Part shown: one piece after another, positions 1 to 64,000 of the stretch
Layout of the letters: every line of letters starts with the position of its first letter
Position numbering within the stretch: position 1 is the stretch's first letter
Source: a virus
Length of the DNA: 64,000 nt
Direction: 5' to 3' (one strand)
Virus record (IMG/VR): IMGVR_UViG_3300020429_000529
Coordinates: 262,762-326,761 of that record
Translations under genes and position numbers: made by a program
The notes under the pieces: generated by a model
Told to the model about the DNA's origin: nothing
Databases searched by the model: none
The model's input: the letters and a program-made list of their open reading frames with translations, nothing else

Positions 1-1
1 C

Positions 2-1249
2 GATAGCGGCAAGTCTTCGCTGATTGATGTGTATCTCGAAGATATCCTCGAAGATGATTCGATCAACATTCAGGTTATCAACGCCCCTGAAGTTCTCGAT
101 GACTTTGCGTTCCTTGCGGTCAATCGATCGAATCTTGCTGGTTCGATGACCGAATCGCAGCAAGGTCGAGTATTTGGTCTTGTCCTTGATAACCGAGGCG
201 TTTGGGATGTTTTGATTGGTCCCGAGGCTATTCTGCGAGAGACAGATACCGGCGGTGTATTCTCATGGCTGAGCGAAGAGTATACAAGAGAACTCATCGA
301 TGACGATGAGGCGTATGACTTCGAGTTCAATAATCCTGCTGGCTTGCCTTCAGAGGTACGCAATGCGATCTCATTGATTCCTGTTCCTGGGTATCCTCAA
401 GTTTGGACGCTTCGTATAGAGAAAGGCGTCAAGGATTATCTGAGGGCTCAGCGAACGGGCGCTAATCGCAACTCAACAACAGGTTGTTCTGTTGATATTG
501 ACATTCTGGTAACAGGCAGATTTACCGGCGTTCAAGGCATCTGCAGAGTCACAGTCTTCTTTGACGTTTACTGCGTATTCGATACTGGACTTTGTGATGT
601 CTTCTGGAATCTCATCAATCCGCCAGAGCCTTCTGGTCCAGATTTGATTGAGAACACGCTGGCTTTCTCGTATCAGTCGCTTACTGACTGTAATAACTTG
701 ACCCAGGACGCCGATGGAGACAATACAGAGATCAATGCTCCTGTTCTTGTCAATGTCACAGGCGTTCCTGTCTTTGAGAATGGCAATGGTCTGCTTCTTC
801 TTAAGTCCTACTATTCTGCCGAAGTTCAAGGCTTCTACTTCCCGAGAGGCGAAGACCTCACTGGTGTTCAGTATGAAGACTGTTCGTCTATTGGAGACAA
901 CTTGCAGCTTGCAACGAGGCTGAATACGCCTGCAATCTATCTGCCTGATGCGCCAGATCAACCGATTACGGACCCGTTTGAGATTGCTGCTCAGTTGGAG
1001 ACCGCGGATTCGTACATGTACGTCAAGCCTGCTTTCCAGTTCCCCTCTTCAGATCCCCAGAGAGATTGCGGGGCCGAAGAGATTGTCATTATTGGCGTAG
1101 GCTACCAGTTCAAGAACTGGACCGCAAGTTCGGGAACTCGTTCGGACGATATCATGTTTGGAGTCAATCTTGTTCTGCCAGGCGGCGTGTTTGCCTCGCC
1201 TGATTTGGACCTTTGTTACCGATACTACTACAACAGAGAGGAAAGCTAA
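2..1249 (+). CDS. hypothetical Cys-containing protein, 5' partial (frame open to window edge; track start 29 is GTG)
   Basis: 406-aa ORF with no upstream in-frame stop to position 2; no recognisable motif. Confidence 0.45.
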   Translation, partial: DSGKSSLIDVYLEDILEDDSINIQVINAPEVLDDFAFLAVNRSNLAGSMTESQQGRVFGLVLDNRGVWDVLIGPEAILRETDTGGVFSWLSEEYTRELIDDDEAYDFEFNNPAGLPSEVRNAISLIPVPGYPQVWTLRIEKGVKDYLRAQRTGANRNSTTGCSVDIDILVTGRFTGVQGICRVTVFFDVYCVFDTGLCDVFWNLINPPEPSGPDLIENTLAFSYQSLTDCNNLTQDADGDNTEINAPVLVNVTGVPVFENGNGLLLLKSYYSAEVQGFYFPRGEDLTGVQYEDCSSIGDNLQLATRLNTPAIYLPDAPDQPITDPFEIAAQLETADSYMYVKPAFQFPSSDPQRDCGAEEIVIIGVGYQFKNWTASSGTRSDDIMFGVNLVLPGGVFASPDLDLCYRYYYNREES

Positions 1250-1253
1250 GTAG

Positions 1254-3092
1254 ATGGGCGCAGGGTTTGACGAACGCAAATGGTGGCACACGGTCCTCAA
1301 GGTTGGGTCCGTAGAGTTCGGTACGCGAAGCGGAGCCGCTAACGAAAACCCTAATGACCGCATCACGGCCCGAGTTCAAGACACCTGCGATCTCACAGAC
1401 ATTCCTGTTCCCGCATGGGATGGTCTTGAATCGCCAGGCTTCTTTATCTACCGTCCTGCTTTTTCTGATGTTTCCGGTGCTGCCAAATCGATTGATTCCT
1501 ATGAGGCCGCTCTGGACCTTGCAAATAGAGAGCCGTTCACTTACGAACTCTACGTTGCGTATGATTCGTCGGATGCGGCCTGTACGTCCGTAGGGCCTCC
1601 TGACACTCATGATCCCGATGTCTTTGCCTCTCTTGTAGATGACTCAGGATTCGTTTTCACGCATCCCAATATCGCTTCCATCGATTCGATCGGCTGTTGC
1701 GAGATCGATCTTGACAATCCAGGCGACCCCATCGATCCAGGCGATCTTCAAGAGTGTTCTCGCATCTGGTATTTGAACATTGAGTCATCGCCGCAGTTGT
1801 ATTCGTATGACTTTGACAGAGATCCTGGACAAGAGATTCAGGATCGAGGGACTATGGCGTCTCAGCTTGGCGGCGGAACTAACTTCCATGACATCGCATG
1901 GGATGATGACGATCGCCTTTGGGCGCTTGAGTCAAACGGTATCCGTCAGGTTATTCCTGGTAGTTCTTCGGTCATTGCGAATGTTCTCGATTATGTCACT
2001 ATAAACGGCGATACATCAAACCTTTTCCCTATATCTGTGAGTTCTACGGGTTCTCCGGGTATGACTTACAATCAGCATAGCCAGCGCATGTATATCACTG
2101 CAAATGGTAGGCTGTTTGAGTTGGAGAAATCAGGAACAGGACAGCCCCCGACTCAGTGGACTGTTGTTAGAGAGGCGGAAGTAGGAAGCGATCTTCGAGA
2201 CCTGGCTGCAGACCCTTTCAATGTGATGTATTGCATCTACAACGATAGTCTTGCAACTGTAGACATTGCAGATGCCTTCGGCACCGTTCAGTATGTCAAT
2301 GGCGAAACAGGCGACTTTGCCAACTTCAATGGTCTTGATTTCATCCTAACCCTTGGAGGCGGTAGTCTCGCAACGCTATATGGTCTTGATGTAAACGGAG
2401 ATCTGGTTGAGATTGATTTTACTGATGGATCGAAGACGATCATATCGGATATCACGAGTAATCCTGGTTCAGTAGTTGGAGCATCAAGTTGTCAGGCTGG
2501 CGAAGACAATAGCCTTCCGGTCTTCCCGTTCTATCCCGGCGAATCTCCATGGATTTTCATGCTCGATGGTTCTACCTCTATGAATGGCATTCCTACTGGT
2601 CGAACCGATTCGAGGTGGGAGATTCTCATCAACGGTATGGTTGCCTTTATCGAGAACAATGTTCGTCTTGGAGAAAGGTTGTTCATGGTTATCTTCGGAC
2701 CAGAAAACAACCCAAGACTTTCGCCAGAGTTCACTTTCAACACAACAGGAGATATTCAGGCGGCGGCTGATTGGATTGCAAACCTTTCTGGTTTCCCAAA
2801 CAACTCCACGAACTTCTGCGAAGATGGACCCTTCAATACATCATGGCTTGATAGGCCCGAGTTCAACGGTATCAACAGCATCGTTGTTGTTGGAGACGGC
2901 GGATTCAGCGCGCCTTGCCCTGATGGAAGCGCGCTATTTGACTACTGTTTGAACGTTATCACGTTCTTCAGAGGGAACGGAAATCCCAACGCTATTGTTC
3001 GAGCGGTTGGCATCTACCCCAGTTCAGACGGACGAGCCGACTTGATGCAGTTGGGCGCGGCTGGCGACGGCGGTTACACGGAATGGATCTAA
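1254..3092 (+). CDS. hypothetical protein with C-terminal vWA-like domain
   Basis: 612-aa ORF; DxSxS-like motif IFMLDGSTSM followed by a Rossmann-like segment suggests vWA/MIDAS. Confidence 0.5.
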   Translation: MGAGFDERKWWHTVLKVGSVEFGTRSGAANENPNDRITARVQDTCDLTDIPVPAWDGLESPGFFIYRPAFSDVSGAAKSIDSYEAALDLANREPFTYELYVAYDSSDAACTSVGPPDTHDPDVFASLVDDSGFVFTHPNIASIDSIGCCEIDLDNPGDPIDPGDLQECSRIWYLNIESSPQLYSYDFDRDPGQEIQDRGTMASQLGGGTNFHDIAWDDDDRLWALESNGIRQVIPGSSSVIANVLDYVTINGDTSNLFPISVSSTGSPGMTYNQHSQRMYITANGRLFELEKSGTGQPPTQWTVVREAEVGSDLRDLAADPFNVMYCIYNDSLATVDIADAFGTVQYVNGETGDFANFNGLDFILTLGGGSLATLYGLDVNGDLVEIDFTDGSKTIISDITSNPGSVVGASSCQAGEDNSLPVFPFYPGESPWIFMLDGSTSMNGIPTGRTDSRWEILINGMVAFIENNVRLGERLFMVIFGPENNPRLSPEFTFNTTGDIQAAADWIANLSGFPNNSTNFCEDGPFNTSWLDRPEFNGINSIVVVGDGGFSAPCPDGSALFDYCLNVITFFRGNGNPNAIVRAVGIYPSSDGRADLMQLGAAGDGGYTEWI

Positions 3093-3096
3093 AGAC

Positions 3097-4098
3097 ATGA
3101 GAGACCCATTTGATGTAAGCCAATATAAGACCTCGTTCGGATTGAACGAGAACTATGCGCCGAATCCGTTTTCATTTGCGGACTTCACGGAATCTTTCGC
3201 GCTCGTCGCAGAGCAAATCCGAATCCGTCAAGCATGTATTCATGTTGGTTTCGGAGTCCCGCTTGATCTGTTTACCAATGTAGAAGCGTATGATGTTTCT
3301 ACTCCTGCTTCGTTGACCGCTGGTGTTGAGCTATTTCAAGATGCTGTGATTGAGCTTGTTGAAGGTACGATCGTCGATCAGTATGCCAAACTACCAGGCT
3401 GCGGTCTGTTTGTTGGCTTCTACACGTTTACCTCGAACGGGTTGCCGATTCTTGGCGAAGGCAGTATCGCTCCGGGAGGAGTCTTTACACCTCCGCCCAA
3501 TCCTGATGACATCACAGACATCATTGATTTTGCGAAAGCGATTGGCGAACGCCTCAATGACATCATCTTTGCGCTGAACAACCTCAGTTTCATTCATGGC
3601 AAGATGGTTTACGAGTATCCGTTCGATGATTCTTGCGGCGATGATTCGTCTCCTGGAACTACTGGTATTTCATCATCGCCAGGTTCATCGCCTGGTTCGT
3701 CAGTTGGTTCATCGGTTGGTTCATCGCCTGGTTCGTCAGTTGGTTCAACGCCTGGAACAGGATCTTCGCCTGGTTCGTCGGTTGGTTCGTCCCCGAACTC
3801 CTCGGTCGGATCATCCCCGAACTCTTCGGTCGGCTCTTCGCCTGGTTCTTCTCCGAACTCGTCGCCTGGTTCGTCTGGCGGTTCTACTCCATCAACAGGA
3901 ACCTCTGCCGGTTCGTCGCCTGGCTCCTCGCCCGGTTCCACTCCGGGAACTGGTTCGTCGCCTGGATCTTCGTCTGGTTCTCCGCCTCCAACGTCGCCAG
4001 GCTCTTCGTATGCTTCGTCTTACGGAAGCCCGCCCGTTTCGCCTGTCGGACCCGTTTCGCCGATCTTTGTCGGACCTGGTGTTGCTCCTGTTGTTTGA
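3097..4098 (+). CDS. Ser/Pro/Gly-rich tandem-repeat (mucin/collagen-like) protein with N-terminal globular domain
   Basis: Globular N-terminus of about 185 aa, then SSPGSSVGSSPN-type repeats encoded by a DNA tandem repeat. Confidence 0.6.
   Translation: MRDPFDVSQYKTSFGLNENYAPNPFSFADFTESFALVAEQIRIRQACIHVGFGVPLDLFTNVEAYDVSTPASLTAGVELFQDAVIELVEGTIVDQYAKLPGCGLFVGFYTFTSNGLPILGEGSIAPGGVFTPPPNPDDITDIIDFAKAIGERLNDIIFALNNLSFIHGKMVYEYPFDDSCGDDSSPGTTGISSSPGSSPGSSVGSSVGSSPGSSVGSTPGTGSSPGSSVGSSPNSSVGSSPNSSVGSSPGSSPNSSPGSSGGSTPSTGTSAGSSPGSSPGSTPGTGSSPGSSSGSPPPTSPGSSYASSYGSPPVSPVGPVSPIFVGPGVAPVV
3655..4020 (+). repeat. coding tandem repeat (about 18-36 nt units, ggttcatcgcctggttcgtcagtt-like)
   Basis: Direct repetition visible in the sequence; encodes the S/P/G repeats of the 3097..4098 protein. 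Confidence 0.7.
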
Positions 4099-4140
4099 TG
4101 TTTTGGCCGATACACATGATGAAGCCTTTTGGGATGATGA

Positions 4141-5187
4141 ATGTCAGAAGAGAAGCCTATACAAGTCAAGGTTCCCCCGCCGCGTAAGCGTACTGATCCG
4201 AATGCGGCCTACGTCAACAAAGGCGCAGTTCCGGGCAACCCTGACAATCTAACAGTTGAAGACGAAAAAGCCTTCAAGGGATTCATCCCTAAGAGAGGCG
4301 AGATGGCTCTGTATGATTCGCAAGGCCACAACTTCAACATGCGAGATATGTATCGAGGGTCTCAGGCCTTTCTCGTACTTTCAGGCCCATCCCTCAATGA
4401 TCTTGATCTCTCGCAACTAAGAGAGCGACGAGGCATTGTGACAATGGGAGTCAACAACTCATGGGTTGTTTACAAGCCTCAACTGTGGGTTGGAGTAGAT
4501 GATCCTGGTAACTTTGTAGACATTGGATGGAAAGACCCGTCCATAACAAAATTCGCGCCCGCTGGACATTGGCATAAATGGCTTGTTGTCAAAGAAGACA
4601 ACGGCACATTCCGCCGTAGCCAGTTTAGAGTAGATGACATGCCTAATGTCTACTACTTCCGTCGAAATCACAACTTCGATGTCAAGAAGTTTCTTCATGA
4701 ACCAACCGTCAACTGGGGCAACGAAGACAAGGGCATTGATGCTCTTGGCATCAAGGGCGGGCGGAGCGTTATGCTCTCTGCCATCAAGATTCTCTACTAC
4801 CTTGGCTTTCGAACAGTCTATATGCTCGGCGCTGATTTCAACATGTCATCGGAAGCAGACCAGAACTATGCTTTCAAGCAGCACAGAGACAGCGTAAGCG
4901 TTTCGGGAAACAACGCAACCTATGCAAAGCTCAACAAGCGATTCACTGCCTTGCTGCCAGAGTTTGCGGAAGAAGGCATGCGAATCTACAACTGTTACCA
5001 GAAGAGCGGACTAACAGCCTTCCCGTACATGAGCTACAACGAAGCATTGGATCGAGCCAGCGCAACTTGTAGTAAGCCCATTGACACTGAGGGTTGGTAC
5101 GATCGCAAGGAACGAGAACGAGCAGCAGAGAAGGCTCGCAAAGAGCAAGAAAAGAAGGCAACTGAAGAAGATGAAAGCGATCGCTGA
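4141..5187 (+). CDS. hypothetical protein, possibly glycosylation-associated
   Basis: 348-aa ORF co-oriented with two glycosyltransferase-like genes; basic/acidic charged C-terminal tail. Confidence 0.45.
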   Translation: MSEEKPIQVKVPPPRKRTDPNAAYVNKGAVPGNPDNLTVEDEKAFKGFIPKRGEMALYDSQGHNFNMRDMYRGSQAFLVLSGPSLNDLDLSQLRERRGIVTMGVNNSWVVYKPQLWVGVDDPGNFVDIGWKDPSITKFAPAGHWHKWLVVKEDNGTFRRSQFRVDDMPNVYYFRRNHNFDVKKFLHEPTVNWGNEDKGIDALGIKGGRSVMLSAIKILYYLGFRTVYMLGADFNMSSEADQNYAFKQHRDSVSVSGNNATYAKLNKRFTALLPEFAEEGMRIYNCYQKSGLTAFPYMSYNEALDRASATCSKPIDTEGWYDRKERERAAEKARKEQEKKATEEDESDR

Positions 5188-5882
5188 TGGCTTTGTACGT
5201 TTCACTCTATACGAAGAACACCGCTTACGAGCGCATTGCAGGTCAGCTTGAAGAATCGCTGAAGAAGTTCGACCTTCGATACAGGATCTACGCTGTCGAA
5301 GATCAGGGTTCTTGGACAAAGAACACCTATCTCAAGCCAGAGATCATTCTCGATGCCTTAGAAGGCGAAGAAGACATCGTATGGATTGATGCAGACAACA
5401 TTGTGTTGAGGCGTCCTGAAATCTTCGATGACGGTATGGATTGCGATCTGGCTTTTCATAGTCGCATTGTAGATGATGGAGGTTGGAGTCCGTTGTCATC
5501 GGTCATGTATTGGAAGCAGACCCAGGCTTCTTTAGAGCTTGTTCGCCTCTGGCTTCAAAAATCTCAACAAGGCGAGCTTGGCAAAGCAGGCATGAAGATC
5601 CCTATTGAGCCTGGTTTTGTTACTCGCATGTATACAGACAAGCAAAACGATCAACATACGTTTGCAAATGCCCTTTGGGAACTGGTCAACGAAGGTCGAG
5701 ACATTCGCATTGCTGACCTTTCCAAGGAGTATGCCATGAAGTACGACTCTGTGAATCGAAGCTTCCATGATCCATACATCATCATGAATCAGGCGGGTCG
5801 TATCTTCAACAAGGAAGAAGGATCAAAGCTAAGAAAGAAGCGCCTAAATACCGATAGAGATAGATGGGAAGGCGCTGTCTGA
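5187..5882 (+). CDS. nucleotide-diphospho-sugar transferase-like protein
   Basis: WIDADNIVL DxD-type motif; start ATG overlaps upstream stop (ATGA). Confidence 0.5.
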   Translation: MALYVSLYTKNTAYERIAGQLEESLKKFDLRYRIYAVEDQGSWTKNTYLKPEIILDALEGEEDIVWIDADNIVLRRPEIFDDGMDCDLAFHSRIVDDGGWSPLSSVMYWKQTQASLELVRLWLQKSQQGELGKAGMKIPIEPGFVTRMYTDKQNDQHTFANALWELVNEGRDIRIADLSKEYAMKYDSVNRSFHDPYIIMNQAGRIFNKEEGSKLRKKRLNTDRDRWEGAV

Positions 5883-5894
5883 GAAGGAGCAAAC

Positions 5895-6566
5895 ATGGAC
5901 GCAGTAAGGATTTTCATTGGTAGCGACATCTACAATGTCAAAGCCGAACGAGCATTGATTTTCTCGATCAAGCATCACGCTTCAGTCCCGACTGAATGCA
6001 ACATCATGAGTCGCTTTGACCAGCATGACACATGGACAGGTTGGCAATGCACCGATCAATGGGCTACCTGTTTTAGCTGCTTCCGTTGGGGCATCCCTGC
6101 GGCATGCGGATTCGAGGGTCGAGCGATCTACCTTGATAGCGATCAGATCGTTCTTGCTGACATTGCAAAGCTTGCAAACATCGATCTCAAGGGGAAGGCG
6201 ATTGGAACAACGCCAAAGCGGGAATCAAGCGTTGCTGTATTTGATTGCGCCAAGTTCAAGGATTGGGATCAGTTCCAGCTTGATGATCTGAAGCAGAACG
6301 CTGCCAAGACCAATCAATACTACAAGTGGCTACGAGATGCTGGCGAGGTAGAGTTTATCTCTCAGCAATGGAACTGTCTCGACGGAGAGGGCTACGATCC
6401 TGTTGAAACGAAGCTCATCCATTACACAAAGCTCACAACGCAGCCTTGGCATCCTGCTCCGCACCGATTCCAATACAAGCCGCATGATCGACCTGATCTT
6501 GTTGAAATCTGGCGTCGTTACTATGAGCTATCCTACGATCATCCCGAAGTTCTTGAGAAGCCCTGA
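5895..6566 (+). CDS. glycosyltransferase family 8-like (glycogenin/LPS glucosyltransferase fold)
   Basis: GT8 signatures YLDSDQIV (DxD) and HYTKLTTQPWHP (HxxGxxKPW-like). Confidence 0.6.
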   Translation: MDAVRIFIGSDIYNVKAERALIFSIKHHASVPTECNIMSRFDQHDTWTGWQCTDQWATCFSCFRWGIPAACGFEGRAIYLDSDQIVLADIAKLANIDLKGKAIGTTPKRESSVAVFDCAKFKDWDQFQLDDLKQNAAKTNQYYKWLRDAGEVEFISQQWNCLDGEGYDPVETKLIHYTKLTTQPWHPAPHRFQYKPHDRPDLVEIWRRYYELSYDHPEVLEKP

Positions 6567-7255
6567 GGCTTCGCCGATAGTTCTCGGCACTTGTGATGGT
6601 CATGGTAGTTGGGCTGCTTGAGTTCATCTGAGCCGCTCGGAGCCATAATACCGACAAGGGCATGCTTATCGCCTCGAAGAACCGGCGCTCCTTGATGGAG
6701 CATCCAGGAATCGAACAAAACTCCGTGACCTCTCTTGACAGGCAAGGATAGAACCTTGCCTTTTTCATTGATGCGGAACTGAGTTTCTCCGCCAATGAGG
6801 TTGTGACTTTGAAAGTCAGATAGGTAGACAAGGAATGTCCCGATTCTATCAGGCATGAGGTCATTGGCATCAGAATGCCAAGTAAACTTCATTTCGGGCT
6901 TGTACCAGAGATATTGCCAGAGAGCATAGTTGAGATCCCAGGGATCCTGATCGGACTTGAGAAGATCCGTAACCAATGGCCTCATGTCTTCAAGCATTCT
7001 TGCAAAGTAGAGTTGTTCGGGAGTCATTCTGGATGCCTCAAGACAAAGCACATCTCGACGCTTCTTCTTGATCTTCATCTCTTTGTAATGATTGCCAACT
7101 CCGCCTTCGACGTAGGATTCTTTGGCGTTGTCTCCAATGAGATTCAAGATGTAGTCGCACTCTTCCGGAGTGAGAAGCTCAAAGGTCCATATCTTACCAG
7201 GCAAGACCTCTTTCATCTTGAGTTTTTTGATATCTACCTTGAAGTGTTCTCCCAT
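6539..7255 (-). CDS. 2OG-Fe(II) oxygenase, prolyl 4-hydroxylase-like (track ORF extends to 7468 with a low-complexity N-terminal extension)
   Basis: HSDANDL...TFLVYL...GGET.F....PK.G.LFDS..LHQG matches the P4H HxD...H/R-x-S core; ATG at 7253-7255. Confidence 0.6.
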   Translation of the reverse strand: MGEHFKVDIKKLKMKEVLPGKIWTFELLTPEECDYILNLIGDNAKESYVEGGVGNHYKEMKIKKKRRDVLCLEASRMTPEQLYFARMLEDMRPLVTDLLKSDQDPWDLNYALWQYLWYKPEMKFTWHSDANDLMPDRIGTFLVYLSDFQSHNLIGGETQFRINEKGKVLSLPVKRGHGVLFDSWMLHQGAPVLRGDKHALVGIMAPSGSDELKQPNYHDHHKCRELSAKPQGFSRTSG

Positions 7256-7515
7256 GGAATCTCTATCGGCTGGCCGATATAGATCACATGAGCGGATGCC
7301 CTTTTCACAACAAATCTCAAGGCAAGTTCCCAGAGCAGGATAAATTCGAGTTGTCGATTTATCGTCTTCACCCTGACGGGGCTCGTTTTGAGAACGCAGA
7401 ACCGACTCGGAAGGGCGAGGCTCACAAAAGTCAGAATGAAGTTGGAGCCCTGAGATTCTGCGGACCATTTGTCCATGCTGGCTCTTGCGGAGTTTGGGCT
7501 TATCCGCCTGTTGAT

Positions 7516-8133
7516 ATGGACATCACATATCTCGGAGATGGTCAATGGGATATCGAGCAACTCTCTGAGTATACGCCGCTTGACGGAATCGTTATCAAGA
7601 ACAACTTGAGAACAGAAGACAAGTTTCGATCGATCTATCGAGGCGGTCGGATCAGCGTGGGTAAAGTTGAACCTGATCTGATTCAGATTTGGACTGGTTG
7701 CATATTCAGAACTCCGCCAGGTTGGGGACTGCATGTTCGTCAGCCGATCAACTTCCCCGAGGCCTACAACAGGCCATATCACATACAAGAGGGGATCATT
7801 GAGTCAGACTGGCTTTGGTATGACATCTGGTTCAATATCAGATTTCATCGCGCAAATGAAAAAGCAGAACTACGCAGAGACATGTGGCCTCCTCTTGCTC
7901 AGCTTGTCCCCGTGAGAAAAGAAGCCTACGCAAAATGCGAAATCCAAGATCAGATCCTTGACAGGAAAACTGAGGATGGCGGCGAGGTTTGGGATTTCTG
8001 GCAAGAATACAACTACCAGAAATGGTACGCAAAGAACGAAAAAGACTCACGAACGTATAATCGGACCAGGAAGCTTCTCAGAGGCGAGGAGCGAAGAAAT
8101 AAAAGCCCCGGAGACGGTTCCACAAAGGAATGA
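7516..8133 (+). CDS. hypothetical protein (alternative longer start at 7288 would overlap the oxygenase gene)
   Basis: First ATG that clears the divergent gene is at 7516; no motif recognised. Confidence 0.35.
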   Translation: MDITYLGDGQWDIEQLSEYTPLDGIVIKNNLRTEDKFRSIYRGGRISVGKVEPDLIQIWTGCIFRTPPGWGLHVRQPINFPEAYNRPYHIQEGIIESDWLWYDIWFNIRFHRANEKAELRRDMWPPLAQLVPVRKEAYAKCEIQDQILDRKTEDGGEVWDFWQEYNYQKWYAKNEKDSRTYNRTRKLLRGEERRNKSPGDGSTKE

Positions 8134-8163
8134 ACCGGCCTCCCTCAACTCGAAGTTAAGGGT

Positions 8164-8790
8164 ATGAGGAAGAGCTTTGAGAATGTCAAAAGTATAACTC
8201 TCAGAGGCAGACGATATCGGGTTTATCTGGTCACAAGGATGGGGACCGAAGATAACCCGATCTATGGTCTTTGCTCTCCGCCCAGCGAAAAAGGGCGATG
8301 CATATCCTACTACATTGGCTTGAAAGGCGAGAGGCGTCTTGATGTTCTCATTCATGAGATGCTGCATGCCTGTTTCTGGGACATCGCAGAAGAAGGCATC
8401 CAGTTCGGCGCAACATCGATAGCGAAGGCGCTTTGGCGTATGGGGTATCGCCTCAGCACAGACGAAGAAGTGCCCGTTGTCCCGCCCGACGTTGATTACG
8501 TCACGATCCGAGGTCGGCGATACAGGTTTGAACGAGTCTCAACGAAGGAAGTATGGTTTCATGCAGGATACCATACTTGGACTTCTGCTCCGCATGAGAA
8601 GAACAAGTTCATGAGGATCAAGAAGGGGATCAAGAAAGAGACAGAGCTTCAAGCGATTCTTAAGAGTCTCATCACAGCATGCTACTGGGACATGGATAGC
8701 GAGTCTGTTCGAGAAACGGCCAAGGACATTGGTCATGCTCTTTGGAGAATCGGATATCGTCGTCGAGCCAAGGACATTGATAGCAAATAG
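8164..8790 (+). CDS. internally duplicated two-domain protein, first copy with HExxH motif
   Basis: Two copies of about 95 aa (ITLRGRRYRV...WRMGYR and VTIRGRRYRF...WRIGYR); HEMLH only in copy 1. Confidence 0.5.
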   Translation: MRKSFENVKSITLRGRRYRVYLVTRMGTEDNPIYGLCSPPSEKGRCISYYIGLKGERRLDVLIHEMLHACFWDIAEEGIQFGATSIAKALWRMGYRLSTDEEVPVVPPDVDYVTIRGRRYRFERVSTKEVWFHAGYHTWTSAPHEKNKFMRIKKGIKKETELQAILKSLITACYWDMDSESVRETAKDIGHALWRIGYRRRAKDIDSK

Positions 8791-8803
8791 TCGAAGAACA
8801 GGT

Positions 8804-9160
8804 ATGAACTGGTACAAAACTCTCAAAATGGCTCAGATCGGCGCGCCTGTAGACATGAATGCTACTGAAGCGGTCTATCAAAGACTTCTTCAAGCGGATC
8901 GCTCACAAGCCGATGGAGCGTCCGCTGTGGACGACCTCTACGGACAGGGCTACGACCCAGCCTCGATCGAGGGAGCCATTCAGGAGGCTGTCAGACGCAT
9001 CGTGGGGCCTAATGCTGACGAGACCATGCTATCGCCTGCTCAGCAGAGCGTTTTGATGGCTCTGAGGTCTCAATCCCAGGCACCTCAGCCGCCTGGTCTT
9101 CCTATGGAGCCTATTGATGCTCCGATGGATGAGCCCATTGGCGAAGCATGGTACAATTGA
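8804..9160 (+). CDS. hypothetical protein, MNWYK N-terminal family
   Basis: ATG 8804 preceded by gaagaacaggt; N-terminus MNWYKTLK shared with three ORFs at 40.5-42.4 kb. Confidence 0.5.
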   Translation: MNWYKTLKMAQIGAPVDMNATEAVYQRLLQADRSQADGASAVDDLYGQGYDPASIEGAIQEAVRRIVGPNADETMLSPAQQSVLMALRSQSQAPQPPGLPMEPIDAPMDEPIGEAWYN

Positions 9161-9195
9161 AAAAAGGCCCCGCCCGAAGGCGAGGCCTTTGTTTG
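9160..9195. terminator. bidirectional rho-independent terminator between convergent genes
   Basis: aaaaaGGCCCCGCCcgaaGGCGAGGCCtttgttt, with A-tract 5' and T-tract 3'. Confidence 0.7.
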
Positions 9196-9213
9196 TATCA
9201 GCTTGGCTGAGAG

Positions 9214-10866
9214 TTAGTCGGTCAGCGATCCCGACATGAACGACGAGATGACGTTCGGAGTCGCCGTGTCGAAGCCAACAACATCGAGCATTCCCGGGTC
9301 GCTGGGGTCAGCGATCGAGAAGCCGTTGGAGTTCATCGCAACGACTGCGAGCTTTGCATCCTCAACCCTCTTGGCGCGGTAGCGCTTGAGAGCCTCGAAC
9401 GGGTGGATCGAGCCGTAGTAAGTCTCCGAGTCCGTGAGGACCATGAAGGAGTCGAAGTCATCCTGCAGCGACATGGCGTGCGTCATGGGCAGAGAGCAGT
9501 CCGTGCCGCCGTAGGTGAGACCCGACATCTTCTTGAGAACCTGGTCAAGACGCATACGCGGAGTGATTCCAGCGTCCTTGATTCCCGTATCGAAGACCGT
9601 GATCTCGTAGTTGTTCTCGACGCGAGCCGTGACCATGCTGAGTACCGCCGCAGCCTCCGCGCAGGAGACGTTTTCGATACCGCTGCAAGCAACGCCCATC
9701 GAGCCCGAGGCGTCGATTCCGATGAAGTAGTTCTTACCCGTCGCCTCGACGTTGCCGAACGACGCGTAGAAGGCCTCATCCAGAGCATCAACGATGCGCT
9801 GGTCCGCCTGCCAGGTAAGCTTGCCTCGGAATCCTCCGCCCTGCGAGTAGGTCTTGAGCGCTACAAGGACCGAGAGCGGGTGCACTCGGCTCTTGCGCAG
9901 GTACGACTCGTCCGTGAGCTTGTCAAGAACGATCGCACGGTTCGCGCTCTTACCCGTACCAAGCACGCCGTAGCTCGTCAGACGACCGAGCGAACGGATC
10001 AGCGCCGTGAGCGGCATGCCCGGAAGCATGACCTCCCAAACCTCGCCCTTCGAAGCGAACTCCTTCGGGATCAGTTCGTGCGGCAGGTTGATCTTGTCCG
10101 CGCGGTACTTCTCGATGAGGTCAGCGACCTCCTGAGCCGAACCCGCAGCCTTCATCTGCTCCGCAGCGCGGAGAATCTTCAGGTCTGCAGCGATACGCCC
10201 CGGAAGCTTGCCCTTCGTGACGTAATCGTAGACGCGGTTGTGCTTGGTGTCGCCGAACGGGTGAGCCTTACGCATCAGGTCGCGGTGCGACCAGCGAGAC
10301 TGCGTAACGCCCTCCTCGGTAACGCGCTGCGGGTACTTCACAACCTGGTACGCCAGGCGCGAAGCATCCATCTCGTTGTACCAGCGAGCGATCGCCTTAC
10401 GGAGGCCCGTACCCCAGCCGCGCATCGCCGAAACGTACTGCGCGAACTGGAACAGGTGCGTACCGATACGAGCGACCTTCGGCAGCGAAGCGAGCGCGTA
10501 GGAACGCACTTCGGCGTCCTCAGACGCAGCCGCGATCGCAAGAGCGAAGAGCGCAGGCTCGTTCTTCGGAGCGCGTCCGGCGTCAGAGATCGCGACGATC
10601 TCATCGACCACTCGCTTTCCGTCCTCCTTGAGGCAGCGCAGGATGCAGTTGGCGTTGTCGATCGTGAGCTTGCGCTCGCCGACGTAGTAAGTACCGCCCT
10701 CTGAGCCGAGGATCAAGAATCGGCTGAGCCGATCCCAATCGGAGACCTGAAAGACGTACCCGCCTGCGTTGTTCTTGACCTGATTCTTCCCAAGAGCCTT
10801 GCGGGTCTGAGGAGTCGTTCGCATTCCAAAGTGAGTTGAGTACGCCATTTCTGTCACCCCTTTCAA
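9214..10866 (-). CDS. rsr: Ro60/TROVE-domain ribonucleoprotein (Rsr) with C-terminal vWA domain
   Basis: 550 aa; TROVE-like N-terminal region and C-terminal vWA with DxSGS MIDAS (IGIDASGSM); same architecture as Ro60/Rsr. Confidence 0.8.
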   Translation of the reverse strand: MKGVTEMAYSTHFGMRTTPQTRKALGKNQVKNNAGGYVFQVSDWDRLSRFLILGSEGGTYYVGERKLTIDNANCILRCLKEDGKRVVDEIVAISDAGRAPKNEPALFALAIAAASEDAEVRSYALASLPKVARIGTHLFQFAQYVSAMRGWGTGLRKAIARWYNEMDASRLAYQVVKYPQRVTEEGVTQSRWSHRDLMRKAHPFGDTKHNRVYDYVTKGKLPGRIAADLKILRAAEQMKAAGSAQEVADLIEKYRADKINLPHELIPKEFASKGEVWEVMLPGMPLTALIRSLGRLTSYGVLGTGKSANRAIVLDKLTDESYLRKSRVHPLSVLVALKTYSQGGGFRGKLTWQADQRIVDALDEAFYASFGNVEATGKNYFIGIDASGSMGVACSGIENVSCAEAAAVLSMVTARVENNYEITVFDTGIKDAGITPRMRLDQVLKKMSGLTYGGTDCSLPMTHAMSLQDDFDSFMVLTDSETYYGSIHPFEALKRYRAKRVEDAKLAVVAMNSNGFSIADPSDPGMLDVVGFDTATPNVISSFMSGSLTD

Positions 10867-10878
10867 TCGACTCAGAGC

Positions 10879-11424
10879 CTATTCTCTGAGTATGTGAGTG
10901 ATCTCACAAACTAAATCTTCAATGTGCCTGACATTGCCTCTCGGCAACGCAAACCTGTCTCTGTTCCGTCTAATGAATGACCTTATGCGTTGCAGGTCAT
11001 TCTTGTCAAGTTCCCTCGACGAAATTTCTGCCCGAACTGCTTCCTTCCACTCTTTCAGGTCAGATTTCCGAATCTCCAAGCGAGGATCAAACGGAGTCAT
11101 CCAACCAGCTTCGATGTTCGCCTCCATGAAGTCGCTATAAACCCAACTGCTGATCTCGTATTCATCCTCATGGAGGAAATCTCGACCGGCCTTGTGGATC
11201 GAAAGCGCTCGATGGTGCCCGTCTCGTATGTAGAGGGCCTCGTCTTCGAAGCGAGCGATCTGAATCAGTTGTAGGTGCCCTTCTCCTGTTTCATTCAAAT
11301 GGCGCTGAAGCTCTGCAAGGTTGAACCTGCCTCCCTTGCGGACATGTTCGATCATCCGAGAGATTTGGTCAGTGTCTCTCAGATCGGCATGAGTCGGCAA
11401 CAATTCAGCAATGCGCAGCATCAT
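10879..11424 (-). CDS. ParB/sulfiredoxin-like nuclease domain protein
   Basis: IRDGHHR motif (ParB N-terminal DGHHR signature); stop lies 13 nt upstream of the rsr start. Confidence 0.6.
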   Translation of the reverse strand: MMLRIAELLPTHADLRDTDQISRMIEHVRKGGRFNLAELQRHLNETGEGHLQLIQIARFEDEALYIRDGHHRALSIHKAGRDFLHEDEYEISSWVYSDFMEANIEAGWMTPFDPRLEIRKSDLKEWKEAVRAEISSRELDKNDLQRIRSFIRRNRDRFALPRGNVRHIEDLVCEITHILRE

Positions 11425-11490
11425 ACTGCCATTGTATCATGGTCCTATTCACATTGTTCGGAGGAACGTGGGATTCCTCATGTCAGTAAG

Positions 11491-11565
11491 CGGGGTACAC
11501 GGGGATCGAACCCGCAGCCTCCGGATCGACAGTCCGGTGTTCTTCCATGTGCGAACTCCTACCCC
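11491..11565 (-). tRNA. tRNA-Asp(GTC)
   Basis: Manual cloverleaf: GGGGTAG acceptor, anticodon loop CTGTCGA, T-arm GCGGGTTCGATCCCCGT, discriminator G; 75 nt; no encoded CCA. Confidence 0.65.
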
Positions 11566-11579
11566 GAGTTCTATGTAAG

Positions 11580-11653
11580 CGAGGCCGAAGGGACTCGAAC
11601 CCTCAGTCTCCGGATCGACAATCCGGGGCATTCACCAATTATGCTACGACCCC
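11580..11653 (-). tRNA. tRNA-Asp(GTC), second copy with U32 anticodon-loop variant
   Basis: Cloverleaf GGGGTCG...; loop TTGTCGA; T-arm GAGGGTTCGAGTCCCTT; 74 nt. Confidence 0.6.
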
Positions 11654-11799
11654 AAGTTTTCAAGACGGCAGACTGGTCTTTCACCAATCACGCAGCACAA
11701 CAGAGCGCAGTATCAGAAGGTCTTGGCGTCCGATCAAGGACAGATCCTTATGAGTAACCCCGATGTCGCATGCGGTTGTCCCGCATCGCTACCGTCAAA

Positions 11800-11927
11800 A
11801 GCCGCTGGCAGGATTCGAACCTGCATCCTCCCGCTCCATATGCGATAACCGTTTGTCATCGACTCCTTCGCAGGAGTATGGGTTCGACGAACGACCGTTA
11901 GGCGCTCTACCGTTGAGCTACAGCGGC
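11800..11927 (-). ncRNA. tRNA-like RNA (128 nt): canonical acceptor, D-arm and T-arm, but anticodon arm replaced by a structured domain of about 80 nt
   Basis: GCCGCTG/CAGCGGC acceptor, GCTCAACGGTAGAGC D-arm, GCAGGTTCGAATCCTGC T-arm; no 5-bp/7-nt anticodon hairpin; insert has a CTCCT-GCGA-AGGAG GNRA hairpin inside a CCATA/TATGG stem. Confidence 0.5.
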
Positions 11928-11947
11928 AATCAGTATTCAGTTGTAAA

Positions 11948-12073
11948 TGGCCGGGGCAGGATTCGAACCTGCAAGATCAATTTATGAGATTGATGTGTTG
12001 ATAACCTTCATTCATTCGGCTCATTGCTGAGCATGTTATCGACAAAGGGTTGGTGCCATTACACTACCCGACC
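11948..12073 (-). tRNA. tRNA with CAT anticodon (Met/Ile2-type) carrying a D-loop insertion of about 52 nt (126 nt total)
   Basis: Acceptor GGTCGGG/CCCGGCC; D-stem GTGT...ACAC enclosing the insert (GATAAC/GTTATC stem plus GCTCA-GCAA-TGAGC hairpin); anticodon arm TCAAT-CTCATAA-ATTGA; T-arm GCAGGTTCGAATCCTGC. Confidence 0.45.
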
Positions 12074-12087
12074 TAAGTTCCTTTCAA

Positions 12088-12161
12088 TAGCGGATACGGG
12101 GATCGAACCCGTCTCTGCGGCTTATGAAACCGCCCTCTGCACACCAGCCGAGTCATCCGCA
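12088..12161 (-). tRNA. tRNA with CAT anticodon (Met-type); 1:72 is U-U unpaired
   Basis: Anticodon arm GCGGT-TTCATAA-GCCGC; T-arm ACGGGTTCGATCCCCGT; acceptor 6 bp GCGGAT/ATCCGC plus T1/T72 mismatch; 74 nt. Confidence 0.5.
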
Positions 12162-12380
12162 ATCTAAACACGGTTTGCAGGTCATTCTCCTGCCGGGCCT
12201 ACCCTCGGATCAGTCCGAGATCGGTCAGCGTTTGCAACCGCTCCTGCTTCTCGCAGGCGGAACCGTAAAACGTAGCGCCGTCTTTCGACGAGCGCTACAT
12301 GGGGCCGGTTGCGGGTGCCGAAGCACCAGCGTGGCCTCCACCACTTGCTCTTTTGCTTGAGAAGCAAGAAACTCGTTCAA

Positions 12381-12454
12381 TAGCGGGGGAAGGATTCGAA
12401 CCTCCGACCTTTTGGTTATGAGCCAAATGAGCTACCAGACTGCTCTACCCCGCA
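12381..12454 (-). tRNA. tRNA-Met(CAT), initiator-like
   Basis: Near-identical to bacterial tRNA-fMet: GCGGGG-TA-GAGCAGTCTGGTAGCTC...CTCATAA...GGTTCGAATCC; 1:72 U-U mismatch; 74 nt. Confidence 0.6.
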
Positions 12455-12532
12455 ATCAATAAAACAGATATGTTGGCGTTGCTTGGACCTTTGTGTGAGA
12501 TAAGTTAACCAATCAACTTCGACCTGTTTTAA

Positions 12533-12604
12533 TCAGAGTGACAGGAATCGAACCTGCTTAGACCTGGCCCCAAACCAGGCGACCTGCCAATGGCCCACAC
12601 TCTG
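12533..12604 (-). tRNA. tRNA-Pro(TGG)
   Basis: C1-G72, A73; anticodon arm CCTGG-TTTGGGG-CCAGG; T-arm GCAGGTTCGATTCCTGT; 72 nt. Confidence 0.65.
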
Positions 12605-12780
12605 TAATCGATGCTTGCTCCGTCCTCACAACCTCTTACTCTTGGACAGAATCGGGAGCTTACCCCGACAGACTTGCCTTCTTAGGGCGTGCGATCGTGC
12701 GCCGAGGTTTGGTAACGCCGATCTTATCTCCCCGCCTAAACGGGTCTCTGCAAACATCATCTGCTATTCGATTGTCAAAG

Positions 12781-12855
12781 TCGGAGTGATTGGATTCGAA
12801 CCAACGACCTTCTGTCCCCCAGACAGACGCGCTCACCAAGCTGCGCCACACTCCG
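12781..12855 (-). tRNA. tRNA-Pro(GGG)
   Basis: C1-G72, A73; anticodon arm TCTGT-CTGGGGG-ACAGA; T-arm GTTGGTTCGAATCCAAT; 75 nt. Confidence 0.65.
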
Positions 12856-13059
12856 AAACAAGAACAAGTATGGGGTGCCAAGGGAGACCCGACAGATAAT
12901 GTAAGCTCCTGCCTTTGACAGCAGTACGAGACACTTTGCGATTCGCTGGGCTCTGCCGATCTCAGCAAGCTGAGATTTACCCGAGAATCATGTCTCAAGC
13001 TTTTCGCGTAATTGATAACCCTACAGCTTCGACCTGTTCTTCTTATTCAGTTTTCAAAG

Positions 13060-13133
13060 TCAGGATGAAAGGATTTGAACCTTCGACCTCTTACTCCCGA
13101 AGCAAGCGCTCTGCCAAGCTGAGCTACACCCTG
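13060..13133 (-). tRNA. tRNA-Pro(CGG)
   Basis: C1-G72, A73; anticodon arm CTTGC-TTCGGGA-GTAAG; T-arm GAAGGTTCAAATCCTTT; 74 nt. Confidence 0.6.
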
Positions 13134-13247
13134 ATGATTCGCAAGTATGGGGCGGCAGAAGAGTTTGGCTTTCGCCACTTTGTGATCAATACAAGGTGTT
13201 AACCTTCAAACCTTCGACCTGCGAGTCGTTCTTATTCAGTTGTCAAG

Positions 13248-13353
13248 CGCCCTCGATTGGATTCGAACCAACTGTAACCAGGATAACCGTTAACTGTCGG
13301 CCCAATCGGGCATGTTGTCGCCAACGGATCGTGACCCTTGCGGGTCCGAGGGC
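13248..13353 (-). ncRNA. tRNA-like RNA (106 nt): acceptor stem and T-arm present, GNRA hairpin immediately after 5' acceptor strand, no anticodon arm identified
   Basis: GCCCTCG/CGAGGGC acceptor; GTTGGTTCGAATCCAAT T-arm; GACCC-GCAA-GGGTC hairpin; GCCC-GATT-GGGC hairpin. Confidence 0.45.
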
Positions 13354-13894
13354 ATTCTAAAAAAAAGCAGGTATGGGTCGCAGAAGGCGTTACGTTTCAA
13401 GTTAACCTTGTTGCATCGACCTGCAATCGTTCTGTGTTTTGTACGAGGCGTGGGATTCCTCGGTCTGTCAGTGTCTCATCTATCGATCATCGGCAGAGAA
13501 GACTCCCAAGATTCCACGCAGTTTCCTACGAAAATCTTGGACTTTATTCAGTTGTGGAAGTGAGATCGACCTGCTTAGGGGCTCAGATTAGGCCGCCGTA
13601 TCAGTAAACCCGAACGGCGGCAATGCAGGGTCTTCTGCACTTCCGTGGCGATTCGGTTGATCGCCAATCATCTTGTTGATGGTCCGTTCCATGGTCTCCT
13701 CGGTCGTTCAGAGAGGGGCTGTCCCCTCATATAACGCAGAGCTTAGCAGTTTGTTCCGCCCTGTCAAGAGCCTCTATCGACTTTTTTCGCTCTCGACATG
13801 AATGGCAGTATACCAACTCAGTCGTCACCTGCAACCACTTCTTCGTCAGTGGCCAGAATTCCTTCTTGAATATCCAAAAATCTGCCGAACAAGG

Positions 13895-14530
13895 TCATTG
13901 GGTCGTCATGCCGACTTCGGCGATCCCCATTTCTTTGCGGATCTCGGTCGAAGACAACCCGATCAGCGCATCATTGAGAGGCTCTTCGGGTACAAAGTTG
14001 ATCGGCAACTGACCTGGCAGATCGTTGATCGTCCAGAGCTTGTCGTTCATGCGCCTCGGGTAGACATGGAACAAAGCTCTGATGCCCTGCGTCCCGACTG
14101 TCGAGTGCATGGAGACGATCCGCAGCGCCGTATCGATACCGATATGGATATGGATGTCTCGGACAGCAGCAAGAACGCCAGTCTTGTCGTAGAAGAGAGG
14201 ATGCTTCGAGACGATCAGCGGACCTTCGTCGTTGAACTGAGTCGCTCGCCCTTCCATGATCTTCGACTCGATCGTGCCCTTGTTGGCTCGGTCGATTGAC
14301 ATCTCGTAGCAGACATGGGCCGTAGGACCGGCGATCTCCGCTGCTCGCTGGTAGATGGCTCGATGGCCGTCATGGATGGGATTGAAAGATCCTGGTACGA
14401 GATGCAGTACCGAATCGCCGAACGGATGTTCGTCGCCGTTGATCGGATCGATCGCGCCGTTGGGATGGCGGACAAAAGCAAACAACGGGTCGTTCTGACA
14501 GGTGTGGTATGCGATCTCAAAGGTATACAT
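13895..14530 (-). CDS. nicotinamide/nicotinate mononucleotide adenylyltransferase (NMNAT, cytidylyltransferase superfamily)
   Basis: GSFNPIHDGH, the (H/T)xGH nucleotidyltransferase motif; start overlaps the upstream stop. Confidence 0.65.
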   Translation of the reverse strand: MYTFEIAYHTCQNDPLFAFVRHPNGAIDPINGDEHPFGDSVLHLVPGSFNPIHDGHRAIYQRAAEIAGPTAHVCYEMSIDRANKGTIESKIMEGRATQFNDEGPLIVSKHPLFYDKTGVLAAVRDIHIHIGIDTALRIVSMHSTVGTQGIRALFHVYPRRMNDKLWTINDLPGQLPINFVPEEPLNDALIGLSSTEIRKEMGIAEVGMTTQ

Positions 14531-15217
14531 TCAACCCTCTCCGTCAAGCCAGTGGTTGTGGTCTTCGGTCAGACCTCCGCTGCCAGAATCGTAGAGACGA
14601 GCAATATACTCGCCATTATTCAAGCTGGCAAACGACGGGTCATTGAGAAGCAGCGACATAACGGCGCGAGAGATAGATTCATCTTCCGCTCGACGCCGAC
14701 CGGCGAGCGCCTGCATGTTGACGCCTCCGTCAACAATGTAGAGAGCTTCCCATTCGGCCTTCTCTTGCTTCGAGATGGCGATCTTGTAGAACTCTCGGCT
14801 TCCGTCAGGTCGATGGATGCCTACAAAGGCTCGGTTATCGCCTCGACGCCAGCGCGTCGTCGTCAGCGCCGCTGAAATTACGATGCTGATGATCGGAGCA
14901 ACGCTGTTGCCCCTGTTGCGATGTTCGAGCGCTTGCAGGTACTTGGAGATGGTCTTCTCGGAGCAGAAGTCGAACTTGTCGAGCGCTCCAAGCGTCGGCT
15001 CAAGGAACCTCAGCGTTTCGCCCTGCTCGTAAGGCATATGCATGCCCAGGATCCTCGCAGAGGCTCCAGGAACGATCAGAAGCTCTCCGAGGCTCATGCC
15101 GCCGCCCGTAGCGAACAGCGACAGCAGAGGAGCCTTAGAGCCGTCTCCTACCTCGTCCAGATACCTCTCAGAGAACTGGACGACGGCTTCGGGATAATCG
15201 AGTACCCATTGACTCAT
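14531..15217 (-). CDS. CinA C-terminal domain-like protein (possible NMN deamidase PncC-like)
   Basis: LFATGGGMSLGELLIVPGASARILGMHMPY resembles the CinA_C ESCTGG...PGSS...GG.V.Y signature; lies between NAMPT and NMNAT. Confidence 0.4.
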   Translation of the reverse strand: MSQWVLDYPEAVVQFSERYLDEVGDGSKAPLLSLFATGGGMSLGELLIVPGASARILGMHMPYEQGETLRFLEPTLGALDKFDFCSEKTISKYLQALEHRNRGNSVAPIISIVISAALTTTRWRRGDNRAFVGIHRPDGSREFYKIAISKQEKAEWEALYIVDGGVNMQALAGRRRAEDESISRAVMSLLLNDPSFASLNNGEYIARLYDSGSGGLTEDHNHWLDGEG

Positions 15218-15225
15218 GATCGCTC

Positions 15226-16788
15226 CTAAGCGGCGGCTGCCGCCTTCATTGCAACGATCTCGGGCAGTTCGGCTCGTTCGCGGACCTCAGCAAAAGTCCA
15301 TTCCTGAACGATCTCCCCGTCTCGGAAGACCTCAACAAGCAGGTCTCCGCCGAAATCATCAACATTCTCATTGAGGGTATTGATGGTCCGCAGCGTACCG
15401 CCATCGTTGACGAGCGCCAGCAGACCTCGCTTGCTGTTCTTGCTGCTGCCGGTCTTGGGTTGCTTGTAGACCTCAAAGCCTTCGCCGTTGATCTCGCTGT
15501 AGCAAGCCTTGAAAGCGCAAGCGTAGGTGTCTCGGTTCATCTTCTGCAACAGAGCGCCGCCGCTGCCGAAGGCCAGGTTCTCGACAGACCATCCGGCATC
15601 GACAACCGCTTGCAGAATCGCTCGGAGGCTTCGCCAGTTGATACCATCGCCCTGAATGACTCGAATCGAGTCATGCAGAACCTTGTAGCCCTTGGCGTTT
15701 TCGGTGTACCCGAACTTCTCGCCGAGGACTTCGAGAACCTTGGGGACGATCTCGGTCGGTTCGCCCGAATCGGGACGAACAACCAGAACGCCCTCTCGTT
15801 CCATGATCTGTTCCTTGAGTTCTCCGCCCCAGACATCGGCGCAGAGTCCGAACAGGTCATAGGAATCAGAAACGCAGGCAACAAAGCCCGTTGGGAACTG
15901 TTCGACCAGACGGCGACAGATTTCTCGTTCGCCTTGCGGACCCTTGATGGTCATGATCGAGTGTTCGGTTGCGGGGATGCTGTAGCCGCTCATTGTTCGG
16001 CTGTAGAACTCGTCCCATGCTCGGAACGAATCATCTGCATCCCAGTCGCCATGAGGAGTAATGCCAATTCGATCGTATTCGAGCAGCTTCTCGAACTCGT
16101 CGCCCTGGTAGAACTGCGTTGTCATCTCGATCGCAGCCATCGTATCGGTGCCTGCAAAGTTGACGAGATGGGCCGCTCCGCCCAGCGCTGCGCTTTCGAC
16201 GCTCGATACGCCTCGGTAGCCGAAGTCATGCAGGCGACTCGGCATGAGGATGGGGATCAGATGATCCTCGGTCGTCATCTGCATGAACTCGAAGATGGTC
16301 TGCTTGCAGGAGCGAGACAGCGAGGCGACGGTCATTGGATACCAGACTTGTACGAGAATGGTTTCCAAGAAGTTCGTCAGCCAGAAGCAGTTCGGGTCGG
16401 TGTTCTCGATCATCATGAGGACATTCGAGACCGGAACGACCGTACCTTCGGGGACGGCCCGAATCGTTACCGGCAGTCGTCCGCCATGGTTCTTGATGAT
16501 GTATCGCCAGCCCTCTTCATTGAAGAGCGTTTCATCGCCCATGAAGTGGTGCTTACAGAAGGCCTTGATGCGAGGCAGATCATGGTAGCCAACGACGCCG
16601 CCTCGGAAGAACCGCTTGAGGAAGTATTGCAGACCGAAGAAGACGGTTTCGTCAGAGAAGTCTGAACCCGCCCTCGCCTCGAAATACGAGACCAGCCGCT
16701 CAACGCCTTCAACATAAAGACGATGATGCGTGATCTTGTAGCTGTCGGTAAAGTTGGGCAACGAAAGATGAAGTGCCTGCGCTACCAT
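15226..16788 (-). CDS. nadV: nicotinamide phosphoribosyltransferase (NAMPT)
   Basis: 520 aa; N-terminal SYKITHH...YFLKRF and overall NAMPT/NadV-like sequence; adjacent to NMNAT as in phage NAD salvage modules. Confidence 0.75.
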   Translation of the reverse strand: MVAQALHLSLPNFTDSYKITHHRLYVEGVERLVSYFEARAGSDFSDETVFFGLQYFLKRFFRGGVVGYHDLPRIKAFCKHHFMGDETLFNEEGWRYIIKNHGGRLPVTIRAVPEGTVVPVSNVLMMIENTDPNCFWLTNFLETILVQVWYPMTVASLSRSCKQTIFEFMQMTTEDHLIPILMPSRLHDFGYRGVSSVESAALGGAAHLVNFAGTDTMAAIEMTTQFYQGDEFEKLLEYDRIGITPHGDWDADDSFRAWDEFYSRTMSGYSIPATEHSIMTIKGPQGEREICRRLVEQFPTGFVACVSDSYDLFGLCADVWGGELKEQIMEREGVLVVRPDSGEPTEIVPKVLEVLGEKFGYTENAKGYKVLHDSIRVIQGDGINWRSLRAILQAVVDAGWSVENLAFGSGGALLQKMNRDTYACAFKACYSEINGEGFEVYKQPKTGSSKNSKRGLLALVNDGGTLRTINTLNENVDDFGGDLLVEVFRDGEIVQEWTFAEVRERAELPEIVAMKAAAAA

Positions 16789-16811
16789 TGGTTGTTCCTT
16801 GCTCTTGCGGC

Positions 16812-16982
16812 TTAGCTGCCGACCGTGTACCTGATTCCCTTGACGATCAGTCCCTTGGGCGAGATCAGGGCGACTTGGGACTTGGCGTCATCCAGATCGC
16901 ATCCATTTTCTCGTACAAGGATCTCGATGAGTTCATCCTTGCTGACCGTCTTGATTTCCATGGTGGGTGTTTCGTCGCTCAT
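16812..16982 (-). CDS. small hypothetical protein (56 aa), absent from ORF track
   Basis: ATG(16980-16982)...TAA(16812-16814) in the gap between NAMPT and the channel gene, co-oriented. Confidence 0.3.
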   Translation of the reverse strand: MSDETPTMEIKTVSKDELIEILVRENGCDLDDAKSQVALISPKGLIVKGIRYTVGS

Positions 16983-17016
16983 GGCTGTTCCTCCCTAATG
17001 CTCCACGCAGCCCTTG

Positions 17017-18129
17017 TCAGTGGCCGAAGTATTTCATGCTGATTTCCTTGATCTCGTCCTGGGAGGCAAGGATAGCAAGATTCGCCTGTTCAACGAGAGG
17101 GCTTCCTTGACGGAAAGCGATGCCGTAGTTCTGCGGGGCGAATGTCGTATCCGCCATGACGACGACATCTTGACCTTCTCCGTTCGCGAAAAACGCCAGG
17201 TTCGGGACATCGCCAACAACAGCCTCGACTCGGCCCATGATAAGAGCAGCGATACACTGGTCGTAGTTGTCGTACTCCCTGACGATGCCATTGTAGAACT
17301 CAACCTCATCGACGCTGGTCGTTCCGCTGACGACAGCGATCTTCTTGCCCTTGAGATCGGAGGGACCATCGATCCGAGCTTCAAACTGCTGAACAACATT
17401 GAACGAGGTAATCGAAGCAGTCAGCGAACTGACGAGGATTGCAACGCAGAAGAAGCAGAGGACAGCAACGATTCGAGCGGCAACGCGCTTGGGGTAAACA
17501 TCGCCGTAGCCGATTGTCGAACCTGTTGTAAAGGCGAGCCAGACAGAGTTTGCGCTGCCCTTCATGACTTCCATAAAGGTCAGTCCGTCGTCGTCATTAG
17601 CATCTTGCTTGCGCTGATCGTCTGTAATGTAGAGAAGAAAACCAAAGACGCAGAGAGCCGCCAAGAACAATGCGCAGATGACGAGAAGGTTGACGATCAG
17701 GGGGATGCGGACTTCGATCCATGCTTGAATCGATGAAACAAAATCCTGGTTCGATTCTTCGGCGATCATAATGCCGAGACCCGTATTCATGTACGGTTGA
17801 GAGAAGTCGTAGATCTGCTCTCGTTCGAGATTGATCGTAATCCCGTTCATGATGCCGTCGATCTGATTGTCGCCCTGAAGCGCCGTGAACAGGTCGGCAA
17901 AGCGATCAAAATGAACAACCTCGACTTGCCAGTTGGCTGTGTCGCCGATCGTTGACAGAACTTCTGCATCGAAACCAGACATTGAGCCGTTTTCGCCTTC
18001 GATGAAGAAGGGTTCTTCGGCGACGATACCGATTCGAACAGTTCTCGGTTCAGAGACCTGAATGGGATCGCTCTGCGCCGATGCGACTGTTGCAAAGAGT
18101 GCGATGACTGCAAGAACGAGAGTCTTCAT
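17017..18129 (-). CDS. GluR0-like ligand-gated potassium channel (SBP lobe 1 - M1-P-M2 with TIGYGD filter - SBP lobe 2)
   Basis: Signal peptide MKTLVLAVIALFATVASA; family-3 SBP-like halves interrupted by two TM helices and pore helix with TTGSTIGYGDVYP; AGGAGA 7 nt upstream of ATG 18129. Confidence 0.65.
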   Translation of the reverse strand: MKTLVLAVIALFATVASAQSDPIQVSEPRTVRIGIVAEEPFFIEGENGSMSGFDAEVLSTIGDTANWQVEVVHFDRFADLFTALQGDNQIDGIMNGITINLEREQIYDFSQPYMNTGLGIMIAEESNQDFVSSIQAWIEVRIPLIVNLLVICALFLAALCVFGFLLYITDDQRKQDANDDDGLTFMEVMKGSANSVWLAFTTGSTIGYGDVYPKRVAARIVAVLCFFCVAILVSSLTASITSFNVVQQFEARIDGPSDLKGKKIAVVSGTTSVDEVEFYNGIVREYDNYDQCIAALIMGRVEAVVGDVPNLAFFANGEGQDVVVMADTTFAPQNYGIAFRQGSPLVEQANLAILASQDEIKEISMKYFGH

Positions 18130-18144
18130 CTCGGGTCTCCTGAG

Positions 18145-18180
18145 TTTGAAAAAGCCCCTCGTCCTGCGGAACAGGACGAG
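18145..18180 (-). terminator. rho-independent terminator downstream of the PspA-like gene
   Basis: CTCGTCCTG-cggaa-CAGGACGAG hairpin followed on the minus strand by GGGGCTTTTTC. Confidence 0.7.
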
Positions 18181-18200
18181 AGGCAAAGTGAGGGGGTGAT

Positions 18201-18899
18201 TCAGAAGTCTACGGACGACCCGCTGCCGCCGTACTTGTCTTCGAGGCTCTCGGCGTTGCCAACGCCAGCCATTTCCTCGAAGCTCTCGGCCTCGGCTTCG
18301 GACTGCTCGACGCTGCGCTCCAGGTCGTCGAGAGCCGAAAGGCCCTTGCCCTCGCTGAGGCCGTTCTGCGCCTTGGCGAACTTCGTGCGGATTGCCGCCG
18401 ACCGCTGGCGAGCGGCAAGGCTGACGACATTCTGCTCGGCGTTGCTGACCTTCTGGCGAGCCTGTTGCAGACGGGTCTGCATCTGCTCGAACAGCGCGCC
18501 GTCTCGCTTGATGTCCGCTTCGAGGCGAGAGACCGTCTTCTGCGCCGTTTCGAGCGCATCGAGGGCCTGCTGACCATCCTTGCGAGCCGCGGCGAGTTCA
18601 TCGGCCTTGCCTTCGAGAGCTTCGCCGGTGTTGCCGTCCTTGAGAGTGCCCGCATGGGCCTTGATCTTGTCGTAGATGCCCTGGTACTTGGCGACATCGG
18701 CCTTGGCAGCATCGAGCGCCCTGGTGTTCTGCTTCTGCGCGGCGCGAAGGGAAGCGATCTCGCTTGTGAACTTGGCGATCTCTTTCTTGGAGTCTTCGAT
18801 CGCCATCTTGCCCTTCGTTACATCATCGACATCGATCGCCTTGGCAACATCGTCAGATGCTTTGCGGCCTCGGCGGAAAATTGCGTCCATCAGTCCCAT
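18201..18899 (-). CDS. PspA/IM30/Vipp1 family protein (paralog 1)
   Basis: MGLMDAIFRRG... N-terminus and extended coiled-coil composition typical of PspA. Confidence 0.6.
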   Translation of the reverse strand: MGLMDAIFRRGRKASDDVAKAIDVDDVTKGKMAIEDSKKEIAKFTSEIASLRAAQKQNTRALDAAKADVAKYQGIYDKIKAHAGTLKDGNTGEALEGKADELAAARKDGQQALDALETAQKTVSRLEADIKRDGALFEQMQTRLQQARQKVSNAEQNVVSLAARQRSAAIRTKFAKAQNGLSEGKGLSALDDLERSVEQSEAEAESFEEMAGVGNAESLEDKYGGSGSSVDF

Positions 18900-18972
18900 T
18901 GTATTCTCCTGGGAAGTTGAGTTCTTCGTGTTCGGGTTTGTTTCGAGTTCAGACGTTCAGCGGCGGAGACGT

Positions 18973-19467
18973 TCAGCCGTTGCTGATGATCGCCTGCATG
19001 GTCAGGTTCGTCAGGTTGATTGCCGACTGCAGCTTGAGGAGCGAATGCTCCAACTCCTCGCGGGAGAAGTCGCCGAGCGGAACCGAATCGATGACCGTGA
19101 TGGGAGACTCGTCGAGATCGCTGATCTGATCCGTCGCTGCGGGTTCATCGATGTTCGTTGCGAAGGGCTTGATCTCGCTGTTGATGCTGACCAGACGCAT
19201 GAAGAGCGCCAGTGCCGTGTCGTTGTCGGGGATGTCAGCGAGCTTGCCGATCTGCGATTCGATGACGAGTTCGCTGTCATCGTCGGAGATGTCGAGGATT
19301 GCGACGAAGTTCTCGTCGCCAACGGGAAGAACGATCGAAACGCTCTTCTCCGCTTCGTCAGTCTCGATGATCCCGTACCCGAGATCCTGAACCGCCTCCG
19401 CCAGTCCGGCGATGTCGGCGATTTTGGTTGATGCCTCAGTTGCAGGCGTTGCCGTGGCCGTCGTCAT
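18973..19467 (-). CDS. acidic hypothetical protein
   Basis: 164-aa D/E-rich ORF co-oriented downstream of PspA. Confidence 0.4.
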   Translation of the reverse strand: MTTATATPATEASTKIADIAGLAEAVQDLGYGIIETDEAEKSVSIVLPVGDENFVAILDISDDDSELVIESQIGKLADIPDNDTALALFMRLVSINSEIKPFATNIDEPAATDQISDLDESPITVIDSVPLGDFSREELEHSLLKLQSAINLTNLTMQAIISNG

Positions 19468-19538
19468 GATTGACTCCTTCGTCGTTTTTCGCGCTGTCCG
19501 CTTCAGCGCTGATGTTCAGCGGATTGGGGTTCTTCTGG

Positions 19539-20243
19539 TCAGCGTTTGATGACCATCATTTCATGCGAGCCGATACTTGTTCCGAAGAACAGTTGAATCA
19601 ACCCGCCGTCGTCGTTGTCGGGATTGCCCATCTCAAGGATGAGCGCCTCGGGGCTATGCGCTCCCTCGGCTTCTGTGTCGTATTGAACGACAGTCGTCAA
19701 GAGCCGATCGCCCTGCGGAGGGTTGCGGCTTGCCCATGCTTGCAGGGGCGAAAAGCTCTTTCTGATGAACTGACACTCGACCGCAGGACCATCTTCAGGA
19801 ACCTGGTCATAGAAGAACTCATTAGCGTATTCGAGACTTCCGATTTCAAAGTCATCGGTGTCTTCGGGTTCTTCGAAGATGTATTCCTGCTCTGCGTCAA
19901 GAATGTCTTGACGGTTGCCGCTATCAAAGCCGCCAGCTTCGTAGAAGATGGTGAAATCAGGCTCGGCATCGGGAACGATGGTAACGAGCAGGTAAACCTC
20001 GGTTCCGTCATTATCGAGCTTGAAGAACAGCCATTCGCAAAGGCCGTCCATCTGTCTGATTTCGTAGACAGAGCGAACAACGCACTCTTGCCCTCGTAGC
20101 CCAACGCCCTGACCGAGAGACGCCATGAGCGCTTCGGTGTCGTTGATGGTGATGAAGCTTTCTGGTCGAACTTCTCGCCAGAAATCAGCTTTGGATTGAT
20201 CGAGTATCTCTGACATGGTTTCTCCGAATCGTAGGTCGTTCAC
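19539..20243 (-). CDS. hypothetical protein
   Basis: 234-aa ORF, same strand block. Confidence 0.4.
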   Translation of the reverse strand: MNDLRFGETMSEILDQSKADFWREVRPESFITINDTEALMASLGQGVGLRGQECVVRSVYEIRQMDGLCEWLFFKLDNDGTEVYLLVTIVPDAEPDFTIFYEAGGFDSGNRQDILDAEQEYIFEEPEDTDDFEIGSLEYANEFFYDQVPEDGPAVECQFIRKSFSPLQAWASRNPPQGDRLLTTVVQYDTEAEGAHSPEALILEMGNPDNDDGGLIQLFFGTSIGSHEMMVIKR

Positions 20244-20252
20244 CCGTTAGGG

Positions 20253-21041
20253 TCAACTCCCTTTGACGACAGCGATGACGACAACAATGATGACAGCGAT
20301 GACGACAACGCTGATGATGACGCCGAGGATGCCGAAGCCGCCGCCCGAGGCGTGATAGACCTGCGGCTGACCATAGGCGTAGCCGTACTGTCGCATCTGC
20401 GTGTTCATGAACATCGCATCAGTCATCATGTCGTACAGAATGAATGTCCCCAGAGCGTCCATGTACCCGTAGCCGCCGTGGGATTGATTGTAGGTGATGT
20501 TGTAGGTTTTCCCTCCGACGCTTGTCGATTGAGGGATATAGTCTGGTCGGGTCGAGGGTTGAGATGAGAAGCTCGTGGGATACTTCTGTTTGATCTCAGC
20601 GCCCTTCTGTTGCTTGAACGCAGCCGTCGCATCGGACCTGCTGTTGAAATGCGTGCCTTGCTTCTTGGCTCGATCGTGGAGAGCCTTCTCCGCCGCCGTC
20701 TTCTGCCTGGCTTCGGCCTTCGACATGCGAGGCTTTGTTGAACCCTTCTTGCTGCCCCAGCCGCTCTTGCTGCTGGTCGCCTTGTCGTTCTTCTTGTCGT
20801 TTTTGTTCCAGTTGTTGTTCTTGTTGGACTTCTGAGTCGTCTTCTTCGGCTGAGAAGCCTTCGGCTTGCTGTACGATCGGCTGCTGCTTCTGCTGCCGCC
20901 TCGCTGACCGTAGGCATCAGCAGGAACCGCAGCGCACACCGTGAAGGCGAGCAAAGCGCAAGCCAGAAGCTTGCCAGGTTTCGAAATGTCCGGCAGCTTC
21001 GGGAGTCCGAGGGCTGCTCTCTTTTTGATCCAAGTCAACAT
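20253..21041 (-). CDS. basic low-complexity protein with C-terminal TM anchor
   Basis: N-terminal signal/TM, K/S/N-rich linker, C-terminal VIISVVVIAVIIVVVIAVV helix. Confidence 0.4.
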   Translation of the reverse strand: MLTWIKKRAALGLPKLPDISKPGKLLACALLAFTVCAAVPADAYGQRGGSRSSSRSYSKPKASQPKKTTQKSNKNNNWNKNDKKNDKATSSKSGWGSKKGSTKPRMSKAEARQKTAAEKALHDRAKKQGTHFNSRSDATAAFKQQKGAEIKQKYPTSFSSQPSTRPDYIPQSTSVGGKTYNITYNQSHGGYGYMDALGTFILYDMMTDAMFMNTQMRQYGYAYGQPQVYHASGGGFGILGVIISVVVIAVIIVVVIAVVKGS

Positions 21042-21190
21042 CGTCGTCTCCTTATGAGGAATCTGAGCCGATCGATTTTCAACCGACTCCTACAGTATGA
21101 CAGCTTTCCTCTTCACCTGCAAAGGCGAAGCGGTCAGTGGCTCGCAGATACAACTATAAGGGAAGCGTTTCGGGAGATTCTGGTTGCAGA

Positions 21191-21781
21191 TTAGCTGCGA
21201 ATAAACCATGAATCATCAACCTGCGTTTTTACGCGATCTTTGATCTGCTCCATAAACCATCGCAGAGGCCTGTTGCTCTTGCCTGCAGTATGGTTGTCAA
21301 TGATGTTGAAGATCAGGAAGAGATCCCAATCTTCAATCTCGTTGACCAGCCGATCAAGACGATCCTGATTGAAGGAACCCTTCTTTTCGAATCGCCGGTA
21401 CAAAGCAAAACTTTCATCATGGTATTGCACCATGTTGAGCATGTCTTCATCATCAAGGAACTTCGACAAGAACTCTCTTGCAAGAGAGGCATGACTGTAC
21501 GGGCTATCAATGGAAGAACCAGGCGTTGCATGGATCTTGCGAATATCATGAACATGAATCAGAATGAGCAGCTTCATGCGCTGAACATCATCGATCATGT
21601 TCTTCCCGTAGAAGTAATCGAGGTTCGATTCAAGCTCTTGAATGTGCGCTCTGATGGTTCCTTCATTATGCCCAGAGCGAGGCTTGCCCCAGTCAAGTCC
21701 AGCCTGGTAGAGTTCGTCTTCGATAATTTGATCGAAAGCGAACCGCAGAGTTTCAAGGCTCTGATCCGTTTCCGTTGACAT
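21191..21781 (-). CDS. hypothetical protein, possible HD-domain phosphohydrolase
   Basis: LILIHVHDIRK resembles the HD motif; weak. Confidence 0.3.
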   Translation of the reverse strand: MSTETDQSLETLRFAFDQIIEDELYQAGLDWGKPRSGHNEGTIRAHIQELESNLDYFYGKNMIDDVQRMKLLILIHVHDIRKIHATPGSSIDSPYSHASLAREFLSKFLDDEDMLNMVQYHDESFALYRRFEKKGSFNQDRLDRLVNEIEDWDLFLIFNIIDNHTAGKSNRPLRWFMEQIKDRVKTQVDDSWFIRS

Positions 21782-21802
21782 ATCGTGTTGTCTTTCTGTT
21801 GC

Positions 21803-22153
21803 TCAAAGCAATCGCATGGGGTCAAGAATGTCCCTGATACGGTTTGCTGCTTTTAGACGATCTTGGGCTGTCATCTCTGGTATGATAAGCGCAGCATAGG
21901 ACTCAAGAAGGCACATGAGTACCTCTTTTAGAGCCGCTCCATCAATAGCTATTCCTTCCATCTTTTTTGTCTGGACGAGTTTCAAAACATCGGGTCTTTC
22001 GTATGCATCGAAATACTCCGAATCATCGTACAAGACAATATGACCATGGTCGCCCTGGTAATCATCATTCTCATCGAACACGCCTACAAATGCGTTCTTG
22101 AGATCAATGTTGATCGGCGGCTCTTGCATATGTTCGAGCAGGTCCATGGTCAC
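21803..22153 (-). CDS. hypothetical protein
   Basis: 116-aa ORF. Confidence 0.35.
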   Translation of the reverse strand: MTMDLLEHMQEPPINIDLKNAFVGVFDENDDYQGDHGHIVLYDDSEYFDAYERPDVLKLVQTKKMEGIAIDGAALKEVLMCLLESYAALIIPEMTAQDRLKAANRIRDILDPMRLL

Positions 22154-22254
22154 CTCCCTGAAAAGGTATCCGCGCCGTATCCGACGCGGACACCTCGACG
22201 AAGAACTCCAACGAAGAGATTCTACCTCAAAACGCTTTCACTTTGTTCGAGAAA

Positions 22255-23523
22255 CTACGCACCTGGAATTTCGGAGATCTTTTCCCCGATAACAAACCTA
22301 TGTTCGCCTGGTGCAATCTCATGCTGACCAATCTGAGTGGGCTCATCCGATAGATTGCTGACGAGCAGTATCTCGATACCAGCTACCTTCACGCCTGACC
22401 ATTGGACTCCGCTCTCCTTGTCTGTTTCGACGTTCATGATCTCTTTTTCGATCGGTAGTCTGAACAGAGCATCAAGAGAGTGCCATGCCTCCATAGCGAG
22501 ATCCATGTAGTCTCTCTGGAATGACTGAGCGAAGCAGTAGAAACAATCAGCGCCTCGCATACGGAAATGCATCATCAGAGCTTTGTTGTCTGTTTCTGAT
22601 GGCTTGGGAGCGTGGTAAAGATTTTCTCCGCCCGAATGGTAAATGTATTCGCCGACCCACGGGATAAGCATATGGCCTTCGGGTAGATGTCTCTTTGCAG
22701 CGCTCAGTCTTTCGAGTCCCTGCCAGAAGATCGCAGCGCGAGGGTTCGGAGCGACTATCCCATTCTGGATCCAGTCGATGCAATGCACCGATGCTGTTTC
22801 ATACGGGTAGGTTGATGGCATAGAAACATCAAGGCAGTCAAGATACATTGAAACCGGGTTGTATCCTTCCTCTTCCCACCTTGTTAGGAGATCTCTTCTG
22901 TCGGGCCAAATCATGCCCTCGTCGCGAGAGTTTGCCGAGTTGCCATAGTTTCCAAGGCGTGCCTGATTGATGCGAGGATCAGGATGTTCTCGAATCATGC
23001 GATGAATCTCTCGCACGTTCTTCTCAATCATCTCGACATCGCCCTCAAGATCCATGAAGACGTAATCAAGTTGAGCGATGTTATCGAGCGCCAGTTGCAG
23101 CGAATCTGGCTGACCTCGCCTGTCTACGTCATCGCCGTAGGGGAAGGGCGAGTTGTATTGGCGCATCATGATGCCAATCGGCTCTCCTCGCTCTTTCATC
23201 ACGCGAGAGAGTTCGATTGCGTACCAGCCGTACCAGCCGTCGTCGCTATAGCGAGGACCGCCATGAAAGCCGCCTGTATGGGGTACGGGCGAATAGCCAA
23301 GAGGATGCTGTTCGTATTGAATATCAGGTACATCCGAGCCGTTGAGCCTTGACGGGAAGTCTGCTCTGTTTTCGGGATGACCGTAGAAGAAGTCAGGAAA
23401 GATGATCGGCTTTTTGCCGAAAGTCGCCTTCTTCTGCTTGTCGATTTCGACTTTCTTGCCTGGTTGCAGCTTGACATTCGCTGCTTCGACTGCTTTTATT
23501 ACCTGAGCTTGTGTTGGTTTCAT
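22255..23523 (-). CDS. hypothetical protein (422 aa)
   Basis: Long ORF with W/Y-rich content; no motif recognised. Confidence 0.45.
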   Translation of the reverse strand: MKPTQAQVIKAVEAANVKLQPGKKVEIDKQKKATFGKKPIIFPDFFYGHPENRADFPSRLNGSDVPDIQYEQHPLGYSPVPHTGGFHGGPRYSDDGWYGWYAIELSRVMKERGEPIGIMMRQYNSPFPYGDDVDRRGQPDSLQLALDNIAQLDYVFMDLEGDVEMIEKNVREIHRMIREHPDPRINQARLGNYGNSANSRDEGMIWPDRRDLLTRWEEEGYNPVSMYLDCLDVSMPSTYPYETASVHCIDWIQNGIVAPNPRAAIFWQGLERLSAAKRHLPEGHMLIPWVGEYIYHSGGENLYHAPKPSETDNKALMMHFRMRGADCFYCFAQSFQRDYMDLAMEAWHSLDALFRLPIEKEIMNVETDKESGVQWSGVKVAGIEILLVSNLSDEPTQIGQHEIAPGEHRFVIGEKISEIPGA

Positions 23524-23609
23524 TGCTCTCCTTGGTTGAGGTATGTTGATACCTCATTTTTCGAGAGACAATGATACCTGTCCTTGCGAGAACAGTTCAG
23601 GTCGCAAAA

Positions 23610-23882
23610 TTAGGCAAAGTTCTTAGCGAGTTGATCGGTCATGAACGCTGAGTAATGCGTTAGCCGATCAACAATCCGAGTGTCCGGTCGGAAGTCGCTG
23701 CAGATACCGGATTTATGAACGCTGAGACTGCGATCTTCGCCCGTATGCTTGCGATGAGAGTACGAATGATGACCGCAGGTTCCCCAATCGTCGTTCGGGA
23801 ACTGACCATGCGCGCAGAGGCCGCAACTCGGTTGGAGTTGGTATTCAATCTGCTTGAGTTTGATGGTCTTGTTGGCGTCCAT
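23610..23882 (-). CDS. small Cys/His-rich (zinc-ribbon-like) protein
   Basis: CGLCAHG...WGTCGHH; ATG at 23880-23882 lies 2 nt after the GluQRS-like stop (longer track start 23915 would overlap). Confidence 0.4.
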   Translation of the reverse strand: MDANKTIKLKQIEYQLQPSCGLCAHGQFPNDDWGTCGHHSYSHRKHTGEDRSLSVHKSGICSDFRPDTRIVDRLTHYSAFMTDQLAKNFA

Positions 23883-23884
23883 TT

Positions 23885-24727
23885 TTACGCTCTCGCTCGG
23901 TACTTCCTGTCCCATGCCTTGAGCTTGTCAAGGTCAAAGTTGGCGTTGTTGTTTCGCAGCTTCCCTTTGCCCCAGAACATCTCGATCATCCGATCCTTCG
24001 GTAACAGCTTCGTCGTCTTGTCGTCAGTGGTCGGAGACCATCCGAGACGAGCAACGCAGTTGAGTATAGCGTCGGGATGGTAGGATTTCATCAACTCGTC
24101 AAGAGATAGTCCATCGTCTCGCTTTGACAGTTTTCTGCCCTCGTGCATGATAAGACCGACATGGTAGAAGTCTGGCAGATCAGCGCCGAGCGCAGCAAAC
24201 AGCATCGCCTGGAATGACGTATTCGTCGTATGGTCCTTGCCTCGGATGACGCAATCGATTCCAAGCTCTATGTCGTCGATGACGGTTGCGAAGTTGTAAG
24301 TCGGCGTCCCGTCTTGTTTTCGTAGGATCTTGTTGCCAGCAATGCTCTTGTCGGTATCAGAGATACAGATCTGACCAGCGATGCCGTCTGTCCAGTGATC
24401 GAGATCGACGCCTCGGAGATCGCTCAGAACAACTCCGTAACCATTGTCGCTTGCCCATCCATCTGCGATGAGCCGATCGATGTAGCTGTTGTAGATGTCG
24501 ATACGATCGCTTTGATGAACGAGATCATCGTAGTCGAGACCAAAGTGCCCGAGCATGCTGACGATCTCTTTTGTATGGATCGCTTTTGATCGAGATTTAT
24601 CGGTGTCATCGATCCGTACAACAAAAGAGCCGCCCGTTGAACGAGCGGCTAACCAGTTTTGGTATGCTGTTCTAAGCGAGCCGAGATGCGGCGATCCCGT
24701 TGGCGATGGTGCGAATCTCGTTTTCAT
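23885..24727 (-). CDS. truncated class-I glutamyl-tRNA synthetase paralog (glutamyl-Q tRNA(Asp) synthetase-like, catalytic domain only)
   Basis: HIGH-type RFAPSPTGSPHLGS; KLSKR (KMSKS-type, as AKLSKQ in GluQRS/YadB); 280 aa with no anticodon-binding domain. Confidence 0.7.
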   Translation of the reverse strand: MKTRFAPSPTGSPHLGSLRTAYQNWLAARSTGGSFVVRIDDTDKSRSKAIHTKEIVSMLGHFGLDYDDLVHQSDRIDIYNSYIDRLIADGWASDNGYGVVLSDLRGVDLDHWTDGIAGQICISDTDKSIAGNKILRKQDGTPTYNFATVIDDIELGIDCVIRGKDHTTNTSFQAMLFAALGADLPDFYHVGLIMHEGRKLSKRDDGLSLDELMKSYHPDAILNCVARLGWSPTTDDKTTKLLPKDRMIEMFWGKGKLRNNNANFDLDKLKAWDRKYRARA

Positions 24728-24743
24728 GGCTCAATCTCCTGAA

Positions 24744-24818
24744 TGACGCTGAAGGGAATCGAACCCTCGGACTTCTCCTTGAGAGGGAGAGATTTCTACC
24801 AGCAGAAACTACAGCGCC
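24744..24818 (-). tRNA. tRNA-Glu(CTC)
   Basis: Acceptor GGCGCTG/CAGCGTC; anticodon arm TCTCC-CTCTCAA-GGAGA; T-arm GAGGGTTCGATTCCCTT; 75 nt; 17 nt upstream of the GluRS-like start. Confidence 0.6.
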
Positions 24819-24823
24819 TCGAA

Positions 24824-24895
24824 TGACCCCTACGGGACTCGAACCCGTATTACAGCCTTGAAAGGGCCGCGTCCTAACCATTAGACGAAGGGGCC
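24824..24895 (-). tRNA. tRNA-Glu(TTC)
   Basis: GGCCCCT...; D GTCT-AATGGTTA-GGAC; anticodon arm CGGCC-CTTTCAA-GGCTG; T-arm ACGGGTTCGAGTCCCGT; 72 nt. Confidence 0.6.
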
Positions 24896-24905
24896 AGATT
24901 GTAAA

Positions 24906-24980
24906 TGACGCTGACGGGACTCGAACCCGCGAACTTCGGGATGAAAACCCGAGATTTCTGCCCACAGAAACTACAGCGCC
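24906..24980 (-). tRNA. tRNA-Glu(TTC), U32/U38 loop variant
   Basis: Same acceptor as 24744..24818; anticodon arm TCGGG-TTTTCAT-CCCGA; T-arm GCGGGTTCGAGTCCCGT; 75 nt. Confidence 0.55.
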
Positions 24981-24987
24981 ATGTAAA

Positions 24988-25062
24988 GTGACCCCACCGG
25001 GATTCGAACCCGGATTCCGACCTTGAGAGGGTCGTGTCCTAAACCTGCTTAGACGACAGGGC
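24988..25062 (-). tRNA. tRNA-Glu(CTC)
   Basis: GGCCCTG...; anticodon arm CGACC-CTCTCAA-GGTCG; T-arm CCGGGTTCGAATCCCGG; three G-U pairs in acceptor; 75 nt. Confidence 0.5.
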
Positions 25063-25075
25063 CAAAATTTGAAAG

Positions 25076-25150
25076 CACTCCCAAGGGGATTCGAACCCCT
25101 ATCGCTTGGATGAGAACCAAGTATCCTGAACCAGATTAGACGATGGGAGC
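25076..25150 (-). tRNA. tRNA-Glu(CTC), U32/U38 loop variant
   Basis: GCTCCCA...; anticodon arm CTTGG-TTCTCAT-CCAAG; T-arm AGGGGTTCGAATCCCCT; 75 nt. Confidence 0.5.
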
Positions 25151-25210
25151 GTCTACCAGCGAGGACGGTTCACTCTTCAGTTGTGTTGGGAACGGAGAGC
25201 GACCGCGGCG

Positions 25211-25399
25211 TCAGTGAACCTGACGTTCCTGTTCTTCGAAGTGTTCTCGAAATGCGGTCATAGCTCGATCCATAAGGGGTTCTTCGGCGAGTATAGCAGT
25301 AATCCTCTTCACTTCCACGCTATTCCCCAAGATTTTTTGCGTTAGGGAGATTTTTGCTATGGCTTGACCCCTTGCAGGTGATAGCCTATTATGCTCCAA
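25211..25399 (-). CDS. small hypothetical protein (62 aa)
   Basis: ORF in the divergent intergenic region; weak. Confidence 0.2.
   Translation of the reverse strand: MEHNRLSPARGQAIAKISLTQKILGNSVEVKRITAILAEEPLMDRAMTAFREHFEEQERQVH
25364..25392 (+). promoter_or_regulatory. sigma-70-like promoter (TTGACC-17-TATTAT)
   Basis: ttgacc ccttgcaggtgatagcc tattat about 30 nt upstream of the plus ORF. Confidence 0.55.
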
Positions 25400-25421
25400 T
25401 GGCTACTCTTGACTCAAACTT

Positions 25422-26528
25422 GTGGAGGTCGTTTTGGCAATAGGCATCTCAACAGAGAGGGCTACCGAGCTTCTTTCGACAGTCGCTACGCCCAAAGTCC
25501 GTATGAAGGCTATCGGCGGCGCTCAACACCGATCTACAGCAGTTCTCAAAGAGGTTCAAGGCGATCATGCAATCGTCTTGCCCCACGGTCATCGGAGAAC
25601 AGAGCGCATTCCTCTCTCGGACCTGTCGGAATGGAAGGCCGCAAACGAATCAGGACACAAGAGGAAGACGCCTCCTCCGAAAGGGAAGCCGCAACGCCAA
25701 CCTCGTCTTCCATATCAGTCAGTGCAGCATGGTTCAGGAACAGAGCAGGCGACGAAGCATGTTGTCTTCAGCCGCAAACAGAAGGGCATGTTCGGAGGAA
25801 CCAAGCGCCGATGGACATCGCAGACCACGATGTGCATCCAATACGAGACAGAGGCAGGCGCAAAGAGATCGGCAGCCAAGCTTCGCAGAAACAACGAGTC
25901 AGACGACGCCGAGGTTATGACGGTTGTTGCAGGTCGCCAACTCGCAATCGAACTGCATCAGAAAGAGCCTGAGTCAATAGTTGTCGAGGAAGAGAAGCCT
26001 TCTGTCTCTTTCCCTTTCGACCAGTTTGCGGGAGATCTTCTCGAACCTTCGATCGCATCGATTCTGTCTCTCGACTTTGAACGCATGCAGTCTTTGGACG
26101 CTGGAAAATTTACTGCGGCCATGGACAAGCGGACCAAAGCAATCAGCGATCTTCTCGAAGTCAAAGACATGATGGTCGATGCCATTAATGCCGTCAAAGC
26201 AGCAGACGCAGAAGTACGAGAGGCAGCAAGGTCGGTCCTGGTCAGCGGCGACATCGATTTGGCAGAAGCCAATGGCAAGGCGAAATCGACGGTTGAAAAG
26301 CCAACCGCGCCAAAGATAACCGTCAAGGCAGTTGTCGAGGGGATTCTTCTTGAAGAGCCCAACTCGCTCTTCAAGAAACACCTGGTTACAAAGGTTGTTG
26401 ACACTGGAATTAGCAAGGCTAAGCATCCTCGTACCAGCGTCGGCATTGCCATCGGCAAGATGATCGAGAATGGGATTATCAAAGTCAACGGCAACAGGAC
26501 CCTGCAGTGGGTTGGCGATGGCGCATGA
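25422..26528 (+). CDS. hypothetical protein (start ambiguous: GTG 25422, TTG 25434 after GGAGG, or ATG 25503)
   Basis: 368-aa ORF; GGAGG at 25423-25427 favours TTG 25434. Confidence 0.45.
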   Translation: MEVVLAIGISTERATELLSTVATPKVRMKAIGGAQHRSTAVLKEVQGDHAIVLPHGHRRTERIPLSDLSEWKAANESGHKRKTPPPKGKPQRQPRLPYQSVQHGSGTEQATKHVVFSRKQKGMFGGTKRRWTSQTTMCIQYETEAGAKRSAAKLRRNNESDDAEVMTVVAGRQLAIELHQKEPESIVVEEEKPSVSFPFDQFAGDLLEPSIASILSLDFERMQSLDAGKFTAAMDKRTKAISDLLEVKDMMVDAINAVKAADAEVREAARSVLVSGDIDLAEANGKAKSTVEKPTAPKITVKAVVEGILLEEPNSLFKKHLVTKVVDTGISKAKHPRTSVGIAIGKMIENGIIKVNGNRTLQWVGDGA

Positions 26529-26552
26529 AAAAGGCGGCTTTCGCCGCCTTGA
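26528..26552. terminator. hairpin terminator between convergent genes (stronger for minus strand)
   Basis: aaaaaGGCGGCtttcGCCGCC; the minus-strand reading gives a T-run after the stem. Confidence 0.55.
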
Positions 26553-26572
26553 GTAGATTGCCTTGAAACGAG

Positions 26573-27262
26573 TTAGACTTCGTTCTGCGTGATGACGATT
26601 CGTCCGTTAGACTTGGACTCCGTATACTTCGGGTTTGTCCAGAAAACGCCGATTGTTCCGTCGCTGTTCTGACGCTCAACATAGCGGCGCTTGTAGTCGG
26701 GACCAACCGATCTCATCTTTGTTGAGGTCAGAAGGTTCTTCCATTCGCTCCATGTCTTGCCGTTCTCTCGGATACGGAACTCATAGCTATAGGTTCGGTT
26801 CAGGTCAATATCGATCTGACTCTTGTTGACGCTTTGCAGAACCTCAAGAGATGGGACAGCGAAGCCGTCATACGCTCGGAACGAGTAGATCAGAACAGAG
26901 TCGTTCTTGCGACGAATCTGCCAATCTGTGTAGGTATGGCTCGCGCTATCTGTAGAAACGGCAATGCGAGTTTCGTTGGGACGAGAAATCGGGTTTGCGC
27001 CAAGCGCTCCCCTTGCAACAGAGGTCGAGGACAGGAACTTATGGCTGATGGTAAAGGCCCTGAGCGGAACGCCGCCTGAGCCGCCTTCGCCTGCTCCAAC
27101 GCCGCCCTCTTCGCCTACCTGTCCTCCCATTCCTGGTTCGATCTCGCCGCCGCTAACCTCGCCGCCTTCAAGATCTCCGCCGCCAATGCTTCCTCCGCCG
27201 AGACTTCCTCCGCCGCCAACGCCTTTACCAAATACTGGCATAGCTCTGCCCTCCGAATACAC
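26573..27262 (-). CDS. Gly-rich N-terminal region plus C-terminal beta-rich domain protein (start likely internal MPVFG)
   Basis: GGGGSLGGGS repeats then a globular C-terminus. Confidence 0.4.
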   Translation of the reverse strand: MYSEGRAMPVFGKGVGGGGSLGGGSIGGGDLEGGEVSGGEIEPGMGGQVGEEGGVGAGEGGSGGVPLRAFTISHKFLSSTSVARGALGANPISRPNETRIAVSTDSASHTYTDWQIRRKNDSVLIYSFRAYDGFAVPSLEVLQSVNKSQIDIDLNRTYSYEFRIRENGKTWSEWKNLLTSTKMRSVGPDYKRRYVERQNSDGTIGVFWTNPKYTESKSNGRIVITQNEV

Positions 27263-27313
27263 ATAAGTTGAAGACTATGCCTCACTTTATTGCTTCCAGA
27301 GAACTATTCCTTC

Positions 27314-27871
27314 TTATTCAACGTAGATCGGGTCGATCTCATAGCCGGAAATGGCGCTGAGATTGGCCCAATCTCTTGATACAAGATATCCGGCTATAGA
27401 CAAGAACTCGTTGATATTTTCTTCATCGCTACTATTCAATGCGTGTTGATTCAGTCTCTTGGCTGCTGAAACAAGCGAGTTGTATCTGCCGTTGTCAAAC
27501 CTGTTGTATGTGTCTCTGAATGAGGCGAGCAGTTCCATCTTGACATCCGGGTCATCAATTTCAACGACATTTTGAAGGCCGAAGAAGATGCTATCAAAAC
27601 CTTCTTCGATAGCCTTTGTCGCTTGACCATAAATATCAGATACTATTTTGTAGATAGATACAGTTGCAGGAACTTCTTCTGATGCAAGAAGAACATATTC
27701 AGGATTGCAATCTGGTTCCATATCGGCATAGATAGCATCGATGCCATCCATTATGATTTGCATCTGCGATGTTCCAAGAGATCCTTCGGCGATCAAAAAT
27801 GGATCATCAATCGAACCGATGCCGTCTGGATATGTTTCGCTTACCAAGAAGTAGTAGATATCGCAAGCCAT
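27314..27871 (-). CDS. hypothetical protein sharing a C-terminal module with 29190..29915
   Basis: C-terminus SLVSAAKRLNQHAL...RDWANLSAISGYEIDPIYVE parallels GMLAAVKTLNRHVL...RSWQSLSRAAGFSISDDYVEG. Confidence 0.45.
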   Translation of the reverse strand: MACDIYYFLVSETYPDGIGSIDDPFLIAEGSLGTSQMQIIMDGIDAIYADMEPDCNPEYVLLASEEVPATVSIYKIVSDIYGQATKAIEEGFDSIFFGLQNVVEIDDPDVKMELLASFRDTYNRFDNGRYNSLVSAAKRLNQHALNSSDEENINEFLSIAGYLVSRDWANLSAISGYEIDPIYVE

Positions 27872-29187
27872 TATGGTGCTACTCCTGTCCTGATAAACTG
27901 CAAATGCCCCATGACCTCATCATAGAGAGTTTCAATTGTGCCGCCTCCGTCAAACCAGCTTCTAACAAAGACGATAGGTATTACTTCATTATGCAACAGG
28001 TCTGCAATGTAATACGATATGTTGGTAGAATCATTGCCGCTGTTTATCCAAACCAGATTTTTACCAAGAACGCTATCGGGAGAACTTGTAGCATCAGAAT
28101 ACCATTCAGGATTGGATCTCCACCAGCTTCGATCGACCATAACCCGATCCCATCCGTTATCACTATTCCAGTGAGTTTCCGATGTCGGATGTCTTGGTTC
28201 GCAGTAAACCTTTCTACCCTGAAGGGCCAAAAGTTTGCGGATCATGTCCTGCGCTTCATATCGAGCCTCTCCTGGTTCAATCCTTGGATTATCTTCAGTT
28301 GAGCTTGCTCTATACGGAACATCAAGACATAGTTCTAAGCGAGGATACCTGAGAATAGGCTTAAGCGATTTGAAGAATCGTTCAATAAAACTTCGCGCGT
28401 TTTCTCCTGATCTTTGCTCTATGTAGTTGTTGTCGCCTCTTAGCGTTCCCATGTAAACAAAAATTCTTACATTAGGATTGAGGCTAAACAAATACTCCAT
28501 TGCATCAAACCATTCATCTCTCCAAATACCTTGCTCTGGGTATAACTCTTCTGATTCAACAAACTGGTCAAATTGAAAGTCTGTATCGCCTGTATATTCT
28601 TGAGTTCTACCAAAAGGTGTCCATATGAACTGTTGATATACTCCTTCTTCAATACTTGGTCCAGGATTCGTGGTTGCAAAGTTCATATGACCATTACTTG
28701 CTCCCCATCCGAGACCAAGCGGATTTTGATCCGATGCAGAGTTTGCTCCAACGTTCCAGTATTGGATGAGCTTATTGCGACGAAAATCTTCGAATGACAT
28801 CTCGATTTCTTGGCCGCCAGTTGTCCCGATGCGACCTACAACCCGAAAAGTAAATTCAAGATCAGGTCCGCCTTCATCGTAGTTTATTGTGAACTCTTGC
28901 CAATATGCTCCAATATAATCACCGTCATGGATGTCTCCTCTTCTTGAGGCTGGTGTAATCGGTAACTCGTGAACATCTGGCGTTACAAAAGTGACAGGCA
29001 AAGAGTCTGAATCGACGCTTACGCCCCTCCCCCAAGAAGCGCTGCTAACGCTTTGCAAGGTTGTGCCTGCAGAGACAAATAATCGGATGGTCGATGGGCT
29101 TATCCCTGATTCAACAACAGCATCAGGCATGACATATGTCTCGCCATTGGCAACCGCATCATTATCGATTGTTATTGTGATTGGCAT
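27871..29187 (-). CDS. hypothetical protein (438 aa), W/Y-rich
   Basis: Long ORF; start overlaps the stop of the downstream gene. Confidence 0.45.
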   Translation of the reverse strand: MPITITIDNDAVANGETYVMPDAVVESGISPSTIRLFVSAGTTLQSVSSASWGRGVSVDSDSLPVTFVTPDVHELPITPASRRGDIHDGDYIGAYWQEFTINYDEGGPDLEFTFRVVGRIGTTGGQEIEMSFEDFRRNKLIQYWNVGANSASDQNPLGLGWGASNGHMNFATTNPGPSIEEGVYQQFIWTPFGRTQEYTGDTDFQFDQFVESEELYPEQGIWRDEWFDAMEYLFSLNPNVRIFVYMGTLRGDNNYIEQRSGENARSFIERFFKSLKPILRYPRLELCLDVPYRASSTEDNPRIEPGEARYEAQDMIRKLLALQGRKVYCEPRHPTSETHWNSDNGWDRVMVDRSWWRSNPEWYSDATSSPDSVLGKNLVWINSGNDSTNISYYIADLLHNEVIPIVFVRSWFDGGGTIETLYDEVMGHLQFIRTGVAP

Positions 29188-29189
29188 AT

Positions 29190-29915
29190 TTAGCCCTCAA
29201 CATAATCGTCGCTAATAGAGAATCCAGCAGCCCTTGAGAGCGATTGCCAGGATCTTGGGACCAAGATACCTTGATCGAAGAGAAAGGCATCCAGATTGCC
29301 GTATCCGCCCCTCAGGAGAACATGACGATTGAGAGTCTTGACTGCTGCCAGCATACCAGTAGGATTGCGATACGCATCGCTTACGATCTGGTAAGAATTG
29401 TAAAAAGGCGTCAGCAGATCGGCTTCTGGTATAAGATCGTTCAATCCAACAATTTCGTAGACTGCGCTGAAGAACTGCTCGACAGCTTGGCTGGTGTTCG
29501 TTCTTGTTTGGGCGTAAAGGTTGGCAACAGATTCGTATGTGTCTCGGTTGATGAGATTTTCATCAACGCCAATCACGACCACGTTGAACGTGAAGATAAA
29601 TGGAGTTGGGTTTGTCCCGTTGTGAGGAATGGAAATGTTTGCGAGGAAGCTGCCTTCGGTAGACAAATCAAATGTCAGAGTTCTCCCCAGGCTTCCTCCT
29701 CCAAAGATAAGCGCGCCGCTCGTTGTCCCATTAATGGAAAGAGGGCTTTCAACAGTGGTTTGACCGAGAGCAATAACAGAGTTTCCTACGCTCCGAATCC
29801 GAATTTGAATGGTATCGGTTCCTTCGGGTATATGCGGGAAAACATAGATACGCTGCCCGTTTTGAGGCAGGTCAAATCCGTTGGTATTGTCGAGTAAGGC
29901 GAGTTCACTTGGCAT
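29190..29915 (-). CDS. hypothetical protein (paralogous C-terminal module)
   Basis: See 27314..27871. Confidence 0.45.
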   Translation of the reverse strand: MPSELALLDNTNGFDLPQNGQRIYVFPHIPEGTDTIQIRIRSVGNSVIALGQTTVESPLSINGTTSGALIFGGGSLGRTLTFDLSTEGSFLANISIPHNGTNPTPFIFTFNVVVIGVDENLINRDTYESVANLYAQTRTNTSQAVEQFFSAVYEIVGLNDLIPEADLLTPFYNSYQIVSDAYRNPTGMLAAVKTLNRHVLLRGGYGNLDAFLFDQGILVPRSWQSLSRAAGFSISDDYVEG

Positions 29916-29965
29916 GGCTTAGCTCCATATCGTCTATACGACGATTTAAGCTTTGATGCCTTCGG

Positions 29966-30814
29966 TCAATTGAAGCAATCGTCGCCTCGATCGTCTGCCC
30001 ATTCGCTTTCATGAACAATCAAGACTTCGATCGCCGAATCCTTTGATCCGCCGGTCTGCATGTGCTTTTTGACTGTTCTGGTATGGAATGTGCAATCCAG
30101 ATCTTTGTAGAGATCCCGAATGACCTCGCCGTCGTAATAGCTGATTGCCCAACTCCCTTGGAGTTCCGCTACAGCATCTCTCATCGCCACATGATCGAAA
30201 CCGTCTTTCTTGTTGACATGGTAGAAGTCTTTTTCGACTCCCTCATAAGGAGGATCGAGATAGAAGCACGCCTGAGGCGAGTCCCACTTCTTGAGTAGCT
30301 CCCGATAGTCCAGGCACTCGATGTAAGCATCCTTCAGACTCGTTGCGGTTTTCTGGATGAGAGGCGGCAGCGTAGCCCATGTCATGCAGATATTTTCGCC
30401 ATGAAGAGAGATACACCAGTTACCTGTTTCTTTGCCGAAGATCGACTGACGGTTATAGATCAGGTAGTTTCTGGCCCACTCGACAGGATCCCCGTCTTTC
30501 CATGGCTCGGCAGGATCTTCGATGTAGGCGACAGCATTCGAAAACTCTTCTCGACTGTACGGAGTCAAGGCAACTTGATCGACAAGCTCAGTAGGGTTAT
30601 CTCGAAGGACTCGAAAGAAGTTGACAATATGACCGTCCAGATCATTGTAGATCTTGCGATACTTGCTCTTGTTGGATTCCTGACTCAGAGCAAGGCCAAC
30701 AGCGAATGAGCCGCCGAACGGCTCTACATAGATCGTATGGGAGGGGAGAAGTCCCCTGATCCATTGAGCCAGTTTAGCCTTACCTCCGACTCGCTTCACG
30801 ATCGTGTCTGCCAT
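29966..30814 (-). CDS. N6-adenine DNA methyltransferase, Dam/D12 class
   Basis: VEPFGGSFAV (motif I) and DPPY (motif IV). Confidence 0.7.
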   Translation of the reverse strand: MADTIVKRVGGKAKLAQWIRGLLPSHTIYVEPFGGSFAVGLALSQESNKSKYRKIYNDLDGHIVNFFRVLRDNPTELVDQVALTPYSREEFSNAVAYIEDPAEPWKDGDPVEWARNYLIYNRQSIFGKETGNWCISLHGENICMTWATLPPLIQKTATSLKDAYIECLDYRELLKKWDSPQACFYLDPPYEGVEKDFYHVNKKDGFDHVAMRDAVAELQGSWAISYYDGEVIRDLYKDLDCTFHTRTVKKHMQTGGSKDSAIEVLIVHESEWADDRGDDCFN

Positions 30815-31329
30815 CAGTTCCCGTCCCAGTTCTGCCAGTCAGCGTCTCGACGCTTGCGCTTCATGTAGAACCTGCCGGGCATCGTTGAATACTTGATGAT
30901 CGACTGAAACGCCTCGGTCGTGCCATGATTGGCGCATTTCTTGTAAACCGTCTGAGCGCGTTCTACGATGCTTCTATCGACAAAGAAGATGCCGTTTTCG
31001 TCAGCAGACACGATCGCATGTAGCGTGATGCCATCGTACTCTTGCTTCAGTTTTCTCTCAGGTATATGGAACGATTGAAACGAGAAAGGCTGCGTACCGT
31101 CTTTCCATTCTCCTTTGACCTCTACTTCGACCCGGTGAACAGTGTCATTGGTCAAGGGATCAAGAATGAGAATGTCAGCATACTCGCCTGATCCTATCTT
31201 GTCCTGGTGAGGGACTGCTTTCCACATCGGGAAGCGTGCCTGCAGCGCCTCGATGACGGCAAGCTTGCCCCGAGCATCATTATCTCGATGAGAGGTTGGA
31301 TCGAATGGCTTGTGAGAACATGACATCAT
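30814..31329 (-). CDS. PD-(D/E)xK-type nuclease-like protein, candidate restriction partner
   Basis: ADILILD...VEVEVKGE fits D-(D/E)xK; stop overlaps the MTase start (ATGA). Confidence 0.4.
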   Translation of the reverse strand: MMSCSHKPFDPTSHRDNDARGKLAVIEALQARFPMWKAVPHQDKIGSGEYADILILDPLTNDTVHRVEVEVKGEWKDGTQPFSFQSFHIPERKLKQEYDGITLHAIVSADENGIFFVDRSIVERAQTVYKKCANHGTTEAFQSIIKYSTMPGRFYMKRKRRDADWQNWDGN

Positions 31330-31369
31330 ACTGAATCATCGACCGATCCTAAATCGGGTGATTCAGAAG

Positions 31370-31804
31370 TCACTCTGATGAGTTGAGAGCGTTGAGCTTC
31401 TGTACCATTCTCTCAATCTTCACCCGAGTTTCTGCGATAGTCCGTGCCTCATCGAGCAAGTATGAAACATCAATATGACTCTTGTCGATGACGCCAGAGA
31501 TTCCGCATTTGAACAGCTTTTTCAGGAAGTCGTAGTCATTGAATTCCAAGATGACAAACACCGAAGCCTCGGGTTCGTGATCTTTGATCTTCTTGATTTG
31601 ATCGATGCAGGATTGCTGACTGTCCACATGCTGAGCGCATACATACAGGTCATGATCGAAGCTGCAGTTCTCAAAGTTGTCAGCGATCTGGATTCCAAGA
31701 TCAAGACCTTGAGAATGGCTCTCGATTTCTTCCAACAGTTCTTTGCGGAACTGCTTGTCATCATCGATTATGAGAACTTGTACGCCGTGAGGAGTCTTAG
31801 ACAT
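31370..31804 (-). CDS. stand-alone response-regulator receiver (REC)-like domain protein
   Basis: VLIIDDD acidic pocket, conserved Lys region; 144 aa. Confidence 0.45.
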   Translation of the reverse strand: MSKTPHGVQVLIIDDDKQFRKELLEEIESHSQGLDLGIQIADNFENCSFDHDLYVCAQHVDSQQSCIDQIKKIKDHEPEASVFVILEFNDYDFLKKLFKCGISGVIDKSHIDVSYLLDEARTIAETRVKIERMVQKLNALNSSE

Positions 31805-31854
31805 CGTTTCTTCATCCTTTAGGTTCTTCTTTGCAGATCCAAGGGTAAATACCT

Positions 31855-32331
31855 TTACGGGCCCTGCGTTGGGTTGGATGTCGAAGGCTGAGACTGAGGC
31901 TGAACTACCGTTGTATCAGGATCTTTTACAAGATTTGGCAAACGATACACAATTGTTGCAACGCCTCCGACAAGTCCTGTTAGACCGATAATGGCGCTGA
32001 CAATCAGAGCGATCCAGGTCTTTGGACTTTTTACGGTTTCGATAAACTTGTCAACCTTCTTGTAGAACTCTTTCCGCTCTTTGGCGTCGTCTTTGGTCTC
32101 AAGACGGCTCAGAATGTCCCTGAGCAGGTCGTTCTGTCTTTCATGAAGGTCGTTGAGCTTGTTTGTGACGGAGCCTCTGTTGTCTCGAATCTCTTTTGTG
32201 AGTTCGTCAACTTCGACTCGTTGTTCAGCGATCGCGGAACGCAACTGAGACAACGCATCAGCGTGTTTGACATTTTCATCGATCATACGATCGAGGAAGT
32301 TCAAAATGACCTGGTTCATTGAGTCTGACAC
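31855..32331 (-). CDS. coiled-coil protein with one TM helix
   Basis: Heptad-rich N-terminus, WIALIVSAIIGLTGLVGGVATIV helix. Confidence 0.4.
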   Translation of the reverse strand: MSDSMNQVILNFLDRMIDENVKHADALSQLRSAIAEQRVEVDELTKEIRDNRGSVTNKLNDLHERQNDLLRDILSRLETKDDAKERKEFYKKVDKFIETVKSPKTWIALIVSAIIGLTGLVGGVATIVYRLPNLVKDPDTTVVQPQSQPSTSNPTQGP

Positions 32332-32419
32332 TTGCCACCCCCGCGCCTGAAAACAACGTAGGCTACAAATGGGTCTTACGAGCGGGAAGGCTTAGATCCC
32401 TTCGCCCGAGTGTCAGCGG

Positions 32420-34006
32420 TTATTCAAATTGTGACAGCTTATAGATATGGCTTCCTTCGGGTATATGGTCTTCGGTAGACCACCCGTCGCTGAGGAACCA
32501 ATACCACTTGGTCGGATCTTGAGGATGGACATCATCTCCCATGCCGTCCGTGATAACGAAGACAGCATCAGGATATCTCTTGAGTTCGCCTTGCTTCAAG
32601 AGTTTTTGGACGTGCTTCTCAAGAATCCTGAACGACGTACCGCCTCCTCCTCGCAGATCTCCGCCATCGAGATCTACGGGATTTACCTCAGTGTCAAAGC
32701 AGAAAGTCTTGACATTGAACCTGTCAGTCGGCAATGATTTCGCGGCCTTGAAGAATCGTTCGGCAAGATGGAAGCATGATCCGCTGAAGTCCTGGTAAAA
32801 CACAACATCGATGCGTTCAACATCTTTGTGTTCGTCCGTATGCTCCGAAGGAACCATGAGATCCAGATCCAATGCCATCAGCCTTCGATTTTGTCTTGCC
32901 CATTGTTCAACAGAAGACTCATCAGACAAGTAGCGACGAGACCATTTCTTGATGATGGTCTCCCACTTGCGCTTCTTTTTGACTCTGCGAGACTCAGGAT
33001 GGAAGACGATATTTCCTGCGATGCTGCCAGCTTCTCGTCCGCCAACATCGCCGCCCTCGCCCTTATCCTTGTCCTGACCCTTCTTGTTGGCTGCGTTGCC
33101 TTCCTCGGTCTTGTTGATGCGCTTGTTTACGTCTTCCTTTTCTTCGTCGCTTAGACGCTCGTTGAGAGCATCGGAGATTTCCTTCTTGACATCCCCGTTA
33201 CTGAAGTCTTCGAGACCCGAGTGATCGTCAAGGACTCGACCCCCGACATCGCTGCCGAGACCGTCTCCCTGCTCATCGCCCTGATCTTCTCCGCCTTTGC
33301 CGCCAGAGCCCGATCCCTTGCCTTTGCCCTTGCCGAACTTGCCTCTGAGCTTCATTCCGCCGGATTCTTGGATGACGACATTTTGTTCGAGCAGATGGTA
33401 GTAATACTCGAACGGCTTGTTCGCCATAACCTGCGAAGCATGCTCTTTGAAGACGGTATCGATCCAGCAGAGAACCGTATCATCGCCTCTGTCGTTTGTT
33501 GTTGGTTCTCCTGGCTCGCACAGAGGGCTCATATCGATCGAAGCTCGATTGAAGCCAAACTTGCTGACCAGCATATGATTGACAACGATATCAAGAGCGA
33601 TATTGGCAAGCTGCGGAATGGGGCAATCTTTGCTCCGAATACCGTGATTGAGCATGACATGGAGACATTCATGACAGATGATGAATGCCTTGGTGTACGC
33701 GTTCAATCTCTCCCATGCAACGGGATTGAACATGAAGTCAGTGTTGTGGCCTTCTTGGTTGAACGCAACAGCAGCGGTAGGAACCCTAAACGTCAGAGAC
33801 GGCGTTCCCATGTCAAACAACTGGTAGAAAACGCCATGAAAATCTTCAAGATCGTTGGCGATCTCGCTTAGCTCATCATCGATGTTGAGGCGCAGCAGCC
33901 TCTCCCGCTCTTGTGGCGGCATCTTCTCAGGAGCATAGTTGACATGGAAGTCTTCGAACGAGTTGGCCGAAGGCAAGCCGTCTTTGACTGCAGGTTTCGC
34001 GCTCAT
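32420..34006 (-). CDS. VWA-domain protein with N-terminal putative HExxH metallopeptidase domain (DUF2201-like MoxR partner)
   Basis: CHECLHVMLNH HExxH; C-terminal YQDFSGS MIDAS-like and ITDGMGD; start overlaps the MoxR stop. Confidence 0.55.
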   Translation of the reverse strand: MSAKPAVKDGLPSANSFEDFHVNYAPEKMPPQERERLLRLNIDDELSEIANDLEDFHGVFYQLFDMGTPSLTFRVPTAAVAFNQEGHNTDFMFNPVAWERLNAYTKAFIICHECLHVMLNHGIRSKDCPIPQLANIALDIVVNHMLVSKFGFNRASIDMSPLCEPGEPTTNDRGDDTVLCWIDTVFKEHASQVMANKPFEYYYHLLEQNVVIQESGGMKLRGKFGKGKGKGSGSGGKGGEDQGDEQGDGLGSDVGGRVLDDHSGLEDFSNGDVKKEISDALNERLSDEEKEDVNKRINKTEEGNAANKKGQDKDKGEGGDVGGREAGSIAGNIVFHPESRRVKKKRKWETIIKKWSRRYLSDESSVEQWARQNRRLMALDLDLMVPSEHTDEHKDVERIDVVFYQDFSGSCFHLAERFFKAAKSLPTDRFNVKTFCFDTEVNPVDLDGGDLRGGGGTSFRILEKHVQKLLKQGELKRYPDAVFVITDGMGDDVHPQDPTKWYWFLSDGWSTEDHIPEGSHIYKLSQFE

Positions 34007-35673
34007 TAGATAGACATCTCTTCCAACTCGGAGTTAGAACGTTGCTTTGGGGAGACAGCGTTTCCCTTGGGCTTGATGATGAGTTCTCCCGTGATCTTTG
34101 AGTAGTTTTTGTGACTTGCGCTGCTATTGTGGCCGTAGTAGATGTAGAAGATGTAGGGAGCCAAATCAAAGACCTGCTGAGTAGTGATCGTAGGATCGGC
34201 TTCTCTGAGGTTATGGATAACCGTGTTGACCATTCTGTGGTAGTTCTGATTGCCAAAAATGGTGTTTGGGTTTGAGCGAGAGGCGTAGAACTCCAAAATA
34301 GAAAGACACGCCTTTGCTTCAACTTCGCTCATATCGGGCTTGGTTATCAGCGGTTCCAACTCTTCAAAGACCCGAGTTCGGTAGTAGTTGTTGACCGCAG
34401 AAATTCGGCAGAAGTGGGCGATTTTACGAATGGCAGTATCGAAGTTACCCGAAAACTCGGTTTCGGACTCGTACATCTCGTAGCCCTTGTCAACAATCTC
34501 GTAATCAGAGACAAGCGAATCCTTCTTCTTGCCGCTCAGGCTCTTCGGAAGTTCCTTGGTCCCGAGATCCAGATTTTCGATACTCTGGTCATTGTTCTCG
34601 GATATGAATTCCAGCGCTTCCTTTGCTCGCTTCTTGAGACGGATGTTCTGACCGCCATTAGCGATGATCTCGATGATGTCTTTGTAGGTTGCAGGATTGG
34701 AGAAGAGATCTTCTTGAATCTCTCGATGAGAGGAAACCAAAGAGATCAGTTTCTCTTGGTCAAGCAGAGGCATGGCGAATTGACGGGATGCATCATCCTT
34801 GACGATACGATCCTTGACCGCTTCGTAGTTGTTCTCTTTGCCAAGCCACTTGCGAGCTTCATCGATATTGCTACTCTTCATGAGTTCGGCAAACTCTTCA
34901 TCAGGAATACCTGATCGAATAGACTGATGCAGCTTGTTGGGATTTGAAGCCTGAGGAAGAATAGATCGCAGACTCAGACCAACCCGATTGGCCTTGATCG
35001 CGTACTCAAGACGACGAGGCGATACTTCGAGCTTGACAGTATCGGGAAGAGAATTCCACCAATCGCATGCAGCCTTAGCGACCGAGTTGCCATACTCCGA
35101 AGACAGGTAGCCTTCATCTGGCTTGTATGGAATTTCGATCTGAACTTCGAAGCGATCCTTCTGAGCAGGATCGAGCGCTTCAACATCGAATTCGAGGTCA
35201 TCGTCCTCTTCGGGGTTGATAGCCGCCCAGATTACCTCAAGATTCGGCATGGGATTGCCGTTGATGGTTCCGAACTGAAGAAGCTCCATGACGGCGTTAC
35301 GAACCTTCTTGTGGGCTCGGTTCAACTCGTCAAACATGATGCCTCGAACAGAGGCAAGAGCCAAAGCCCTTGGCCTCACAAAGTCAAGAATCTCGGTCTT
35401 CTTGCCATCGATTTCAACTTCTACAGGTCGAGGAACGCCAACAAGGTCTGCCCACGGATCAAGAGTGGCTGCTGAGAAGTAAAGCCATTCTTGATTGATG
35501 CGACCTGGCTTCTCGTTGCCATCGTCGTCGGTGTAAGGGAAGTTGCGCTCGAAAGCGGCTTTTACTTTGCTCGTCTTGCCGACACCATGACGCCCCTCAA
35601 ACAGGACATTCAGACCTGCTTTGATGAAGGAATCAAGCTCTCGATCTTGCGGCATCTTCTTTGAAAAGGCCAT
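34006..35673 (-). CDS. MoxR-like AAA+ ATPase (AAA_5 type)
   Basis: Walker A GRHGVGKTS; Walker B IMFDELNRA. Confidence 0.65.
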   Translation of the reverse strand: MAFSKKMPQDRELDSFIKAGLNVLFEGRHGVGKTSKVKAAFERNFPYTDDDGNEKPGRINQEWLYFSAATLDPWADLVGVPRPVEVEIDGKKTEILDFVRPRALALASVRGIMFDELNRAHKKVRNAVMELLQFGTINGNPMPNLEVIWAAINPEEDDDLEFDVEALDPAQKDRFEVQIEIPYKPDEGYLSSEYGNSVAKAACDWWNSLPDTVKLEVSPRRLEYAIKANRVGLSLRSILPQASNPNKLHQSIRSGIPDEEFAELMKSSNIDEARKWLGKENNYEAVKDRIVKDDASRQFAMPLLDQEKLISLVSSHREIQEDLFSNPATYKDIIEIIANGGQNIRLKKRAKEALEFISENNDQSIENLDLGTKELPKSLSGKKKDSLVSDYEIVDKGYEMYESETEFSGNFDTAIRKIAHFCRISAVNNYYRTRVFEELEPLITKPDMSEVEAKACLSILEFYASRSNPNTIFGNQNYHRMVNTVIHNLREADPTITTQQVFDLAPYIFYIYYGHNSSASHKNYSKITGELIIKPKGNAVSPKQRSNSELEEMSI

Positions 35674-35733
35674 GCTTACCTCGTCATAGTGAGTTTACGG
35701 CATCATTGTAACACGAAAAGTCTTCACATACAG

Positions 35734-36192
35734 TTAGAGAAGACTGCTCATCACTCGGAAATGTTCTTCTTCATCTGCAAGTAGATCGCTTGCGAGATCG
35801 GCAGTTGCAGGATCGTTTGCGAGTTCTGCTTGTTCGATGAGCGCCTTGTAAATCTCGATTGCTTCGAGTTCGGCTTTCATGATAGCAGATACGCTGAGTT
35901 CAGGGCTTGAGGCGTTGCTCATTTCATTCTGCCCCTCGGAGAACTCAGCATTTCTCACATCAAAGGCAGATGGCACCGGATAGCCGAGAGCAAAAAGACG
36001 ACTGGCGAGTTTCTTGGCGTGCCCGAACTCTTCATCAATATCAGGCTCAATCAAATCCCGGACAATCTGACCATTGAAGCCTTTCAGATTGTGAGAGAGT
36101 TGGATATACGCAAGAGCGGTGTTGATCTCTGCGAAGTATCCTTCACGAAGCAGGCGATGAACTTCAGCTTGTGGCTTGGACGACGCTTCCAT
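35734..36192 (-). CDS. ferritin-like diiron protein (bacterioferritin/Dps/rubrerythrin superfamily)
   Basis: Paired E..H helices: EEFGHAKK, LLADEEEHF. Confidence 0.55.
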   Translation of the reverse strand: MEASSKPQAEVHRLLREGYFAEINTALAYIQLSHNLKGFNGQIVRDLIEPDIDEEFGHAKKLASRLFALGYPVPSAFDVRNAEFSEGQNEMSNASSPELSVSAIMKAELEAIEIYKALIEQAELANDPATADLASDLLADEEEHFRVMSSLL

Positions 36193-37252
36193 CTACTTCT
36201 CCTCGGGCGTATGCCCCGCAAACGGTTTCAAGAAGGACTCCGCATACGAGATACGGATCGATGTTTGCTGCTGGTCGTCGGTCCTCAAGGTATCCCTTGC
36301 CTTCTTTGACGATTGCAGGCGGAACTCGGATTGAAGCCCCTCTGTCCGATTCTCCAAATCGGTATTCTTCAATACTACAAGTCTCGTGTTCACCTGTGAG
36401 TCTTTCGTGATTTTGATGTCCGTAGACTTTCAGGTGTTCATCAACTCGCTCTCCGATGGCTTCGCAGATCGCCGTCCAATGTTCCGCAGGGCACTTGTTC
36501 CGCATCTGTCGAGTGCTGAAGTTCGTATGACAACCAGCGCCGTTCCAGTCGCCCTTGATTGGTTTGGGATCAAGCTTGATGGTGCATCCGTGCTGTTCGC
36601 CAACTCGATTCAGAAGGAAACGGGCAAGCCAGAGATTGTCGGCGGCATCAAGAGCCTCAAGCGGTCCTGTTTGGAACTCCCATTGCGACGGCATAACCTC
36701 AGCATTGGTTCCAACGATGCTCATATCTGCCCAGAGACAGGCTTCAAGATGATCGTTGCTGATATCTCGGCCCCACGCAACATCATCTCCTACGCCGCAG
36801 TAGTATTTACCTTGCGGAGAAGGAAAACCAGAGATAGGCCAACGGTAAGGAGCGGTTCCTTCTCCGTCATAGATGGTGTATTCTTGCTCGAAAGCAAACC
36901 ACATTTTATGGCTTTCGTACTTCTCAGCAAGTTCAACAAGACCTGCTCGGGTGCTTGTTTCATGGGGCTTGCCATTAGGGTTGGCAACATCGCACAAGAC
37001 AATCAGAGACATGTCACCTGATGAAGCATTGGGACGGTAGAGAGGATTTTCGATTACTCGCACGGGCTTGAGAATTATATCGCTCTTGTTCCCAGGAGCC
37101 TGGTTGGTGCTTGACCCATCGAAACCCCAGTCGGGATAGTGTTCGGGCTCGAAGCTTCGAAACTCTTCAACATTCATCACCTTGATCTTTGATCTCAGGT
37201 TCTTGACAGCGTTACCATCAAGCCATACATACTCAAGCACCAGCCGAATCAT
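36164..37252 (-). CDS. glutamine synthetase type II (track ORF extends to TTG 37363)
   Basis: MIRLVLEYVWLDG N-terminus, GKYYCGVG and NGAGCHTNFS motifs typical of GSII. Confidence 0.7.
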   Translation of the reverse strand: MIRLVLEYVWLDGNAVKNLRSKIKVMNVEEFRSFEPEHYPDWGFDGSSTNQAPGNKSDIILKPVRVIENPLYRPNASSGDMSLIVLCDVANPNGKPHETSTRAGLVELAEKYESHKMWFAFEQEYTIYDGEGTAPYRWPISGFPSPQGKYYCGVGDDVAWGRDISNDHLEACLWADMSIVGTNAEVMPSQWEFQTGPLEALDAADNLWLARFLLNRVGEQHGCTIKLDPKPIKGDWNGAGCHTNFSTRQMRNKCPAEHWTAICEAIGERVDEHLKVYGHQNHERLTGEHETCSIEEYRFGESDRGASIRVPPAIVKEGKGYLEDRRPAANIDPYLVCGVLLETVCGAYARGEVDGSVVQATS

Positions 37253-37733
37253 TCTTGTTCTCCTCCGCGAGAAATACGCTCTCGACATCCGGCTGAATGA
37301 AGTCAGCAGGTATGTCATCTGTTTTTGTCGGTAGTCTAATGAGATCGCTTGCGAGACTGCCAATGGCTCTTTCTCGGAACCGCTTGGACCGCTGCAGGGC
37401 TTCTTCTATGGAACTGTCTCGAAACGCCATGACCTCTTCTCCTCAACGACCATATCGGTCTTCTGTGGCCAGTAATTCACTGGCTCTACAGCGATTTGAG
37501 GCAAAAGCCTCTTTGATGCGTGTAGTTCTCTTATCCGATGACAGAGTTGGCCGAAAGAACACATTGGCTCTTGGAGGACCGCCTTGTGAGGCTCCCCATA
37601 ATCGATCTCAACTTCTCGGACTGCTCCGTTTGCGAGGAACGAATACGGTTGTCGTTCGCGAACACGCTGACCAGCTTCAGGTGCCGCCGATTTAGGGTAC
37701 AATGAGGTTGCAGTATAAGTCAAAGGTGACATC

Positions 37734-38252
37734 ATGAGCGACCAGGCGATTGCCGAAAAACAACGCAACTACTCGTTTCTCTCGAAGAAGGCCGACTCGC
37801 TCGATTCGGTTGAGATCGATGGTCAAGAGTTTGTTGTTCCAGCGCAGAACGGTTCATGCTATTGGGCCATCATTAAAATCGGGTATCTTCATCATGATGA
37901 GCCCCTCTCACTCGATACTTTCATCGATGAGGTGGCCGAGCTTCTCGAAGAACGAGACCCCATCAAGTGGGACAAGTTCAAGAATAAGAAGCGAGTCAAG
38001 ACGCTGAAGAACGGAGAGGTTGTCGAGAAGCCCGCAAACTGTTGGCGGAAGAGAATCGAGACCAATATCAAAACTTTGACCAGAGATGGCGGCAGCAATC
38101 CTTATGGTCAAAGGCTGATTGAAAGAGGTCACATTCTTCGCTATGAGCCCTTCCACTTCGGAGGCAGAGGGGCTTTTGTGTTGCGCACGAATACCAATAG
38201 GCCGCTTGAACTCAAGAAGGGACGATCATCTCGCGACTCCGAGAAGGAGTAA
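37734..38252 (+). CDS. hypothetical protein
   Basis: 172-aa ORF with aaggtga SD-like upstream. Confidence 0.4.
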   Translation: MSDQAIAEKQRNYSFLSKKADSLDSVEIDGQEFVVPAQNGSCYWAIIKIGYLHHDEPLSLDTFIDEVAELLEERDPIKWDKFKNKKRVKTLKNGEVVEKPANCWRKRIETNIKTLTRDGGSNPYGQRLIERGHILRYEPFHFGGRGAFVLRTNTNRPLELKKGRSSRDSEKE

Positions 38253-38308
38253 CGCAGTCGTTCCCGTAAAGCAACATACGCAATGTCGCGGATAACAGGA
38301 GAGCCAAA

Positions 38309-38497
38309 ATGGGATTCATTCTTGGACTGATCGTAGGCGTCGTCGTTGGCGGCGGTCTTGTCATCGTTTTTGGCAAGAACAACAAGAAGAAGGTAGAGGC
38401 TGCTCGTTCGGCAATCGTCGATGCATATGAGAAAATCAAAGACAAGTTTGATGGCGATGAGGACGATGCAAAGCAGGCAGTTGACAAGATTCGCTAA
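38309..38497 (+). CDS. small single-TM protein
   Basis: acaggagagcc SD; GFILGLIVGVVVGGGLVIVF helix. Confidence 0.4.
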   Translation: MGFILGLIVGVVVGGGLVIVFGKNNKKKVEAARSAIVDAYEKIKDKFDGDEDDAKQAVDKIR

Positions 38498-38578
38498 CTT
38501 ACCAGGCGATGACTGAACAGATAGACCGTCGCCTGTTGAGAAGCAGGCGGCGGTTTTCGCATATAGCCGATATAGACC

Positions 38579-38764
38579 ATGGTTGATCGATGCATCTGTT
38601 TTGATACCACCTTCAAGGAAATCCTTGAGCTTGTTGAGAGCGGTAAGACGCTTGAAGAAGTAATGGAAGAGACAGGGGCGGGCCAAGGTTGCGGAATGTG
38701 CATTCCATACATACAGCTAACCATTGAAACAAAACAGGTCGATCATCCTGTGACTAAGTTCTGA
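38579..38764 (+). CDS. BFD-like [2Fe-2S]-binding domain protein (bacterioferritin-associated ferredoxin-like)
   Basis: CxC...GCGxC pattern: CICFDTT...GAGQGCGMC. Confidence 0.5.
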   Translation: MVDRCICFDTTFKEILELVESGKTLEEVMEETGAGQGCGMCIPYIQLTIETKQVDHPVTKF

Positions 38765-38774
38765 GGAGACAGTT

Positions 38775-39101
38775 ATGGCAATGACATGGGAAGAGGCGCA
38801 GCAAGGCGCTCTCGCTAATCTGATGACTGCGCTGGTTGAGCTTTCACTCAACGGGGCTACGCTTGATTCCAACGCAAGAGATGATCTTGAGGAAGTAATC
38901 GATGATGCCAAGACTGACCTGAATACGCTCGGCGGTCAAGATCTGGATTCAAATATCGATGGCTCCCTTGAGACAGCAATTGAAACTCGCGCTACTGAAA
39001 TCGGAAACATTCAAGCGGGCAAGCTCAAAGATGGAACCCTTATCATCGGCGGCGGCAAGGGCGGCGAAATCGGAGGAGAGGGAGAAGGCGGCATTCTTTG
39101 A
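38775..39101 (+). CDS. hypothetical protein
   Basis: 108-aa ORF. Confidence 0.35.
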   Translation: MAMTWEEAQQGALANLMTALVELSLNGATLDSNARDDLEEVIDDAKTDLNTLGGQDLDSNIDGSLETAIETRATEIGNIQAGKLKDGTLIIGGGKGGEIGGEGEGGIL

Positions 39102-39117
39102 ATCAGGTGACTTTCTG

Positions 39118-39555
39118 ATGGATAGAATGAAGCAGAAGGAGAATGCGATGTTTGGATGGTTTGTGGTAGCTACAAACGCAGTTCAACTTGCGATACTGGG
39201 CAGAGATACAGCGAACCGAGCCCGGAAAACCAAGCTCGGTCGCAATATCGAAAAGAATGTCCGATCTATACCTGAAACTCAGCCTGTCAAAGCAATCCGC
39301 TCGACGAGAGTGGTCCGTTCCTTGGAGGATGGTTGTTCGAAGCTCGTCTCTGCGGTAGGAGATCAGTTGTCAACTGACGAGGCAGAACCGCAGAAGACTG
39401 AAGAGGGCGCTGCGGTTGATTGTCAGGAACATTCGAGTTCAGATAACCAGAGTCCAAAGCAGGCTGAACAACCCGCTGTTGCCAAAACTCCTCAATCGAA
39501 AGACCGCTCAACGGAACAAACATGTCCAACAACTGATTCCTGCCAGCAAAAATAA
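39118..39555 (+). CDS. hypothetical protein, conflicts with convergent ORF on the opposite strand
   Basis: ATG 39118; 3' 270 nt overlap with 39287..40354(-); both overlap regions are low-complexity. Confidence 0.2.
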   Translation: MDRMKQKENAMFGWFVVATNAVQLAILGRDTANRARKTKLGRNIEKNVRSIPETQPVKAIRSTRVVRSLEDGCSKLVSAVGDQLSTDEAEPQKTEEGAAVDCQEHSSSDNQSPKQAEQPAVAKTPQSKDRSTEQTCPTTDSCQQK

Positions 39556-40354
39556 CCGCATCGGTTATCCCAAGATCCCTACATGCAGTAAACCAGATTT
39601 CAAGCGTTCGAGGACCATGCGCTCCTGCTGTACCGTCGCTTGATGTACCTTGAAGCCAGAACGAAGGTATTGCTTGCTTTCCGAGCGAACGAGCATACTC
39701 CTGTATGCGTCGGATGTTCTTGTAGTGGTAATCGTATTTGCCCTCATCAGTATCTTGGTCGGCTATTGATTCATTGACCTGATACGAATGAACATCGATG
39801 AAATCTTGGTATTCAAGAAGAGGAGCAAGCTTCTCTTCTTCTCCATCAACTCTTTCAAGCCCTCGCCTTGACTTTGTGACAAAGCTACAGCCCGGCAGAT
39901 GATACCAAGCATGCTTTGCTTTCGGGTATTTCTTTTTCATCATCTCAAGGAATACAATCATTGCTGGTTGAACAATGTCGGTTATCCGTTCAATCTCTTC
40001 GGGATCTTCGATAGAGTCAGCCGATTGCGTTTGCCCCCAAGTCCCCCAATACTCGCCGATTGGAGGTAGGGTCTCGTTGTCATATAGCATATACCCGTCC
40101 CAGTCGGGAGGAAGAAAGTCTACTCCATCAAGATTACGCTGGGCTTCTTCTACCCAATCCATAGTCCTGCCGGCGGCAAGATCATCGATGTCATAGAAAT
40201 GGGGAGCTAAACTTGTTCCGTAGTGGCGAAAGGCTCGGATTTTGAGATTAGTCTGAGTAAACCAGACGTAATCTTTCTTGGTGTGCGGCCCGAGGTCTAA
40301 CGATCTCAGTTGCTCTACGGGCAAGTTGATACCAAAATGAATACGAGCGGTCAT
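39287..40354 (-). CDS. hypothetical protein (possible glycoside hydrolase-like), C-terminal tail uncertain
   Basis: ATG 40354 preceded by caGGAGcgaac; W/Y-rich globular region, Q/P-rich tail. Confidence 0.4.
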   Translation of the reverse strand: MTARIHFGINLPVEQLRSLDLGPHTKKDYVWFTQTNLKIRAFRHYGTSLAPHFYDIDDLAAGRTMDWVEEAQRNLDGVDFLPPDWDGYMLYDNETLPPIGEYWGTWGQTQSADSIEDPEEIERITDIVQPAMIVFLEMMKKKYPKAKHAWYHLPGCSFVTKSRRGLERVDGEEEKLAPLLEYQDFIDVHSYQVNESIADQDTDEGKYDYHYKNIRRIQEYARSLGKQAIPSFWLQGTSSDGTAGAHGPRTLEIWFTACRDLGITDAVIFAGRNQLLDMFVPLSGLSIEEFWQQRVVQPALDSGYLNSNVPDNQPQRPLQSSAVLPRQLTTDLLPQRRASNNHPPRNGPLSSSGLL

Positions 40355-40499
40355 GGTTCGCTCCTGTTGAAAAGGTTGATGCTGTTGCTGTAGCACTACA
40401 GGGGCACAGATAAAACCCCTTGCGAAAACCAGTTTCGTTAGGGATAAACCTGATGTAAATCTGATTCAGATAGGGAAAACGACCCACCCGAACGGAGGG

Positions 40500-41561
40500 T
40501 TAGAAGCCGGTACTCTCGTTATTCGGATATCTTGTTCCGTAGATCGATGATCGCCAGTCTGTAGAGTATTCGGCCTTTTGTCGGGCATAGTTAATGTGGG
40601 GGATGTTGGTTTTTGCAAGCCTTGATCGATCGATTGCATCCCATGTATTGACAATCAAGTAACGAGTGATGATGCTGTTCGGAGCTTCTTCAAAGTCTCC
40701 ATCCGTAAACTTCTTGTGAGTCTCAGCAACAACATGCTTCAGTTTGTCGAAATCGGATCGAGCAACTGACTCTTCATCAGTGCCGTACTTCCAAAACTCT
40801 TCGCAAACCATGATACCATTGTGCCAGTTCCAGGCATTGAGAGTAAGAACAATCAACTCTCTGGTCTTTGTGTAGCGACACGAAATCTCGTAGGCATCGA
40901 TGACCCATCTCTTGTAATCGCCAAATGACCAAGTAACCTGTTCTTGCTTGAAGTTAGGATAGTCAGTGATCTCTTCGTGATTGCCGTTTTCCATTGCCTT
41001 CTGCGAAGCCGCTGTCTTCTCTCGACCGTAACTACTGGTCAGATCGCGAACAGTTCCGGTCTCGCCGAAACTCGTATCGCCATCGTATTCAAGATATTGC
41101 TTGTAGTATCCCTCAAGGCGACCCTTGGCAAAGACTTCGAGGTCTTTCCAGATCTTTTTGTCATCGCAGTATTCGCAGTCGAACTCTGCATTATCTCTGG
41201 GGTATGCTTTGCCGCTGTCATCGGGATCGGATAGGTTTGGATTATTCTCAGGTATGACAATGAACTTGATACCTATCGAGAACGTACTGTCCTCATCATG
41301 CTTGTAGAACTCTTGGCAACGGAAGTAGTATGTCGGGCATTGCCAGTCTCCGCCCGCTGAGCGAAGTTCGGCATAGACAACCGTCTTGGCATGGTTGCCG
41401 ATGTTGCCCATGTCAATCTCTTTGTCTGCGACAACATCGTCGTTCTCGGTATCAAAGCTGATGCCTGATCGCTCCATTTCGTCGCGCAACAAATCTCGCC
41501 AGAGACTCTGAATCTCTTCGTTATACTCGAAGTCTCGTTTTGCGATCTTGTACCAGTTCAA
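40500..41561 (-). CDS. MNWYK-family protein (353 aa)
   Basis: TTG start overlapping upstream stop; N-terminus MNWYKIAK. Confidence 0.5.
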   Translation of the reverse strand: MNWYKIAKRDFEYNEEIQSLWRDLLRDEMERSGISFDTENDDVVADKEIDMGNIGNHAKTVVYAELRSAGGDWQCPTYYFRCQEFYKHDEDSTFSIGIKFIVIPENNPNLSDPDDSGKAYPRDNAEFDCEYCDDKKIWKDLEVFAKGRLEGYYKQYLEYDGDTSFGETGTVRDLTSSYGREKTAASQKAMENGNHEEITDYPNFKQEQVTWSFGDYKRWVIDAYEISCRYTKTRELIVLTLNAWNWHNGIMVCEEFWKYGTDEESVARSDFDKLKHVVAETHKKFTDGDFEEAPNSIITRYLIVNTWDAIDRSRLAKTNIPHINYARQKAEYSTDWRSSIYGTRYPNNESTGF

Positions 41562-42085
41562 CGTAGCTTCCTATACCAGTTAGAACTCGTCTTTGGCTGA
41601 AGGCCTTCGTTGACCTCTTTACCTTGGTCTTGCCAGTCGATTTTCTCGCGGCTCTTGGATTCGGCAATCTCTTTGAACTCGTCGAAAGGAACTTCGGTCA
41701 TTCCGCCAAAGAAATCGCTTCGATCATAATGATGCAGGTATGCTGTTTTCGCAGCTTCAGCATCATCAAATCCAAGCATAACCTTCTCTTCGTCAAACTC
41801 GTGATCTTTGTACGGATTGACTTGGTGAACAACGTAAGCGTTCTTCGCTTCCCAGTTGGGGCCAAGGTAGACATCGAGCCCTTCCTCGTCGCCGCCCTTC
41901 TGAGAAAAGATGAAGCCGTAATCGTACTTCATCTTGGTTCGCCATTCATGACCATCAGGATCTACGCCGATACGTTCTGTACCAGCGGGATTCTCTACAT
42001 TGATGCGAAGTCCGTTGAAGTCTCGGATCATACCAAGATCTTCTTCGGGCACTTCTGCATGTTTGATGGTCTTATACCAGTTCAT
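41558..42085 (-). CDS. MNWYK-family protein (175 aa), also ends SNWYRKLR
   Basis: ATGA overlap with upstream stop; N-terminus MNWYKTIK. Confidence 0.5.
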   Translation of the reverse strand: MNWYKTIKHAEVPEEDLGMIRDFNGLRINVENPAGTERIGVDPDGHEWRTKMKYDYGFIFSQKGGDEEGLDVYLGPNWEAKNAYVVHQVNPYKDHEFDEEKVMLGFDDAEAAKTAYLHHYDRSDFFGGMTEVPFDEFKEIAESKSREKIDWQDQGKEVNEGLQPKTSSNWYRKLR

Positions 42086-42369
42086 AGTAATGTCTTCTTT
42101 GCCAGAGGCAGGTCAAATTTCCCAAGGTATCCGCCGTCCAAAGATACGTCGCACTTATCTGTTACGGCTCTGCCTGAATGATCTGCTGCATCAGTTTGAG
42201 CAAGAACATTGTGAAGAGCAACGGTCATGCCGCATCGACTGCATCTATTGGTCAGAAAAGCGGTCCATGGACCAAGCGAATGACCAAGATCTTTCGCTTT
42301 ACTCTCAGCAGCGGCAATGTGACTGTCTCTGACAGAATGGACTTCCTTGAGCTTGTGATACCAGTTCAT
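42082..42369 (-). CDS. MNWYK-family protein (95 aa)
   Basis: N-terminus MNWYHKLK; first gene of a three-gene coupled unit. Confidence 0.45.
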   Translation of the reverse strand: MNWYHKLKEVHSVRDSHIAAAESKAKDLGHSLGPWTAFLTNRCSRCGMTVALHNVLAQTDAADHSGRAVTDKCDVSLDGGYLGKFDLPLAKKTLL

Positions 42370-42454
42370 GCTATGAGAGTATTTCGTCTAACTTTCAACA
42401 ATCCCTTCAAGTGTTTAGCGGCAATGGGTCGCAGAAAAAGACGATAGAAGAACC

Positions 42455-43102
42455 ATGAGCCAGCTTGAAGTTATTGATGATCTGTCTCCGTCTATGCCGA
42501 GTATCGGATCTTGGCCCTTTGAGAAGTGGCATTCCACCAACAATACAGGATACTATCACAAGTCATCCGAAGCCCCTTCTCCAAAATATGACAATGAGTC
42601 ATATGCCTTGCTCGATCCCATTCTCCGCCCCCTCTGTTTGTCCTTGCATCAGCAGAACATCTTGACGACTCCGAGCCGCTCAGGCTCTTTCTACGAGCGT
42701 TCGGATCTCAAGCAAGTATGGAATCAACTCAAGGCGGAAGAGCGCCTCATACGCCGTCGAGGGCTCTCTGTGACGAATGCAGATACCAAAGAGCAAGTCT
42801 TGTTTACAAACAAGCGGTATCAGTTGCCGTGGAATACGTTTGAGGATTTTGAGAAAGAAGCCGATGCAAGTCACAGGATCGGATGTCTCGGGATCATAGT
42901 TCCCGAAAACTTGCAGCGACTCAGCGAAAAGTTGAAGGAATTCAACTACTCGACTTCGTATACGAAGGTTGAACACGCCGCTGATTTGGATGGCGGTTCT
43001 CAGCTATTCCATGTCACTGTTCAAGCGCCGGATGAGGATCAGCAGACTCAAGAGTGGCGTCTTGTGACAGTTTTCTTTCTGAAGCTGCTGAACGAGAAGT
43101 AA
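42455..43102 (+). CDS. hypothetical protein
   Basis: 215-aa ORF. Confidence 0.4.
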   Translation: MSQLEVIDDLSPSMPSIGSWPFEKWHSTNNTGYYHKSSEAPSPKYDNESYALLDPILRPLCLSLHQQNILTTPSRSGSFYERSDLKQVWNQLKAEERLIRRRGLSVTNADTKEQVLFTNKRYQLPWNTFEDFEKEADASHRIGCLGIIVPENLQRLSEKLKEFNYSTSYTKVEHAADLDGGSQLFHVTVQAPDEDQQTQEWRLVTVFFLKLLNEK

Positions 43103-43103
43103 C

Positions 43104-43430
43104 ATGGCAGAGTTCAAAAAGACGTTGCGTATTGGGGCAGCCGTTTTTCTCGTCCTCACAGGACTGTCGATCATGGTGTCGTCGCTTGCCCTTGGCGCAG
43201 GCGTTATCTCCCTGACATCATCTGAGATCAGCGTTCAAAAGTACCGAGAAGGCTTCATTGAAGGATACGATCGAGGCTATGACCAGGGATTAGAGGACAC
43301 GATCAGGGCTCTTCTCGGGACTGGTCTGTTGCCCGATAGCGGCGAAGGCGTCATTCCGATTGATCCCAATGGTCCGAAGATTTACCCCGAGATCCCGAAT
43401 CTCGAAGACGAAGTAGAAAGCCAAACATGA
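43104..43430 (+). CDS. small membrane protein
   Basis: N-terminal TM helix AAVFLVLTGLSIMVSSLALGAGVI. Confidence 0.4.
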   Translation: MAEFKKTLRIGAAVFLVLTGLSIMVSSLALGAGVISLTSSEISVQKYREGFIEGYDRGYDQGLEDTIRALLGTGLLPDSGEGVIPIDPNGPKIYPEIPNLEDEVESQT

Positions 43431-43810
43431 AAACGATCATCGCAGGCAGCAGAGACATCGCAGACTACGAAGCCCTTTGTCAGGCTATCGAAGGCGCTCC
43501 GTTCGGAGTAACTCACTTTATCTCAGGCGGAGCAAGAGGCGTTGACTCAATGGCAGAGCGATATGCCAAAGAGAACGAGATGCCGATTACGATTTTTCCC
43601 GCGCAATGGTCGAAACACGGAAGAAGGGCCGGACCCATTCGTAACTCTCAAATGGCTGCGGAGGCAGAAGCCCTAATCGCCCTTTGGGATGGAGAGTCTC
43701 GGGGAACCGCTCACATGATCGAGACTATGAAGAAACAGAACAAGGCAACTCATGTTGTCATTTTACAGTCATCGGGTAAAGTTCCCCTCGATGACGACAT
43801 ACTTTCTTAG
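43427..43810 (+). CDS. SLOG/DprA-like Rossmann-fold protein (DUF2493-like)
   Basis: IIAGSRD...GGARGVD...WDGESRGT pattern. Confidence 0.4.
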   Translation: MKTIIAGSRDIADYEALCQAIEGAPFGVTHFISGGARGVDSMAERYAKENEMPITIFPAQWSKHGRRAGPIRNSQMAAEAEALIALWDGESRGTAHMIETMKKQNKATHVVILQSSGKVPLDDDILS

Positions 43811-43820
43811 GAGGAAGACA

Positions 43821-44042
43821 ATGGCTTTTTACAAGACAACGACTGCGGATCACAAGCCGTCAATTGGCGTGCTTGCTGATTTGATTCGCAAGCATGGCGC
43901 TCACTCAGGAGAGGTAGAAGCGTACATGACCCGTTTCCAAGACGACACTTCATTCTGCAAGAGAGCCAATCTATTGATCGGCGCTGGCGGAATTGTCGAT
44001 GTGATTGCAGAGGGCACAAGCGATGCCCAAGATGAGGAGTAA
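43821..44042 (+). CDS. small hypothetical protein
   Basis: AGGAGGAAGACA-ATG strong SD. Confidence 0.4.
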   Translation: MAFYKTTTADHKPSIGVLADLIRKHGAHSGEVEAYMTRFQDDTSFCKRANLLIGAGGIVDVIAEGTSDAQDEE

Positions 44043-44045
44043 GGA

Positions 44046-44807
44046 ATGATTTCGACCGAAGAACTACAAGAGACGCTGAATATCAAACTCGCCGAAGAAG
44101 TTGCAGCAGAAATCGCAAACACCTTTGAGACAAGGGCAAATAACGAGAACCTTGAGCTTGAGTTCCGAATTCCTGCGGGACAAGGGCGAATGGAAGGTAC
44201 TCTGGACGGTCCTAACACCTGGTTCAAGTTCGATGCCGAAGAAGGCACGACTCTTGCGAGGGTCAGAGACATCATTGTTGATGTGTTCTCAGAGGATTTC
44301 GATCTGAATGACGGTAAGGCGTCGGCCCGTATGGATGCCCGCCGCAACATCATTGATGGTTTCGTCGATCAGGTCAGAACCGTTCTCAACAGCGGTCAGT
44401 TCCATGAGGAGATTGCTGGCACGATCCGTCGAGTTTGTTTGCAGAACATCCCCGAAGAGATCCATCCGCTCGATGTCATTCGTTTCTTGGAGATCGAGAT
44501 CGGAGACGGCAATCCCGATGAGGTTCTGCTCATCATCGAAAAGAAAGCGCTCGTTGACTCTGCGACAGGGCAGTTCATAAACCCGCCTGTCTCCGTGCAA
44601 GAAGTTCTGCATGAAGAGCATCGAGAGACTGGTAAGGATTTCAATCAGATCATCGAAGAGAAGAAGGCAGCAGGCGACGAGCGATTCGACCTTGTTACAG
44701 GTGCCAGAACTGTACGGTATGCTTTCGAGGTCCATTGCGATATCGCCGTAGACTACTCTCTTGCGGAGCGATCTGATGTCCCAAAGCCTCGTATTGCCCA
44801 AACCTGA
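44046..44807 (+). CDS. hypothetical protein
   Basis: 253-aa ORF. Confidence 0.4.
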   Translation: MISTEELQETLNIKLAEEVAAEIANTFETRANNENLELEFRIPAGQGRMEGTLDGPNTWFKFDAEEGTTLARVRDIIVDVFSEDFDLNDGKASARMDARRNIIDGFVDQVRTVLNSGQFHEEIAGTIRRVCLQNIPEEIHPLDVIRFLEIEIGDGNPDEVLLIIEKKALVDSATGQFINPPVSVQEVLHEEHRETGKDFNQIIEEKKAAGDERFDLVTGARTVRYAFEVHCDIAVDYSLAERSDVPKPRIAQT

Positions 44808-45348
44808 AGAACTGAAGATTCGTCTTAGTCCGTATTCGACTCTGTACGAAAGAGCCCAAGAAGTACCCGTCTCCAAAGAGGGTTTCGAGGACGCTGATTC
44901 TACGCGAGCATACTGCGATCGACTTATTGCTCTTCTCGAATCAACAGGCAACAGAGGTATTGGCCTGGCTGCAAATCAGGCAGGACTATTGTTGCGCATC
45001 TTCATCTGTCGAGACAATCTCAACGATCCTGCTGCAAAAGATCGCCCTTGCCGAGCATATATCAACCCGAAGATTTTGAGCGGCTATGGGGGCAAGATCG
45101 CCGAAACAGAAGGATGCTTGAGTTTTCCAGGCGTCAATGGACCCGTCGAAAGATATCAGACAATCGATGCGGAATGGTACGATATTAATGGAGCGAAGCA
45201 TCATCAGCCTTTGACGGGTCTGCATGCACGGTGTTTCATCCATGAAGTCGATCATTTGGATGGGGTAAATATCCCCGACCGTTTCGACGATGCCGCCCTC
45301 AAGAGGAACAGAGCGGCCCTCAAGCGGCTCGGATATCGCCGCCACTGA
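44776..45348 (+). CDS. def: peptide deformylase
   Basis: GIGLAANQ, EGCLSFPG and HEVDHLDG motifs. Confidence 0.75.
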   Translation: MSQSLVLPKPEELKIRLSPYSTLYERAQEVPVSKEGFEDADSTRAYCDRLIALLESTGNRGIGLAANQAGLLLRIFICRDNLNDPAAKDRPCRAYINPKILSGYGGKIAETEGCLSFPGVNGPVERYQTIDAEWYDINGAKHHQPLTGLHARCFIHEVDHLDGVNIPDRFDDAALKRNRAALKRLGYRRH

Positions 45349-45357
45349 CTCCCGCCG

Positions 45358-45386
45358 TTGCAGGTGTAACGATATGAGGCTATGAT
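45358..45386 (+). promoter_or_regulatory. sigma-70-like promoter (TTGCAG-17-TATGAT) with TTGCAGGTG extended -35
   Basis: ttgcag gtgtaacgatatgaggc tatgat upstream of AAGGAG-ATG 45461. Confidence 0.5.
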
Positions 45387-45460
45387 AGTGAAGCCTCAAT
45401 ATGGGACAGCCTTCGTAGGGCAGACCCATGGAGATCGAACACCGACGAAGGAGTCAAACG

Positions 45461-47356
45461 ATGCTGACGCGAGTGATTCTGGGGATCTTCGCCATGGTCC
45501 TGACGACCGTGGCGAACGTCGCCCATGCGCAAGACGGAAAGAGTTTCACCGATCAGTTGGGCCGAGCGCCCATCGGCGATGTCGAACAGGACGGGCCCTG
45601 GAATGTCGGCTACATTCTTTGGGGCGCAGACCTCATTACCTTCAACGCCAATGGCAACAACCTGACGACGCAGCGAGGTTCGCTCTTCGACGAGAAGGGA
45701 CTGAACATCAACCTGGTGTCTTGCGATGATCCCTACGAGGCGATCCGCAGGTACATGGCTGGCGATCTTCATGTCCTTCGCATGACGGGCACCATGGCGG
45801 CGCTCGCTGCGGATGTCATCAATGCCGACCCGAGAACGAGGACGCATTACCTCCTGCAGATGTCATGGAGCGGCGGCGACCACCTTGTGGTTCGAGGCAA
45901 CATCAAGACGGTCGGCGACATGAAGGGCAAGACCTTCGCTGTTCAGCGGGGCGGTCCTCATATCAAGCTGATGAACGATGCGCTCGCCACGGACGGGTTG
46001 ACCTGGGGCGATATCAATGTCGTTTGGGCCGACACCATCACGGGGCCTGGCAGCGCCGCTGAGTTGTTCAAGAATGACCCGAACATCGATGGCTGCACCG
46101 TTGTTACTCCCGACATGTTCGGTCTGACCGGCGGTTTGCAGGCGATCGGCGACGGTCGAGATGGAACGATCAACGGTTCGAGAGTTCTGGTCTCAACGGC
46201 TGAACTGTCCCGTTCGATCGCCGACTGCTTCTTCATTCGCGCCGATTTCTGGGACTCGAACCGAGCCGAGGTCGAGGCGTTCGCTGCCGCTTGGCTCAAG
46301 TCTGCCGAACAGATGGTTCAGATGTCTGCCGAGTACGACGATCGAGGCAATGCCGACTACGAGGATGTTCTTCGGTTTGCCGTCGAGACCTACGGCAAGG
46401 TAGCGCTTCCTAATGAAGCCGAAGCGCATGGTCTCTTTCTCGATGCTCGTATCGTTGGGTATCCTGGTCAGATCGTCTTCTTTGAAGAGTCGAACAACCC
46501 TGTCGGCTTCGACAAGTTCTCTGACGAAACGATCGGCATTGCTCGTACTCTCGGGTATGTTCGCAATCCCAACTCCTTCCTGCCCACTCCGCTGAACTGG
46601 GGCTCTCGTTCGTTCGTCGGCTACCTCGACAACACGAATGTTCAGCGCAAGGAGCGCTTCAACGAGGAAATCGTTGCGGAGATCGAGAACTTCGACCTGG
46701 GCGATTTCGACGATCGAACCATCACGAAGTTCGAGATCAACTTCGATGTTGGTCAGGCAGACTTCCCTTACGCTCGCTTCGCTTCATCGTTCGATCGAGT
46801 TCTTGAGCAGCTTCCTCGATACGGTTCTGCTGCGATCGTCATTCGAGGTCACGCTGACCCGACTGCTACGCTGCGAGACATCGTTCGAGCGGGCAAGGAA
46901 CTTGGCGTCATTACCAATCAGCAGGGCGAGGGAGCGGATGCGGTCTACACGATCAGCGGTCGTCCTGTTCGCATCACCAGCATCGAGAACCTGATTCAGC
47001 TTGTCGAAGGCGGCGCTTTCGACGGAGCGGGCGTTGCGAATCCTCGGGAGACCTTCTCTGCGGCTATTCGTCTTGCAAGCAACCGAGGCGAATCGGTTCG
47101 GCAGATTCTCATCGAAGAGGCCGAGAAGCGAGGCGTCTACCTTGATCCTTCTCAGATCCAGGTTCAGGGCGTCGGCATTCGAGAGCCGTTGTACGCTCGT
47201 CCTTCCGGTTCGGGTTCGATGCCCGCTCGCGGTACGCCCGAGTTCAATCAATGGATGGACGAGGCAAGGCGTCAGGCGGCTGCCAACCGTCGTATCGAGT
47301 TCCGTCTGATCCGAGTCTCTGCTGAAGCGCAGAACGCTCAGGACTTCGACTTCTGA
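45461..47356 (+). CDS. secreted NitT/TauT-type substrate-binding-like domain fused to C-terminal OmpA-like domain
   Basis: Signal peptide MLTRVILGIFAMVLTTVANVAHA; SBP-like core; C-terminus VIRGHADPTAT...NRGESVRQILI OmpA_C-like. Confidence 0.5.
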   Translation: MLTRVILGIFAMVLTTVANVAHAQDGKSFTDQLGRAPIGDVEQDGPWNVGYILWGADLITFNANGNNLTTQRGSLFDEKGLNINLVSCDDPYEAIRRYMAGDLHVLRMTGTMAALAADVINADPRTRTHYLLQMSWSGGDHLVVRGNIKTVGDMKGKTFAVQRGGPHIKLMNDALATDGLTWGDINVVWADTITGPGSAAELFKNDPNIDGCTVVTPDMFGLTGGLQAIGDGRDGTINGSRVLVSTAELSRSIADCFFIRADFWDSNRAEVEAFAAAWLKSAEQMVQMSAEYDDRGNADYEDVLRFAVETYGKVALPNEAEAHGLFLDARIVGYPGQIVFFEESNNPVGFDKFSDETIGIARTLGYVRNPNSFLPTPLNWGSRSFVGYLDNTNVQRKERFNEEIVAEIENFDLGDFDDRTITKFEINFDVGQADFPYARFASSFDRVLEQLPRYGSAAIVIRGHADPTATLRDIVRAGKELGVITNQQGEGADAVYTISGRPVRITSIENLIQLVEGGAFDGAGVANPRETFSAAIRLASNRGESVRQILIEEAEKRGVYLDPSQIQVQGVGIREPLYARPSGSGSMPARGTPEFNQWMDEARRQAAANRRIEFRLIRVSAEAQNAQDFDF

Positions 47357-47384
47357 TCGTTGGGCATCGAGCAATAGGAGACTC

Positions 47385-48311
47385 ATGATGAAGATCATCG
47401 CAACACTCATCGCGTTCATTCTCGCGCCGCTTTGTATGGCGCAAGATTCGACGCCCAACGCCTTCTACCAGGACAATGTTGTCGTCGTCTTCGACGCCAG
47501 CGGTTCCATGGAGTGGGAGTTCAAGGGCGGAGGCACCGGCGAAGACCGCATCACGGTCGCTCGCAGGTCTCTCAAGGCCGTTCTGCAGCAAATCCCTTCG
47601 ACCACGAATGTCGGCATTCTCGTCTTCGGCGGGCAGCGAGGATGGATCTACGAGCTTGGACCCGCTGATCCGCAGAAGCTCGCTGAGGCTGTCGATCGCA
47701 TCAGAACGGGCGGAGGTACGCCTCTCGGTTCGTACATCAAGCAAGGCTGCGATATGCTGCTCTCTCAAAGAGACCAGCAAAACAACAACGGCAACTACAA
47801 GCTGCTGATCGTAACGGACGGCGATGCTGATGATGGGCGAGAAGCTCGACTGATGAACGAGTACGCCCCCATGGTCAAGCAGCGGGGCATCGTTCTTGAT
47901 GTCATCGCTCTCGACTTCGAGGGAGGTAATCGCCATGCGTTGTCGCAGCATGCTTCGATCTATCGTCCGGCGAATGACCCGAATGCAATGACTCAGCAGT
48001 TGCAGGAGGCTTTTGCTGAGGTCGGCGGTACGGATACGGTTGCATTCGAGGAAGCCATTGAAGAGATTGCTTTCCTTGACAGCGACAGGGCTCTTGCGCT
48101 GATTCAGGGGTTTGCGAATCCTCCGAATCAACCGCTCGGACAGAATGCTATTCCGACTAATGCGAGACGACAGGTCAATGGTTCTTCTGCTCAGCAGTCT
48201 CAATCGCAGCAGACGCAGGGGGCCGCTCCGATCGGAGCTATCTTCGGAATCGGAGCCATTGTCGTTGTCGTCATCATTGTGATCGTCATCCTCTCTGCCA
48301 TGAGGTACTGA
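47385..48311 (+). CDS. secreted von Willebrand factor A domain protein with C-terminal TM anchor
   Basis: Signal peptide; VVVFDASGSM MIDAS; GGTPLG; C-terminal IGAIVVVVIIVIVIL helix. Confidence 0.6.
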   Translation: MMKIIATLIAFILAPLCMAQDSTPNAFYQDNVVVVFDASGSMEWEFKGGGTGEDRITVARRSLKAVLQQIPSTTNVGILVFGGQRGWIYELGPADPQKLAEAVDRIRTGGGTPLGSYIKQGCDMLLSQRDQQNNNGNYKLLIVTDGDADDGREARLMNEYAPMVKQRGIVLDVIALDFEGGNRHALSQHASIYRPANDPNAMTQQLQEAFAEVGGTDTVAFEEAIEEIAFLDSDRALALIQGFANPPNQPLGQNAIPTNARRQVNGSSAQQSQSQQTQGAAPIGAIFGIGAIVVVVIIVIVILSAMRY

Positions 48312-48312
48312 T

Positions 48313-49896
48313 ATGCCCAGCAAAGGACCAGCAAGAACGCTGGCGATTGCGGGCGTATGGATTGTCGTCATCCTCGCAATCGTCCTGACCGTCAAGTTCA
48401 TCGTCTTTCCATCGCAGAAGCAGGCGGCGATCGACGAGACCAGCGCATCAAGCCGCTACAAGGAAGAGGTTCGTTTCGGCCTCGACAACTTTTCGTCCTA
48501 CGCGACAATCCGTTCCGAAGATATGGCGAACGATCTCGGACAGTCGGGTATCCGCTTGGAGCTTGTCTCCGACAATGCCGACTACACCGATCGTCTGAAG
48601 CGCATCAAGAACGGCGATCTTGATATGGCGGCGTTTACTCTTGACGCCCTTATCCTCGCTACGATCGAGTTGGGCGAAGCTCCCGCTGTTGCGGTCGCCA
48701 TGATCGATGCGACGGTCGGCGCTGATGGGATCGTTGCATGGGAGTCATCTGTCGCCAGTCTTGACGACCTGAATACGGCTGATGCGAGAATCCTCGGTAC
48801 GCCCCTGTCTCCGAGCGAAACCGTCAGCCGTATCACCAAATCGCACTTTCTGCCCAACATGCCAGATAACAACTGGTTTCTTGAGGCAAATGGCGCGCAA
48901 GATGTTTTCAACAGAATGCGACAGTATCGAGGAAAGCGGGTCGCATTTGCTCTCTGGGAGCCTTGGCTATCGAAGGCTGTTGCTGATCCTGGTATTCATG
49001 TCCTGATTGACAGCGGCAACATGCCCGATGCCATTGTTGATGTCATCGTTGTTCGCCGTCAGTTCCTTATCTCGAATCCGAGCGCTACAAGAGCGGTAGT
49101 CGAATCGTACCTGAGATCAGCTTACTCGCATCAGTCTGATATGCCCGCTCTTCTCATGGCCGATGCCAAGCAGCATGCAGATGAAATAACTCTCGACCAG
49201 GCTAAGTCGATTGTCAAGGGCATTCTTTGGAAGCGAACGATTGAGAACTACGCTCATTTCGGCTTGCTGCCAAGGCATGAGGCTGGCGGTCTGACCCATA
49301 TAGAGGACATGATCGCCAATATCACTCGGGTTCTGGTAGATACTGGCGCTATCTCTGCGGACAACATTGTCTATGGCAGAGAGAACACGCTCTACAACGA
49401 CAGCATCTTGCAGGCGATGCGAGAGAACAACTTCCATCCCGGCGATCGCAGTACCGTTGTCCAGAACTCGGGCGGTCGAGCAACCCTTGGAGACCTGGCA
49501 ACGGGCGCTCGTCCTGATCTTGGAAGCGTTCGAGGCGTTGAACAACTGCCGCCATTGTCCGAAGAGGAATGGAACTCCCTTATCGCTGTTGGAAGCCTCA
49601 AGGTCGAAGAACTCGATTTCCGTCGAGGAAGTTCTGACCTGAGCGGTTCGAGCAAGCGAGAGCTTCGGACGTTGGCGACGACGCTTGAAAACTTCCCTCG
49701 GTACTACTTGCTCGTCATCGGTAAGTCTCAGGGCGAGGATTCGGAATCGAATCGAACGTTTGCCCAAGAAAGAGCGCAGTCTGCGCTGGACTACCTTACC
49801 GATCTCGGCGTCAACCCCAATCGTCTCCGAGCGATCGGAACCGTAACCAGCGATTCATCTTCAGTTCAGTTCGTCGTAGGACAAAGGTCGTACTAA
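48313..49896 (+). CDS. membrane-anchored SBP-like domain fused to C-terminal OmpA-like domain (paralog of 45461..47356)
   Basis: N-terminal TM; C-terminus YYLLVIGKSQGEDSESNRTFAQERAQSALDYL OmpA_C-like. Confidence 0.5.
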   Translation: MPSKGPARTLAIAGVWIVVILAIVLTVKFIVFPSQKQAAIDETSASSRYKEEVRFGLDNFSSYATIRSEDMANDLGQSGIRLELVSDNADYTDRLKRIKNGDLDMAAFTLDALILATIELGEAPAVAVAMIDATVGADGIVAWESSVASLDDLNTADARILGTPLSPSETVSRITKSHFLPNMPDNNWFLEANGAQDVFNRMRQYRGKRVAFALWEPWLSKAVADPGIHVLIDSGNMPDAIVDVIVVRRQFLISNPSATRAVVESYLRSAYSHQSDMPALLMADAKQHADEITLDQAKSIVKGILWKRTIENYAHFGLLPRHEAGGLTHIEDMIANITRVLVDTGAISADNIVYGRENTLYNDSILQAMRENNFHPGDRSTVVQNSGGRATLGDLATGARPDLGSVRGVEQLPPLSEEEWNSLIAVGSLKVEELDFRRGSSDLSGSSKRELRTLATTLENFPRYYLLVIGKSQGEDSESNRTFAQERAQSALDYLTDLGVNPNRLRAIGTVTSDSSSVQFVVGQRSY

Positions 49897-50669
49897 TGCC
49901 TCGTCGAGAAGCCTTCAAGCAAAGAGTCATGATTGAGACAGCGGCATCGCTGCCGGTCCTGATTCCGACTGTTCTCGGAGTCACGGCGGGTATCGCTGGT
50001 ATCATCACGACTCCCCTTGTCGCCGCAGGCGGAGGCATTCTCGTCCTGATCGGCGGTGGTATCTGGGCGACTCGGATGATGAGCCCTCAAAGCGATATCC
50101 ATGAGAAGACCTGGAAAAAGATGGCAGAGGAAGAAGAGCGCAAAGAACAGGCTCGACTCGATGCTCTAAGCGAACATCTTGAACAGGACGGCGACCATCG
50201 AACAGAAAGCGCTCTTTCGGATATGCGGCAACTGATCCATTCGCTTAAGACTTCTGAGTTGTCAGCGAATGTCGTTCAGTCAGAAGGAATTGTTGACAAG
50301 GCGGAGCGCCTGTTCGAGGCTTCGGTAGACATGCTCGAAAAGACCCTTGGCGTCAATGCGACGATCTCGGGTTTGAGCAGAGGAAGCTCGGCTCGGGCGA
50401 GACTGGAAGAACAGCGCGAGCATATGGTAACGGAGGTACTGACCAATGTAGACCGACTAAGCAGCATCGTTGCCAAGATGCAGACCCTCGGAGCAACAGG
50501 AGACTTTGATTCTGCTGAGGGTCTTCGCGCTGAACTTGAATCGGATTTGGAAATCGTCGCGGAAGTCGAAGAACAGACTCGGCGCTGGGCGCGTGGCGAT
50601 TTTAGCCCCACATCGGGTATAGATTACGATGCCCTCGCCGAGGAAGGAGAACTCCATGGGACTCATTAG
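49896..50669 (+). CDS. membrane protein with cytoplasmic coiled-coil
   Basis: Gly-rich TM hairpin then heptad-rich region. Confidence 0.4.
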   Translation: MPRREAFKQRVMIETAASLPVLIPTVLGVTAGIAGIITTPLVAAGGGILVLIGGGIWATRMMSPQSDIHEKTWKKMAEEEERKEQARLDALSEHLEQDGDHRTESALSDMRQLIHSLKTSELSANVVQSEGIVDKAERLFEASVDMLEKTLGVNATISGLSRGSSARARLEEQREHMVTEVLTNVDRLSSIVAKMQTLGATGDFDSAEGLRAELESDLEIVAEVEEQTRRWARGDFSPTSGIDYDALAEEGELHGTH

Positions 50670-51495
50670 AGCATTTGGACGACTGTGGCGAGCGATTATT
50701 CTTCGTATCTCTGGTAACGCAGAGAACAAGGCTGATCGCATGATGGAAAACGCAAGCGCCATCCGTCAGGAATATCGAGAGATCAGCACCGAACTGCAGG
50801 GCGAACTCACCACCTTCCGAGATTCTGTTGGGCGCATGCTCGCTCAGAAAAAGTCGTTCGAGAAGAAGTCTGACCAGCATGCGACTGAAGCTGAGCGTTT
50901 CGGCAGAATCATGCGAGGCGCTCAGGCGAAGGCCAAGGCGTATGCCGACGAGAAGGGGCTTACGAAGGAACAGGCGCAGTCTGATCCCCAGTTCGTTACG
51001 CTCATGTCGGCGTATCAGGACGCCAAGACCAGTTTCGACCAGGAAACTGCGGCTGCCACAAACTACGCCAACGACGCTGCTGACATGCAGAAGAATCTCG
51101 ATTCGTACATGATCCAACTGCAGCAGAAGCAGCGCATGGTCGAGCAGGTCGCCCGAGAAGGTTCGACGGCGGAGGCTCGGGCGCAAGCGGCGCAGGAGAA
51201 GCAGCGTCTCGCCGAACTGCAGGCGGGAATGTCTTCGCAGAGCAGCACGACAGATCGCCTCAACAAGATCCGAGGCATCGTCGATCAGGTCGAGAGCCGA
51301 GCGGAAGTTACCGCCGAACTGGCGGGCACCAACACGACGGCGCTCGATGCGGAACTCGAACACTACGGCGAGCATGGCGCTGCCGCAGATCAGTTCATGG
51401 GGGACATCTTCGGCACTGACGGAGCCGACGATACCTCAAGGGCTGAGCATATCGAGATCGGGGGCGGAAGCGGCGACGGTAAGCCGAACGCCTGA
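50656..51495 (+). CDS. PspA/IM30/Vipp1 family protein (paralog 2)
   Basis: GAAGGAGAACTCC-ATG; MGLIRAFGRLWRAII N-terminus and coiled-coil. Confidence 0.65.
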   Translation: MGLIRAFGRLWRAIILRISGNAENKADRMMENASAIRQEYREISTELQGELTTFRDSVGRMLAQKKSFEKKSDQHATEAERFGRIMRGAQAKAKAYADEKGLTKEQAQSDPQFVTLMSAYQDAKTSFDQETAAATNYANDAADMQKNLDSYMIQLQQKQRMVEQVAREGSTAEARAQAAQEKQRLAELQAGMSSQSSTTDRLNKIRGIVDQVESRAEVTAELAGTNTTALDAELEHYGEHGAAADQFMGDIFGTDGADDTSRAEHIEIGGGSGDGKPNA

Positions 51496-51556
51496 GCGGA
51501 GCGGCTTGTTGCCGCCGGTAAGAACACACTTCTCAATGACGAAGGAGTCAAAGAAC

Positions 51557-52741
51557 ATGAGACTGTCAAGCATCATCATCGGGACCATTGCAGCCGCCGT
51601 TATCGGCTGCGGCGGTCAGGTCGCTGCCAGCACGAACGAGAGCGCCGATTACCCCGTCGTTACTCACCTGTGGAGCGAGTACCCGTCCTGGTCTGTCTTC
51701 GGCGTTGCGGGCAACCGCGCCGTCGCTCCTGACGAGGGCATCACCTTTGTCGGCAACGGCAAGAGCATCACCATCGAGGCTGGCGAGAGGTATGTCCTCG
51801 TCAATCCGAAGACCGGCGGGTCGATGGGCGTCCTCGAAGATCTCTATGAGATCGACTACAACTTCAGTCAGAAGGATTACGACCCGTGCATGCAGTTGTA
51901 CGGCAACGGCAATGCCGATTCCGTCTGCCTGACCAACATCGACATCCTTCCTTCTTCTCTCAGTCGCCCGTCTGTCATGATCCTCGCTACTTCGACGAGC
52001 GACAGCGCTGATGCGTTCATCGTCGAAGAGAGTCTGGTCGGCGAAAACCTTCTCGCAACTCTCGACAACATCCGCAAGGCGGGCATCGAGGTTCGAGGTC
52101 TCGACAAGTCGGTTTCCGACTTCACTCTGTTCCGCGCCATCGAGGAGGCGGGCGGCAATTGGGAAGACTACGCTGATCTCTGGTCCTACGCTGATCCCGC
52201 CGTCGCTGCTACCGGCATGCAGCAGCGCGATGACAAGTTCCAGGCGATCGTCGTTTGGAATCCCTTCAAGATGGAGACGCTTGCTCGTCGAGGCGACAGC
52301 GTTCGGGTCGTCGTCGATTCTGGCATCATCCCCAATGAGATCATCGACAGCGTATTCATGTCTCAGGCGCTTCTCGATCAGCCCCACGGCGAGCGAGCGG
52401 CGCAGGGCATCATCCATTCGTTCTACGCTGTCTGCGACCGCATGAACGCCTCGACGACAAGGGATGACACTCTCATCGCTATCGGCGAGCGGTTCAGCAA
52501 TCTCAGCCTTGGCGCTATGCGTCAGGTCGTTCGCGAGACCGTCTTCTACGATACCCCGGCGAAGAGCTTCGGCCTCATGACCGATCCGAACTTCCCCGCC
52601 ACCATGGATCGAGTTACGCAGTTCTCGCTCGACCGCGATGCCACGGACCAGCGAGCTACGGTCAGCTTCGGCAATGAGCGAGGCTCCAACCTCCGCATCG
52701 ACGCTTCGTTCATCGAGGCGTACCAGCAGAGCCAGCCCTGA
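51557..52741 (+). CDS. ABC transporter substrate-binding lipoprotein (NitT/TauT-like)
   Basis: GAAGGAG SD; lipobox AVIGC; SBP-like. Confidence 0.5.
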   Translation: MRLSSIIIGTIAAAVIGCGGQVAASTNESADYPVVTHLWSEYPSWSVFGVAGNRAVAPDEGITFVGNGKSITIEAGERYVLVNPKTGGSMGVLEDLYEIDYNFSQKDYDPCMQLYGNGNADSVCLTNIDILPSSLSRPSVMILATSTSDSADAFIVEESLVGENLLATLDNIRKAGIEVRGLDKSVSDFTLFRAIEEAGGNWEDYADLWSYADPAVAATGMQQRDDKFQAIVVWNPFKMETLARRGDSVRVVVDSGIIPNEIIDSVFMSQALLDQPHGERAAQGIIHSFYAVCDRMNASTTRDDTLIAIGERFSNLSLGAMRQVVRETVFYDTPAKSFGLMTDPNFPATMDRVTQFSLDRDATDQRATVSFGNERGSNLRIDASFIEAYQQSQP

Positions 52742-52810
52742 TCTGCGGCCACTCGCGTCGGCTTCGGCTGATGCACTCGCTGCGCCTCGCCCCCAGCGGG
52801 GCGCAGTTTT

Positions 52811-53632
52811 ATGATACGAGGCAGTATTTCAAAACGACGAAGCCTCTTCTTTAGCCTCCTCGCTGTGGCGATCATTGCGATCGGGTATGTTTCCCTATCG
52901 TGGATCATGAACAGTCGAGCCGAGGCAAGGGGAGAGTCCCTAAGCACGATGCCCAACGTCCAACAGTTGTGGGGAGGCTTCAAGGAAGTCTTTACGCCGC
53001 ACTACAGGTCGGGCGAGATTTGGGCCAAGCAAGACGCCATCGCTACGGGCACTCGCTTTGGCCTCGGTCTGTTGGCAACGATTGTTGGATCGATTTCGAT
53101 CGGTCTGATCTCTGGTTGCTTCCGAAGCATCGATGCTTTCTTTACTCCGATCCTTGTATGGATCGCCAAGATTCCGCCTACGGCTGCGCTACCAGTATTT
53201 TTCGCGCTGCTCGGAGCCGACAACACCATGTTCATCGGCCTCGCCATCTTCGGAACCGTTACTGGTTTGTATATGACGAGCCGCAACTCGGTCCTCAACA
53301 TCCCCGAACAGTTGATCCACAAGTCATACATCCTTGGCATCGATCATACAACGGCTGTTACGACGATTGCCGCACGAATGAGCCTCCCGCATATCATCGA
53401 AGGCATCCGTCTCTCCATCGGTCCTCTCATGGTCTATCTGATCGCTGCTGAAGCGCTGAGCGCTGATGTCGGCTTCGGATACACCATTCGAGTCCAGGCT
53501 CGCATCAATGACATGAAGGTCGTTTATCCTTACCTGTTGATGCTCTCGATGTTCGGGCTCTTTGTTGACTGGATCTTTGTTTGGCTCAAGCGGCTTCTCT
53601 GCTCATGGGCTATTGAGAAGCAGGAGAAATAA
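52811..53632 (+). CDS. ABC transporter permease
   Basis: Six TM segments, binding-protein-dependent permease-like core. Confidence 0.6.
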   Translation: MIRGSISKRRSLFFSLLAVAIIAIGYVSLSWIMNSRAEARGESLSTMPNVQQLWGGFKEVFTPHYRSGEIWAKQDAIATGTRFGLGLLATIVGSISIGLISGCFRSIDAFFTPILVWIAKIPPTAALPVFFALLGADNTMFIGLAIFGTVTGLYMTSRNSVLNIPEQLIHKSYILGIDHTTAVTTIAARMSLPHIIEGIRLSIGPLMVYLIAAEALSADVGFGYTIRVQARINDMKVVYPYLLMLSMFGLFVDWIFVWLKRLLCSWAIEKQEK

Positions 53633-53634
53633 TC

Positions 53635-54615
53635 ATGCCAAACAGAAAGCCCATTCTAAGCATCAAGAACCTCAGCCAATGGTTCGGCGATGTTCATGTT
53701 CTTGACAACCTGAACATTGACATCTATCCCGGAGAAATTGTTGCCCTTGTTGGACCAAGCGGTTGCGGCAAGTCTACGGTCCTCAACTGTATCACGGGGA
53801 CGTTACGGCCTAAGCGCGGCGAGGTCGTCCTTAGAGAGGCTGACGGCTCTCTCGTAAGCGTCAAGGGGCCGAGCCGAAGCCTTGGGCGAGTCTATCAGAA
53901 CTACTCGCTGTACCCCTTCTGGTCCGCTCGCAAGAATGTCGCCGCTGGACCGATGTTCAGAGAATCCAATCCCATCACCCGATGGACAGGGCATCCTTCC
54001 CTCAAAACCGGATGGAGAGGCGGTATTTGGTGGTGGTGGAAGGCCCGCAAGCGGCACCTTCTTCAAGCCGACCAGGAACTTGCTCGTCTTGGCCTTGGGG
54101 GACATGAGCGAAAGCTACCCAAACAACTCTCAGGCGGGCAGCAACAGCGAGTCGCAATTGCTCAAGCGCTTATCAACAAGCCAAGGGTTCTCCTGATGGA
54201 TGAGCCTTTCGGCGCTCTTGATGAAGCGACCCGAGAAAGGGAGCAGAAGTTTCTTCTGTCTCTCTACCTTGAGAACAAACGGGCTATTGCCGCTGGTCAA
54301 GAGCCTCCGAATACTGTCATCATCGTGACGCATGAGTTGAGCGAGGCAATCTATGTCGGCTCTCGCATCATTGGACTCAGCCAATGGAGAGATTCGAACG
54401 GAGACGGAGAGAGAACCGAGCATCCGAACGGTGCTGCCGTTCTACTCGACGAACCGTGTCCCATCTTTGATCCTCATGACACAAAGGACAAAGATGCTTT
54501 TATTGACCTGAGTCATCGCATTCTCGATGAGGTTTACGAGCCCAAGGAAGCGAACATGGTCAAGGATCTGCAAGAGACTCGTAAGCAGGTCAGCAGGATG
54601 GATGCCGAGTCATGA
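53635..54615 (+). CDS. ABC transporter ATP-binding protein
   Basis: Walker A GPSGCGKST; signature LSGGQQQR; Walker B VLLMDEP. Confidence 0.75.
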   Translation: MPNRKPILSIKNLSQWFGDVHVLDNLNIDIYPGEIVALVGPSGCGKSTVLNCITGTLRPKRGEVVLREADGSLVSVKGPSRSLGRVYQNYSLYPFWSARKNVAAGPMFRESNPITRWTGHPSLKTGWRGGIWWWWKARKRHLLQADQELARLGLGGHERKLPKQLSGGQQQRVAIAQALINKPRVLLMDEPFGALDEATREREQKFLLSLYLENKRAIAAGQEPPNTVIIVTHELSEAIYVGSRIIGLSQWRDSNGDGERTEHPNGAAVLLDEPCPIFDPHDTKDKDAFIDLSHRILDEVYEPKEANMVKDLQETRKQVSRMDAES

Positions 54616-54977
54616 GACCCGATGAAGTCGAAGTCGGTCAAGAGGTATGGATCAAGAACCCATGGGTTGATTCCATGGGCAACAACCCCATGCTTCCAAT
54701 CCTGAAAGGAAAGATCGAACAGATCAATGAAGCCAACGCCAGAAGAGCGTGTTGGGTATCAGGCGTCAACAGGTGGCTCTATCCCGAAGCCCTGCATCGA
54801 ACAAGGGAAGAAGCGGATAGCGTGCCTGCGGCAACTGTACCTGCGTATTCTTTCGTAGCAACAGTCAACGCCAATGTTGATAATGAAAAGTTGACTGATG
54901 CGGAGTTCAGAGAGTTCGTTCGCAATTCGCTACCGCTGGTCAGAGAGCTATTCGTGGAGCCTCTGTCGTCGGTATAA
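54612..54977 (+). CDS. hypothetical protein
   Basis: 121-aa ORF overlapping the upstream stop. Confidence 0.4.
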   Translation: MRPDEVEVGQEVWIKNPWVDSMGNNPMLPILKGKIEQINEANARRACWVSGVNRWLYPEALHRTREEADSVPAATVPAYSFVATVNANVDNEKLTDAEFREFVRNSLPLVRELFVEPLSSV

Positions 54978-54998
54978 GCATTCGGAGTTGTAGCCATC

Positions 54999-56219
54999 AT
55001 GCAGTTTGCTTTCGATGGAATCGATATCGCCAAGCCGTCTAATCTTCGTCGCATGAACCTCAACCGAGACGAAATTGATCGTCTGCGCATGTTTTGTTCA
55101 TCGGAGGAACTCCGATTCATCCCGCATCCTGCTTTTGAGTCGGGCACCGAGTTCCCCGACCCTATGCCAGAGTACCATCCGGACATTACCTGGTTTGTGA
55201 ATCTTGTTTCTTCGGATGCAACTGATGTCCACAGAGTTCGCCCTCCTGTGGATATTATTCGTTTGACTGCTGCTGAAGAGGACATGCTCTTTAGCCGGTA
55301 CAACTTCCATCGACGCCGACTGTATCTTGTTCAGGAAGAATGGATCAAGAACGGTCGCAGAAGCATGTTGATTCGAGACATTCGAGCGATTCTCCATGAC
55401 ATGCTTATGGTTGAACAGATCGAGGAGCGAATCTCGCATTTCAACCTGGGACTCTGCGTTGCGATGGCGAAGAAGATTCGACGAGAGGGCGACTACGAAA
55501 CGATGTCTGAGTTGTGGAGCGAATGCAACATCGCTCTTCTTCGGGCGATCAGAGGATTCGATTCCAGTCGAGGTTTCAAGTTCAGCACCTACGCTTGTCG
55601 AGCCATGCTCAAGGCCATGAGCAGAGAAAGGCAGCGCAACGCCAAGCATCGCAGCAGGTTTATCCCCGCTTCGTGCTTTGGCAGAGAAGGCTCTGATGCC
55701 GAAGAGCGTCATGCCTTCATGAATGCCATGGGCGAGTCTCCTGATGAGTTAGGCGATATCGTTGACTCGAATCATGATTCCTTCATTCACGATCAGGTTC
55801 AATTCCTTCTAACCAATCGCCTTGATTTCGGTCCTGAGCATTCTCTGACCGATCAAGAGAGAACTGCTATCCTTCACAGGTTTGATCCTAATGGAGGTAG
55901 CGGTATGCAGGGGCTCGTGACGCTTGAGAACATCGGCGAGATCATGGGCGTTACGAAGGAACGAGTCAGGCAAGTTATCAACAGCGGACTTTCCAAGATC
56001 CGCGACATCATCATGCACTTTGACCCGACTTCTGATTTTGAACTCGAAATTCCGCCCAAGCAGGAAGAAATCTCTGACGAAGATGATGTCAGAAGCGTCT
56101 TTACTGTTGTGGCGACAAACCAGGAGCCTTACGATGACGGATCTCTCGCTGCCACAGTTACACAAGACGATGATTTCGGAGTTTCAATGCTCGGGATGCT
56201 CTCGGGGGTTGAATCCTGA
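54999..56219 (+). CDS. sigma-70 family RNA polymerase sigma factor
   Basis: Region 2 RGFKFSTYACRAMLKAM; region 4 HTH LVTLENIGEIMGVTKERVRQVINSGLSKIR. Confidence 0.7.
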   Translation: MQFAFDGIDIAKPSNLRRMNLNRDEIDRLRMFCSSEELRFIPHPAFESGTEFPDPMPEYHPDITWFVNLVSSDATDVHRVRPPVDIIRLTAAEEDMLFSRYNFHRRRLYLVQEEWIKNGRRSMLIRDIRAILHDMLMVEQIEERISHFNLGLCVAMAKKIRREGDYETMSELWSECNIALLRAIRGFDSSRGFKFSTYACRAMLKAMSRERQRNAKHRSRFIPASCFGREGSDAEERHAFMNAMGESPDELGDIVDSNHDSFIHDQVQFLLTNRLDFGPEHSLTDQERTAILHRFDPNGGSGMQGLVTLENIGEIMGVTKERVRQVINSGLSKIRDIIMHFDPTSDFELEIPPKQEEISDEDDVRSVFTVVATNQEPYDDGSLAATVTQDDDFGVSMLGMLSGVES

Positions 56220-56726
56220 CGAGTGCGACAGCTTCAAGTACCATAAGCATGATGAAGGCAATGCTGGTTTCGGTTGCCATAATCATTCGCCTGGTACTAT
56301 GCTCGCTGGCGTGATTGTTACGGGAGGGAAGCAGGCGATTCAGAATGTCGTTCTTGGCTTGCCCAAGGGCTTCGATCGTTGCGGCCCTGTCGATTTCAAC
56401 AAGCAAGGCGTTTTCGTTCGCTTGTTCGACAGCACCGATCAGCTTGAGGGTCATTGGAACGAACTGAATATCCCCGTTTGGGCGATGGAGCGGGACGGCT
56501 TTTTGTTCGTTCGGACCTACATGCCTCGCATCAATACCTGCTATGTCGATGTCATTCACAACGGCAGCAGGGAAGCTCTTGTTCCGAGCGCTGTTGATGT
56601 CGGCGTTTTTGCCGATCAGATCGATTGAAAATTCGTCATGGCTTGCAGGTGCCGTATTTACTCGGTACACTAAAGATGAGCCCAAGCAGGCACTTCACCC
56701 GAAACGCCCGAAACGGAGGCAATCCA

Positions 56727-57299
56727 ATGACAGCATGTACGAGTCGATACACGCCCGACCAGGCAATCAATGCCGTCTGGCATCACTACATCCAACTGGG
56801 CGGTTTGCCTGCTCTGAGCATGGATGGTCGCAAGCTGTACCACATCGATGGCAACGGCTGCGCCATCACCGTTCTCGCAACGCCCGCCATGCGAGAGATG
56901 CTCGCCCTCACAGACCACCATGTCTCGCCCGCCTGCGAGCTTTCGAACCAGAACATCAACATCGCCGAGATCATCGATGCGCCGGATTGGTGTCGAGGCA
57001 GAGTTCTTGAGTTCCTGCAGTCCATCCAGAGCGCCCACGATGCCGCTGGCGACGAGTACCGCTTGAATCTTCTGGGCGGCGAGCCGAGGGGTCTCTGCCA
57101 CGACATCTTCTGCACTCGTCTCGCCCGCGAACTGGCGAATGTCTGTCGAGAGTTCGATCTCACCAAGCTGGCGCAGGATCTCAAGCTGCGCGATCGACCT
57201 GTTCGCCGAGACATCCCTGCGAAGCAGATCATCGACGACGCTCCGAAGTTCGATGTCCAGGAGTCCGAGGCTCCGTCCGAACTCGTCGGCGCTCTCTGA
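56727..57299 (+). CDS. hypothetical protein
   Basis: aacGGAGGc SD then ATG 56727. Confidence 0.4.
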   Translation: MTACTSRYTPDQAINAVWHHYIQLGGLPALSMDGRKLYHIDGNGCAITVLATPAMREMLALTDHHVSPACELSNQNINIAEIIDAPDWCRGRVLEFLQSIQSAHDAAGDEYRLNLLGGEPRGLCHDIFCTRLARELANVCREFDLTKLAQDLKLRDRPVRRDIPAKQIIDDAPKFDVQESEAPSELVGAL

Positions 57300-57366
57300 A
57301 CAGCAAGTCGCTTCATCTCTTTTCTCCCCACGCAAGGCTTCGCCAATCGGCGGAGCCTTGTTTCTT

Positions 57367-57395
57367 TTGCAGGTGTCGTTCGTAAGCAGTAGAAT
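57367..57395 (+). promoter_or_regulatory. sigma-70-like promoter (TTGCAG-17-TAGAAT) with TTGCAGGTG motif
   Basis: ttgcag gtgtcgttcgtaagcag tagaat upstream of GAGGG-GTG 57430. Confidence 0.5.
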
Positions 57396-57429
57396 GAAGG
57401 CGGCTCTGCCAAGATAGCGAGGGTTACAG

Positions 57430-58110
57430 GTGTACGACCTATTCTTTGACGGATACGCTTCAGTTTTCTCTGTACCAGCAATGCTGGCAACGTTTTTCTT
57501 GGGCATCAAGTTCGTCTTGATGATGACGGGCGGCTCGGAAGACGGTAGCGAAATTGATGCGGATGGCGTTGATATCGATGTTGACGCCGACGTTGATGTA
57601 GATGCTGGCGATATCGATGCGGATGCGGCTGAGATCGATCATGACTCGGCTGAGTTTACCTCCAAGAGCCACAGCCACAACAAACAGGCTCGTCCATCGG
57701 GTTTCAAGCTGCTGACGACCATGACGCTTGCCGCTGCCATTATGGGAGGCGGCTTTGCTGGTCTCGCAACTTTCCGCTCAACAGGAGATAACCTGTTTGC
57801 GGCAATCATCGCTGCTGGCATCTTCGGGTTCATCTTCATGTTTACCTTCGCATGGCTCATGCGATTCATCTTTACCTTGAGCGAGCATGGAACCATCACG
57901 GTTGGCGATGCTTTGTATGAGACTGCTGTTGTCTACATTTCTGTACCTGGCAAAAGAGGCGGCAGAGGCGAAGTCAAGGTTCTCGTAAACGGACGTATTC
58001 GGTATTTCCGCGCCGAGACTGACGAAGAAACAATCCCTTCCGGTGAGGAAGTATACATCATCGATGACCAGCCTGCGGATGGACTGGTTATTGTTGCCCG
58101 CAAGGACTGA
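57430..58110 (+). CDS. NfeD/YqiJ-like membrane protein with OB-fold C-terminus and Asp-rich linker
   Basis: TM-acidic repeat-TM-OB fold; immediately upstream of a flotillin gene as in yqiJK. Confidence 0.6.
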   Translation: MYDLFFDGYASVFSVPAMLATFFLGIKFVLMMTGGSEDGSEIDADGVDIDVDADVDVDAGDIDADAAEIDHDSAEFTSKSHSHNKQARPSGFKLLTTMTLAAAIMGGGFAGLATFRSTGDNLFAAIIAAGIFGFIFMFTFAWLMRFIFTLSEHGTITVGDALYETAVVYISVPGKRGGRGEVKVLVNGRIRYFRAETDEETIPSGEEVYIIDDQPADGLVIVARKD

Positions 58111-58124
58111 GCAAGGAGCAAGCT

Positions 58125-59792
58125 GTGGACAAAATAATGTCTGGACCCATTCTGTGGCTGATAGTTGGAGGAGCCTTCATCGGCCTCTTCATCTTTGTGA
58201 TGATGGTCATCAAATCGCTCTACAAGCGATGCCCCTCCAACAAGGTGCTGGTCATCTATGGTAAAGTCGGCGGCGACTCTGCCAAGTGCATGCACGGCGG
58301 CGGTTCGATGATTATCCCGCTGATTCAAGACTATGCCTACCTGAGTCTTGAACCGCTCGTCATCGACATCCCTCTTGAAGGCGCGCTCTCGCTCAACAAC
58401 ATCCGAGTCAATGTTCCGTCAACCTTCACGGTCGGTATCTCAACCGAACCGACCCTCATGGCGAACGCTGCCGAGCGTCTGCTTGGTCTGAACCAGAAGC
58501 AGATTCAGGATCAGGCGCAGGACATCATTCTCGGTCAGCTTCGTCTCGTGATCGCTACCTTGTCGATTGAAGAGATCAACAAGGACCGCGAGAAGTTCAT
58601 GAATCTCGTCAACGAGAACGTGACGCAAGAGATCAACAAGGTCGGTCTCGAACTTATCAACGTCAACGTTCGAGACATCACCGACGAAAGCGGGTACATT
58701 ACCGCTATCGGTCAGCGCGCTGCCGCCGAAGCTGTCAACAAGGCCCGAGTCGAAGTCGCTGAGCAGGAGCGAGACGGCGAGATGGGCGTTGCCAAGGCGA
58801 GCCGAGAGAGGGCCGTCAAGGTCGCTGAGGAAGATTCGCTCGCTGAACAGGGCCGTAAGACCGCTGAGCAGTCGCAGCGTATTCGGCTTGCTCAGCTTGA
58901 GGCTGAGGCTGTTTCTGGCGAAGCCGAATCTCAGCGGACCCGAGAGATTGCCGTTGCTCAGAGAGAGGCTGAGACGGCTTCTGCGATGGCCGAGGCTGCT
59001 CAGTCTCGTCGTATCAAGATCGCTACCGCTGAGGCGACTGCAAGACAGGGCGAAAACGAAAGCTCTGCTCTGGTCGCCAAGTCTGACGCCGAGCTTGCCA
59101 AGACGCGAGCCGAATCGTCGCAGACTGCTGAAACGGCGCAAGCCTCGGCTCGTCGAGCGATTCTCGAAGCCGAGGCTGAGGCCGAGACTGCTCGACTCCA
59201 CAAGGAACTGGTCGTTCCCGAAGAGGCCGAGAAGAGGCGAATCGAGATTGAGGCGGAAGCCGAAGCGGAACGAGAGCGTCGTCGAGCGAAGGGCGAGGCC
59301 GATGCGATCTTCGCTCGCTACGATGCCGAAGCTCGCGGTACGCAGGCGGTGCTTGAGGCGAAGGCCGAGGGCTATCGCAAGATGATGGAGGCTTGCGCTG
59401 CGAATCCTGACATCGCTCCGACGCTGCTGCTTATCGAGCAGTTGCCGACGCTTGTTGATGCTCAGGTCCAGGCGATCTCGAACCTCAAGATCGACAAGAT
59501 CACGGTTTGGGAAGGCGGCGGCGGAGCCAACGGTCAGACCTCGACCGCCAACTTCCTCCGCAACATTGTTCAGGTTCTTCCTCCGCTAACCGATCTCGCC
59601 CGTCAGGCGGGGATCAAGCTGCCTGACGCGCTCGGTCAGATCGAGGAGATGGCGAATATGAGCATCAAGAACCCGCAGGTTGTTGATGTTGATGCCATCG
59701 ACGAAGATGAAGAAACCGGAGAAGCCGTTTCGCCGGGTTCGACGGGCAACGCGAAACTTGCTGCTACTGTCATCGGCGGCAAGGACGACTAA
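58125..59792 (+). CDS. SPFH/Band-7 flotillin-like protein (YqiK-like)
   Basis: N-terminal TM, SPFH core, long EA-rich coiled coil. Confidence 0.7.
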   Translation: MDKIMSGPILWLIVGGAFIGLFIFVMMVIKSLYKRCPSNKVLVIYGKVGGDSAKCMHGGGSMIIPLIQDYAYLSLEPLVIDIPLEGALSLNNIRVNVPSTFTVGISTEPTLMANAAERLLGLNQKQIQDQAQDIILGQLRLVIATLSIEEINKDREKFMNLVNENVTQEINKVGLELINVNVRDITDESGYITAIGQRAAAEAVNKARVEVAEQERDGEMGVAKASRERAVKVAEEDSLAEQGRKTAEQSQRIRLAQLEAEAVSGEAESQRTREIAVAQREAETASAMAEAAQSRRIKIATAEATARQGENESSALVAKSDAELAKTRAESSQTAETAQASARRAILEAEAEAETARLHKELVVPEEAEKRRIEIEAEAEAERERRRAKGEADAIFARYDAEARGTQAVLEAKAEGYRKMMEACAANPDIAPTLLLIEQLPTLVDAQVQAISNLKIDKITVWEGGGGANGQTSTANFLRNIVQVLPPLTDLARQAGIKLPDALGQIEEMANMSIKNPQVVDVDAIDEDEETGEAVSPGSTGNAKLAATVIGGKDD

Positions 59793-59811
59793 GACTTTCT
59801 TTCGCAAGCGT

Positions 59812-59836
59812 CCCTCAACCGAGGGGCGTTTGTTTT
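59812..59836 (+). terminator. rho-independent terminator after the flotillin gene
   Basis: CCCTC-aacc-GAGGG then cgtttgtttt. Confidence 0.6.
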
Positions 59837-59837
59837 A

Positions 59838-60176
59838 ATGAACGCAAATCGCATGAAGATTCTAACCGAAGCGCTTAGGTCGGGTCGCTTTAAGCAATCT
59901 CAAGATCCTGAGATTCTAAATGAGAGATGCGACGATCCTGAGCAGTGCTGCGTCGGTGGAGTAGTCTTGAATCTTTTACAGGATTATGGACTGACTCGCA
60001 AGCCTATATGCGCAAGAAAATGGCTTGGCATGAGCGAAGCAGAAATAAGTCGATTTGCCGCATGGACAAGTCAAATGAACCTGCTAAAAACGTTCGATGA
60101 AATCGCAGATTTGATCGATGACGAGGTTCAGAAGCAGACCACTGACAGCGGATTCGCTATGGTATGGAGACCATGA
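59838..60176 (+). CDS. hypothetical protein
   Basis: 112-aa ORF. Confidence 0.4.
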   Translation: MNANRMKILTEALRSGRFKQSQDPEILNERCDDPEQCCVGGVVLNLLQDYGLTRKPICARKWLGMSEAEISRFAAWTSQMNLLKTFDEIADLIDDEVQKQTTDSGFAMVWRP

Positions 60177-61153
60177 TTCGTTACGGCCTTTGCTGCATCT
60201 CGAACGAGCTTCAACGCCAAGGCTCGAAGTTCCAGACAATGACCTTCAAGCGATTCAGCGCGCTTGATCGAGATGAAGCTGTCGCAACGCTCTGCGGACG
60301 GTACGCCAACAATCTCCGAGTCATCAGCGCCATTCTTGACCAATGCGCCGAGCATGGCTGGATCTATCGAGCTTCATCCGATATTTTTCCGCTGATGACT
60401 CATCCTGACTCTGGCCTCGTCTACGACGACCTGCCTAATGCTGCTGAACTCGATGCTCTGTTCGCAGAGTGCGCCGATAAGATCAGCAGGCACGGTATCC
60501 GAGTCTCTTGTCATCCAGATCAGTTCAATGTCCTCGCTTCCAAGAATGATCGGGCGGTCGAAAACACGATCCGAGAACTCGATCATCATGGTTGGTTCAT
60601 GGACAAGATCGGCGCTCCTCGGAGCTATGAAGCTCCCATCAACATCCATGTCAACTGCTCAAGCGACTCGCCCGAAGTCGTTGCTCGTCGCTTCGCCAGA
60701 AACCTCGCTCGCTGCTCTGAGGCTGTCCGTAGCCGCTTGGCCGTCGAGAACGAAGACAAGGGCATCTGGACCGCCGAAGCCCTCTGCGGCGTCCTCTCGC
60801 TCGAAGCGAACGTTCCTGTCACCTTCGACAATCTCCATCATGCCTGCAATCCCGGCAGCATCAGCGAACAGGCGGCTTTTGAGCTATGCTACCTGACTTG
60901 GCTGCATTATGGAGATATCGTTCCTCTCTTTCATTACTGCGAGGCGCTACCAGACCAGCCCAACCCTCGCAAGCATGCAGAGATGCCTGTTGGCTATCCG
61001 AACAACTACGGCATGCCCGTTGACTTCGATATTGAACTCAAGGGCAAGGACGATGCTATCAAGCAGCTTGAGATCAATGTCGCTCCTGTCCGGGAAGAGC
61101 AACGGGCGAGGGCCGCTGAGTTTGTCCGCCAGGCAGAAAGCATTGGAATATGA
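60164..61153 (+). CDS. uvdE: UV damage endonuclease (UvdE/UvsE family)
   Basis: MIRYGLCCISNEL N-terminus and TIM-barrel endonuclease-like length and pattern. Confidence 0.6.
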   Translation: METMIRYGLCCISNELQRQGSKFQTMTFKRFSALDRDEAVATLCGRYANNLRVISAILDQCAEHGWIYRASSDIFPLMTHPDSGLVYDDLPNAAELDALFAECADKISRHGIRVSCHPDQFNVLASKNDRAVENTIRELDHHGWFMDKIGAPRSYEAPINIHVNCSSDSPEVVARRFARNLARCSEAVRSRLAVENEDKGIWTAEALCGVLSLEANVPVTFDNLHHACNPGSISEQAAFELCYLTWLHYGDIVPLFHYCEALPDQPNPRKHAEMPVGYPNNYGMPVDFDIELKGKDDAIKQLEINVAPVREEQRARAAEFVRQAESIGI

Positions 61154-61659
61154 CGAAGATCGCTGTATATGCTGGTAGCTTTGATCCGCCTACGAACGGT
61201 CATCTTTGGATGATCGAGCAGGGCTCCAAGATGTTCGATCAACTGATCGTCGCTGTCGCTGTCAATCCAGAGAAGAAGTATTCCTTCGACATCGACCAGC
61301 GATTCGATTGGCTACAAGAGATTGTTGGACCCTTTGCTACTCATTACGGCGCAGAACTCTGCACGATCGGAGACTCGTTTCTGGTTGATTTCGCGCAGCA
61401 GATGAAAGCCTCATACATACTGCGAGGTATCCGAAACGAAGGCGACTTCCTTTATGAGCGAAGCATGAGGAATGTCAACGGAGACCTGCATCCTGACATA
61501 CAGACGGTCTTCCTGATGCCTCCCCGAAACCTATGCGAGATTTCTTCCAGTCTCGTCAAGGGCCTTGTTGGACCGAGGGGCTGGCAGAGAATTGTCCGAA
61601 ATTACGTCCCAGAATGCGTTTTCAGGGGCCTTGAAAAGGCTGCCGAAACCGACCACTGA
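61150..61659 (+). CDS. coaD: phosphopantetheine adenylyltransferase
   Basis: IAVYAGSFDPPTNGH, RGIRN, ISSSLVKG motifs. Confidence 0.8.
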   Translation: MTKIAVYAGSFDPPTNGHLWMIEQGSKMFDQLIVAVAVNPEKKYSFDIDQRFDWLQEIVGPFATHYGAELCTIGDSFLVDFAQQMKASYILRGIRNEGDFLYERSMRNVNGDLHPDIQTVFLMPPRNLCEISSSLVKGLVGPRGWQRIVRNYVPECVFRGLEKAAETDH

Positions 61660-61677
61660 CGGCTCCATCAGGATATC

Positions 61678-62907
61678 ATGGGTATGGGTAGCGAAGACAA
61701 AGTTCGGATCGCATCGGATTTTGCGACGTTTCCGTTCCGCCTGATGTCGCAGAATGCGCCTATCAACTGGGGACAAGGAGCAGAGCCGCAGATCCAACTG
61801 CGCCAGAAGGATGTAAATCTTCGTCTTGCTGAAGACCTGCTAAAGAGCAATGCTCCGATCCTCTACGCTGATGATGTTCTTCTGACCCACAGCGTCGAAG
61901 GCAAGGATCGTATCGATCTTCGCAAGATCCGAGACATCCCCACCGCTGTACCAGCATTCGACCGCATGTTCATCGAAGTCGATATCAGCGACAACATCGC
62001 CGAGACTGTCGATGCGCTCGCCGGATATGTCGTCAGCGACCCGTTCAACAGAGAGTTGACCGAGAAGCTGAGAGACACGATCTACTCTCATGCGAACAAG
62101 CTGAACAGCCGCAACATACCTGTTACCGAGGATGACATCAAAGGCATTGATGTCGAGAAGGCGGAAGGGAACGGCGACGACTCGATTGAGGAGTTGCAAA
62201 AGCTCTTTGCCGGATTCCGTATCCCCAAGTGGATTTTCCGCGCAGGTCCGATCGACAAGGAAAGCATTCCGATCATCGAGACCGCTCGCTTCATTGCCAT
62301 CTACCCGTATATCTATGGTCATCATATCAGCGACGACCGAGGCTCTCAATGCATCGGTCCTGTTGGATGCGTCTACTACATGGTCGATCCCAATAAGGGA
62401 CTCGTCCGCTCTCCCAATGGCGAGCCTTTCATGTTCTGGCTCGACCCGACAGAGGCCAATGAAGAGACGCACTACATCGAAAAGAATGCTGAGTATTTCC
62501 GAGACTGCGTAGAAACTGCGGCGGCTGTCTGTCTGCGATCCATGGCGCTGCTCAACTGCTCGAACGTCGAGATTGTCAAGACCGGCGAAACGAGCGAGGG
62601 CGGCAAGAAGGCGAGACAAGCTCGCCGCAAGCACGGCGGTCATCATCGAGGCGGCTTGAAGCACCATGAGCTTCGGGTCAAGGTCGGCAAGCAGTTGATC
62701 CGAGTCTCTGGCGACAAGGATTCGACAGGAGGCAGAGCCCTCGGTATGGTCCGCGGGCACTTCCGAGACTACAGTAGGGGCAAGGGCCTCTTTGGGCAGT
62801 TCAAGTATCCAGCGGTATGGGTTCCTCCCCATGCCCGAGGCAATGCAGAAAATGGCGTAGTCACCGCAGACTACGTTTTGACAGAAGGCAATAATGAAGA
62901 TTCATAG
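61678..62907 (+). CDS. hypothetical protein (409 aa)
   Basis: Long ORF; His/Arg-rich segment near the C-terminus. Confidence 0.45.
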   Translation: MGMGSEDKVRIASDFATFPFRLMSQNAPINWGQGAEPQIQLRQKDVNLRLAEDLLKSNAPILYADDVLLTHSVEGKDRIDLRKIRDIPTAVPAFDRMFIEVDISDNIAETVDALAGYVVSDPFNRELTEKLRDTIYSHANKLNSRNIPVTEDDIKGIDVEKAEGNGDDSIEELQKLFAGFRIPKWIFRAGPIDKESIPIIETARFIAIYPYIYGHHISDDRGSQCIGPVGCVYYMVDPNKGLVRSPNGEPFMFWLDPTEANEETHYIEKNAEYFRDCVETAAAVCLRSMALLNCSNVEIVKTGETSEGGKKARQARRKHGGHHRGGLKHHELRVKVGKQLIRVSGDKDSTGGRALGMVRGHFRDYSRGKGLFGQFKYPAVWVPPHARGNAENGVVTADYVLTEGNNEDS

Positions 62908-62950
62908 CAGATCTGGTAAACAGCAGTCAACTGTTCAAGACCGTCCGACG

Positions 62951-64000
62951 ATGGTCATGTATACCTGCGGCCCGACTGTTTATGACGATTCGCATATCGG
63001 CAATTTCCGCAGTTTTGTTATGGCTGATTCGCTCCGCAGATGGCTTGAATCGCCATTGCGTGTTGATAATCCTCCCAAAGTCCGACATGTCATGAACATT
63101 ACGGATATCGGTCATCTGACCGAAGATGATATCGACAGAATGACAATCGGTATTTCTCGGAGCGGAATGGCTTCTGTTGAACTGGTTGCCATTCATTACA
63201 CGAAGCGATTCATCGAAGATGCAAAGCTTTTGAATATCAAGGTGGCAAGCGAGGCAGATAACAATCCTCGTCTCATGCCTCGCGCATCCGATTATATTCA
63301 AGACATCATTGATGCAATCATGTCTATGATTGAAGTCTGCAAGGCTTATGTCACCGAGGACGGCGTGTTCTTCGACGTTTCAAGCTTTCCTCGACATGGA
63401 GAGGTTGCGGGAGATAGATTAAACGATCAACCAGGAATGGGCGGTCGTCTGACTTTTGAGCAGGCTGCCGGGAAAAGAAACCCCGAAGACTTTTTGCTTT
63501 GGAAGAAAGATTTCACGCATCTAATGACCTGGAAAAGCCCCTGGGGTAGAGGTTATCCTGGTTGGCATATTGAATGCTCGGTTATGGCCTCTGCAATGGG
63601 GCATGACGATATGACCGGCATCATTGATATCCATACCGGAGGCGAAGACAACGCCTTTCCTCATCATGAGGCAGAGAACGCTCAATCTTGCTCGATGTTC
63701 GGCAGAAACCCGCACAAGACCGTCTTCTCTCGCCACTGGTTCCATGTCGCTCATCTACAGATCAGCGACAAGAAGATGTCCAAGAGCGAAGGCACGTTCA
63801 TCCGCATCAAGGATCTGACGGAACTCGGCGTATCGGCTGCGGCGGTTCGCATGTTCCTTCTTTCCGCGCACTACAGAACAAACCTGCTCTACGATGGTAC
63901 AAGGTCAATCGCTCAGTACGAGCGCATGCTCGAAAAGTGGCGTCATATACCAGCGGCCCAAACAACGAGCGACGAGTTCAAGGAAGAGTTCGCAAGAGCC
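62951..64000 (+). CDS. cysS: cysteinyl-tRNA synthetase, 3' partial
   Basis: YTCGPTVYDDSHIGN (HIGH), KMSKS, WHIECS zinc motif; runs off the window end. Confidence 0.8.
   Translation, partial: MVMYTCGPTVYDDSHIGNFRSFVMADSLRRWLESPLRVDNPPKVRHVMNITDIGHLTEDDIDRMTIGISRSGMASVELVAIHYTKRFIEDAKLLNIKVASEADNNPRLMPRASDYIQDIIDAIMSMIEVCKAYVTEDGVFFDVSSFPRHGEVAGDRLNDQPGMGGRLTFEQAAGKRNPEDFLLWKKDFTHLMTWKSPWGRGYPGWHIECSVMASAMGHDDMTGIIDIHTGGEDNAFPHHEAENAQSCSMFGRNPHKTVFSRHWFHVAHLQISDKKMSKSEGTFIRIKDLTELGVSAAAVRMFLLSAHYRTNLLYDGTRSIAQYERMLEKWRHIPAAQTTSDEFKEEFARA

Follow-up and report, generated by a model that had tools for sequence, protein, structure and literature searches.

A GluR0-type channel gene and its predicted protein

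The window analyzed here, a 64,000-nucleotide stretch of IMG/VR record IMGVR_UViG_3300020429_000529 (positions 262,762 to 326,761), carries a complete coding sequence for a GluR0-type channel. The features surrounding this gene are as follows, in coordinates of the window.

13895..15217, minus strand: two genes whose products, one of 228 aa and one of 211 aa that is cytidylyltransferase-like (NMNAT-like), complete a NAD+ salvage module
15226..16788, minus strand: NAMPT (Pfam NAMPT_N and NAPRTase; synteny)
17017..18129, minus strand: complete GluR0-type channel coding sequence, 370 aa plus stop (ORF list, Pfam, PDB searches, AlphaFold2 model with Foldseek)
18136..18141, minus strand: Shine-Dalgarno-like AGGAGA, 6 nt before the ATG (read from the sequence)
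18154..18184, minus strand: terminator-like hairpin separating the channel gene from the PspA-like gene, 14 bp with nine G-C pairs, then TTTTT
18201..18899, minus strand: gene for a 232-aa PspA/IM30(Vipp1)-like protein, the nearest upstream neighbor of the channel gene
18973..19467, minus strand: acidic ORFan, 164 aa, which precedes the PspA-like gene both in the window and in lineage L027 (tblastn synteny)
19539..21041, minus strand: two island genes that most carriers have conserved upstream of the channel (tblastn, hydropathy); one product is acidic (234 aa), the other a bitopic membrane protein (262 aa)

The channel ORF ends with a stop codon at 17017-17019 on the minus strand and has two candidate starts, an ATG at 18129 (370 aa) and a TTG at 18186 (389 aa). 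The TTG was ruled out because it lies inside the terminator-like hairpin, whereas the ATG is preceded by AGGAGA at a distance of 6 nt; the ATG at 18129 was therefore taken as the real start, and the limits 17017-18129 first assigned to the gene proved exact. A consensus scan ranked the hairpin as the strongest terminator-like site in the 14-22 kb region. An antisense ORF on the plus strand (17014-17736, 240 aa) was dismissed as a shadow of the channel frame, since its tblastn "conservation" elsewhere coincided exactly with the channel gene.

The order of parts proposed in the first-pass annotation (signal peptide, first binding-protein half, two-helix pore with a K+ filter, second half) was borne out by Pfam, by PDB sequence matches and by an AlphaFold2 monomer model (pLDDT 89.1, pTM 0.71) examined with Foldseek; the layout below was drawn from hydropathy and this model.

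18073..18129, minus strand: signal peptide, residues 1-19, MKTLVLAVIALFATVASAQ (hydropathy peak and sequence; ASA precedes the predicted cut, which falls between ASA and QS)
17740..18072, minus strand: S1, ligand-binding domain (LBD) residues 20-130, including T98 and R103 (GITINLER); aligns with GluR0 1ii5 residues 5-102 and with the glutamine-binding protein GlnBP
17632..17709, minus strand: M1 transmembrane helix, residues ~141-166 (hydropathy; AlphaFold2 helix 130-169)
17521..17577, minus strand: pore helix, residues 185-203 (AlphaFold2 helix 185-203; Ion_trans_2 and Lig_chan matches)
17500..17517, minus strand: K+ selectivity-filter signature TIGYGD, residues 205-210 (sequence)
17395..17484, minus strand: M2 helix, residues 216-245, including SLTASITSF (235-243) (hydropathy; AlphaFold2 helix 216-250)
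17020..17379, minus strand: S2, LBD residues 251-370, including G269-T270-T271-S272, D307 and Y335; aligns with GluR0 1ii5 112-209 and GlnBP 117-242 (alignment and conservation)

Pfam reported a single SBP_bac_3 match (1e-20) over residues 32-370 that is split by the membrane insert, together with Lig_chan (9e-12, residues 150-263), Lig_chan-Glu_bd (5e-8) and Ion_trans_2 (5e-7, residues 193-243). In sequence searches of the PDB, the protein matched the glutamine-binding protein 4f3p at 1e-27, and phmmer matched it to the ligand-binding core of GluR0 (Slr1257; 1ii5/1iit) at 9e-20 in two stretches, channel residues 30-124 and 257-354. NMDA receptor GluN2 chains matched in one stretch, residues 95-355, that passes through the pore. 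Against the PDB, Foldseek aligned the model end to end (~385-390 columns) with the LBD-TMD chains of GluA1, GluA2 and GluA4 at an E-value of 2e-20, covering only the LBD and M1-M3 part of the GluA chains, and the LBD of the model superposed on GlnBP 4f3p with a TM-score of 0.90, normalized to the binding protein. As comparisons made with a predicted structure, these matches to GluA chains and GlnBP are far above chance. About 230 of the 370 residues thus belong to a binding-protein fold, which was found on both sides of the pore. No hydrophobic segment follows residue 245, and the protein ends with S2 and has no amino-terminal domain. S1 and S2 make up one bilobed domain and so share a side of the membrane; with just two full transmembrane helices between them, the TIGYGD segment must be re-entrant; this deduction supports its assignment as pore rather than extracellular loop. 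The SLTASITSF segment of M2 resembles the SYTANLAAF gate motif of ionotropic glutamate receptors (iGluRs).

Positions 98, 103, 270, 271 and 307 align with the amino-acid-binding positions of GluR0 and GlnBP. Among 48 homologues, R103 is kept in 45, D307 in 44 and T271 in 39, while position 98 is Thr in 37 and Ser in 6, and position 270 is Thr in 31 and Ser in 16. Judged from these alignments, the channel protein has the residues needed to hold an amino-acid ligand by its alpha-carboxylate and alpha-amino groups. The residue before D307 varies: the window lineage has Gly there (Gly306), most relatives, P0004 and P0005 among them, have Tyr, and GlnBP has His.

Conserved position, neighboring genes and loss of the channel

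The channel proteins related to that of the window form a branch of their own, with no more than 37% identity to every other GluR0-like protein compared. Its nine members, 40-88% identical, all have a predicted signal peptide and retain R103, D307 and the filter, which reads TIGYGD in seven of them, TIGFGD in P0002 and TIGYGE in P0004. These two are conservative variants, and the GYG core and the pore helix (WLAF.T) are retained in all intact copies; T241 and F243 of M2 are invariant across the clade.

The gene occupies a conserved position, immediately upstream of NAMPT in at least nine related genomes. In every carrier NAMPT is the nearest downstream gene annotated as an enzyme, with nothing but a short variable spacer or small ORFs between it and the channel. 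Beyond NAMPT, the NMNAT-like assignment of the 211-aa protein is based on CTP_transf_like Pfam matches in six of six homologues and on PGSFNPxHxxH and SSTxIR motifs; a profile search of the PDB with this protein gave no match. The NAD+ salvage genes of the block are NARP2-like (10.1101/2024.02.11.579819). On the upstream side, the 234-aa and 262-aa island genes were matched by tblastn in L002, L010, L018, L019 and L027, and the L020 genome, which is without both, is also without the channel. The 164-aa ORFan had no family match. A role for the channel as part of an ABC importer was considered and rejected, as no permease or ATPase adjoins it and the ABC genes of the window lie ~35 kb away.

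The first-pass annotation had also drawn attention to a PspA paralog in the same strand block. The Pfam match of this 232-aa protein to PspA_IM30 (3e-6, 27.3 bits) falls under the 33.9 cut-off; nevertheless, a precomputed PF04012 match was present in eight of eight homologues. A profile built from three homologues aligned residues 2-211 to residues 2-192 of Vipp1/PspA chains at an E-value of 1e-3, and the best four PDB matches were all Vipp1/PspA; coiled-coil composition may inflate such scores. The adjacency is real and recurs: in three lineages, that of the window, L015 (whose sequence ends inside its PspA-like gene) and L027, the channel gene is directly preceded by a PspA-like gene. An initial reading that the link is not conserved, based on the different gene that lies upstream of the channel in L002 and L010, was revised in light of L015 and L027. 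However, one subclade carries the channel without a PspA-like gene, one lineage has the PspA-like gene beside a decayed channel, and the terminator-like hairpin that separates the two genes argues against obligatory co-expression.

Two IMG/VR relatives, the closest one included, have no channel at the syntenic site (L020 and L021 types), and in a third lineage (L027 type) it is frameshifted, with its filter degraded to TNGFGD. Because it is absent from two close relatives and frameshifted in another, it counts as a dispensable, accessory gene rather than a core gene. It also evolves faster than its neighbor, at 48-50% identity to the L018 and L019 proteins compared with 74-77% for the adjacent NAMPT. 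Such patchiness and divergence would fit a product that no longer conducts ions and serves, anchored in the membrane, to sense or sequester periplasmic amino acids, or a recently acquired host gene that is being lost. Against this stands the selection on the gene: between two strains with 98.8% DNA identity, it has accumulated 12 synonymous changes and one non-synonymous change (pN/pS ~0.025). Furthermore, the clade is old, its sublineages being 40-64% identical to one another at a conserved position, and the pore helix and GYG core persist in every intact copy, whereas in the sole decayed copy the filter signature is gone as well, the pattern expected of relaxed selection. We therefore consider a non-conducting product or a gene in decay very improbable.

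The carrier genome and the distribution of the channel

The window belongs to a 498,610-bp contig (ENA ERZ17089788, NODE_1289088_length_498610), and the same genome was assembled repeatedly from Tara Oceans samples, with sizes of 0.2-1 Mb in 11 samples or more; the 98.8%-identical strain is a 502,461-bp contig. The window contains 12-14 tRNA genes in arrays, with redundant copies for Glu (four to five), Met (three) and Pro (three). In or beside it lie genes for GluRS/GlnRS-like, CysRS and class-II aminoacyl-tRNA synthetases, which are truncated or divergent, and for a CCA-adding enzyme, Ro60, NAMPT and a sigma factor; one relative genome has an EF-Ts gene. Huge phages typically carry just such arrays of tRNAs, tRNA synthetases, translation and tRNA-repair genes and a majority of ORFans.

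Sec-type signal peptides and an OmpA-like domain were recorded as host-relevant features of the region.

The first-pass annotation had treated the element as phage-like. This is strongly suggested by its gene content and by its viral relatives, while hallmark-gene proof is absent from the region read: no capsid, portal, terminase or tail gene was found with PHROGs and/or Pfam among ~45 ORFs in ~84 kb (the window and 10 kb on either side) of the ~499-kb genome, and neither a tblastn search of phages with a 1358-aa neighbor nor a PDB search found anything structural. As no hallmark gene was found in this region, the identification as a virus rests on indirect evidence. We thus weighed the alternative that the element is a megaplasmid, a chromid or a very small symbiont genome, in which the channel would be an ordinary bacterial housekeeping GluR0 homologue. 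Besides the missing structural and packaging genes, many host-like genes (an ABC transporter, sigma-70, flotillin, an OmpA domain, UvdE and a GlnA-like protein) fit such an origin. However, IMG/VR lists as viral two relatives that share this gene order, namely IMGVR_UViG_3300020429_000539 (488,051 bp; NAMPT 86.5% identical) and IMGVR_UViG_3300033066_000693 (257,887 bp). Only ~12-35% of the called genes have a Pfam match, leaving ~65-88% without one, as compared with 16 of 16 matched genes (none of 16 unmatched) around a true bacterial homologue. The redundant tRNA arrays, the truncated or divergent synthetases and the CCA-adding enzyme also speak against a cellular replicon, as does the recurrence of a genome size of ~0.47-0.50 Mb across samples. 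No ribosomal or plasmid genes were seen in the window and its flanks, and no close homologue of the channel was present in 185,579 GTDB species genomes, which gave weak partial matches alone. In GenBank, the best phage matches of two window genes were uncultured megaphages LR756511 and LR745206; the synteny of LR756511 with the window consists of a MoxR-ATPase/VWA pair alone, within 41 kb. Altogether, the carrier is most likely a ~0.5-Mb huge-phage genome from ocean metagenomes, judging by its sequence content and relatives, and we find a non-viral replicon improbable.

In the first-pass annotation, the channel was said to be, as far as known, unreported from phage-like elements, a statement that our searches of phage records, IMG/VR, viral structures and the literature upheld, as none gave a phage example of the clade. 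Among 50,697 GenBank phage records (INPHARED), there was no full-length match; the partial matches covered either the binding protein or the pore, several of them in records that resemble bacterial contamination. No member of the clade was found in IMG/VR, in which two doubtful GluR0-like genes of other types were detected overall; one of these, with a P-type ATPase and an M16 peptidase as neighbors, probably lies on host DNA. Among the viral proteins of BFVD, the sole full-length structural match was CroV E3T502 (E-value 2e-21, 378 columns), and small phage K+ channels gave partial structural matches. We found no published report of a GluR0-type channel in any bacteriophage. On the other hand, the view that the architecture is rare outside a few bacterial lineages was not sustained, as GluR0-like proteins made up 127 clusters (50% identity) at E<1e-30 in many phyla. 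With this protein, the known GluR0 family gains a member in a new kind of carrier.

Relation to known receptors and proposed function

The closest characterized counterpart is GluR0 of Synechocystis PCC 6803 (Slr1257; ligand-binding core in 1II5/1IIT/1IIW), a K+ channel gated by glutamate, which has the same order of parts, a T-x-G-Y-G-D filter, and neither an amino-terminal domain nor a third transmembrane segment. Its ligand contacts align with those of the window protein, R103 corresponding to the GluR0 Arg, T270/T271 to the TT pair, D307 to the Asp and position 98 to a Ser or Thr. In contrast, the two sequences are distant, with similarity in two stretches, and GluR0 is encoded on a bacterial chromosome while the window gene lies on a ~0.5-Mb, ORFan-rich, probably viral genome. 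GluR0 resides in the plasma membrane with both termini outside, and it rescues a K+-uptake-deficient E. coli, for which its soluble domains are required (PMC13099474); the first phenotype of a prokaryotic glutamate receptor was reported in 2026 (PMC13099474). The window protein also fits the "Group 1" definition of Ger et al. 2010, i.e., glutamate-binding halves that flank two transmembrane helices with a K+ filter, and has the same content of family 3 binding protein and Ion_trans_2; that survey counted 12 such proteins, all bacterial (PMC2950845), whereas the window clade is carried on a mobile or viral genome.

Glutamate-receptor-like channels are encoded by giant viruses of eukaryotes, as shown for PBCV-1 A162L and OSy-NE5 (Greiner et al. 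2018, PMC6163359). The PBCV-1 protein displays glycine-dependent single-channel activity and has three transmembrane segments, with an E-value of ~0.01 to NMDA receptors, and no similar gene was present in the other viruses surveyed (PMC6163359). These proteins and CroV E3T502 share with the window protein an iGluR-like nature and a viral origin, but they belong to viruses of eukaryotes, and E3T502 has 514 aa, compared with 370 aa for the window protein, which is of the bacterial type with two transmembrane helices and a K+ filter. Eukaryote-type receptors (AMPA, kainate, NMDA and the three-segment A162L) have an M4 after S2 and usually an amino-terminal domain, both of which the window protein lacks.

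With Kcv and the channels of a Vibrio phage, Mycobacterium phage Myrna and Lactobacillus phage PLE2, the window protein has in common a TxGYGD/GFGD pore module, and its pore is 41% identical over 53 residues to the PLE2 "ion transporter". These small viral K+ channels are bare pores of ~80-230 aa with no LBD and the opposite membrane orientation (PMC6163359), whereas the pore of the 370-aa window protein is inserted into a periplasmic amino-acid-binding domain. For S1/S2, the best match in both sequence (1e-27) and structure (TM-score 0.90) is GlnH (4F3P, 1WDN), which differs in being soluble, without a membrane insert, and in working with a permease and an ATPase; no permease lies beside the window gene.

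These comparisons suggest, with fair assurance, that the gene encodes a functional GluR0-type channel carried by ~0.47-0.50-Mb genomes that are most likely those of huge tailed phages. Sequence and structural model give good support to its predicted molecular function, that of an amino-acid-gated K+ pore located in the inner membrane of the host. During infection, the protein would be made from its own ribosome-binding site and directed by its signal peptide through the host Sec pathway to the inner membrane. S1 and S2 would then lie in the periplasm, and M1-P-M2, presumably as a tetramer, would form an inverted K+-selective pore. An L-amino acid is the probable ligand, held by its alpha-carboxylate (R103, T98 and T270/T271) and its alpha-amino group (D307); its binding would close the clamshell and pull M2 open. 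K+ would run down its electrochemical gradient, shifting the membrane potential toward the K+ equilibrium potential, and an energized cell would gain a fast passive route of K+ uptake. The direction of the flux and its consequence would depend on the host and on external K+. We infer that the phage may in this way buffer the membrane potential, K+ content and turgor of its host through a long, DNA-heavy infection, coupled to periplasmic amino acids, and that the channel may act alongside the PspA-like membrane-stress protein and the NAD+ salvage genes.

The pore might instead serve another end than buffering, such as a lysis clock, a superinfection or abortive-infection switch, or the supply of K+ for ~0.5 Mb of DNA per virion. 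As a lysis clock, it would respond to amino acids from lysing neighbors or from the damaged host, and the altered membrane potential would bear on holin triggering. The LBD faces outward in the predicted topology, as in that of GluR0 (PMC13099474), and the same block holds PspA-like, NAD+ salvage, tRNA and Ro60 genes, several of them for counter-defense or repair, features that accord with such roles. However, no holin, endolysin or known immunity gene adjoins the channel, and the block, given the terminator-like hairpin, is a conserved gene order rather than a demonstrated operon. We view these other roles, which look alike at the level of sequence, as improbable and retain membrane buffering as the preferred reading. 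A bolder proposal is that the phage uses the channel as a sensor: periplasmic amino acids, from lysing neighbors or a stressed host, would open the K+ pore and reset the membrane potential, and hence the timing of lysis or the resistance to membrane-depolarizing abortive-infection systems, in concert with the PspA-like repair protein. This seems to us unlikely, though worth stating; if true, it would give phages their first known "excitable membrane" function under chemical gating, and it would offer a natural handle on the purpose of prokaryotic glutamate receptors.

Virus-encoded ion channels are few, and those known from phages are bare K+ pores, so that an amino-acid-gated K+ channel would add to the passive pores of phages one that is controlled by an extracellular signal. 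The strong purifying selection on such a gene in what is most likely a virus indicates that control of K+ conductance would pay off in infection. Being small (370 aa) and having a confident predicted structure, the protein may also be a convenient minimal model of the coupling between LBD and pore. Finally, the physiological role of prokaryotic glutamate receptors is nearly unknown, and the presence, absence and pseudogene variants of the channel among close relatives provide a ready-made comparison.

Gene structure and architecture of the channel

The minus-strand ORF that ends at 17017 has two possible starts, TTG 18186 and ATG 18129. The sequence AGGAGA precedes the ATG with a spacing of 6 nt, and a G+C-rich 14-bp hairpin followed by TTTTT lies at 18154-18184; this hairpin is terminator-like and would end the gene upstream of the channel. 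We rejected the TTG start because we place it inside the hairpin, whereas the ATG has AGGAGA, and the product is therefore a 370-aa protein encoded at exactly the coordinates of the first-pass annotation, 17017-18129 (-). A 240-aa ORF antisense to the channel, 17014-17736 (+), was dismissed as a shadow ORF, since its tblastn matches occurred only where the channel itself sits.

Pfam searches yielded a single SBP_bac_3 match (1e-20, residues 32-370) that is broken by an insert, and within its span matches to Lig_chan (150-263, 9e-12), Ion_trans and Ion_trans_2 (193-243); Lig_chan-Glu_bd was also matched. Among PDB sequences, the best matches were periplasmic glutamine-binding proteins (4f3p at 1e-27), and the ligand-binding core of GluR0/Slr1257 (1ii5/1iit) matched at 9e-20. 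Both kinds of protein aligned in two stretches, one on each side of the insert, and NMDA-receptor GluN1/GluN2 chains aligned in one stretch (~90-360) that was continuous through the pore. Hydropathy analysis revealed three hydrophobic segments, at 1-19 (MKTLVLAVIALFATVASAQ), ~141-166 and ~216-245, with TIGYGD at residues 205-210. An AlphaFold2 model built from 48 homologues (mean pLDDT 89.1, pTM 0.71) placed a helix at 130-169, a pore helix at 185-203, a filter loop and a helix at 216-250 between alpha/beta lobes. When this model was compared with the PDB by Foldseek, LBD-TMD chains of GluA1/GluA2/GluA4 ranked top (E 2e-20, 385-390 columns aligned), and GlnBP matched its extracellular part (TM 0.90, normalised to GlnBP). 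These analyses bear out the order proposed earlier, i.e., signal peptide, first ligand-binding half (S1), pore with TIGYGD and second half (S2), and the SBP fold was detected on both sides of the pore by Pfam, PDB sequences and the model.

HMMER alignments paired GITINLER with GluR0 GPISVTPER, VVSGTTSVD with VVRDTTAVD, and AVVGDVP with AVMFDRP; because these alignments match GluR0, we consider T98/R103 (alpha-carboxylate), T270/T271 and D307 (alpha-amino) to be in place. Three positions were kept in nearly all of the 48 homologues (R103 in 45, D307 in 44, Y335 in 46). A TIG(Y/F)G(D/E) filter is present in all nine members of the window's clade, and exact TIGYGD in seven. The M2 helix carries SLTASITSF, which we take to resemble the iGluR gate motif SYTANLAAF. 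Since S1 and S2 form one domain with exactly two full TM helices between them, the P segment must be re-entrant from the cytoplasmic side, so that TIGYGD belongs to the pore, as the first-pass annotation had it, and not to an extracellular loop. This inverted topology was demonstrated experimentally for GluR0 (PMC13099474). Altogether, the sequence holds everything predicted to be needed for a Sec-exported, inner-membrane, amino-acid-binding, K+-selective channel of the GluR0 type.

Conservation and neighbourhood of the channel gene

A second strain (502,461-bp contig) is 98.8% identical in nucleotide sequence across the region. Between the two strains, the channel gene has 13 differences, 12 of them synonymous and one N280K (pN/pS ~0.025), showing that the gene is maintained by strong purifying selection. 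The nine homologue clusters (40-88% pairwise identity) form a monophyletic clade, and all are full length with signal peptides. When 1.84 billion representatives were searched exhaustively with HMMER, this clade corresponded to just two or three 50%-clusters, identity fell to 34% past it, and 127 clusters were found at E<1e-30. No close homologue was found among 185,579 species-representative genomes.

The channel lies just upstream of NAMPT in every carrier, with at most a short variable spacer or small ORFs between them, and NAMPT is followed by genes for a 228-aa and a 211-aa protein.

Features flanking the channel gene
13895-16788 (-), NAMPT, 228-aa and 211-aa genes, predicted NAD+ salvage module
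20253-21041 (-), 262-aa island protein: hydrophobic near its N-terminus, then a long basic stretch of low complexity and, at the C-terminus, a helix of very high hydrophobicity, GILGVIISVVVIAVIIVVVIAVV

The 211-aa protein appears to be NMNAT-like because it contains PGSFNPxHxxH and SSTxIR motifs and Pfam CTP_transf_like was found in six of six members. Judged by sequence, NAMPT and the 211-aa protein resemble the NARP2 pathway of NAD+ reconstitution, which phages use against NAD+-depleting defences (10.1101/2024.02.11.579819). By eye, the 228-aa protein seems CinA/PncC-like over its N-terminal part, another CTP_transf_like gene is found at 61150-61659, and two relatives (L018, L019) carry a PRPP-synthetase-like gene ~8 kb upstream. 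Beyond the 211-aa gene are a tRNA array, a 181-aa protein and Ro60.

Homologues of two proteins, the 262-aa bitopic membrane protein and a 234-aa acidic one, are encoded upstream of the channel in most carriers. The central and C-terminal part of the 262-aa protein is the best-conserved island sequence: of five other carrier loci compared, four show 55-68% identity, and L027, a lineage with a broken channel, shows 39%. The first-pass annotation had noted a PspA paralog nearby. In three lineages, the gene immediately before the channel is indeed PspA-like, namely in the window lineage, the outgroup contig L015 (channel 34% and PspA-like protein 47% identical) and L027 (PspA-like protein 46% identical, full length), and an acidic 164-aa ORF precedes it in the window lineage and L027; the L015 contig ends inside the PspA-like gene. 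However, the subclade of clusters P0003-P0008 lacks both this gene and the 164-aa ORF at the channel site, and the terminator-like hairpin parts the two genes in the window. The association is probably ancestral and not obligatory. The assignment of this neighbour to PspA is reasonable, although it scores under the Pfam cut-off.

In L027, a 42-kb Logan contig (SRR26389772), the channel gene (6173-7256) is broken up across three frames and has the filter sequence TNGFGD, with intact PspA-like and NAMPT genes on either side. An identical 217-aa truncated product was found on 17 contigs, so it is a real, fixed pseudogene and not an assembly error. In L020 (IMGVR_UViG_3300020429_000539), a 488-kb IMG/VR relative, the corresponding locus (5994-8578) lacks a ~4.3-kb block from the 262-aa gene through the channel, leaving ~460 nt between the flanking genes. 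The closest IMG/VR relatives, L020 and L021 (IMGVR_UViG_3300033066_000693), keep the flanking genes and lack the island (262-aa, 234-aa, 164-aa, PspA-like and channel genes), a natural presence/absence polymorphism. Presence, decay and loss across lineages thus mark the channel as part of an old but dispensable island.

Carrier genome and other genes of the window

The window corresponds to ~209-273 kb of ENA ERZ17089788 NODE_1289088_length_498610. At least 11 samples, among them several Tara Oceans runs, yielded contigs of 0.2-1 Mb with the same proteins, and sister genomes with a 50%-identical channel measure 486,961, 467,394 and 252,791 bp. A profile of the conserved 211-aa neighbour found two viral genomes of IMG/VR whose genes are in the same order (488,051 and 257,887 bp), the former with an 86.5% identical NAMPT. 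Pfam matches of any kind were found for ~12-35% of called genes near the channel in the genomes that carry it, and for 16 of 16 genes around a 31%-identical homologue on an ordinary bacterial chromosome. For the MoxR ATPase and synthetase-like protein, the top hits among GenBank phages were uncultured megaphages, LR756511 (595 kb) and LR745206 (635 kb). The ~84 kb of the window genome examined showed no gene for capsid, portal, terminase or tail, and the region looks like an accessory arm. We consider it very probable that the carrier is a huge phage. Huge phages are known for collecting host-like genes.

The window has 12 tRNA genes (ARAGORN) and two more tRNA-like matches (Rfam) in two arrays. 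It also encodes Ro60/TROVE, NAMPT, a DNA methyltransferase, a sigma-70-like factor, UvdE, an ABC permease and ATPase, and the proteins below; a CCA-adding enzyme, a Holliday-junction resolvase, CysRS and another aaRS adjoin it.

Other features of the window
11490-13133 and 24744-25150 (-), tRNA arrays: Asp x2, Met x3, Pro x3, Glu x4 (ARAGORN)
23885-24727 (-), truncated GluRS/GlnRS catalytic-domain protein (phrog_35649, 2e-48)
32420-35673 (-), MoxR-like AAA ATPase and VWA/DUF2201 pair, common to LR756511.1 20001-22735
36164-37363 (-), glutamine-synthetase-like (GlnA-like) protein
45428-49896 and 52811-54615 (+), two paralogous large proteins (phrog_25518)
58125-59792 (+), flotillin, 555 aa (SPFH/Band 7, 2e-28, and Flot domain)

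One Rfam match lies at 24906-24980. The other, 11800-11927, is unusually long (128 nt over the full 71-position model) and ~1 kb from the Ro60/TROVE gene (9214-10866); candidates for it are an intron-containing tRNA and a Ro60 partner of the Y-RNA-like (YrlA) type. The GluRS/GlnRS-like gene directly adjoins four or five tRNA-Glu genes (24744-25150, -), and with the glutamine-synthetase-like gene these form a cluster of glutamate/glutamine-related functions. The binding domain of the channel, in the same genome, is most like glutamine-binding proteins, which may be coincidence. Counting the PspA-like protein and the channel, flotillin brings to three the genes for membrane organisation or membrane stress in these 64 kb.

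The 52811-54615 protein combines an NMT1-like solute-binding region with a C-terminal OmpA peptidoglycan-binding domain, and the OmpA domain hints that the host is Gram-negative. The paralogues are followed by an ABC permease (BPD_transp_1) and ATPase, and together these genes could encode an import system. The MoxR/VWA pair is a two-gene unit shared with LR756511 (35-39% identity) and found in part in jumbo phages phiRSL1, BCSR5 and PBS1/AR9; nothing else matched the window within 41 kb of the megaphage. Several INPHARED records matching the SBP half or the synthetase-like protein (e.g. OR848201, OR846593, MT835927) are short unannotated contigs. Their matching genes resemble housekeeping genes of bacteria, suggesting that the collection contains host contamination.

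Relation to known channels and proposed role

The channel shows every testable feature that defines the GluR0/'Group 1' prokaryotic iGluRs (PMC2950845). Unlike eukaryote-type iGluRs, it has neither M4 nor ATD, and it does not fit the minimal viral K+ channels. The list of Greiner et al. 2018 places glutamate-receptor-like channels of viruses only in chloroviruses PBCV-1 and OSy-NE5, and the K+ channels of phages in it are small two-TM ones only. In BFVD, the sole full-length structural match was CroV E3T502, and phage entries matched only as SBPs or small K+ pores. E3T502 (Cafeteria roenbergensis virus), annotated 'putative ABC-type amino acid transporter', aligned structurally over the full length of the channel model (E 2e-21, 378 columns) and is probably a mis-annotated iGluR-like channel of a giant virus. 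We found no convincing counterpart in GenBank phages or IMG/VR, and no relevant literature on ligand-gated, glutamate-receptor or K+ channels in huge/jumbo phages or megaphages, so the earlier statement that such a protein is undescribed in phage-like elements holds.

Chen et al. in 1999 reportedly recorded glutamate-gated K+ currents from the GluR0 family. GluR0 resides in the plasma membrane with its termini outward and complements K+ uptake in E. coli, for which its soluble domains are required (PMC13099474). Because of these family results, we propose that a periplasmic amino acid would bind and open a tetrameric K+ pore. Glutamate could gate the pore, or another amino acid that reaches the periplasm by leakage or when neighbours lyse; for effluxed glutamate, the 2026 GluR0 paper makes the same suggestion (PMC13099474). 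By our own reasoning, at the ~10 mM K+ of seawater the E(K) of a bacterium is less negative than the fully energised potential, so that an open pore would admit K+ and pull the membrane potential towards E(K). When respiration fails, the K+ conductance would hold the potential near E(K) while the K+ gradient lasts. Alternatively, the channel might act as a switch for lysis timing or against abortive infection, or might simply supply K+. Because of the E(K) reasoning, we favour a role in which it would buffer membrane potential, K+ content and turgor over a long infection, in which ~0.5 Mb must be replicated per virion.

The channel adds a new member to a known protein family, in a type of carrier from which the family had not been described, and is not a new kind of molecule. 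What is informative is its natural history, i.e., a conserved island beside PspA-like and NAD+-salvage genes, strong purifying selection on the channel gene, and its loss or decay in several relatives.

Follow-up and report, generated by a model that had tools for sequence, protein, structure and literature searches.

PspA-family genes are known from several kinds of gene neighborhood. One is the CesT/Tir-PspA dyad operon, represented by Escherichia coli yjfI-yjfJ; a link between the dyad and a K+ channel has also been described, in a variant operon that further encodes DUF2491 and a DUF1190 lipoprotein (Ravi et al. 2024, PMC11237479). The same work describes a second linkage, that of PspA/Snf7-TM to an ABC ATPase, to a permease, and to PBPb-OmpA, exemplified by OGG56892.1, and the partners that it gives for the subfamilies to which the two PspA proteins considered here belong are not the same (Ravi et al. 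2024, PMC11237479). Among phages, the Jug huge gut phages carry a single pspA-like gene, with TerD as its partner, in a transcribed stress-type unit (Sci Adv 2026, PMC12880540). The window analyzed here, a stretch of 64 kb, shares with the Jug case a PspA-like protein encoded on a huge phage, and it differs in holding two PspA subfamilies, whose partners are a CesT/Tir-fold protein, a channel, ABC and OmpA proteins, and a flotillin.

The element and its three modules

The window is probably a piece of a circular, oceanic, huge-phage genome of ~0.5 Mb. A near-identical contig (99%) is 502,461 bp long at 378x coverage, and we read the suffix "_c" of its name as meaning circular; an assembled genome length of ~498.6 kb recurs in at least 11 samples, and members of the element were found in Tara Oceans. 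The window has 12 tRNAs in arrays, Ro60, NAMPT, PDF, Dam, UvdE, and a sigma factor, and the gene content also takes in T4-type RNA ligase, PNK, NAD salvage genes, and PHROG matches. Capsid, portal, terminase, and tail genes were not detected in the window or the 10 kb upstream of it (~74 kb), so the label "phage" rests on the IMG/VR relatives and on gene content. This absence, along with many bacterial-type genes and the sigma-70-like promoters and operons, would also fit a non-viral source, be it a megaplasmid or other extrachromosomal element or the reduced genome of a cell, with the PSP genes as its own housekeeping. We consider such an origin highly unlikely, because IMG/VR classes relatives of both PspA blocks, which range from 65 to 548 kb, as viral, because the tRNA arrays, T4-type RNA ligase, PNK, NAD salvage genes, Ro60, Dam, and PHROG matches are typical of huge phages, because many genes in the window lack a match and most lack one in any family library, and because the sequence examined showed neither ribosomal genes nor genes of core metabolism. 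One 488-kb IMG/VR relative, L101, is syntenic with the window in the order o253-PDF-operon-sigma-UvdE. The mobile context proposed from the letters of the window alone, as opposed to an ordinary chromosome, is thus borne out by a mobile-looking genome of ~0.5 Mb with relatives in IMG/VR.

That sequence-only reading had described positions 17017-59792 as a membrane-stress toolkit in two blocks. Every gene that it named is present where it was placed (the NfeD call is one of architecture and position only), and every gene from 45428 to 59792 does lie on the plus strand, as it had noted for the second block. The layout is different: the 42.8-kb span holds three transcription units, and ~24 kb of it consists of unrelated genes, among them a tRNA-Glu array, a GluRS fragment, Dam, and a GlnA-like gene. 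The units are block 1 (17017-21122, minus strand), the block 2 core (45358-54615, plus strand), and an NfeD-flotillin unit (57367-59792, plus strand) with its own terminator and promoter. Each of the three modules is of an already described kind. The two PspA proteins had been called paralogs; we find no duplication, as they share ~25% identity over 134 residues (E=0.024) and fall in different PspA subfamilies.

The PspA1 cassette and CesT/Tir-PspA dyads

Block 1 is read from a promoter at 21094..21122 on the minus strand (TTGCAG(GTG), a 17-nt spacer, and CATACT), in which an exact TTGCAGGTG at 21114-21122(-) lies 73 bp 5' of the first gene; TTGAAAGTG occupies the equivalent site in the relatives L008 and L009. 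All genes of the cassette are on the minus strand. The first encodes a basic secreted or membrane-anchored protein (20253..21041; net charge +27) with an N-terminal signal or TM segment, an S/R/K-rich linker, a conserved GGYGY domain, and a C-terminal TM. It has no Pfam match, its hhalign comparison with E. coli YjfM is not significant, and its orthologues hold the same position in L003, L004, L005, and L008-L012. The second is a conserved acidic protein of 234 aa (19539..20243; net charge -33), which gave no Pfam or NCBIfam match and no significant hhalign result against YjfK (DUF2491), and to which we assign no fold. A further acidic protein (18973..19467; net charge -24) is encoded directly 5' of PspA1. 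Thus, where a single acidic protein had been reported beside PspA1, the acidity holds and there are two such proteins. An AF2 model of the 18973-19467 product (pLDDT 93.5) identifies it as a CesT/Tir-fold, type III secretion chaperone-like protein: the best 25 Foldseek matches in the PDB all have the CesT/Tir fold (E from 3e-4 to 2e-2, TM up to 0.75), and 22 of these 25 are named T3SS chaperones (ExsC, CesT, SchA, SicP, SycE). Against Pfam, YbjN was matched by 5 of the 58 members of its family and CesT_Tir_1 by 2.

PspA1 (18201..18899) is assigned to the PspA/IM30/Vipp1 (bacterial ESCRT-III) family by comparison of its family profile with Vipp1/PspA structures in the PDB. The single sequence scores 27.3 bits against Pfam PF04012, below the 33.9 cut-off, and E=8e-4 against Vipp1, and the profile built on its family of eight gives a full-length match to Vipp1/PspA structures with E=3e-18. 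Homologues are few, 8 in 5.8 billion proteins, all on huge or short contigs. An intrinsic terminator-like hairpin (18154..18184; 14 bp, 9 of them GC, with a T tail) separates PspA1 from the last gene, which encodes a GluR0-type ligand-gated K+ channel (17017..18129) with a signal peptide, an SBP lobe, M1, a P-loop with TIGYGD, M2, and a second SBP lobe. The open reading frame spans 17017-18186(-) and matches SBP_bac_3 (1.2e-20), Lig_chan (1e-11), and Ion_trans_2; because of the strong terminator at 18184-18154(-), the start is probably the Met at 18129. The channel resembles GluR0 of Synechocystis, a prokaryotic glutamate-gated K+ channel, in having SBP lobes around a two-TM pore and a TxGYGD filter. 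Unlike GluR0, the channel gene is conserved beside PspA in a phage family: its orthologues come after PspA1 in all relatives, and the K+ filter motif is kept in five of the seven and missing from two.

The five-gene order recurs in eight related loci on seven other huge contigs (161-548 kb, five of them from IMG/VR), and module 1 is lineage-specific to a huge-phage family. As in CesT/Tir-PspA dyad operons, a gene for a CesT/Tir-fold protein lies directly 5' of a PspA-family gene, and the unit also includes genes for a K+ channel, for a basic protein that is exported, and for another acidic protein. Against the PspA1 profile, E. coli YjfJ gives a weak alignment (E=1.3e-4), YjfI gave no sequence match, and homology of the extra proteins to YjfM and YjfK could not be demonstrated. 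The cassette departs from those operons in that its channel is of the extracellular-ligand GluR0 type, whereas theirs have intracellular ligand sensing, in that it lacks polyamine genes, ATP-grasp genes, and DUF350, and in that it has been found so far only on huge phage-like contigs.

The captured SBP-OmpA/PspA2/ABC operon

Block 2 lies entirely on the plus strand. Its promoter (45358..45386; TTGCAG(GTG), a 17-nt spacer, and TATGAT) has a counterpart, TTGCGGGTG-17-TACTAT, at the equivalent site in L101. It is followed by a secreted fusion of an NMT1/SsuA-like SBP and a peptidoglycan-binding domain of OmpA-like type (copy 1, 45428..47356), whose orthologues in bacteria and huge contigs are 31-45% identical, by a secreted vWA protein (47385..48311; VWA 5e-11) with a signal peptide, an intact DxSxS motif (DASGS MIDAS), and a C-terminal TM anchor, and by a second, N-terminally anchored SBP-OmpA fusion (48313..49896; OmpA 7.9e-10, NMT1_2 1.4e-5), which has 104 homologues and 275 tblastn-confirmed stretches in GTDB species genomes. 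Directly 5' of PspA2 is a conserved partner with two TM segments and a cytoplasmic helical part (TMCC, 49896..50669), in which we detected no similarity to PspA, Snf7, Pfam, or the PDB.

PspA2 (50656..51495) is a divergent PspA/IM30 protein of an operon-associated subfamily. Its own evidence for PspA identity is modest, the single sequence having no Pfam or PDB match, and the assignment draws on homologues that carry PF04012, on a family profile that matches Vipp1 with 7e-6, and on an AF2 model (pLDDT 65) whose six best Foldseek fold matches are Vipp1/PspA (E 0.02-0.06). Next come a lipoprotein SBP of a NitT/TauT-type ABC importer (51557..52741; TIGR03427 1.6e-23, below cut-off; lipobox-like VIGC), a strong hairpin that is probably an attenuating terminator (52779..52807; 12 bp, 9 of them GC), the ABC permease (52811..53632; BPD_transp_1 4e-12), and the ABC ATPase (53635..54615; ABC_tran 3e-33) with intact Walker A, signature, and Walker B motifs. 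A sigma-70 family factor with regions 2 and 4 follows (54999..56219; phrog_351). It is not part of the bacterial operon, but it is linked to the operon in phage relatives: in L101 a sigma factor 32% identical to it lies 3' of the operon, and in L100 an unrelated one precedes it.

Among 80 GTDB species representatives, 39 have the whole set of eight genes as collinear orthologues, and a further 7 have it as far as PspA2, after which the contig ends. Within the 80 bacterial loci, TMCC is present in 76 and PspA2 occupies the same operon position in 46. The eight-gene form, with PspA2 in that position, is found on bacterial chromosomes of 1.6-6.35 Mb, among them those of Verrucomicrobiota, Planctomycetota, and Poribacteria; Pirellulaceae SH449, an isolate with 7.05 Mb, has a seven-gene form without PspA2, the flanks of which read as housekeeping genes. 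The flanks of the chromosomal operon gave no match to the other proteins of the block 2 window. Besides this one, at least seven huge contigs carry the operon (L015/L016 and L100-L105), five of them in IMG/VR. At the level of sequence, this comparison shows module 2 to be a bacterial operon that was captured by a phage. That the complete eight-gene operon also sits on many bacterial chromosomes marks the genes as real and makes their use in infection probable. The two-block toolkit had been set apart from host housekeeping, unless such blocks turned out to be ordinary chromosomal operons in non-mobile relatives. Block 2 proves to be just that, captured host housekeeping machinery, and yqiJK is an ordinary bacterial pair, so that contrast was too strong.

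Block 2 has in common with the operon of Ravi et al. (2024) that PspA lies in one operon with a TM protein, the ATPase and permease of an ABC system, and SBP/OmpA fusions; judged by its description, the OGG56892.1 operon is probably equivalent. Unlike that operon, block 2 and the bacterial loci examined have no AAA+ ATPase, the TM partner in block 2 has no Snf7 or PspA similarity, a vWA protein and one more SBP-OmpA are present throughout, and this copy is on a phage-like genome. Separately, in Poribacteria a PspA2-like gene adjoins an AAA+ gene outside a block 2-type operon.

Module 2 could instead be mainly an auxiliary nutrient-uptake set for import of taurine, sulfonate, or urea-like N/S compounds, with PspA2 as a passenger and the other PSP genes serving unrelated purposes. 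The importer has an intact SBP, permease, and ATPase, its SBP is similar to proteins regarded as putative SBPs for urea and sulfonate, an attenuator-like hairpin lies 3' of the SBP gene, glutamine-synthetase-like and NAD salvage genes are in the window, and nine bacterial variants of the operon lack PspA2. We nevertheless regard this reading as unlikely. PspA2 is kept in all seven huge-contig copies that reach its position (with TMCC detected by BLAST in six), the genome has two further PSP-network modules with the same promoter type, and, of the three SBP-like proteins, two are fusions with a peptidoglycan anchor, unlike ordinary transporter subunits.

Shared promoters, a proposed role, and the flotillin pair

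All three units share the promoter motif TTGCAGGTG-N14-TAnAnT. There are six sites of TTGCAGGTG, the motif of the promoters named in the sequence-only reading, against 0.43 expected, and each lies between genes in the orientation of the gene that comes next; three head other genes and three precede both PspA blocks and the NfeD-flotillin pair. L101 retains the motif at the operon, as do L008 and L009 at the cassette. It could be a host sigma-70 type or mark a general temporal class and not a membrane regulon. At ~56%, the GC content of the modules slightly exceeds that of the window as a whole (mean 52%), which would be expected if they were recent cargo without function for the element. To that view we give almost no credence, because the reading frames are intact, the order is conserved and the modules are complete in relatives with only 22-47% protein identity, and the promoters are of the element's type and not of a host's.

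That diverged huge phages keep the modules and that the promoters are shared both favor use of the modules by the phage. We propose, with a probability of roughly 55%, that three PSP-network modules, each expressed from the same promoter class, maintain the host membrane in infection, a role that we infer from family knowledge. Module 1 comprises a CesT/Tir-PspA dyad of the CesT/Tir-fold chaperone and PspA1, preceded by the basic exported and acidic proteins and with the K+ channel past the terminator. Module 2 contributes two peptidoglycan-anchored SBPs, a periplasmic vWA protein, a NitT/TauT-type ABC importer, and the 2TM helical protein, which probably docks PspA2 at the membrane. During a long infection, ESCRT-III-like PspA polymers may seal or stabilize the host inner membrane, with the flotillin as a membrane scaffold, while the channel and importer would maintain ion balance and solute supply, such that proton-motive force and biosynthesis could persist until very large virions are complete. 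The same components might serve phage conflict, by remodeling the envelope against superinfection or against membrane-depolarizing abortive-infection systems: exported, envelope-anchored proteins (the periplasmic vWA and OmpA-anchored ones) are encoded, PspA is known as a family to seal proton leaks (PMC11237479), and the transcribed pspA-like gene of Jug huge phages adjoins terD stress genes (PMC12880540). We judge this decidedly unlikely in view of block 2, which free-living bacteria conserve as an operon of the chromosome, with housekeeping genes for neighbors.

The third module is a lineage-specific insertion, more recent than the other two. A terminator hairpin and then a promoter (57332..57395, plus strand; TTGCAG(GTG)-17-TAGAAT) precede a YqiJ/NfeD-like membrane protein (57430..58110, plus strand) with a TM, a D-rich acidic loop, further TMs, and a beta-rich C-terminus. 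The gene lies 14 bp 5' of the flotillin gene (58125..59792, plus strand), whose product has a TM, Band_7/SPFH (2e-28), a coiled coil, and Flot (8e-10) and is 25% identical to E. coli YqiK over the full length (E=3e-21). This arrangement, a small multi-TM protein directly 5' of a TM-Band_7-coiled-coil-Flot protein, is that of E. coli YqiJ-YqiK and Bacillus subtilis YuaF-FloT. The protein encoded 5' of the flotillin, however, is not significantly similar to YqiJ or to Pfam NfeD/DUF1449, and a search for a family match found none; we therefore call it NfeD-like on architecture and position. Also unlike the E. coli and B. subtilis pairs, the pair here is a lineage-specific insertion and has a promoter of phage type. 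In IMG/VR, a 543-kb contig carries a YqiJ-flotillin pair of its own, and one Poribacteria chromosome has two flotillin genes within the module 2 operon.

An operon of bacterial origin around PspA2

Several lines of evidence indicate that the core of block 2 (45428-54615, plus strand) is a conserved bacterial SBP-OmpA/vWA/TMCC/PspA/ABC operon, with which the window copy is orthologous and collinear. First, 104 indexed homologues match the SBP-OmpA protein (48313-49896) with 25-50% identity, and many of these are named as Verrucomicrobiales or Pirellulales. In the isolate Pirellulaceae SH449, which has a 7.05-Mb chromosome, the operon consists of seven genes (SBP-OmpA, vWA, SBP-OmpA, TM-helical protein, SBP, permease, and ATPase) and its neighbors are housekeeping genes. 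Second, a scan of GTDB with one genome per species yielded 275 tblastn-confirmed stretches for the same SBP-OmpA, and 39 of the best 80 loci have the full eight-gene order, in which PspA2 keeps its window position after the TM-helical protein and ahead of the SBP. The order runs to PspA2 and then meets the contig end in another seven, and PspA2 thus follows TMCC in 46 of the best 80 loci. Only the first four genes are present in 20 loci (17 of them from Poribacteria), and five were unclassifiable because the contig ended too early or there was no anchor ORF. A rival explanation sees the operon primarily as a nutrient importer; the remaining nine loci, from Pirellulaceae and Planctomycetales records, have no PspA2 and carry the ABC genes right after the TM-helical protein. 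Among the carriers of all eight genes in order are Poribacteria chromosomes (4.7-6.35 Mb), a Planctomycetota contig of 3.8 Mb, and a 1.6-Mb contig of an unclassified bacterium. Across the best 80 loci the median identities of the operon proteins to those of the window are 25-46%, and the flanks of the bacterial loci have nothing else in common with block 2. We conclude that a captured bacterial operon forms the core of block 2. The sequence-only reading had set this block apart from host housekeeping, a view that goes too far because the homologous block is an ordinary operon on bacterial chromosomes with housekeeping neighbors. PspA had already been noted to share operons with a TM protein, an ABC ATPase, a permease, and a PBPb-OmpA protein (Ravi et al., PMC11237479).

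At least seven other huge contigs carry the operon with PspA2, at identities of 22-47% to the window copy. Five of them belong to IMG/VR (65-488 kb). Another, of 153 kb, comes from a metagenome that also contains one of the block 1 carriers, and another is an element of 387-652 kb that encodes a family A DNA polymerase; a sixth IMG/VR contig with the operon ends before PspA2. It could be argued that such genes are idle cargo; the presence of the operon is no accident of one genome, and the repeated finding of the complete eight-gene PspA operon in huge phages appears to be new.

By itself, PspA2 (50656-51495) has no match in Pfam or the PDB. Its homologues at about 30% identity carry PF04012 in 20 of 20 cases, a match flagged as weak, and profile A2 matches Vipp1 (7e-6) over helices 3-5. 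On these sequence comparisons we assign PspA2 to the PspA/IM30/Vipp1 family. Its AF2 model, with a mean pLDDT of just 65, has helices at residues 3-18, 33-100, 111-169, 172-193, and 198-213, which would agree with the expected layout of a short N-terminal helix, a long hairpin, and further helices. The best six Foldseek matches of this model among PDB folds are Vipp1/PspA, with weak E-values of 0.02-0.06.

The adjacent two-TM helical protein, TMCC (49896-50669, plus strand), has no detectable similarity to PspA, Snf7, Pfam families, or PDB entries. A literature description suggests that it might be a TM-anchored Snf7/PspA homologue, for which a PDB profile search, hhalign against PspA1, and a Pfam search with 25 members gave no support. 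In the ABC ATPase (53635-54615, plus strand), the Q-loop region is separated from the LSGGQ signature by a Trp-rich insertion, GIWWWWKARKRH. On a 4.0-Mb contig (ERZ26693581 ctg358783, 10001-12754), a PspA2-like gene that stands outside any operon adjoins a gene for a 579-aa AAA+ ATPase; the family of this PspA2-like protein includes Poribacteria records, and the PspA-AAA+ pairing recalls one described by Ravi et al.

The block 1 cassette and its channel

Block 1 is encoded on the minus strand, where a promoter is followed by genes for a basic exported protein (20253-21041), a 234-aa acidic protein (19539-20243), a 164-aa acidic protein (18973-19467), PspA1 (18201-18899), and, beyond a terminator hairpin, the channel (17017-18129). 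The hairpin (18184-18154) is strong and separates PspA1 from the channel gene, and therefore the real start of the channel is probably the Met at 18129. This five-gene order recurs in eight related loci, which belong to seven huge contigs. One of these, of 522 kb, is from NCBI and one, of 161 kb, is from ENA (its block 1 is also present on a 17.6-kb NCBI contig); the other five are from IMG/VR (186-548 kb). One of the IMG/VR contigs has part of its PspA gene at each contig end, which fits a circular genome.

PspA1 alone scores 27.3 bits against PF04012, for which the Pfam cut-off is 33.9, and matches Vipp1 with E=8e-4. Profile A1, built from the eight-member PspA1 family, matches Vipp1/PspA PDB chains with E=3e-18 and aligns positions 1-214 against 1-212. 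Homologues of PspA1 carry PF04012, and its N terminus forms a predicted MGLMDAIFRRGRK helix. We therefore assign PspA1, by sequence and over its full length, to the PspA/IM30/Vipp1 family. Its homologues are very rare: an index of 5.8 billion proteins contains eight, all on huge phage-like or short contigs. GenBank phages contain no match to PspA1, and a scan of IMG/VR found no match to an exact 42-mer of its gene. At residues about 83-103, where the tip of the helical hairpin is predicted, PspA1 carries an insertion of ~21 residues that is absent in all seven aligned relatives. A recent duplication as the source of PspA1 and PspA2 was considered and rejected, as their identity is 25% across 134 residues (E=0.024), their hhalign probability is 47%, and they group with different families.

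The 164-aa protein preceding PspA1 has ~70 relatives at the 50% cluster level, and its model reaches a pLDDT of 93.5 with 58 relatives in the alignment. The 25 best PDB matches of this model all have one fold, and 22 of them are named type III secretion system (T3SS) chaperones, including ExsC, CesT, SchA, SicP, and SycE (E from 3e-4, TM up to 0.75). A few family members match Pfam YbjN or CesT_Tir_1 weakly. The model thus predicts a CesT/Tir (class I T3SS chaperone-like) fold of the form alpha-beta-beta-beta-alpha-beta-beta-alpha. A BFVD fold search with the same model gave no significant match.

Because the 164-aa protein has a T3SS-chaperone fold and adjoins PspA1, block 1 is a CesT/Tir-PspA dyad. 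Ravi et al. (2024, PMC11237479) described such a dyad for yjfI-yjfJ, together with a variant that includes a potassium channel, a DUF1190 lipoprotein, and DUF2491. Homology of the block 1 partners to YjfI, YjfK, and YjfM was rejected, since hhalign against the E. coli proteins was not significant; for E. coli YjfI against the 164-aa protein the probability was <1%, and none of the 58 family members matched DUF2170. The link to the yjf operons is therefore CesT/Tir at the predicted fold level only, and block 1 is a variant of the CesT/Tir-PspA dyad class and not a member of the yjf family.

The channel protein matches SBP_bac_3, Lig_chan, Lig_chan-Glu_bd, and Ion_trans_2 above cut-off and contains the filter TIGYGD at residues 223-228. 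It has split SBP lobes on either side of a 2TM pore that bears a TxGYGD filter, and is on this basis a predicted GluR0-type ligand-gated K+ channel. Two orthologues (L003, 10690-11850, and L004, 11184-12290, in related loci) are without a recognizable GYGD filter and five others retain T(V/I)GYGD. The tie between a CesT/Tir-PspA cassette and a GluR0-type channel is so far found in this phage family only, and appears to be new.

The flotillin unit and a probable shared promoter class

Every gene named in the sequence-only reading was recovered where it had been placed, and the proposed NfeD-flotillin pair (57430-58110 and 58125-59792, plus strand) stood in part. The flotillin is clear-cut: it scores 100 bits against PF01145 and 39 bits against PF15975, both above cut-off, aligns end to end with E. 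coli YqiK (E=3e-21), and has an N-terminal TM segment, an SPFH domain, a coiled coil, and a C-terminal Flot domain. Six GenBank phage records match it, and the two annotated matches, in csAssE-Sib and Vibrio KIT04, are labelled flotillin family protein. The NfeD identity of its partner found no support in sequence, with no match to NfeD (PF01957) or YqiJ (DUF1449); searches of Pfam, NCBIfam, and PHROGs gave no match, and BLASTP against YqiJ gave E=6.5. What stands is a position right for NfeD and a layout of TM segment, D-rich acidic loop, TM segment, and beta-rich region, which resembles that of an evident YqiJ homologue upstream of flotillin in L007, a 543-kb IMG/VR contig.

The sigma factor and the NfeD-flotillin pair lie outside the bacterial operon. 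In L101, a syntenic 488-kb IMG/VR contig, the operon is followed by a sigma factor of 32% identity and then directly by UvdE at 61% identity. Because sigma and UvdE are adjacent there, the window's lineage has gained the stretch o109-o190-NfeD-flotillin-o112 (about 56.3-60.2 kb) by insertion; the intervals compared are 56299-60176 of the window and 16669-18377 of L101, and the insertion holds the NfeD-flotillin pair and three small ORFs. The unit has its own terminator (57332-57361) and its own promoter (57367). On the Poribacteria chromosome OZ244587.1 (11608-16948), two flotillin-like genes lie between the TM-helical protein and PspA2, and Ravi et al. (PMC11237479) propose that flotillin-YqiJ pairs act with a PspA encoded elsewhere. 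That operon and this proposal together link flotillin to PspA systems.

The TTGCAGGTG motif noticed in the sequence-only reading is confirmed, with six sites in the window against 0.43 expected: 13826-13834(-), 21114-21122(-), 25372-25380(+), 45358-45366(+), 56643-56651(+), and 57367-57375(+). All six are intergenic and each is aimed at the next gene. A TAnAnT-like box lies 16-17 nt past TTGCAG in five of the six, the site at 25372 having a poor box (TCCAAT), such that the class has the form TTGCAGGTG-N14-TAnAnT; GCCACTGAC occurs 11-12 nt upstream in three. Block 1, block 2, and the NfeD-flotillin unit each have one of the sites at their head, and the other three precede a tRNA array, ORF 25422, and ORF 56727. 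In L101 (6982), TTGCGGGTG-17-TACTAT lies ahead of the operon, and in two AT-rich block 1 relatives, L008 (7903) and L009 (7927), TTGAAAGTG lies ahead of the cassette; several relatives have a degenerate motif on the coding strand only. These sites support a common predicted promoter class for the three modules, not necessarily specific to them.

The phage-like element and possible roles of its modules

The window is densely coding (~52% GC), with 12 tRNA genes in two arrays and many genes without a match in family libraries. It encodes Ro60/TROVE, NAMPT, a glutamine-synthetase-like protein, Dam methylase, peptide deformylase, UvdE, a sigma-70 family factor, and a MoxR-like ATPase with a DUF2201/vWA partner, a gene set (Ro60, NAMPT, Dam, UvdE, MoxR-like, and others) typical of very large phages. 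A 502,461-bp ENA contig (378x), whose name ends in "_c" and is read as circular, encodes a protein 99% identical to PspA2, and a 498,590-bp NCBI contig encodes one 100% identical to PspA1; Tara Oceans data hold members too. Another window protein is carried by 16 contigs, and in 11 collection blocks its longest carrier is 0.2-1 Mb (for example, 498,610 bp). Relatives of both blocks are found on IMG/VR viral contigs of 65-548 kb, and L101 is syntenic with the window over o253-PDF-operon-sigma-UvdE. A rival explanation is that the element is not viral: neither the window nor the 10 kb upstream contains capsid, portal, terminase, or tail genes, and a PHROGs search with 30 proteins found no virion gene. 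GenBank phages gave no match to block 2 DNA. We consider a huge phage to be the best-supported identity, of which this stretch gives no proof because those virion genes are absent from the window and the 10 kb upstream. Since the phage captured an eight-gene operon of Planctomycetota, Verrucomicrobiota, Poribacteria, and allies, the host of this cosmopolitan marine phage of ~0.5 Mb is likely to belong to these phyla or to lie close to them.

All three modules fall into classes of PspA neighborhood that had been described before, and a pspA-like gene beside terD has been reported to be transcribed in the Jug huge gut phages (PMC12880540). The combination of three PSP modules and two PspA subfamilies on one phage-like genome appears to be new. 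Beyond the observed identities, synteny, operon origin, conservation, and promoter motif, family knowledge suggests how the modules most likely act. PspA-type ESCRT-III polymers would bind the stressed inner membrane by their N-terminal helix and halt proton leakage. The CesT/Tir-like protein probably delivers PspA1 or keeps it assembly-competent, and TMCC probably docks PspA2 beside the importer and a peptidoglycan-anchored SBP-OmpA/vWA complex. Flotillin and its YqiJ-like partner may arrange membrane domains, and the K+ channel may link an external ligand to the membrane potential. The benefit to the phage would be a cell that stays alive and energized long enough for 0.5-Mb genomes and very large particles. 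Alternatively, the modules may serve superinfection exclusion or counter-defence.

PspA takes its name from induction by a phage protein, and here a phage lineage itself carries a PSP network in three forms. If the modules are expressed in infection, huge phages would actively manage the membrane integrity and energization of their hosts, an auxiliary function class apart from the usual metabolic genes. The modules also offer a handle on the poorly understood CesT/Tir-PspA dyad, here tied to a putative ligand-gated K+ channel, and on a widespread, uncharacterized eight-gene SBP-OmpA/vWA/PspA/ABC operon of Planctomycetota, Verrucomicrobiota, Poribacteria, and allies. We think it very improbable that phage PspA, flotillin, and the SBP-OmpA/vWA complex build or reshape membranes inside the host, where the product could be a compartment or vesicle specific to infection, or else a virion membrane, whether internal or external. 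The candidate hosts among Planctomycetota-Verrucomicrobiota have elaborate endomembranes. If true, this would be an important case of virus-directed ESCRT-III remodeling in bacteria, and would parallel the use of ESCRT by eukaryotic and archaeal viruses.

Several further features of the window were observed. Positions 29-1249 (plus strand) encode the C-terminal part of a 1358-aa protein (L099, 5920-9996), which has no match in PHROGs or GenBank phages; directly upstream of its gene is a CCA-adding-enzyme-like gene (PolyA_pol + HD, 900 aa). A Ro60/TROVE protein with a vWA domain (phrog_850; 9214-10866, minus strand) adjoins a tRNA array, and Rfam found no Y RNA. At 32420-35673 (minus strand), the MoxR-like ATPase (phrog_1297) forms a pair with a DUF2201 metallopeptidase/vWA-like protein (phrog_1314), and a third vWA-type protein lies at 1254-3092. 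A GluRS of 280 aa comprising the catalytic domain only (23885-24727, minus strand) matches GluQ-RS/YadB in size and layout. The tRNAs beside it (24744-25150, minus strand) form an array of four or five tRNA-Glu genes, and the other array (11490-11653, minus strand) has two tRNA-Asp(GTC) genes, the GluQ-RS substrate type. Over the window, Rfam detected tRNAs only, with no riboswitch or leader ahead of the modules, and added two tRNA-like matches missed by ARAGORN, at 24906-24980(-) and 11800-11927(-), the latter being 128 nt long and possibly intron-containing.

Follow-up and report, generated by a model that had tools for sequence, protein, structure and literature searches.

Bacillus phage SPO1 gp28 and gp33/34, like other phage sigma factors, have their own middle or late promoter consensus, and host-type early promoters drive the SPO1 sigma gene. 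Phage T4 middle promoters combine a MotA box with a sigma-70 -10 element and operate with AsiA, an arrangement known as sigma appropriation. Sigma-32 (RpoH) has a -35 element CTTGAAA and a -10 element CCCCATnT. Sigma factors have been described in giant phages; for uncultivated phages, to our knowledge, the cognate promoters have hardly ever been identified. Group 2 jumbo phages encode cell-derived RpoD-like sigma factors (Iyer et al. 2021, PMC7824862), AsiA occurs in jumbo phages (PMC7824862), and a huge phage encodes its own sigma-70 (Al-Shayeb et al. 2020, PMC7162821). Viral transcription control of this sort is real and not unprecedented.

Here we describe a sigma factor and a putative promoter box of nine bases, TTGCAGGTG, from a giant-phage-like marine genome of roughly 498 kb. 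The window analysed is a stretch of 64,000 nucleotides (positions 262,762 to 326,761 of IMG/VR record IMGVR_UViG_3300020429_000529). The element resembles the jumbo and huge phages in its very large genome and in having a multi-domain sigma factor nearest to cellular sigmas, which presumably redirects the host core polymerase as theirs do. It differs from the jumbo-phage RpoD-like sigmas in that CRA replaces TWW in region 2.4 and in that its source is a Planctomycetota-specific family of ~350 residues; it goes beyond the jumbo and huge phage sigmas in that a candidate cognate promoter class can be named.

As in SPO1, a phage sigma is proposed to replace the host sigma at a distinctive -35/-10 pair repeated before transcription units. 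Unlike in SPO1, to which no sequence relationship was shown, the sigma operon and the sigma's presumed targets have the box in common, an arrangement that points to autoregulation or to a starter role for a host orthologue. The likeness to T4 middle promoters lies in an asymmetric nine-base box centred near -30/-31 that replaces a consensus -35 at a fixed distance from TAnnnT; here, however, TTG opens the box just where a normal -35 would start, and the element encodes a sigma whose region 4 is intact. Like sigma-32, the factor keeps the E-R-x-R-Q of region 4.2 and lacks an R584 equivalent, and the -35 keeps TTG, loses the C at -31 and extends beyond six bases. Unlike for sigma-32, the -10 is TAnnnT rather than CCCCATnT, and RpoH NCBIfam models score the protein far below cut-off.

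Results

The element is known from metagenome assemblies only. Two of these, of 498,513 and 498,610 bases, begin at different places, a sign that the genome may be circular or circularly permuted. The 81.6 kb examined include phage-like genes for NAMPT, Ro60, a PolyA_pol and HD-domain protein, a CobS/CobT-like ATPase and metallopeptidase pair and peptide deformylase, together with tRNA arrays. No capsid, portal, terminase or tail genes were seen within these 81.6 kb, and no RNA polymerase of the element's own was visible in the region examined. Neighbouring open reading frames are mostly without known function (Pfam, PHROG). We found no diverged relatives of the element in the collections searched.

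The first-pass annotation had proposed a 406-residue sigma factor with regions 2 and 4, and the protein is indeed a true sigma-70 family member. It passes the Pfam thresholds for region 2 (Sigma70_r2, PF04542; 34.2 bits, cut-off 24) and region 4 (Sigma70_r4, PF04545; 35.9 bits, cut-off 24.1) and matches PHROG 351, 'RNA polymerase sigma factor', at 7e-24. Among NCBIfam models the generic TIGR02937 alone passes; the RpoD and RpoS models, like that for RpoH, fall far below cut-off, and a TIGR02393 (RpoD_Cterm) score of 63 bits against a cut-off of 354 places the protein outside group 1. Pfam found no sigma3 domain (Sigma70_r3), the region 3 looked for in groups 1-3. The protein is the single sigma across the 81.6 kb examined.

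An AlphaFold model (pLDDT 73), whose top Foldseek matches are SigA chains, comprises a sigma1.2-like segment plus sigma2 (residues ~91-220), the latter a confident helical domain, and sigma4 (~257-340). The linker between regions 2 and 4 is short, at 40-65 residues, with low-confidence prediction at 227-259, and the C-terminal tail (346-406) is acidic and disordered. Its RGFKFSTYA aligns with RGYKFSTYA of primary sigmas, and TLENIGEIMGVTKERVRQV in region 4 aligns with TLEEVGKVFGVTRERIRQI of SigA. In region 2.4, CRAMLK replaces TWWIRQ, and the W433/W434 pair of primary sigmas is absent. Region 4.2 (TKERVRQ) retains the equivalents of E585, R588 and Q589, with lysine at the position equivalent to E. 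coli R584.

On sequence grounds, this protein is a member of an unnamed ~350-residue family typical of Planctomycetota, mainly Phycisphaerae, and is a sigma borrowed from a Planctomycetota lineage. All 45 of the 45 invariant columns in the family alignment are kept, including W65, RGFKFSTY(A)C and TKERVRQ, and the recognition helix is identical between the element's factor and the bacterial family. The best homologues, from Phycisphaerales and Planctomycetota, share 35-39% identity. Compared with them, the element's factor adds an insertion before region 4 and the acidic tail of ~60 residues; their inter-region linker is even shorter. The family is matched by 589 stretches in the GTDB species set, and PHROG and INPHARED held no relative of the element's factor nearer than the generic family.

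A recurring motif had been noted at three sites, and the box lies exactly where it was placed in each case (25372, 45358 and 57367). Its enrichment is stronger than had been reported: the window contains six exact copies of TTGCAGGTG where 0.43 would be expected, a count matched in none of 100 shuffles, TTGCAGGT occurs 13 times against 1.5, and CAGGTG-N14-TANNNT five times against 0.14. Three exact copies had been overlooked (13826-13834 and 21114-21122 on the minus strand, 56643-56651 on the plus strand), and a seventh, TTGCAGGTG-N14-TACAAT, lies 336 bases beyond the window end (window-equivalent 64336). The motif might have been equally frequent within genes. It is not: all six in-window copies fall in DNA without protein-coding genes, which makes up 9.7% of the window (~8e-7 under uniform placement), and the 7-mer CACCTGC is non-coding in six of seven instances (p = 5e-6). 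Generic TTGACA-type sites show no enrichment in the window's non-coding DNA.

Every one of the seven exact boxes, the one beyond the window included, is non-coding and points the same way as the gene behind it; at least seven transcription units are fronted by one. A -10 of the TAnnnT type follows TTGCAG after 16-17 bases at six of the seven (TCCAAT at the other), and six combine all the features of a bipartite promoter (16-18-base spacer, A2 and T6 of the -10, position upstream of a co-oriented gene). This sets TTGCAG at -35 to -30, GTG at -29 to -27 and TAnnnT at -12 to -7, with short predicted 5' leaders (~15-70 nt). The nine box bases are invariant while spacers, flanks and -10 hexamers vary between sites, which argues for recognition under selection rather than a duplicated cassette. 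Since TTGCAG agrees with TTGACA at only three of six positions, generic sigma-70 scans miss these sites. The TTGCAGGTG-N14(13)-TAnnnT sites are very probably promoters: intergenic position, co-orientation, the fixed spacer and one site just past a terminator bear out the promoter class first suggested.

Two of the earlier assignments need revision. The sequence at 25364-25392, taken as one of the set, is a canonical TTGACC-17-TATTAT promoter overlapping the box, for which the in-register hexamer is a weaker TCCAAT at 25395-25400. A relative reported at 12176 exists as TTGCAGGTC at 12175, yet 19 bases separate its TTGCAG from TACCCT, a spacing that does not fit the class. We did not count it; it forms a hairpin stem (GCAGG-N7-CCTGC) in a tRNA-array spacer.

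The sites and associated features are listed in Table 1. In four degenerate copies, which likewise lie upstream of genes or tRNAs, a core of CAGGTG or AAGTG is preserved. An upstream box, GCCACTGAC, accompanies three of the seven promoters, standing 10 bases before the 9-mer at the two minus-strand sites (13845-13853 and 21133-21141). The sigma gene is the last of ten in a plus-strand operon (45461-56219) behind the 45358 promoter. Within this operon, a hairpin with a T-run immediately 5' of the ABC permease gene (52811) is probably an attenuator that reduces expression of the permease, the ATPase, a 121-residue ORF and the sigma factor. The ORF is a candidate sigma partner or anti-sigma.

Table 1. 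Sigma gene, box sites and neighbouring features (window coordinates).
Feature	Position	Strand	Context or basis
Sigma-70 family factor, 406 aa	54999-56219	+	Pfam, NCBIfam, AlphaFold, Foldseek, family alignment
Putative promoter, TTGCAGGTG-N14-TATGAT	45358-45386	+	Motif match, gene layout; in 111-base gap behind peptide deformylase gene
Putative promoter, TTGCAGGTG-N14-TACACT	56643-56671	+	Intergenic gap 56629-56726; upstream of 190-aa gene 56727-57299
Putative promoter, TTGCAGGTG-N14-TAGAAT	57367-57395	+	Begins 6 bases past strong terminator hairpin 57332-57361; upstream of 57430-58110, then flotillin, UvdE, CTP_transf_like-domain and tRNA-synt_1e-domain genes
Box, TTGCAGGTG-N14-TCCAAT	25372-25400	+	Overlaps TTGACC-17-TATTAT; both upstream of gene 25422-26528
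Putative promoter, TTGCAGGTG-N14-CATACT	21094-21122	-	Intergenic gap 21042-21190; upstream of minus-strand gene 20253-21041
Putative promoter, TTGCAGGTG-N13-TATACT	13807-13834	-	Heads minus-strand unit with 34-codon ORF (13692 to ~13588) and eight-tRNA array (13133-11490); canonical TTGACA-16-TAAGCT downstream of box at 13767-13740(-)
Degenerate copy, TTACAGGTG-N14-TATGCT	44695-44723	+	In 3' part of gene 44046-44807; just upstream of peptide deformylase gene 44761-45348
Degenerate copy, CTTCAGGTG-N14-TACAAT	37675-37703	+	31 bases before plus-strand ORF 37734-38252
Degenerate copy, TTCCAGGTG-N14-CAAAGT	22240-22268	-	Upstream of minus-strand gene 21803-22153
Weak relative, GTGGAAGTGAAGAGGA...TATACT	25290-25318	-	Upstream of minus-strand tRNA-Glu array 25150-24744; spacer resembles that of 21122 site; membership tentative
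Upstream box, GCCACTGAC	45341-45349	+	8 bases before 9-mer; overlaps deformylase stop codon
Intrinsic-terminator-like hairpin with T-run, strong	52779-52807	+	12 pairs, 9 G-C
121-aa ORF	54612-54977	+	Directly 5' of sigma gene, 21-base gap; no Pfam or PHROG match

A scan of 1.25 Mb of bacterial loci, mostly Planctomycetota, found no box followed by a -10 element, and as a promoter the box is therefore private to the element. Bacterial homologues with the same recognition helix lack such a box, both before their own genes and across the 1.25 Mb around them. Planctomycetota non-coding DNA has mostly TTGACC or TTGACA as its 17-base-spaced -35 hexamers (TTGCAG in one of 59), and TTGC is about as enriched there as TTGA at this spacing. 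Planctomycetota tRNA promoters carry TTGCAC, TTGCAA, TTGCGT and TTGCCT as -35 hexamers, each 17 bases from a TAnnnT.

Discussion

The 9-mer may plausibly serve as the recognition element for a sigma factor, either the element's own or an alternative one of the host. That the element's own factor reads it, rather than the host primary sigma or a MotA-like factor, is the reading we favour, at somewhat short of an even chance. The invariant departure from a TTGAC(A/C) -35 and the lysine at the R584 equivalent are what point to the own sigma or a host alternative. Sigma-70 genetics connects R584 with position -31 and R588 with -33, a structure of Taq sigmaA region 4 with -35 DNA is available, and sigma-32, without R584, reads TTGAAA. 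From these precedents, a sigma without R584 should retain TTG and drop the C at -31, as is seen here. We propose that host core RNA polymerase carrying the element's Planctomycetota-type sigma would read the box, with the E585, R588 and Q589 equivalents contacting TTG; lysine in place of R584, the residue that selects C at -31 in primary sigmas, would explain TTGCAG instead of TTGAC(A/C).

The promoter class would then drive the eight-tRNA array, the VWA, OmpA-like and ABC-transporter operon with the sigma gene at its end, the flotillin/UvdE/CTP_transf_like/tRNA-synt_1e block and several small transcription units. With the sigma gene behind the 45358 promoter and downstream of the internal attenuator, the circuit would be a positive feedback loop. 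Such a loop has a start-up problem, because something else must begin it; given the invariant recognition helix, the first transcripts could come from an orthologous host sigma, with the element's own copy then amplifying expression. Tandem TTGAC(A/C) promoters at 25364 and 13767 may give the host primary sigma separate access. Against reading by the own sigma stand the -10 elements, which are ordinary primary-sigma TAnnnT although the factor has no W433/W434 pair, the same-helix bacterial homologues that lack the box in 1.25 Mb, and the bases at -29 to -27, which are not normally region 4 contacts. We hold more loosely still, as possible, the fuller account that a marine giant phage of Planctomycetota, of ~498 kb, captured a lineage-specific, non-primary host sigma and built a private, self-amplifying nine-base extended -35 code, TTGCAGGTG, whose loop would control tRNA arrays and auxiliary metabolic and membrane operons.

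The classic TAnnnT -10s and canonical 17-base spacer would also suit the host primary (housekeeping) sigma, with TTGCAG as an acceptable TTGC-type -35 for a Planctomycetota-like polymerase. The TTGC-type tRNA promoters and the similar enrichment of TTGC and TTGA in Planctomycetota non-coding DNA agree with this, as does the sigma operon, which has a box promoter only, since phage sigma genes normally start from host-type promoters. The sigma operon, tRNAs and auxiliary genes would then be 'early' genes, and the element's sigma would recognise another promoter class, perhaps elsewhere in the 498-kb genome. We consider this rather unlikely: nine invariant bases, including -29 to -27, far exceed what a housekeeping -35 needs, TTGCAG is rare among host-type -35s, the box with its -10 is missing from the bacterial loci, and TTGAC(A/C) promoters in tandem with the box at two loci suggest two distinct readers.

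A separate element or host protein could instead bind the 9-mer, replacing or overlaying the -35, as a MotA-like activator or as a repressor that would shut the set off together. The layout, an asymmetric box centred near -31 at a fixed distance from TAnnnT with no TTGACA-like -35, parallels T4 middle promoters; GCCACTGAC, 8-10 bases upstream at three of seven sites, might be a site for that protein or for a second one, and the many neighbouring ORFs of no known function leave room for such a factor. This is nonetheless improbable. TTG falls exactly at -35, as expected for direct reading by region 4.2, an asymmetric 9-mer is unusual for dimeric repressors, and an extra component is needed despite the nearby gene for a sigma whose region 4 is intact. 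No candidate was identified, and general PHROG or Pfam scans of ~35 window proteins gave no match to MotA or AsiA. Least probable by far is that the 9-mers are some other intergenic signal (a recombination, packaging or replication site, or an RNA-level element) with -10-like hexamers by coincidence, a view that draws on the element being known from assemblies only. The coupling to TAnnnT at a fixed distance, the constant agreement of box and gene strand and the site directly past a terminator all oppose it, and a box lying outside the transcript, if the start lies after the -10, does not fit an RNA-level element.

One sigma and one sharply defined nine-base box before at least seven transcription units make a clean, testable pair. 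Should the host primary sigma or a MotA-like factor read the box, this would be an ordinary promoter family. If the pairing with the element's own sigma is true, it would hint at the host of a 498-kb marine element, supply a sigma and promoter that form a compact orthogonal pair, and give the first promoter specificity for a sigma family of hundreds of Planctomycetota species, widespread yet uncharacterised.

A probable nine-base promoter box in non-coding DNA

The 64-kb window contains six copies of the 9-mer TTGCAGGTG, whereas dinucleotide-preserving shuffles predict 0.43 and none of 100 shuffles reaches six. The 8-mer TTGCAGGT is present in 13 copies (1.5 expected) and the composite CAGGTG-N14-TANNNT in five (0.14 expected). 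All six 9-mers fall inside the non-protein-coding 9.7% of the window, and the 7-mer CACCTGC is non-coding at six of its seven occurrences (p = 5e-6). The three sites listed in the first-pass annotation (25372, 45358 and 57367) were found at exactly those positions; the remaining three were absent from its list. When flanking sequence of the public contig was added, ~9 kb at either end, a seventh exact copy emerged between a gene for a tRNA-synt_1e-domain (aminoacyl-tRNA synthetase-like) protein and the ORF that follows. Overall, the original observation is confirmed and extended.

Spacers, flanks and inner -10 positions all vary across the sites, so that selection, not cassette copying, appears to lie behind the nine conserved bases. 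A terminator hairpin among the region's two strongest ends six bases before the 57367 box. A position-weight scan added four degenerate copies, one of them tentative, that keep a CAGGTG or AAGTG core and likewise stand a short way upstream of genes. The first-pass annotation had also flagged TTGCAGGTC at 12175; the sequence is indeed there, but we rejected it as a box site because its spacer is 19 bases long and it provides a small hairpin's stem between genes of the tRNA array. A search upstream of 30 other operon heads gave no convincing second recurrent motif, and the 9-mer, looked up in the full-text literature, brought up nothing but noise from eukaryotic primers.

Three of the seven promoters carry a further conserved box, GCCACTGAC, 8–10 bases upstream, which may mark an additional factor. 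The box CCACTGAC is found seven times in the window (1.6 expected), and three of these copies overlap His-TGA stop codons (45346, 17019 and 61657), including the promoter-upstream copy at 45341. The copies on stop codons may be unrelated to the three upstream of promoters. A metagenome scan for GCCACTGAC-N8-10-TTGCAGGTG gave 105 loci, all unrelated or coding and none from this genome.

Probable promoter boxes and associated features, in window positions
Feature	Position	Strand	Details
Box 13834	13826-13834	-	TTGCAGGTG then N13-TATACT
Box 21122	21114-21122	-	TTGCAGGTG then N14-CATACT
Box 25372	25372	+	TTGCAGGTG then N14-TCCAAT
Box 45358	45358	+	TTGCAGGTG then N14-TATGAT
Box 56643	56643-56651	+	TTGCAGGTG then N14-TACACT
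Box 57367	57367	+	TTGCAGGTG then N14-TAGAAT
Box 64336	64336 (extension)	+	TTGCAGGTG then N14-TACAAT
Degenerate box	44695		TTACAGGTG, core kept; before peptide deformylase
Degenerate box	37675		CTTCAGGTG, core kept; before ORF 37734-38252
Degenerate box	22268	-	TTCCAGGTG, core kept; just upstream of gene
Possible weak relative (tentative)	25290-25318	-	GTGGAAGTG; heads tRNA-Glu array
Upstream box GCCACTGAC	13845-13853	-	
Upstream box GCCACTGAC	21133-21141	-	
Upstream box GCCACTGAC	45341-45349	+	
Canonical promoter	25364-25392		TTGAC(A/C), in tandem with box
Canonical promoter	13767-13740	-	TTGAC(A/C), in tandem with box
Terminator hairpin	57332-57361		
Terminator-like hairpin	52779-52807		strong; inside sigma operon
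Box-headed unit			eight-tRNA array, 34-codon ORF in front
Box-headed unit	20253-21041		gene
Box-headed unit	25422-26528		gene
Box-headed unit	56727-57299		gene
Box-headed unit	57430 onward		flotillin, UvdE, CTP_transf_like-domain gene, tRNA-synt_1e-domain gene
Sigma operon	45461-56219	+	631-aa protein, VWA protein, NMT1/OmpA-like protein(s), three unknown proteins; distal part: ABC permease, ABC ATPase, 121-aa ORF, sigma
Sigma ORF	54999-56219	+	406 aa
Ribosome-binding block GACGAAGGAGTCAA	19470-19483	-	
Ribosome-binding block GACGAAGGAGTCAA	45444-45457	+	
Ribosome-binding block GACGAAGGAGTCAA	51538-51551	+	
34-codon ORF	13588-13692	-	MERTINKMIGDQPNRHGSAEDPALPPFGFTDTAA; GAGGAG ribosome-binding site
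Ro60/TROVE gene	9214-10848	-	
tRNA array	11490-13800	-	Asp x2, Met x3, Pro x3; spacers 65-300 bases
Rfam tRNA match	11800-11927		128 bases; unseen by ARAGORN
Acceptor/T-arm-like element	near 13248-13355		unseen by ARAGORN
Second tRNA array	24744-25150	-	four tRNA-Glu (ARAGORN)
Further tRNA	24906-24980	-	Rfam; in gap of second array

Genes and tRNAs behind the box

Ten closely packed plus-strand genes form an operon that ends with the sigma gene and whose only recognisable promoter is the 45358 box. The strong hairpin within the operon probably attenuates its distal part. The stretch 45461-54615, predicted to be co-transcribed with the sigma gene, looks cellular inside a phage-like genome. An identical 14-base ribosome-binding block stands before three start codons in the window (0.06 expected).

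Between the 13834 promoter and its tRNA array lies a 34-codon ORF that is missing from the public gene calls examined. Several spacers of the array share repeat units on the minus strand, of the form TTGA(C/A)AACTGAATAAGAA ... CAGGTCGAAG-N8-GGTTAAC ... CCCATAC(T/C)TG. The array adjoins a Ro60/TROVE gene, and this neighbour raises the possibility that the spacer elements are Y-RNA-like RNAs of the YrlA type; Rfam gives a single YrlA match, which at 24 bits falls short of the gathering score of 69.

The sigma factor belongs to a Planctomycetota family

The first-pass claim of a 406-aa sigma factor with regions 2 and 4 holds: the ORF passes the Pfam thresholds for both sigma-70 regions. It also matches the PHROG phage sigma factor family. 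Of the NCBIfam models it passes the generic sigma-70 one alone; the RpoD, RpoS, RpoH, FliA and SigB/F/G models all score far under their cut-offs. The AlphaFold model (pLDDT 73) has a confident sigma1.2-like segment and sigma2, a short uncertain linker where a sigma3 domain would be, a confident sigma4 and a disordered acidic tail; SigA chains match it best in structure. A second 406-aa ORF (29-1249) is of equal length by coincidence and was dismissed as a relative. It forms the C-terminus of a larger protein of 1358 aa (L091 5920-9996) with neither a Pfam nor a PHROG match, encoded just downstream of a 900-aa protein that carries PolyA_pol and HD domains.

At just 35–39% identity, the next best homologues come from Phycisphaerales and other Planctomycetota and are ~350 aa long. 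Scanning one genome per GTDB species gave 589 related stretches, the best of them overwhelmingly from Planctomycetota. The gene for the nearest homologue (39% identity) has RF-1, sulfatase and SOD genes around it, an ordinary bacterial setting, which rules out a related phage as its source. The element's sigma keeps 45 of the 45 invariant columns of this family. Among them are RGFKFSTY(A)C, from region 2.3/2.4, and TKERVRQ, which belongs to the recognition helix of region 4.2. An alignment with primary sigmas places the family's CRA(M/I)LK opposite TWWIRQ, so that the tryptophan pair is missing. The family has Lys at the position of E. coli sigma-70 R584 and keeps the equivalents of E585, R586, R588 and Q589.

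Neither the box nor any common motif was found upstream of 27 bacterial homologues. Bare 9-mers number 17 in 1.25 Mb of bacterial loci (about 9 expected); none of the 17 has a -10 partner, and relaxed matching gave just two.

The element and its relatives

The identical sigma protein is confined to near-identical Tara Oceans contigs, eleven of which are ~498.5 kb long; the assemblies of this length come from several samples. ERZ17089788 NODE_1289088 (498,610 bases) and CEWJ01144027.1 (498,513 bases) begin at different points and are almost equal in length, pointing to a genome that is circular or circularly permuted. It is probably complete and probably represents one clonal population. Identity among the contigs read is 99.97% or higher, too close for population variation to serve as a conservation test. 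Neither the sigma protein nor 24 kb of DNA retrieved a relative from INPHARED phages. IMG/VR gave none for sigma, 631-aa protein or flotillin queries, its sole match being a flotillin of 25% identity encoded on a UViG of 543 kb. The metagenomic copies are all clonal, and the composite-box scan was devoid of relatives.

The 81.6 kb read holds no structural gene, so that phage status is only likely. The rest of the window's content fits a giant phage: NAMPT, Ro60/TROVE, a CobS/CobT-like pair, a glutamine-synthetase-like protein, peptide deformylase, a PolyA_pol+HD-domain protein and 12–14 tRNAs.

Which factor reads the box?

Each copy of the box faces its adjacent downstream gene, with leaders of roughly 15–70 nt. 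The promoter interpretation is well supported, and we regard it as highly improbable that the box is not a promoter. Generic TTGACA/TATAAT-type sites show no non-coding enrichment (5 of 37, against about 3.6 by chance), and a promoter scan of 44001-64000 gave 12 where 10.2 were expected. Recognition by the host primary sigma is conceivable but rather unlikely. Across ~149 kb of non-coding DNA from Planctomycetota, the TTGN3-17-TANNNT pattern is over-represented at a spacing of 17 bases specifically, where TTGACC (7) and TTGACA (6) are the commonest -35 hexamers and TTGCAG accounts for one of 59; in individual tRNA promoters a spacer of 17 bases separates TTGACT, TTGCAC, TTGCAA, TTGCGT or TTGCCT from TAnnnT. 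A TTGC-type -35 thus seems to be tolerated by the host primary sigma. TTGCAG and TTGACA match at just three positions, and no likeness to the invariant CAGGTG was seen among the Planctomycetota promoters surveyed. Moreover, canonical TTGAC(A/C) promoters stand in tandem with the box at two loci, which hints at two distinct readers.

We lean, tentatively, towards recognition by the element's own sigma or a host orthologue of the same family; that a sigma of this kind reads the box is a plausible hypothesis. In sigma-70, R584 selects C at -31 while TTG is read by R588, E585 and Q589; the sequence read by sigma-32, in which R584 is absent, is TTGAAA. For a sigma carrying TKERVRQ, the prediction is a -35 that retains TTG without C at -31, and TTGCAG has this form. 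These points favour the host orthologue equally, because its recognition helix is identical, and such an orthologue could start the circuit. Several considerations count against a sigma of this family: the -10 elements resemble ordinary primary-sigma hexamers, yet the protein lacks the tryptophan pair; its bacterial homologues lack such a box near their own genes; and positions -29 to -27 are not usually read by region 4. The middle promoters of T4, with their MotA box, have a similar architecture, which also weighs against recognition by the sigma; a separate box-binding factor nevertheless strikes us as improbable.

Phage sigmas with promoter classes of their own are textbook examples, as in SPO1 gp28 and gp34 or T4 gp55. 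Jumbo and huge phages carry RpoD-like sigmas, probably derived from cells (PMC7824862, PMC7162821). What sets this case apart is the source family—a Planctomycetota-specific, non-primary sigma without known promoter specificity—together with the sharpness of the candidate cognate element and the position of the sigma gene behind the same type of promoter.
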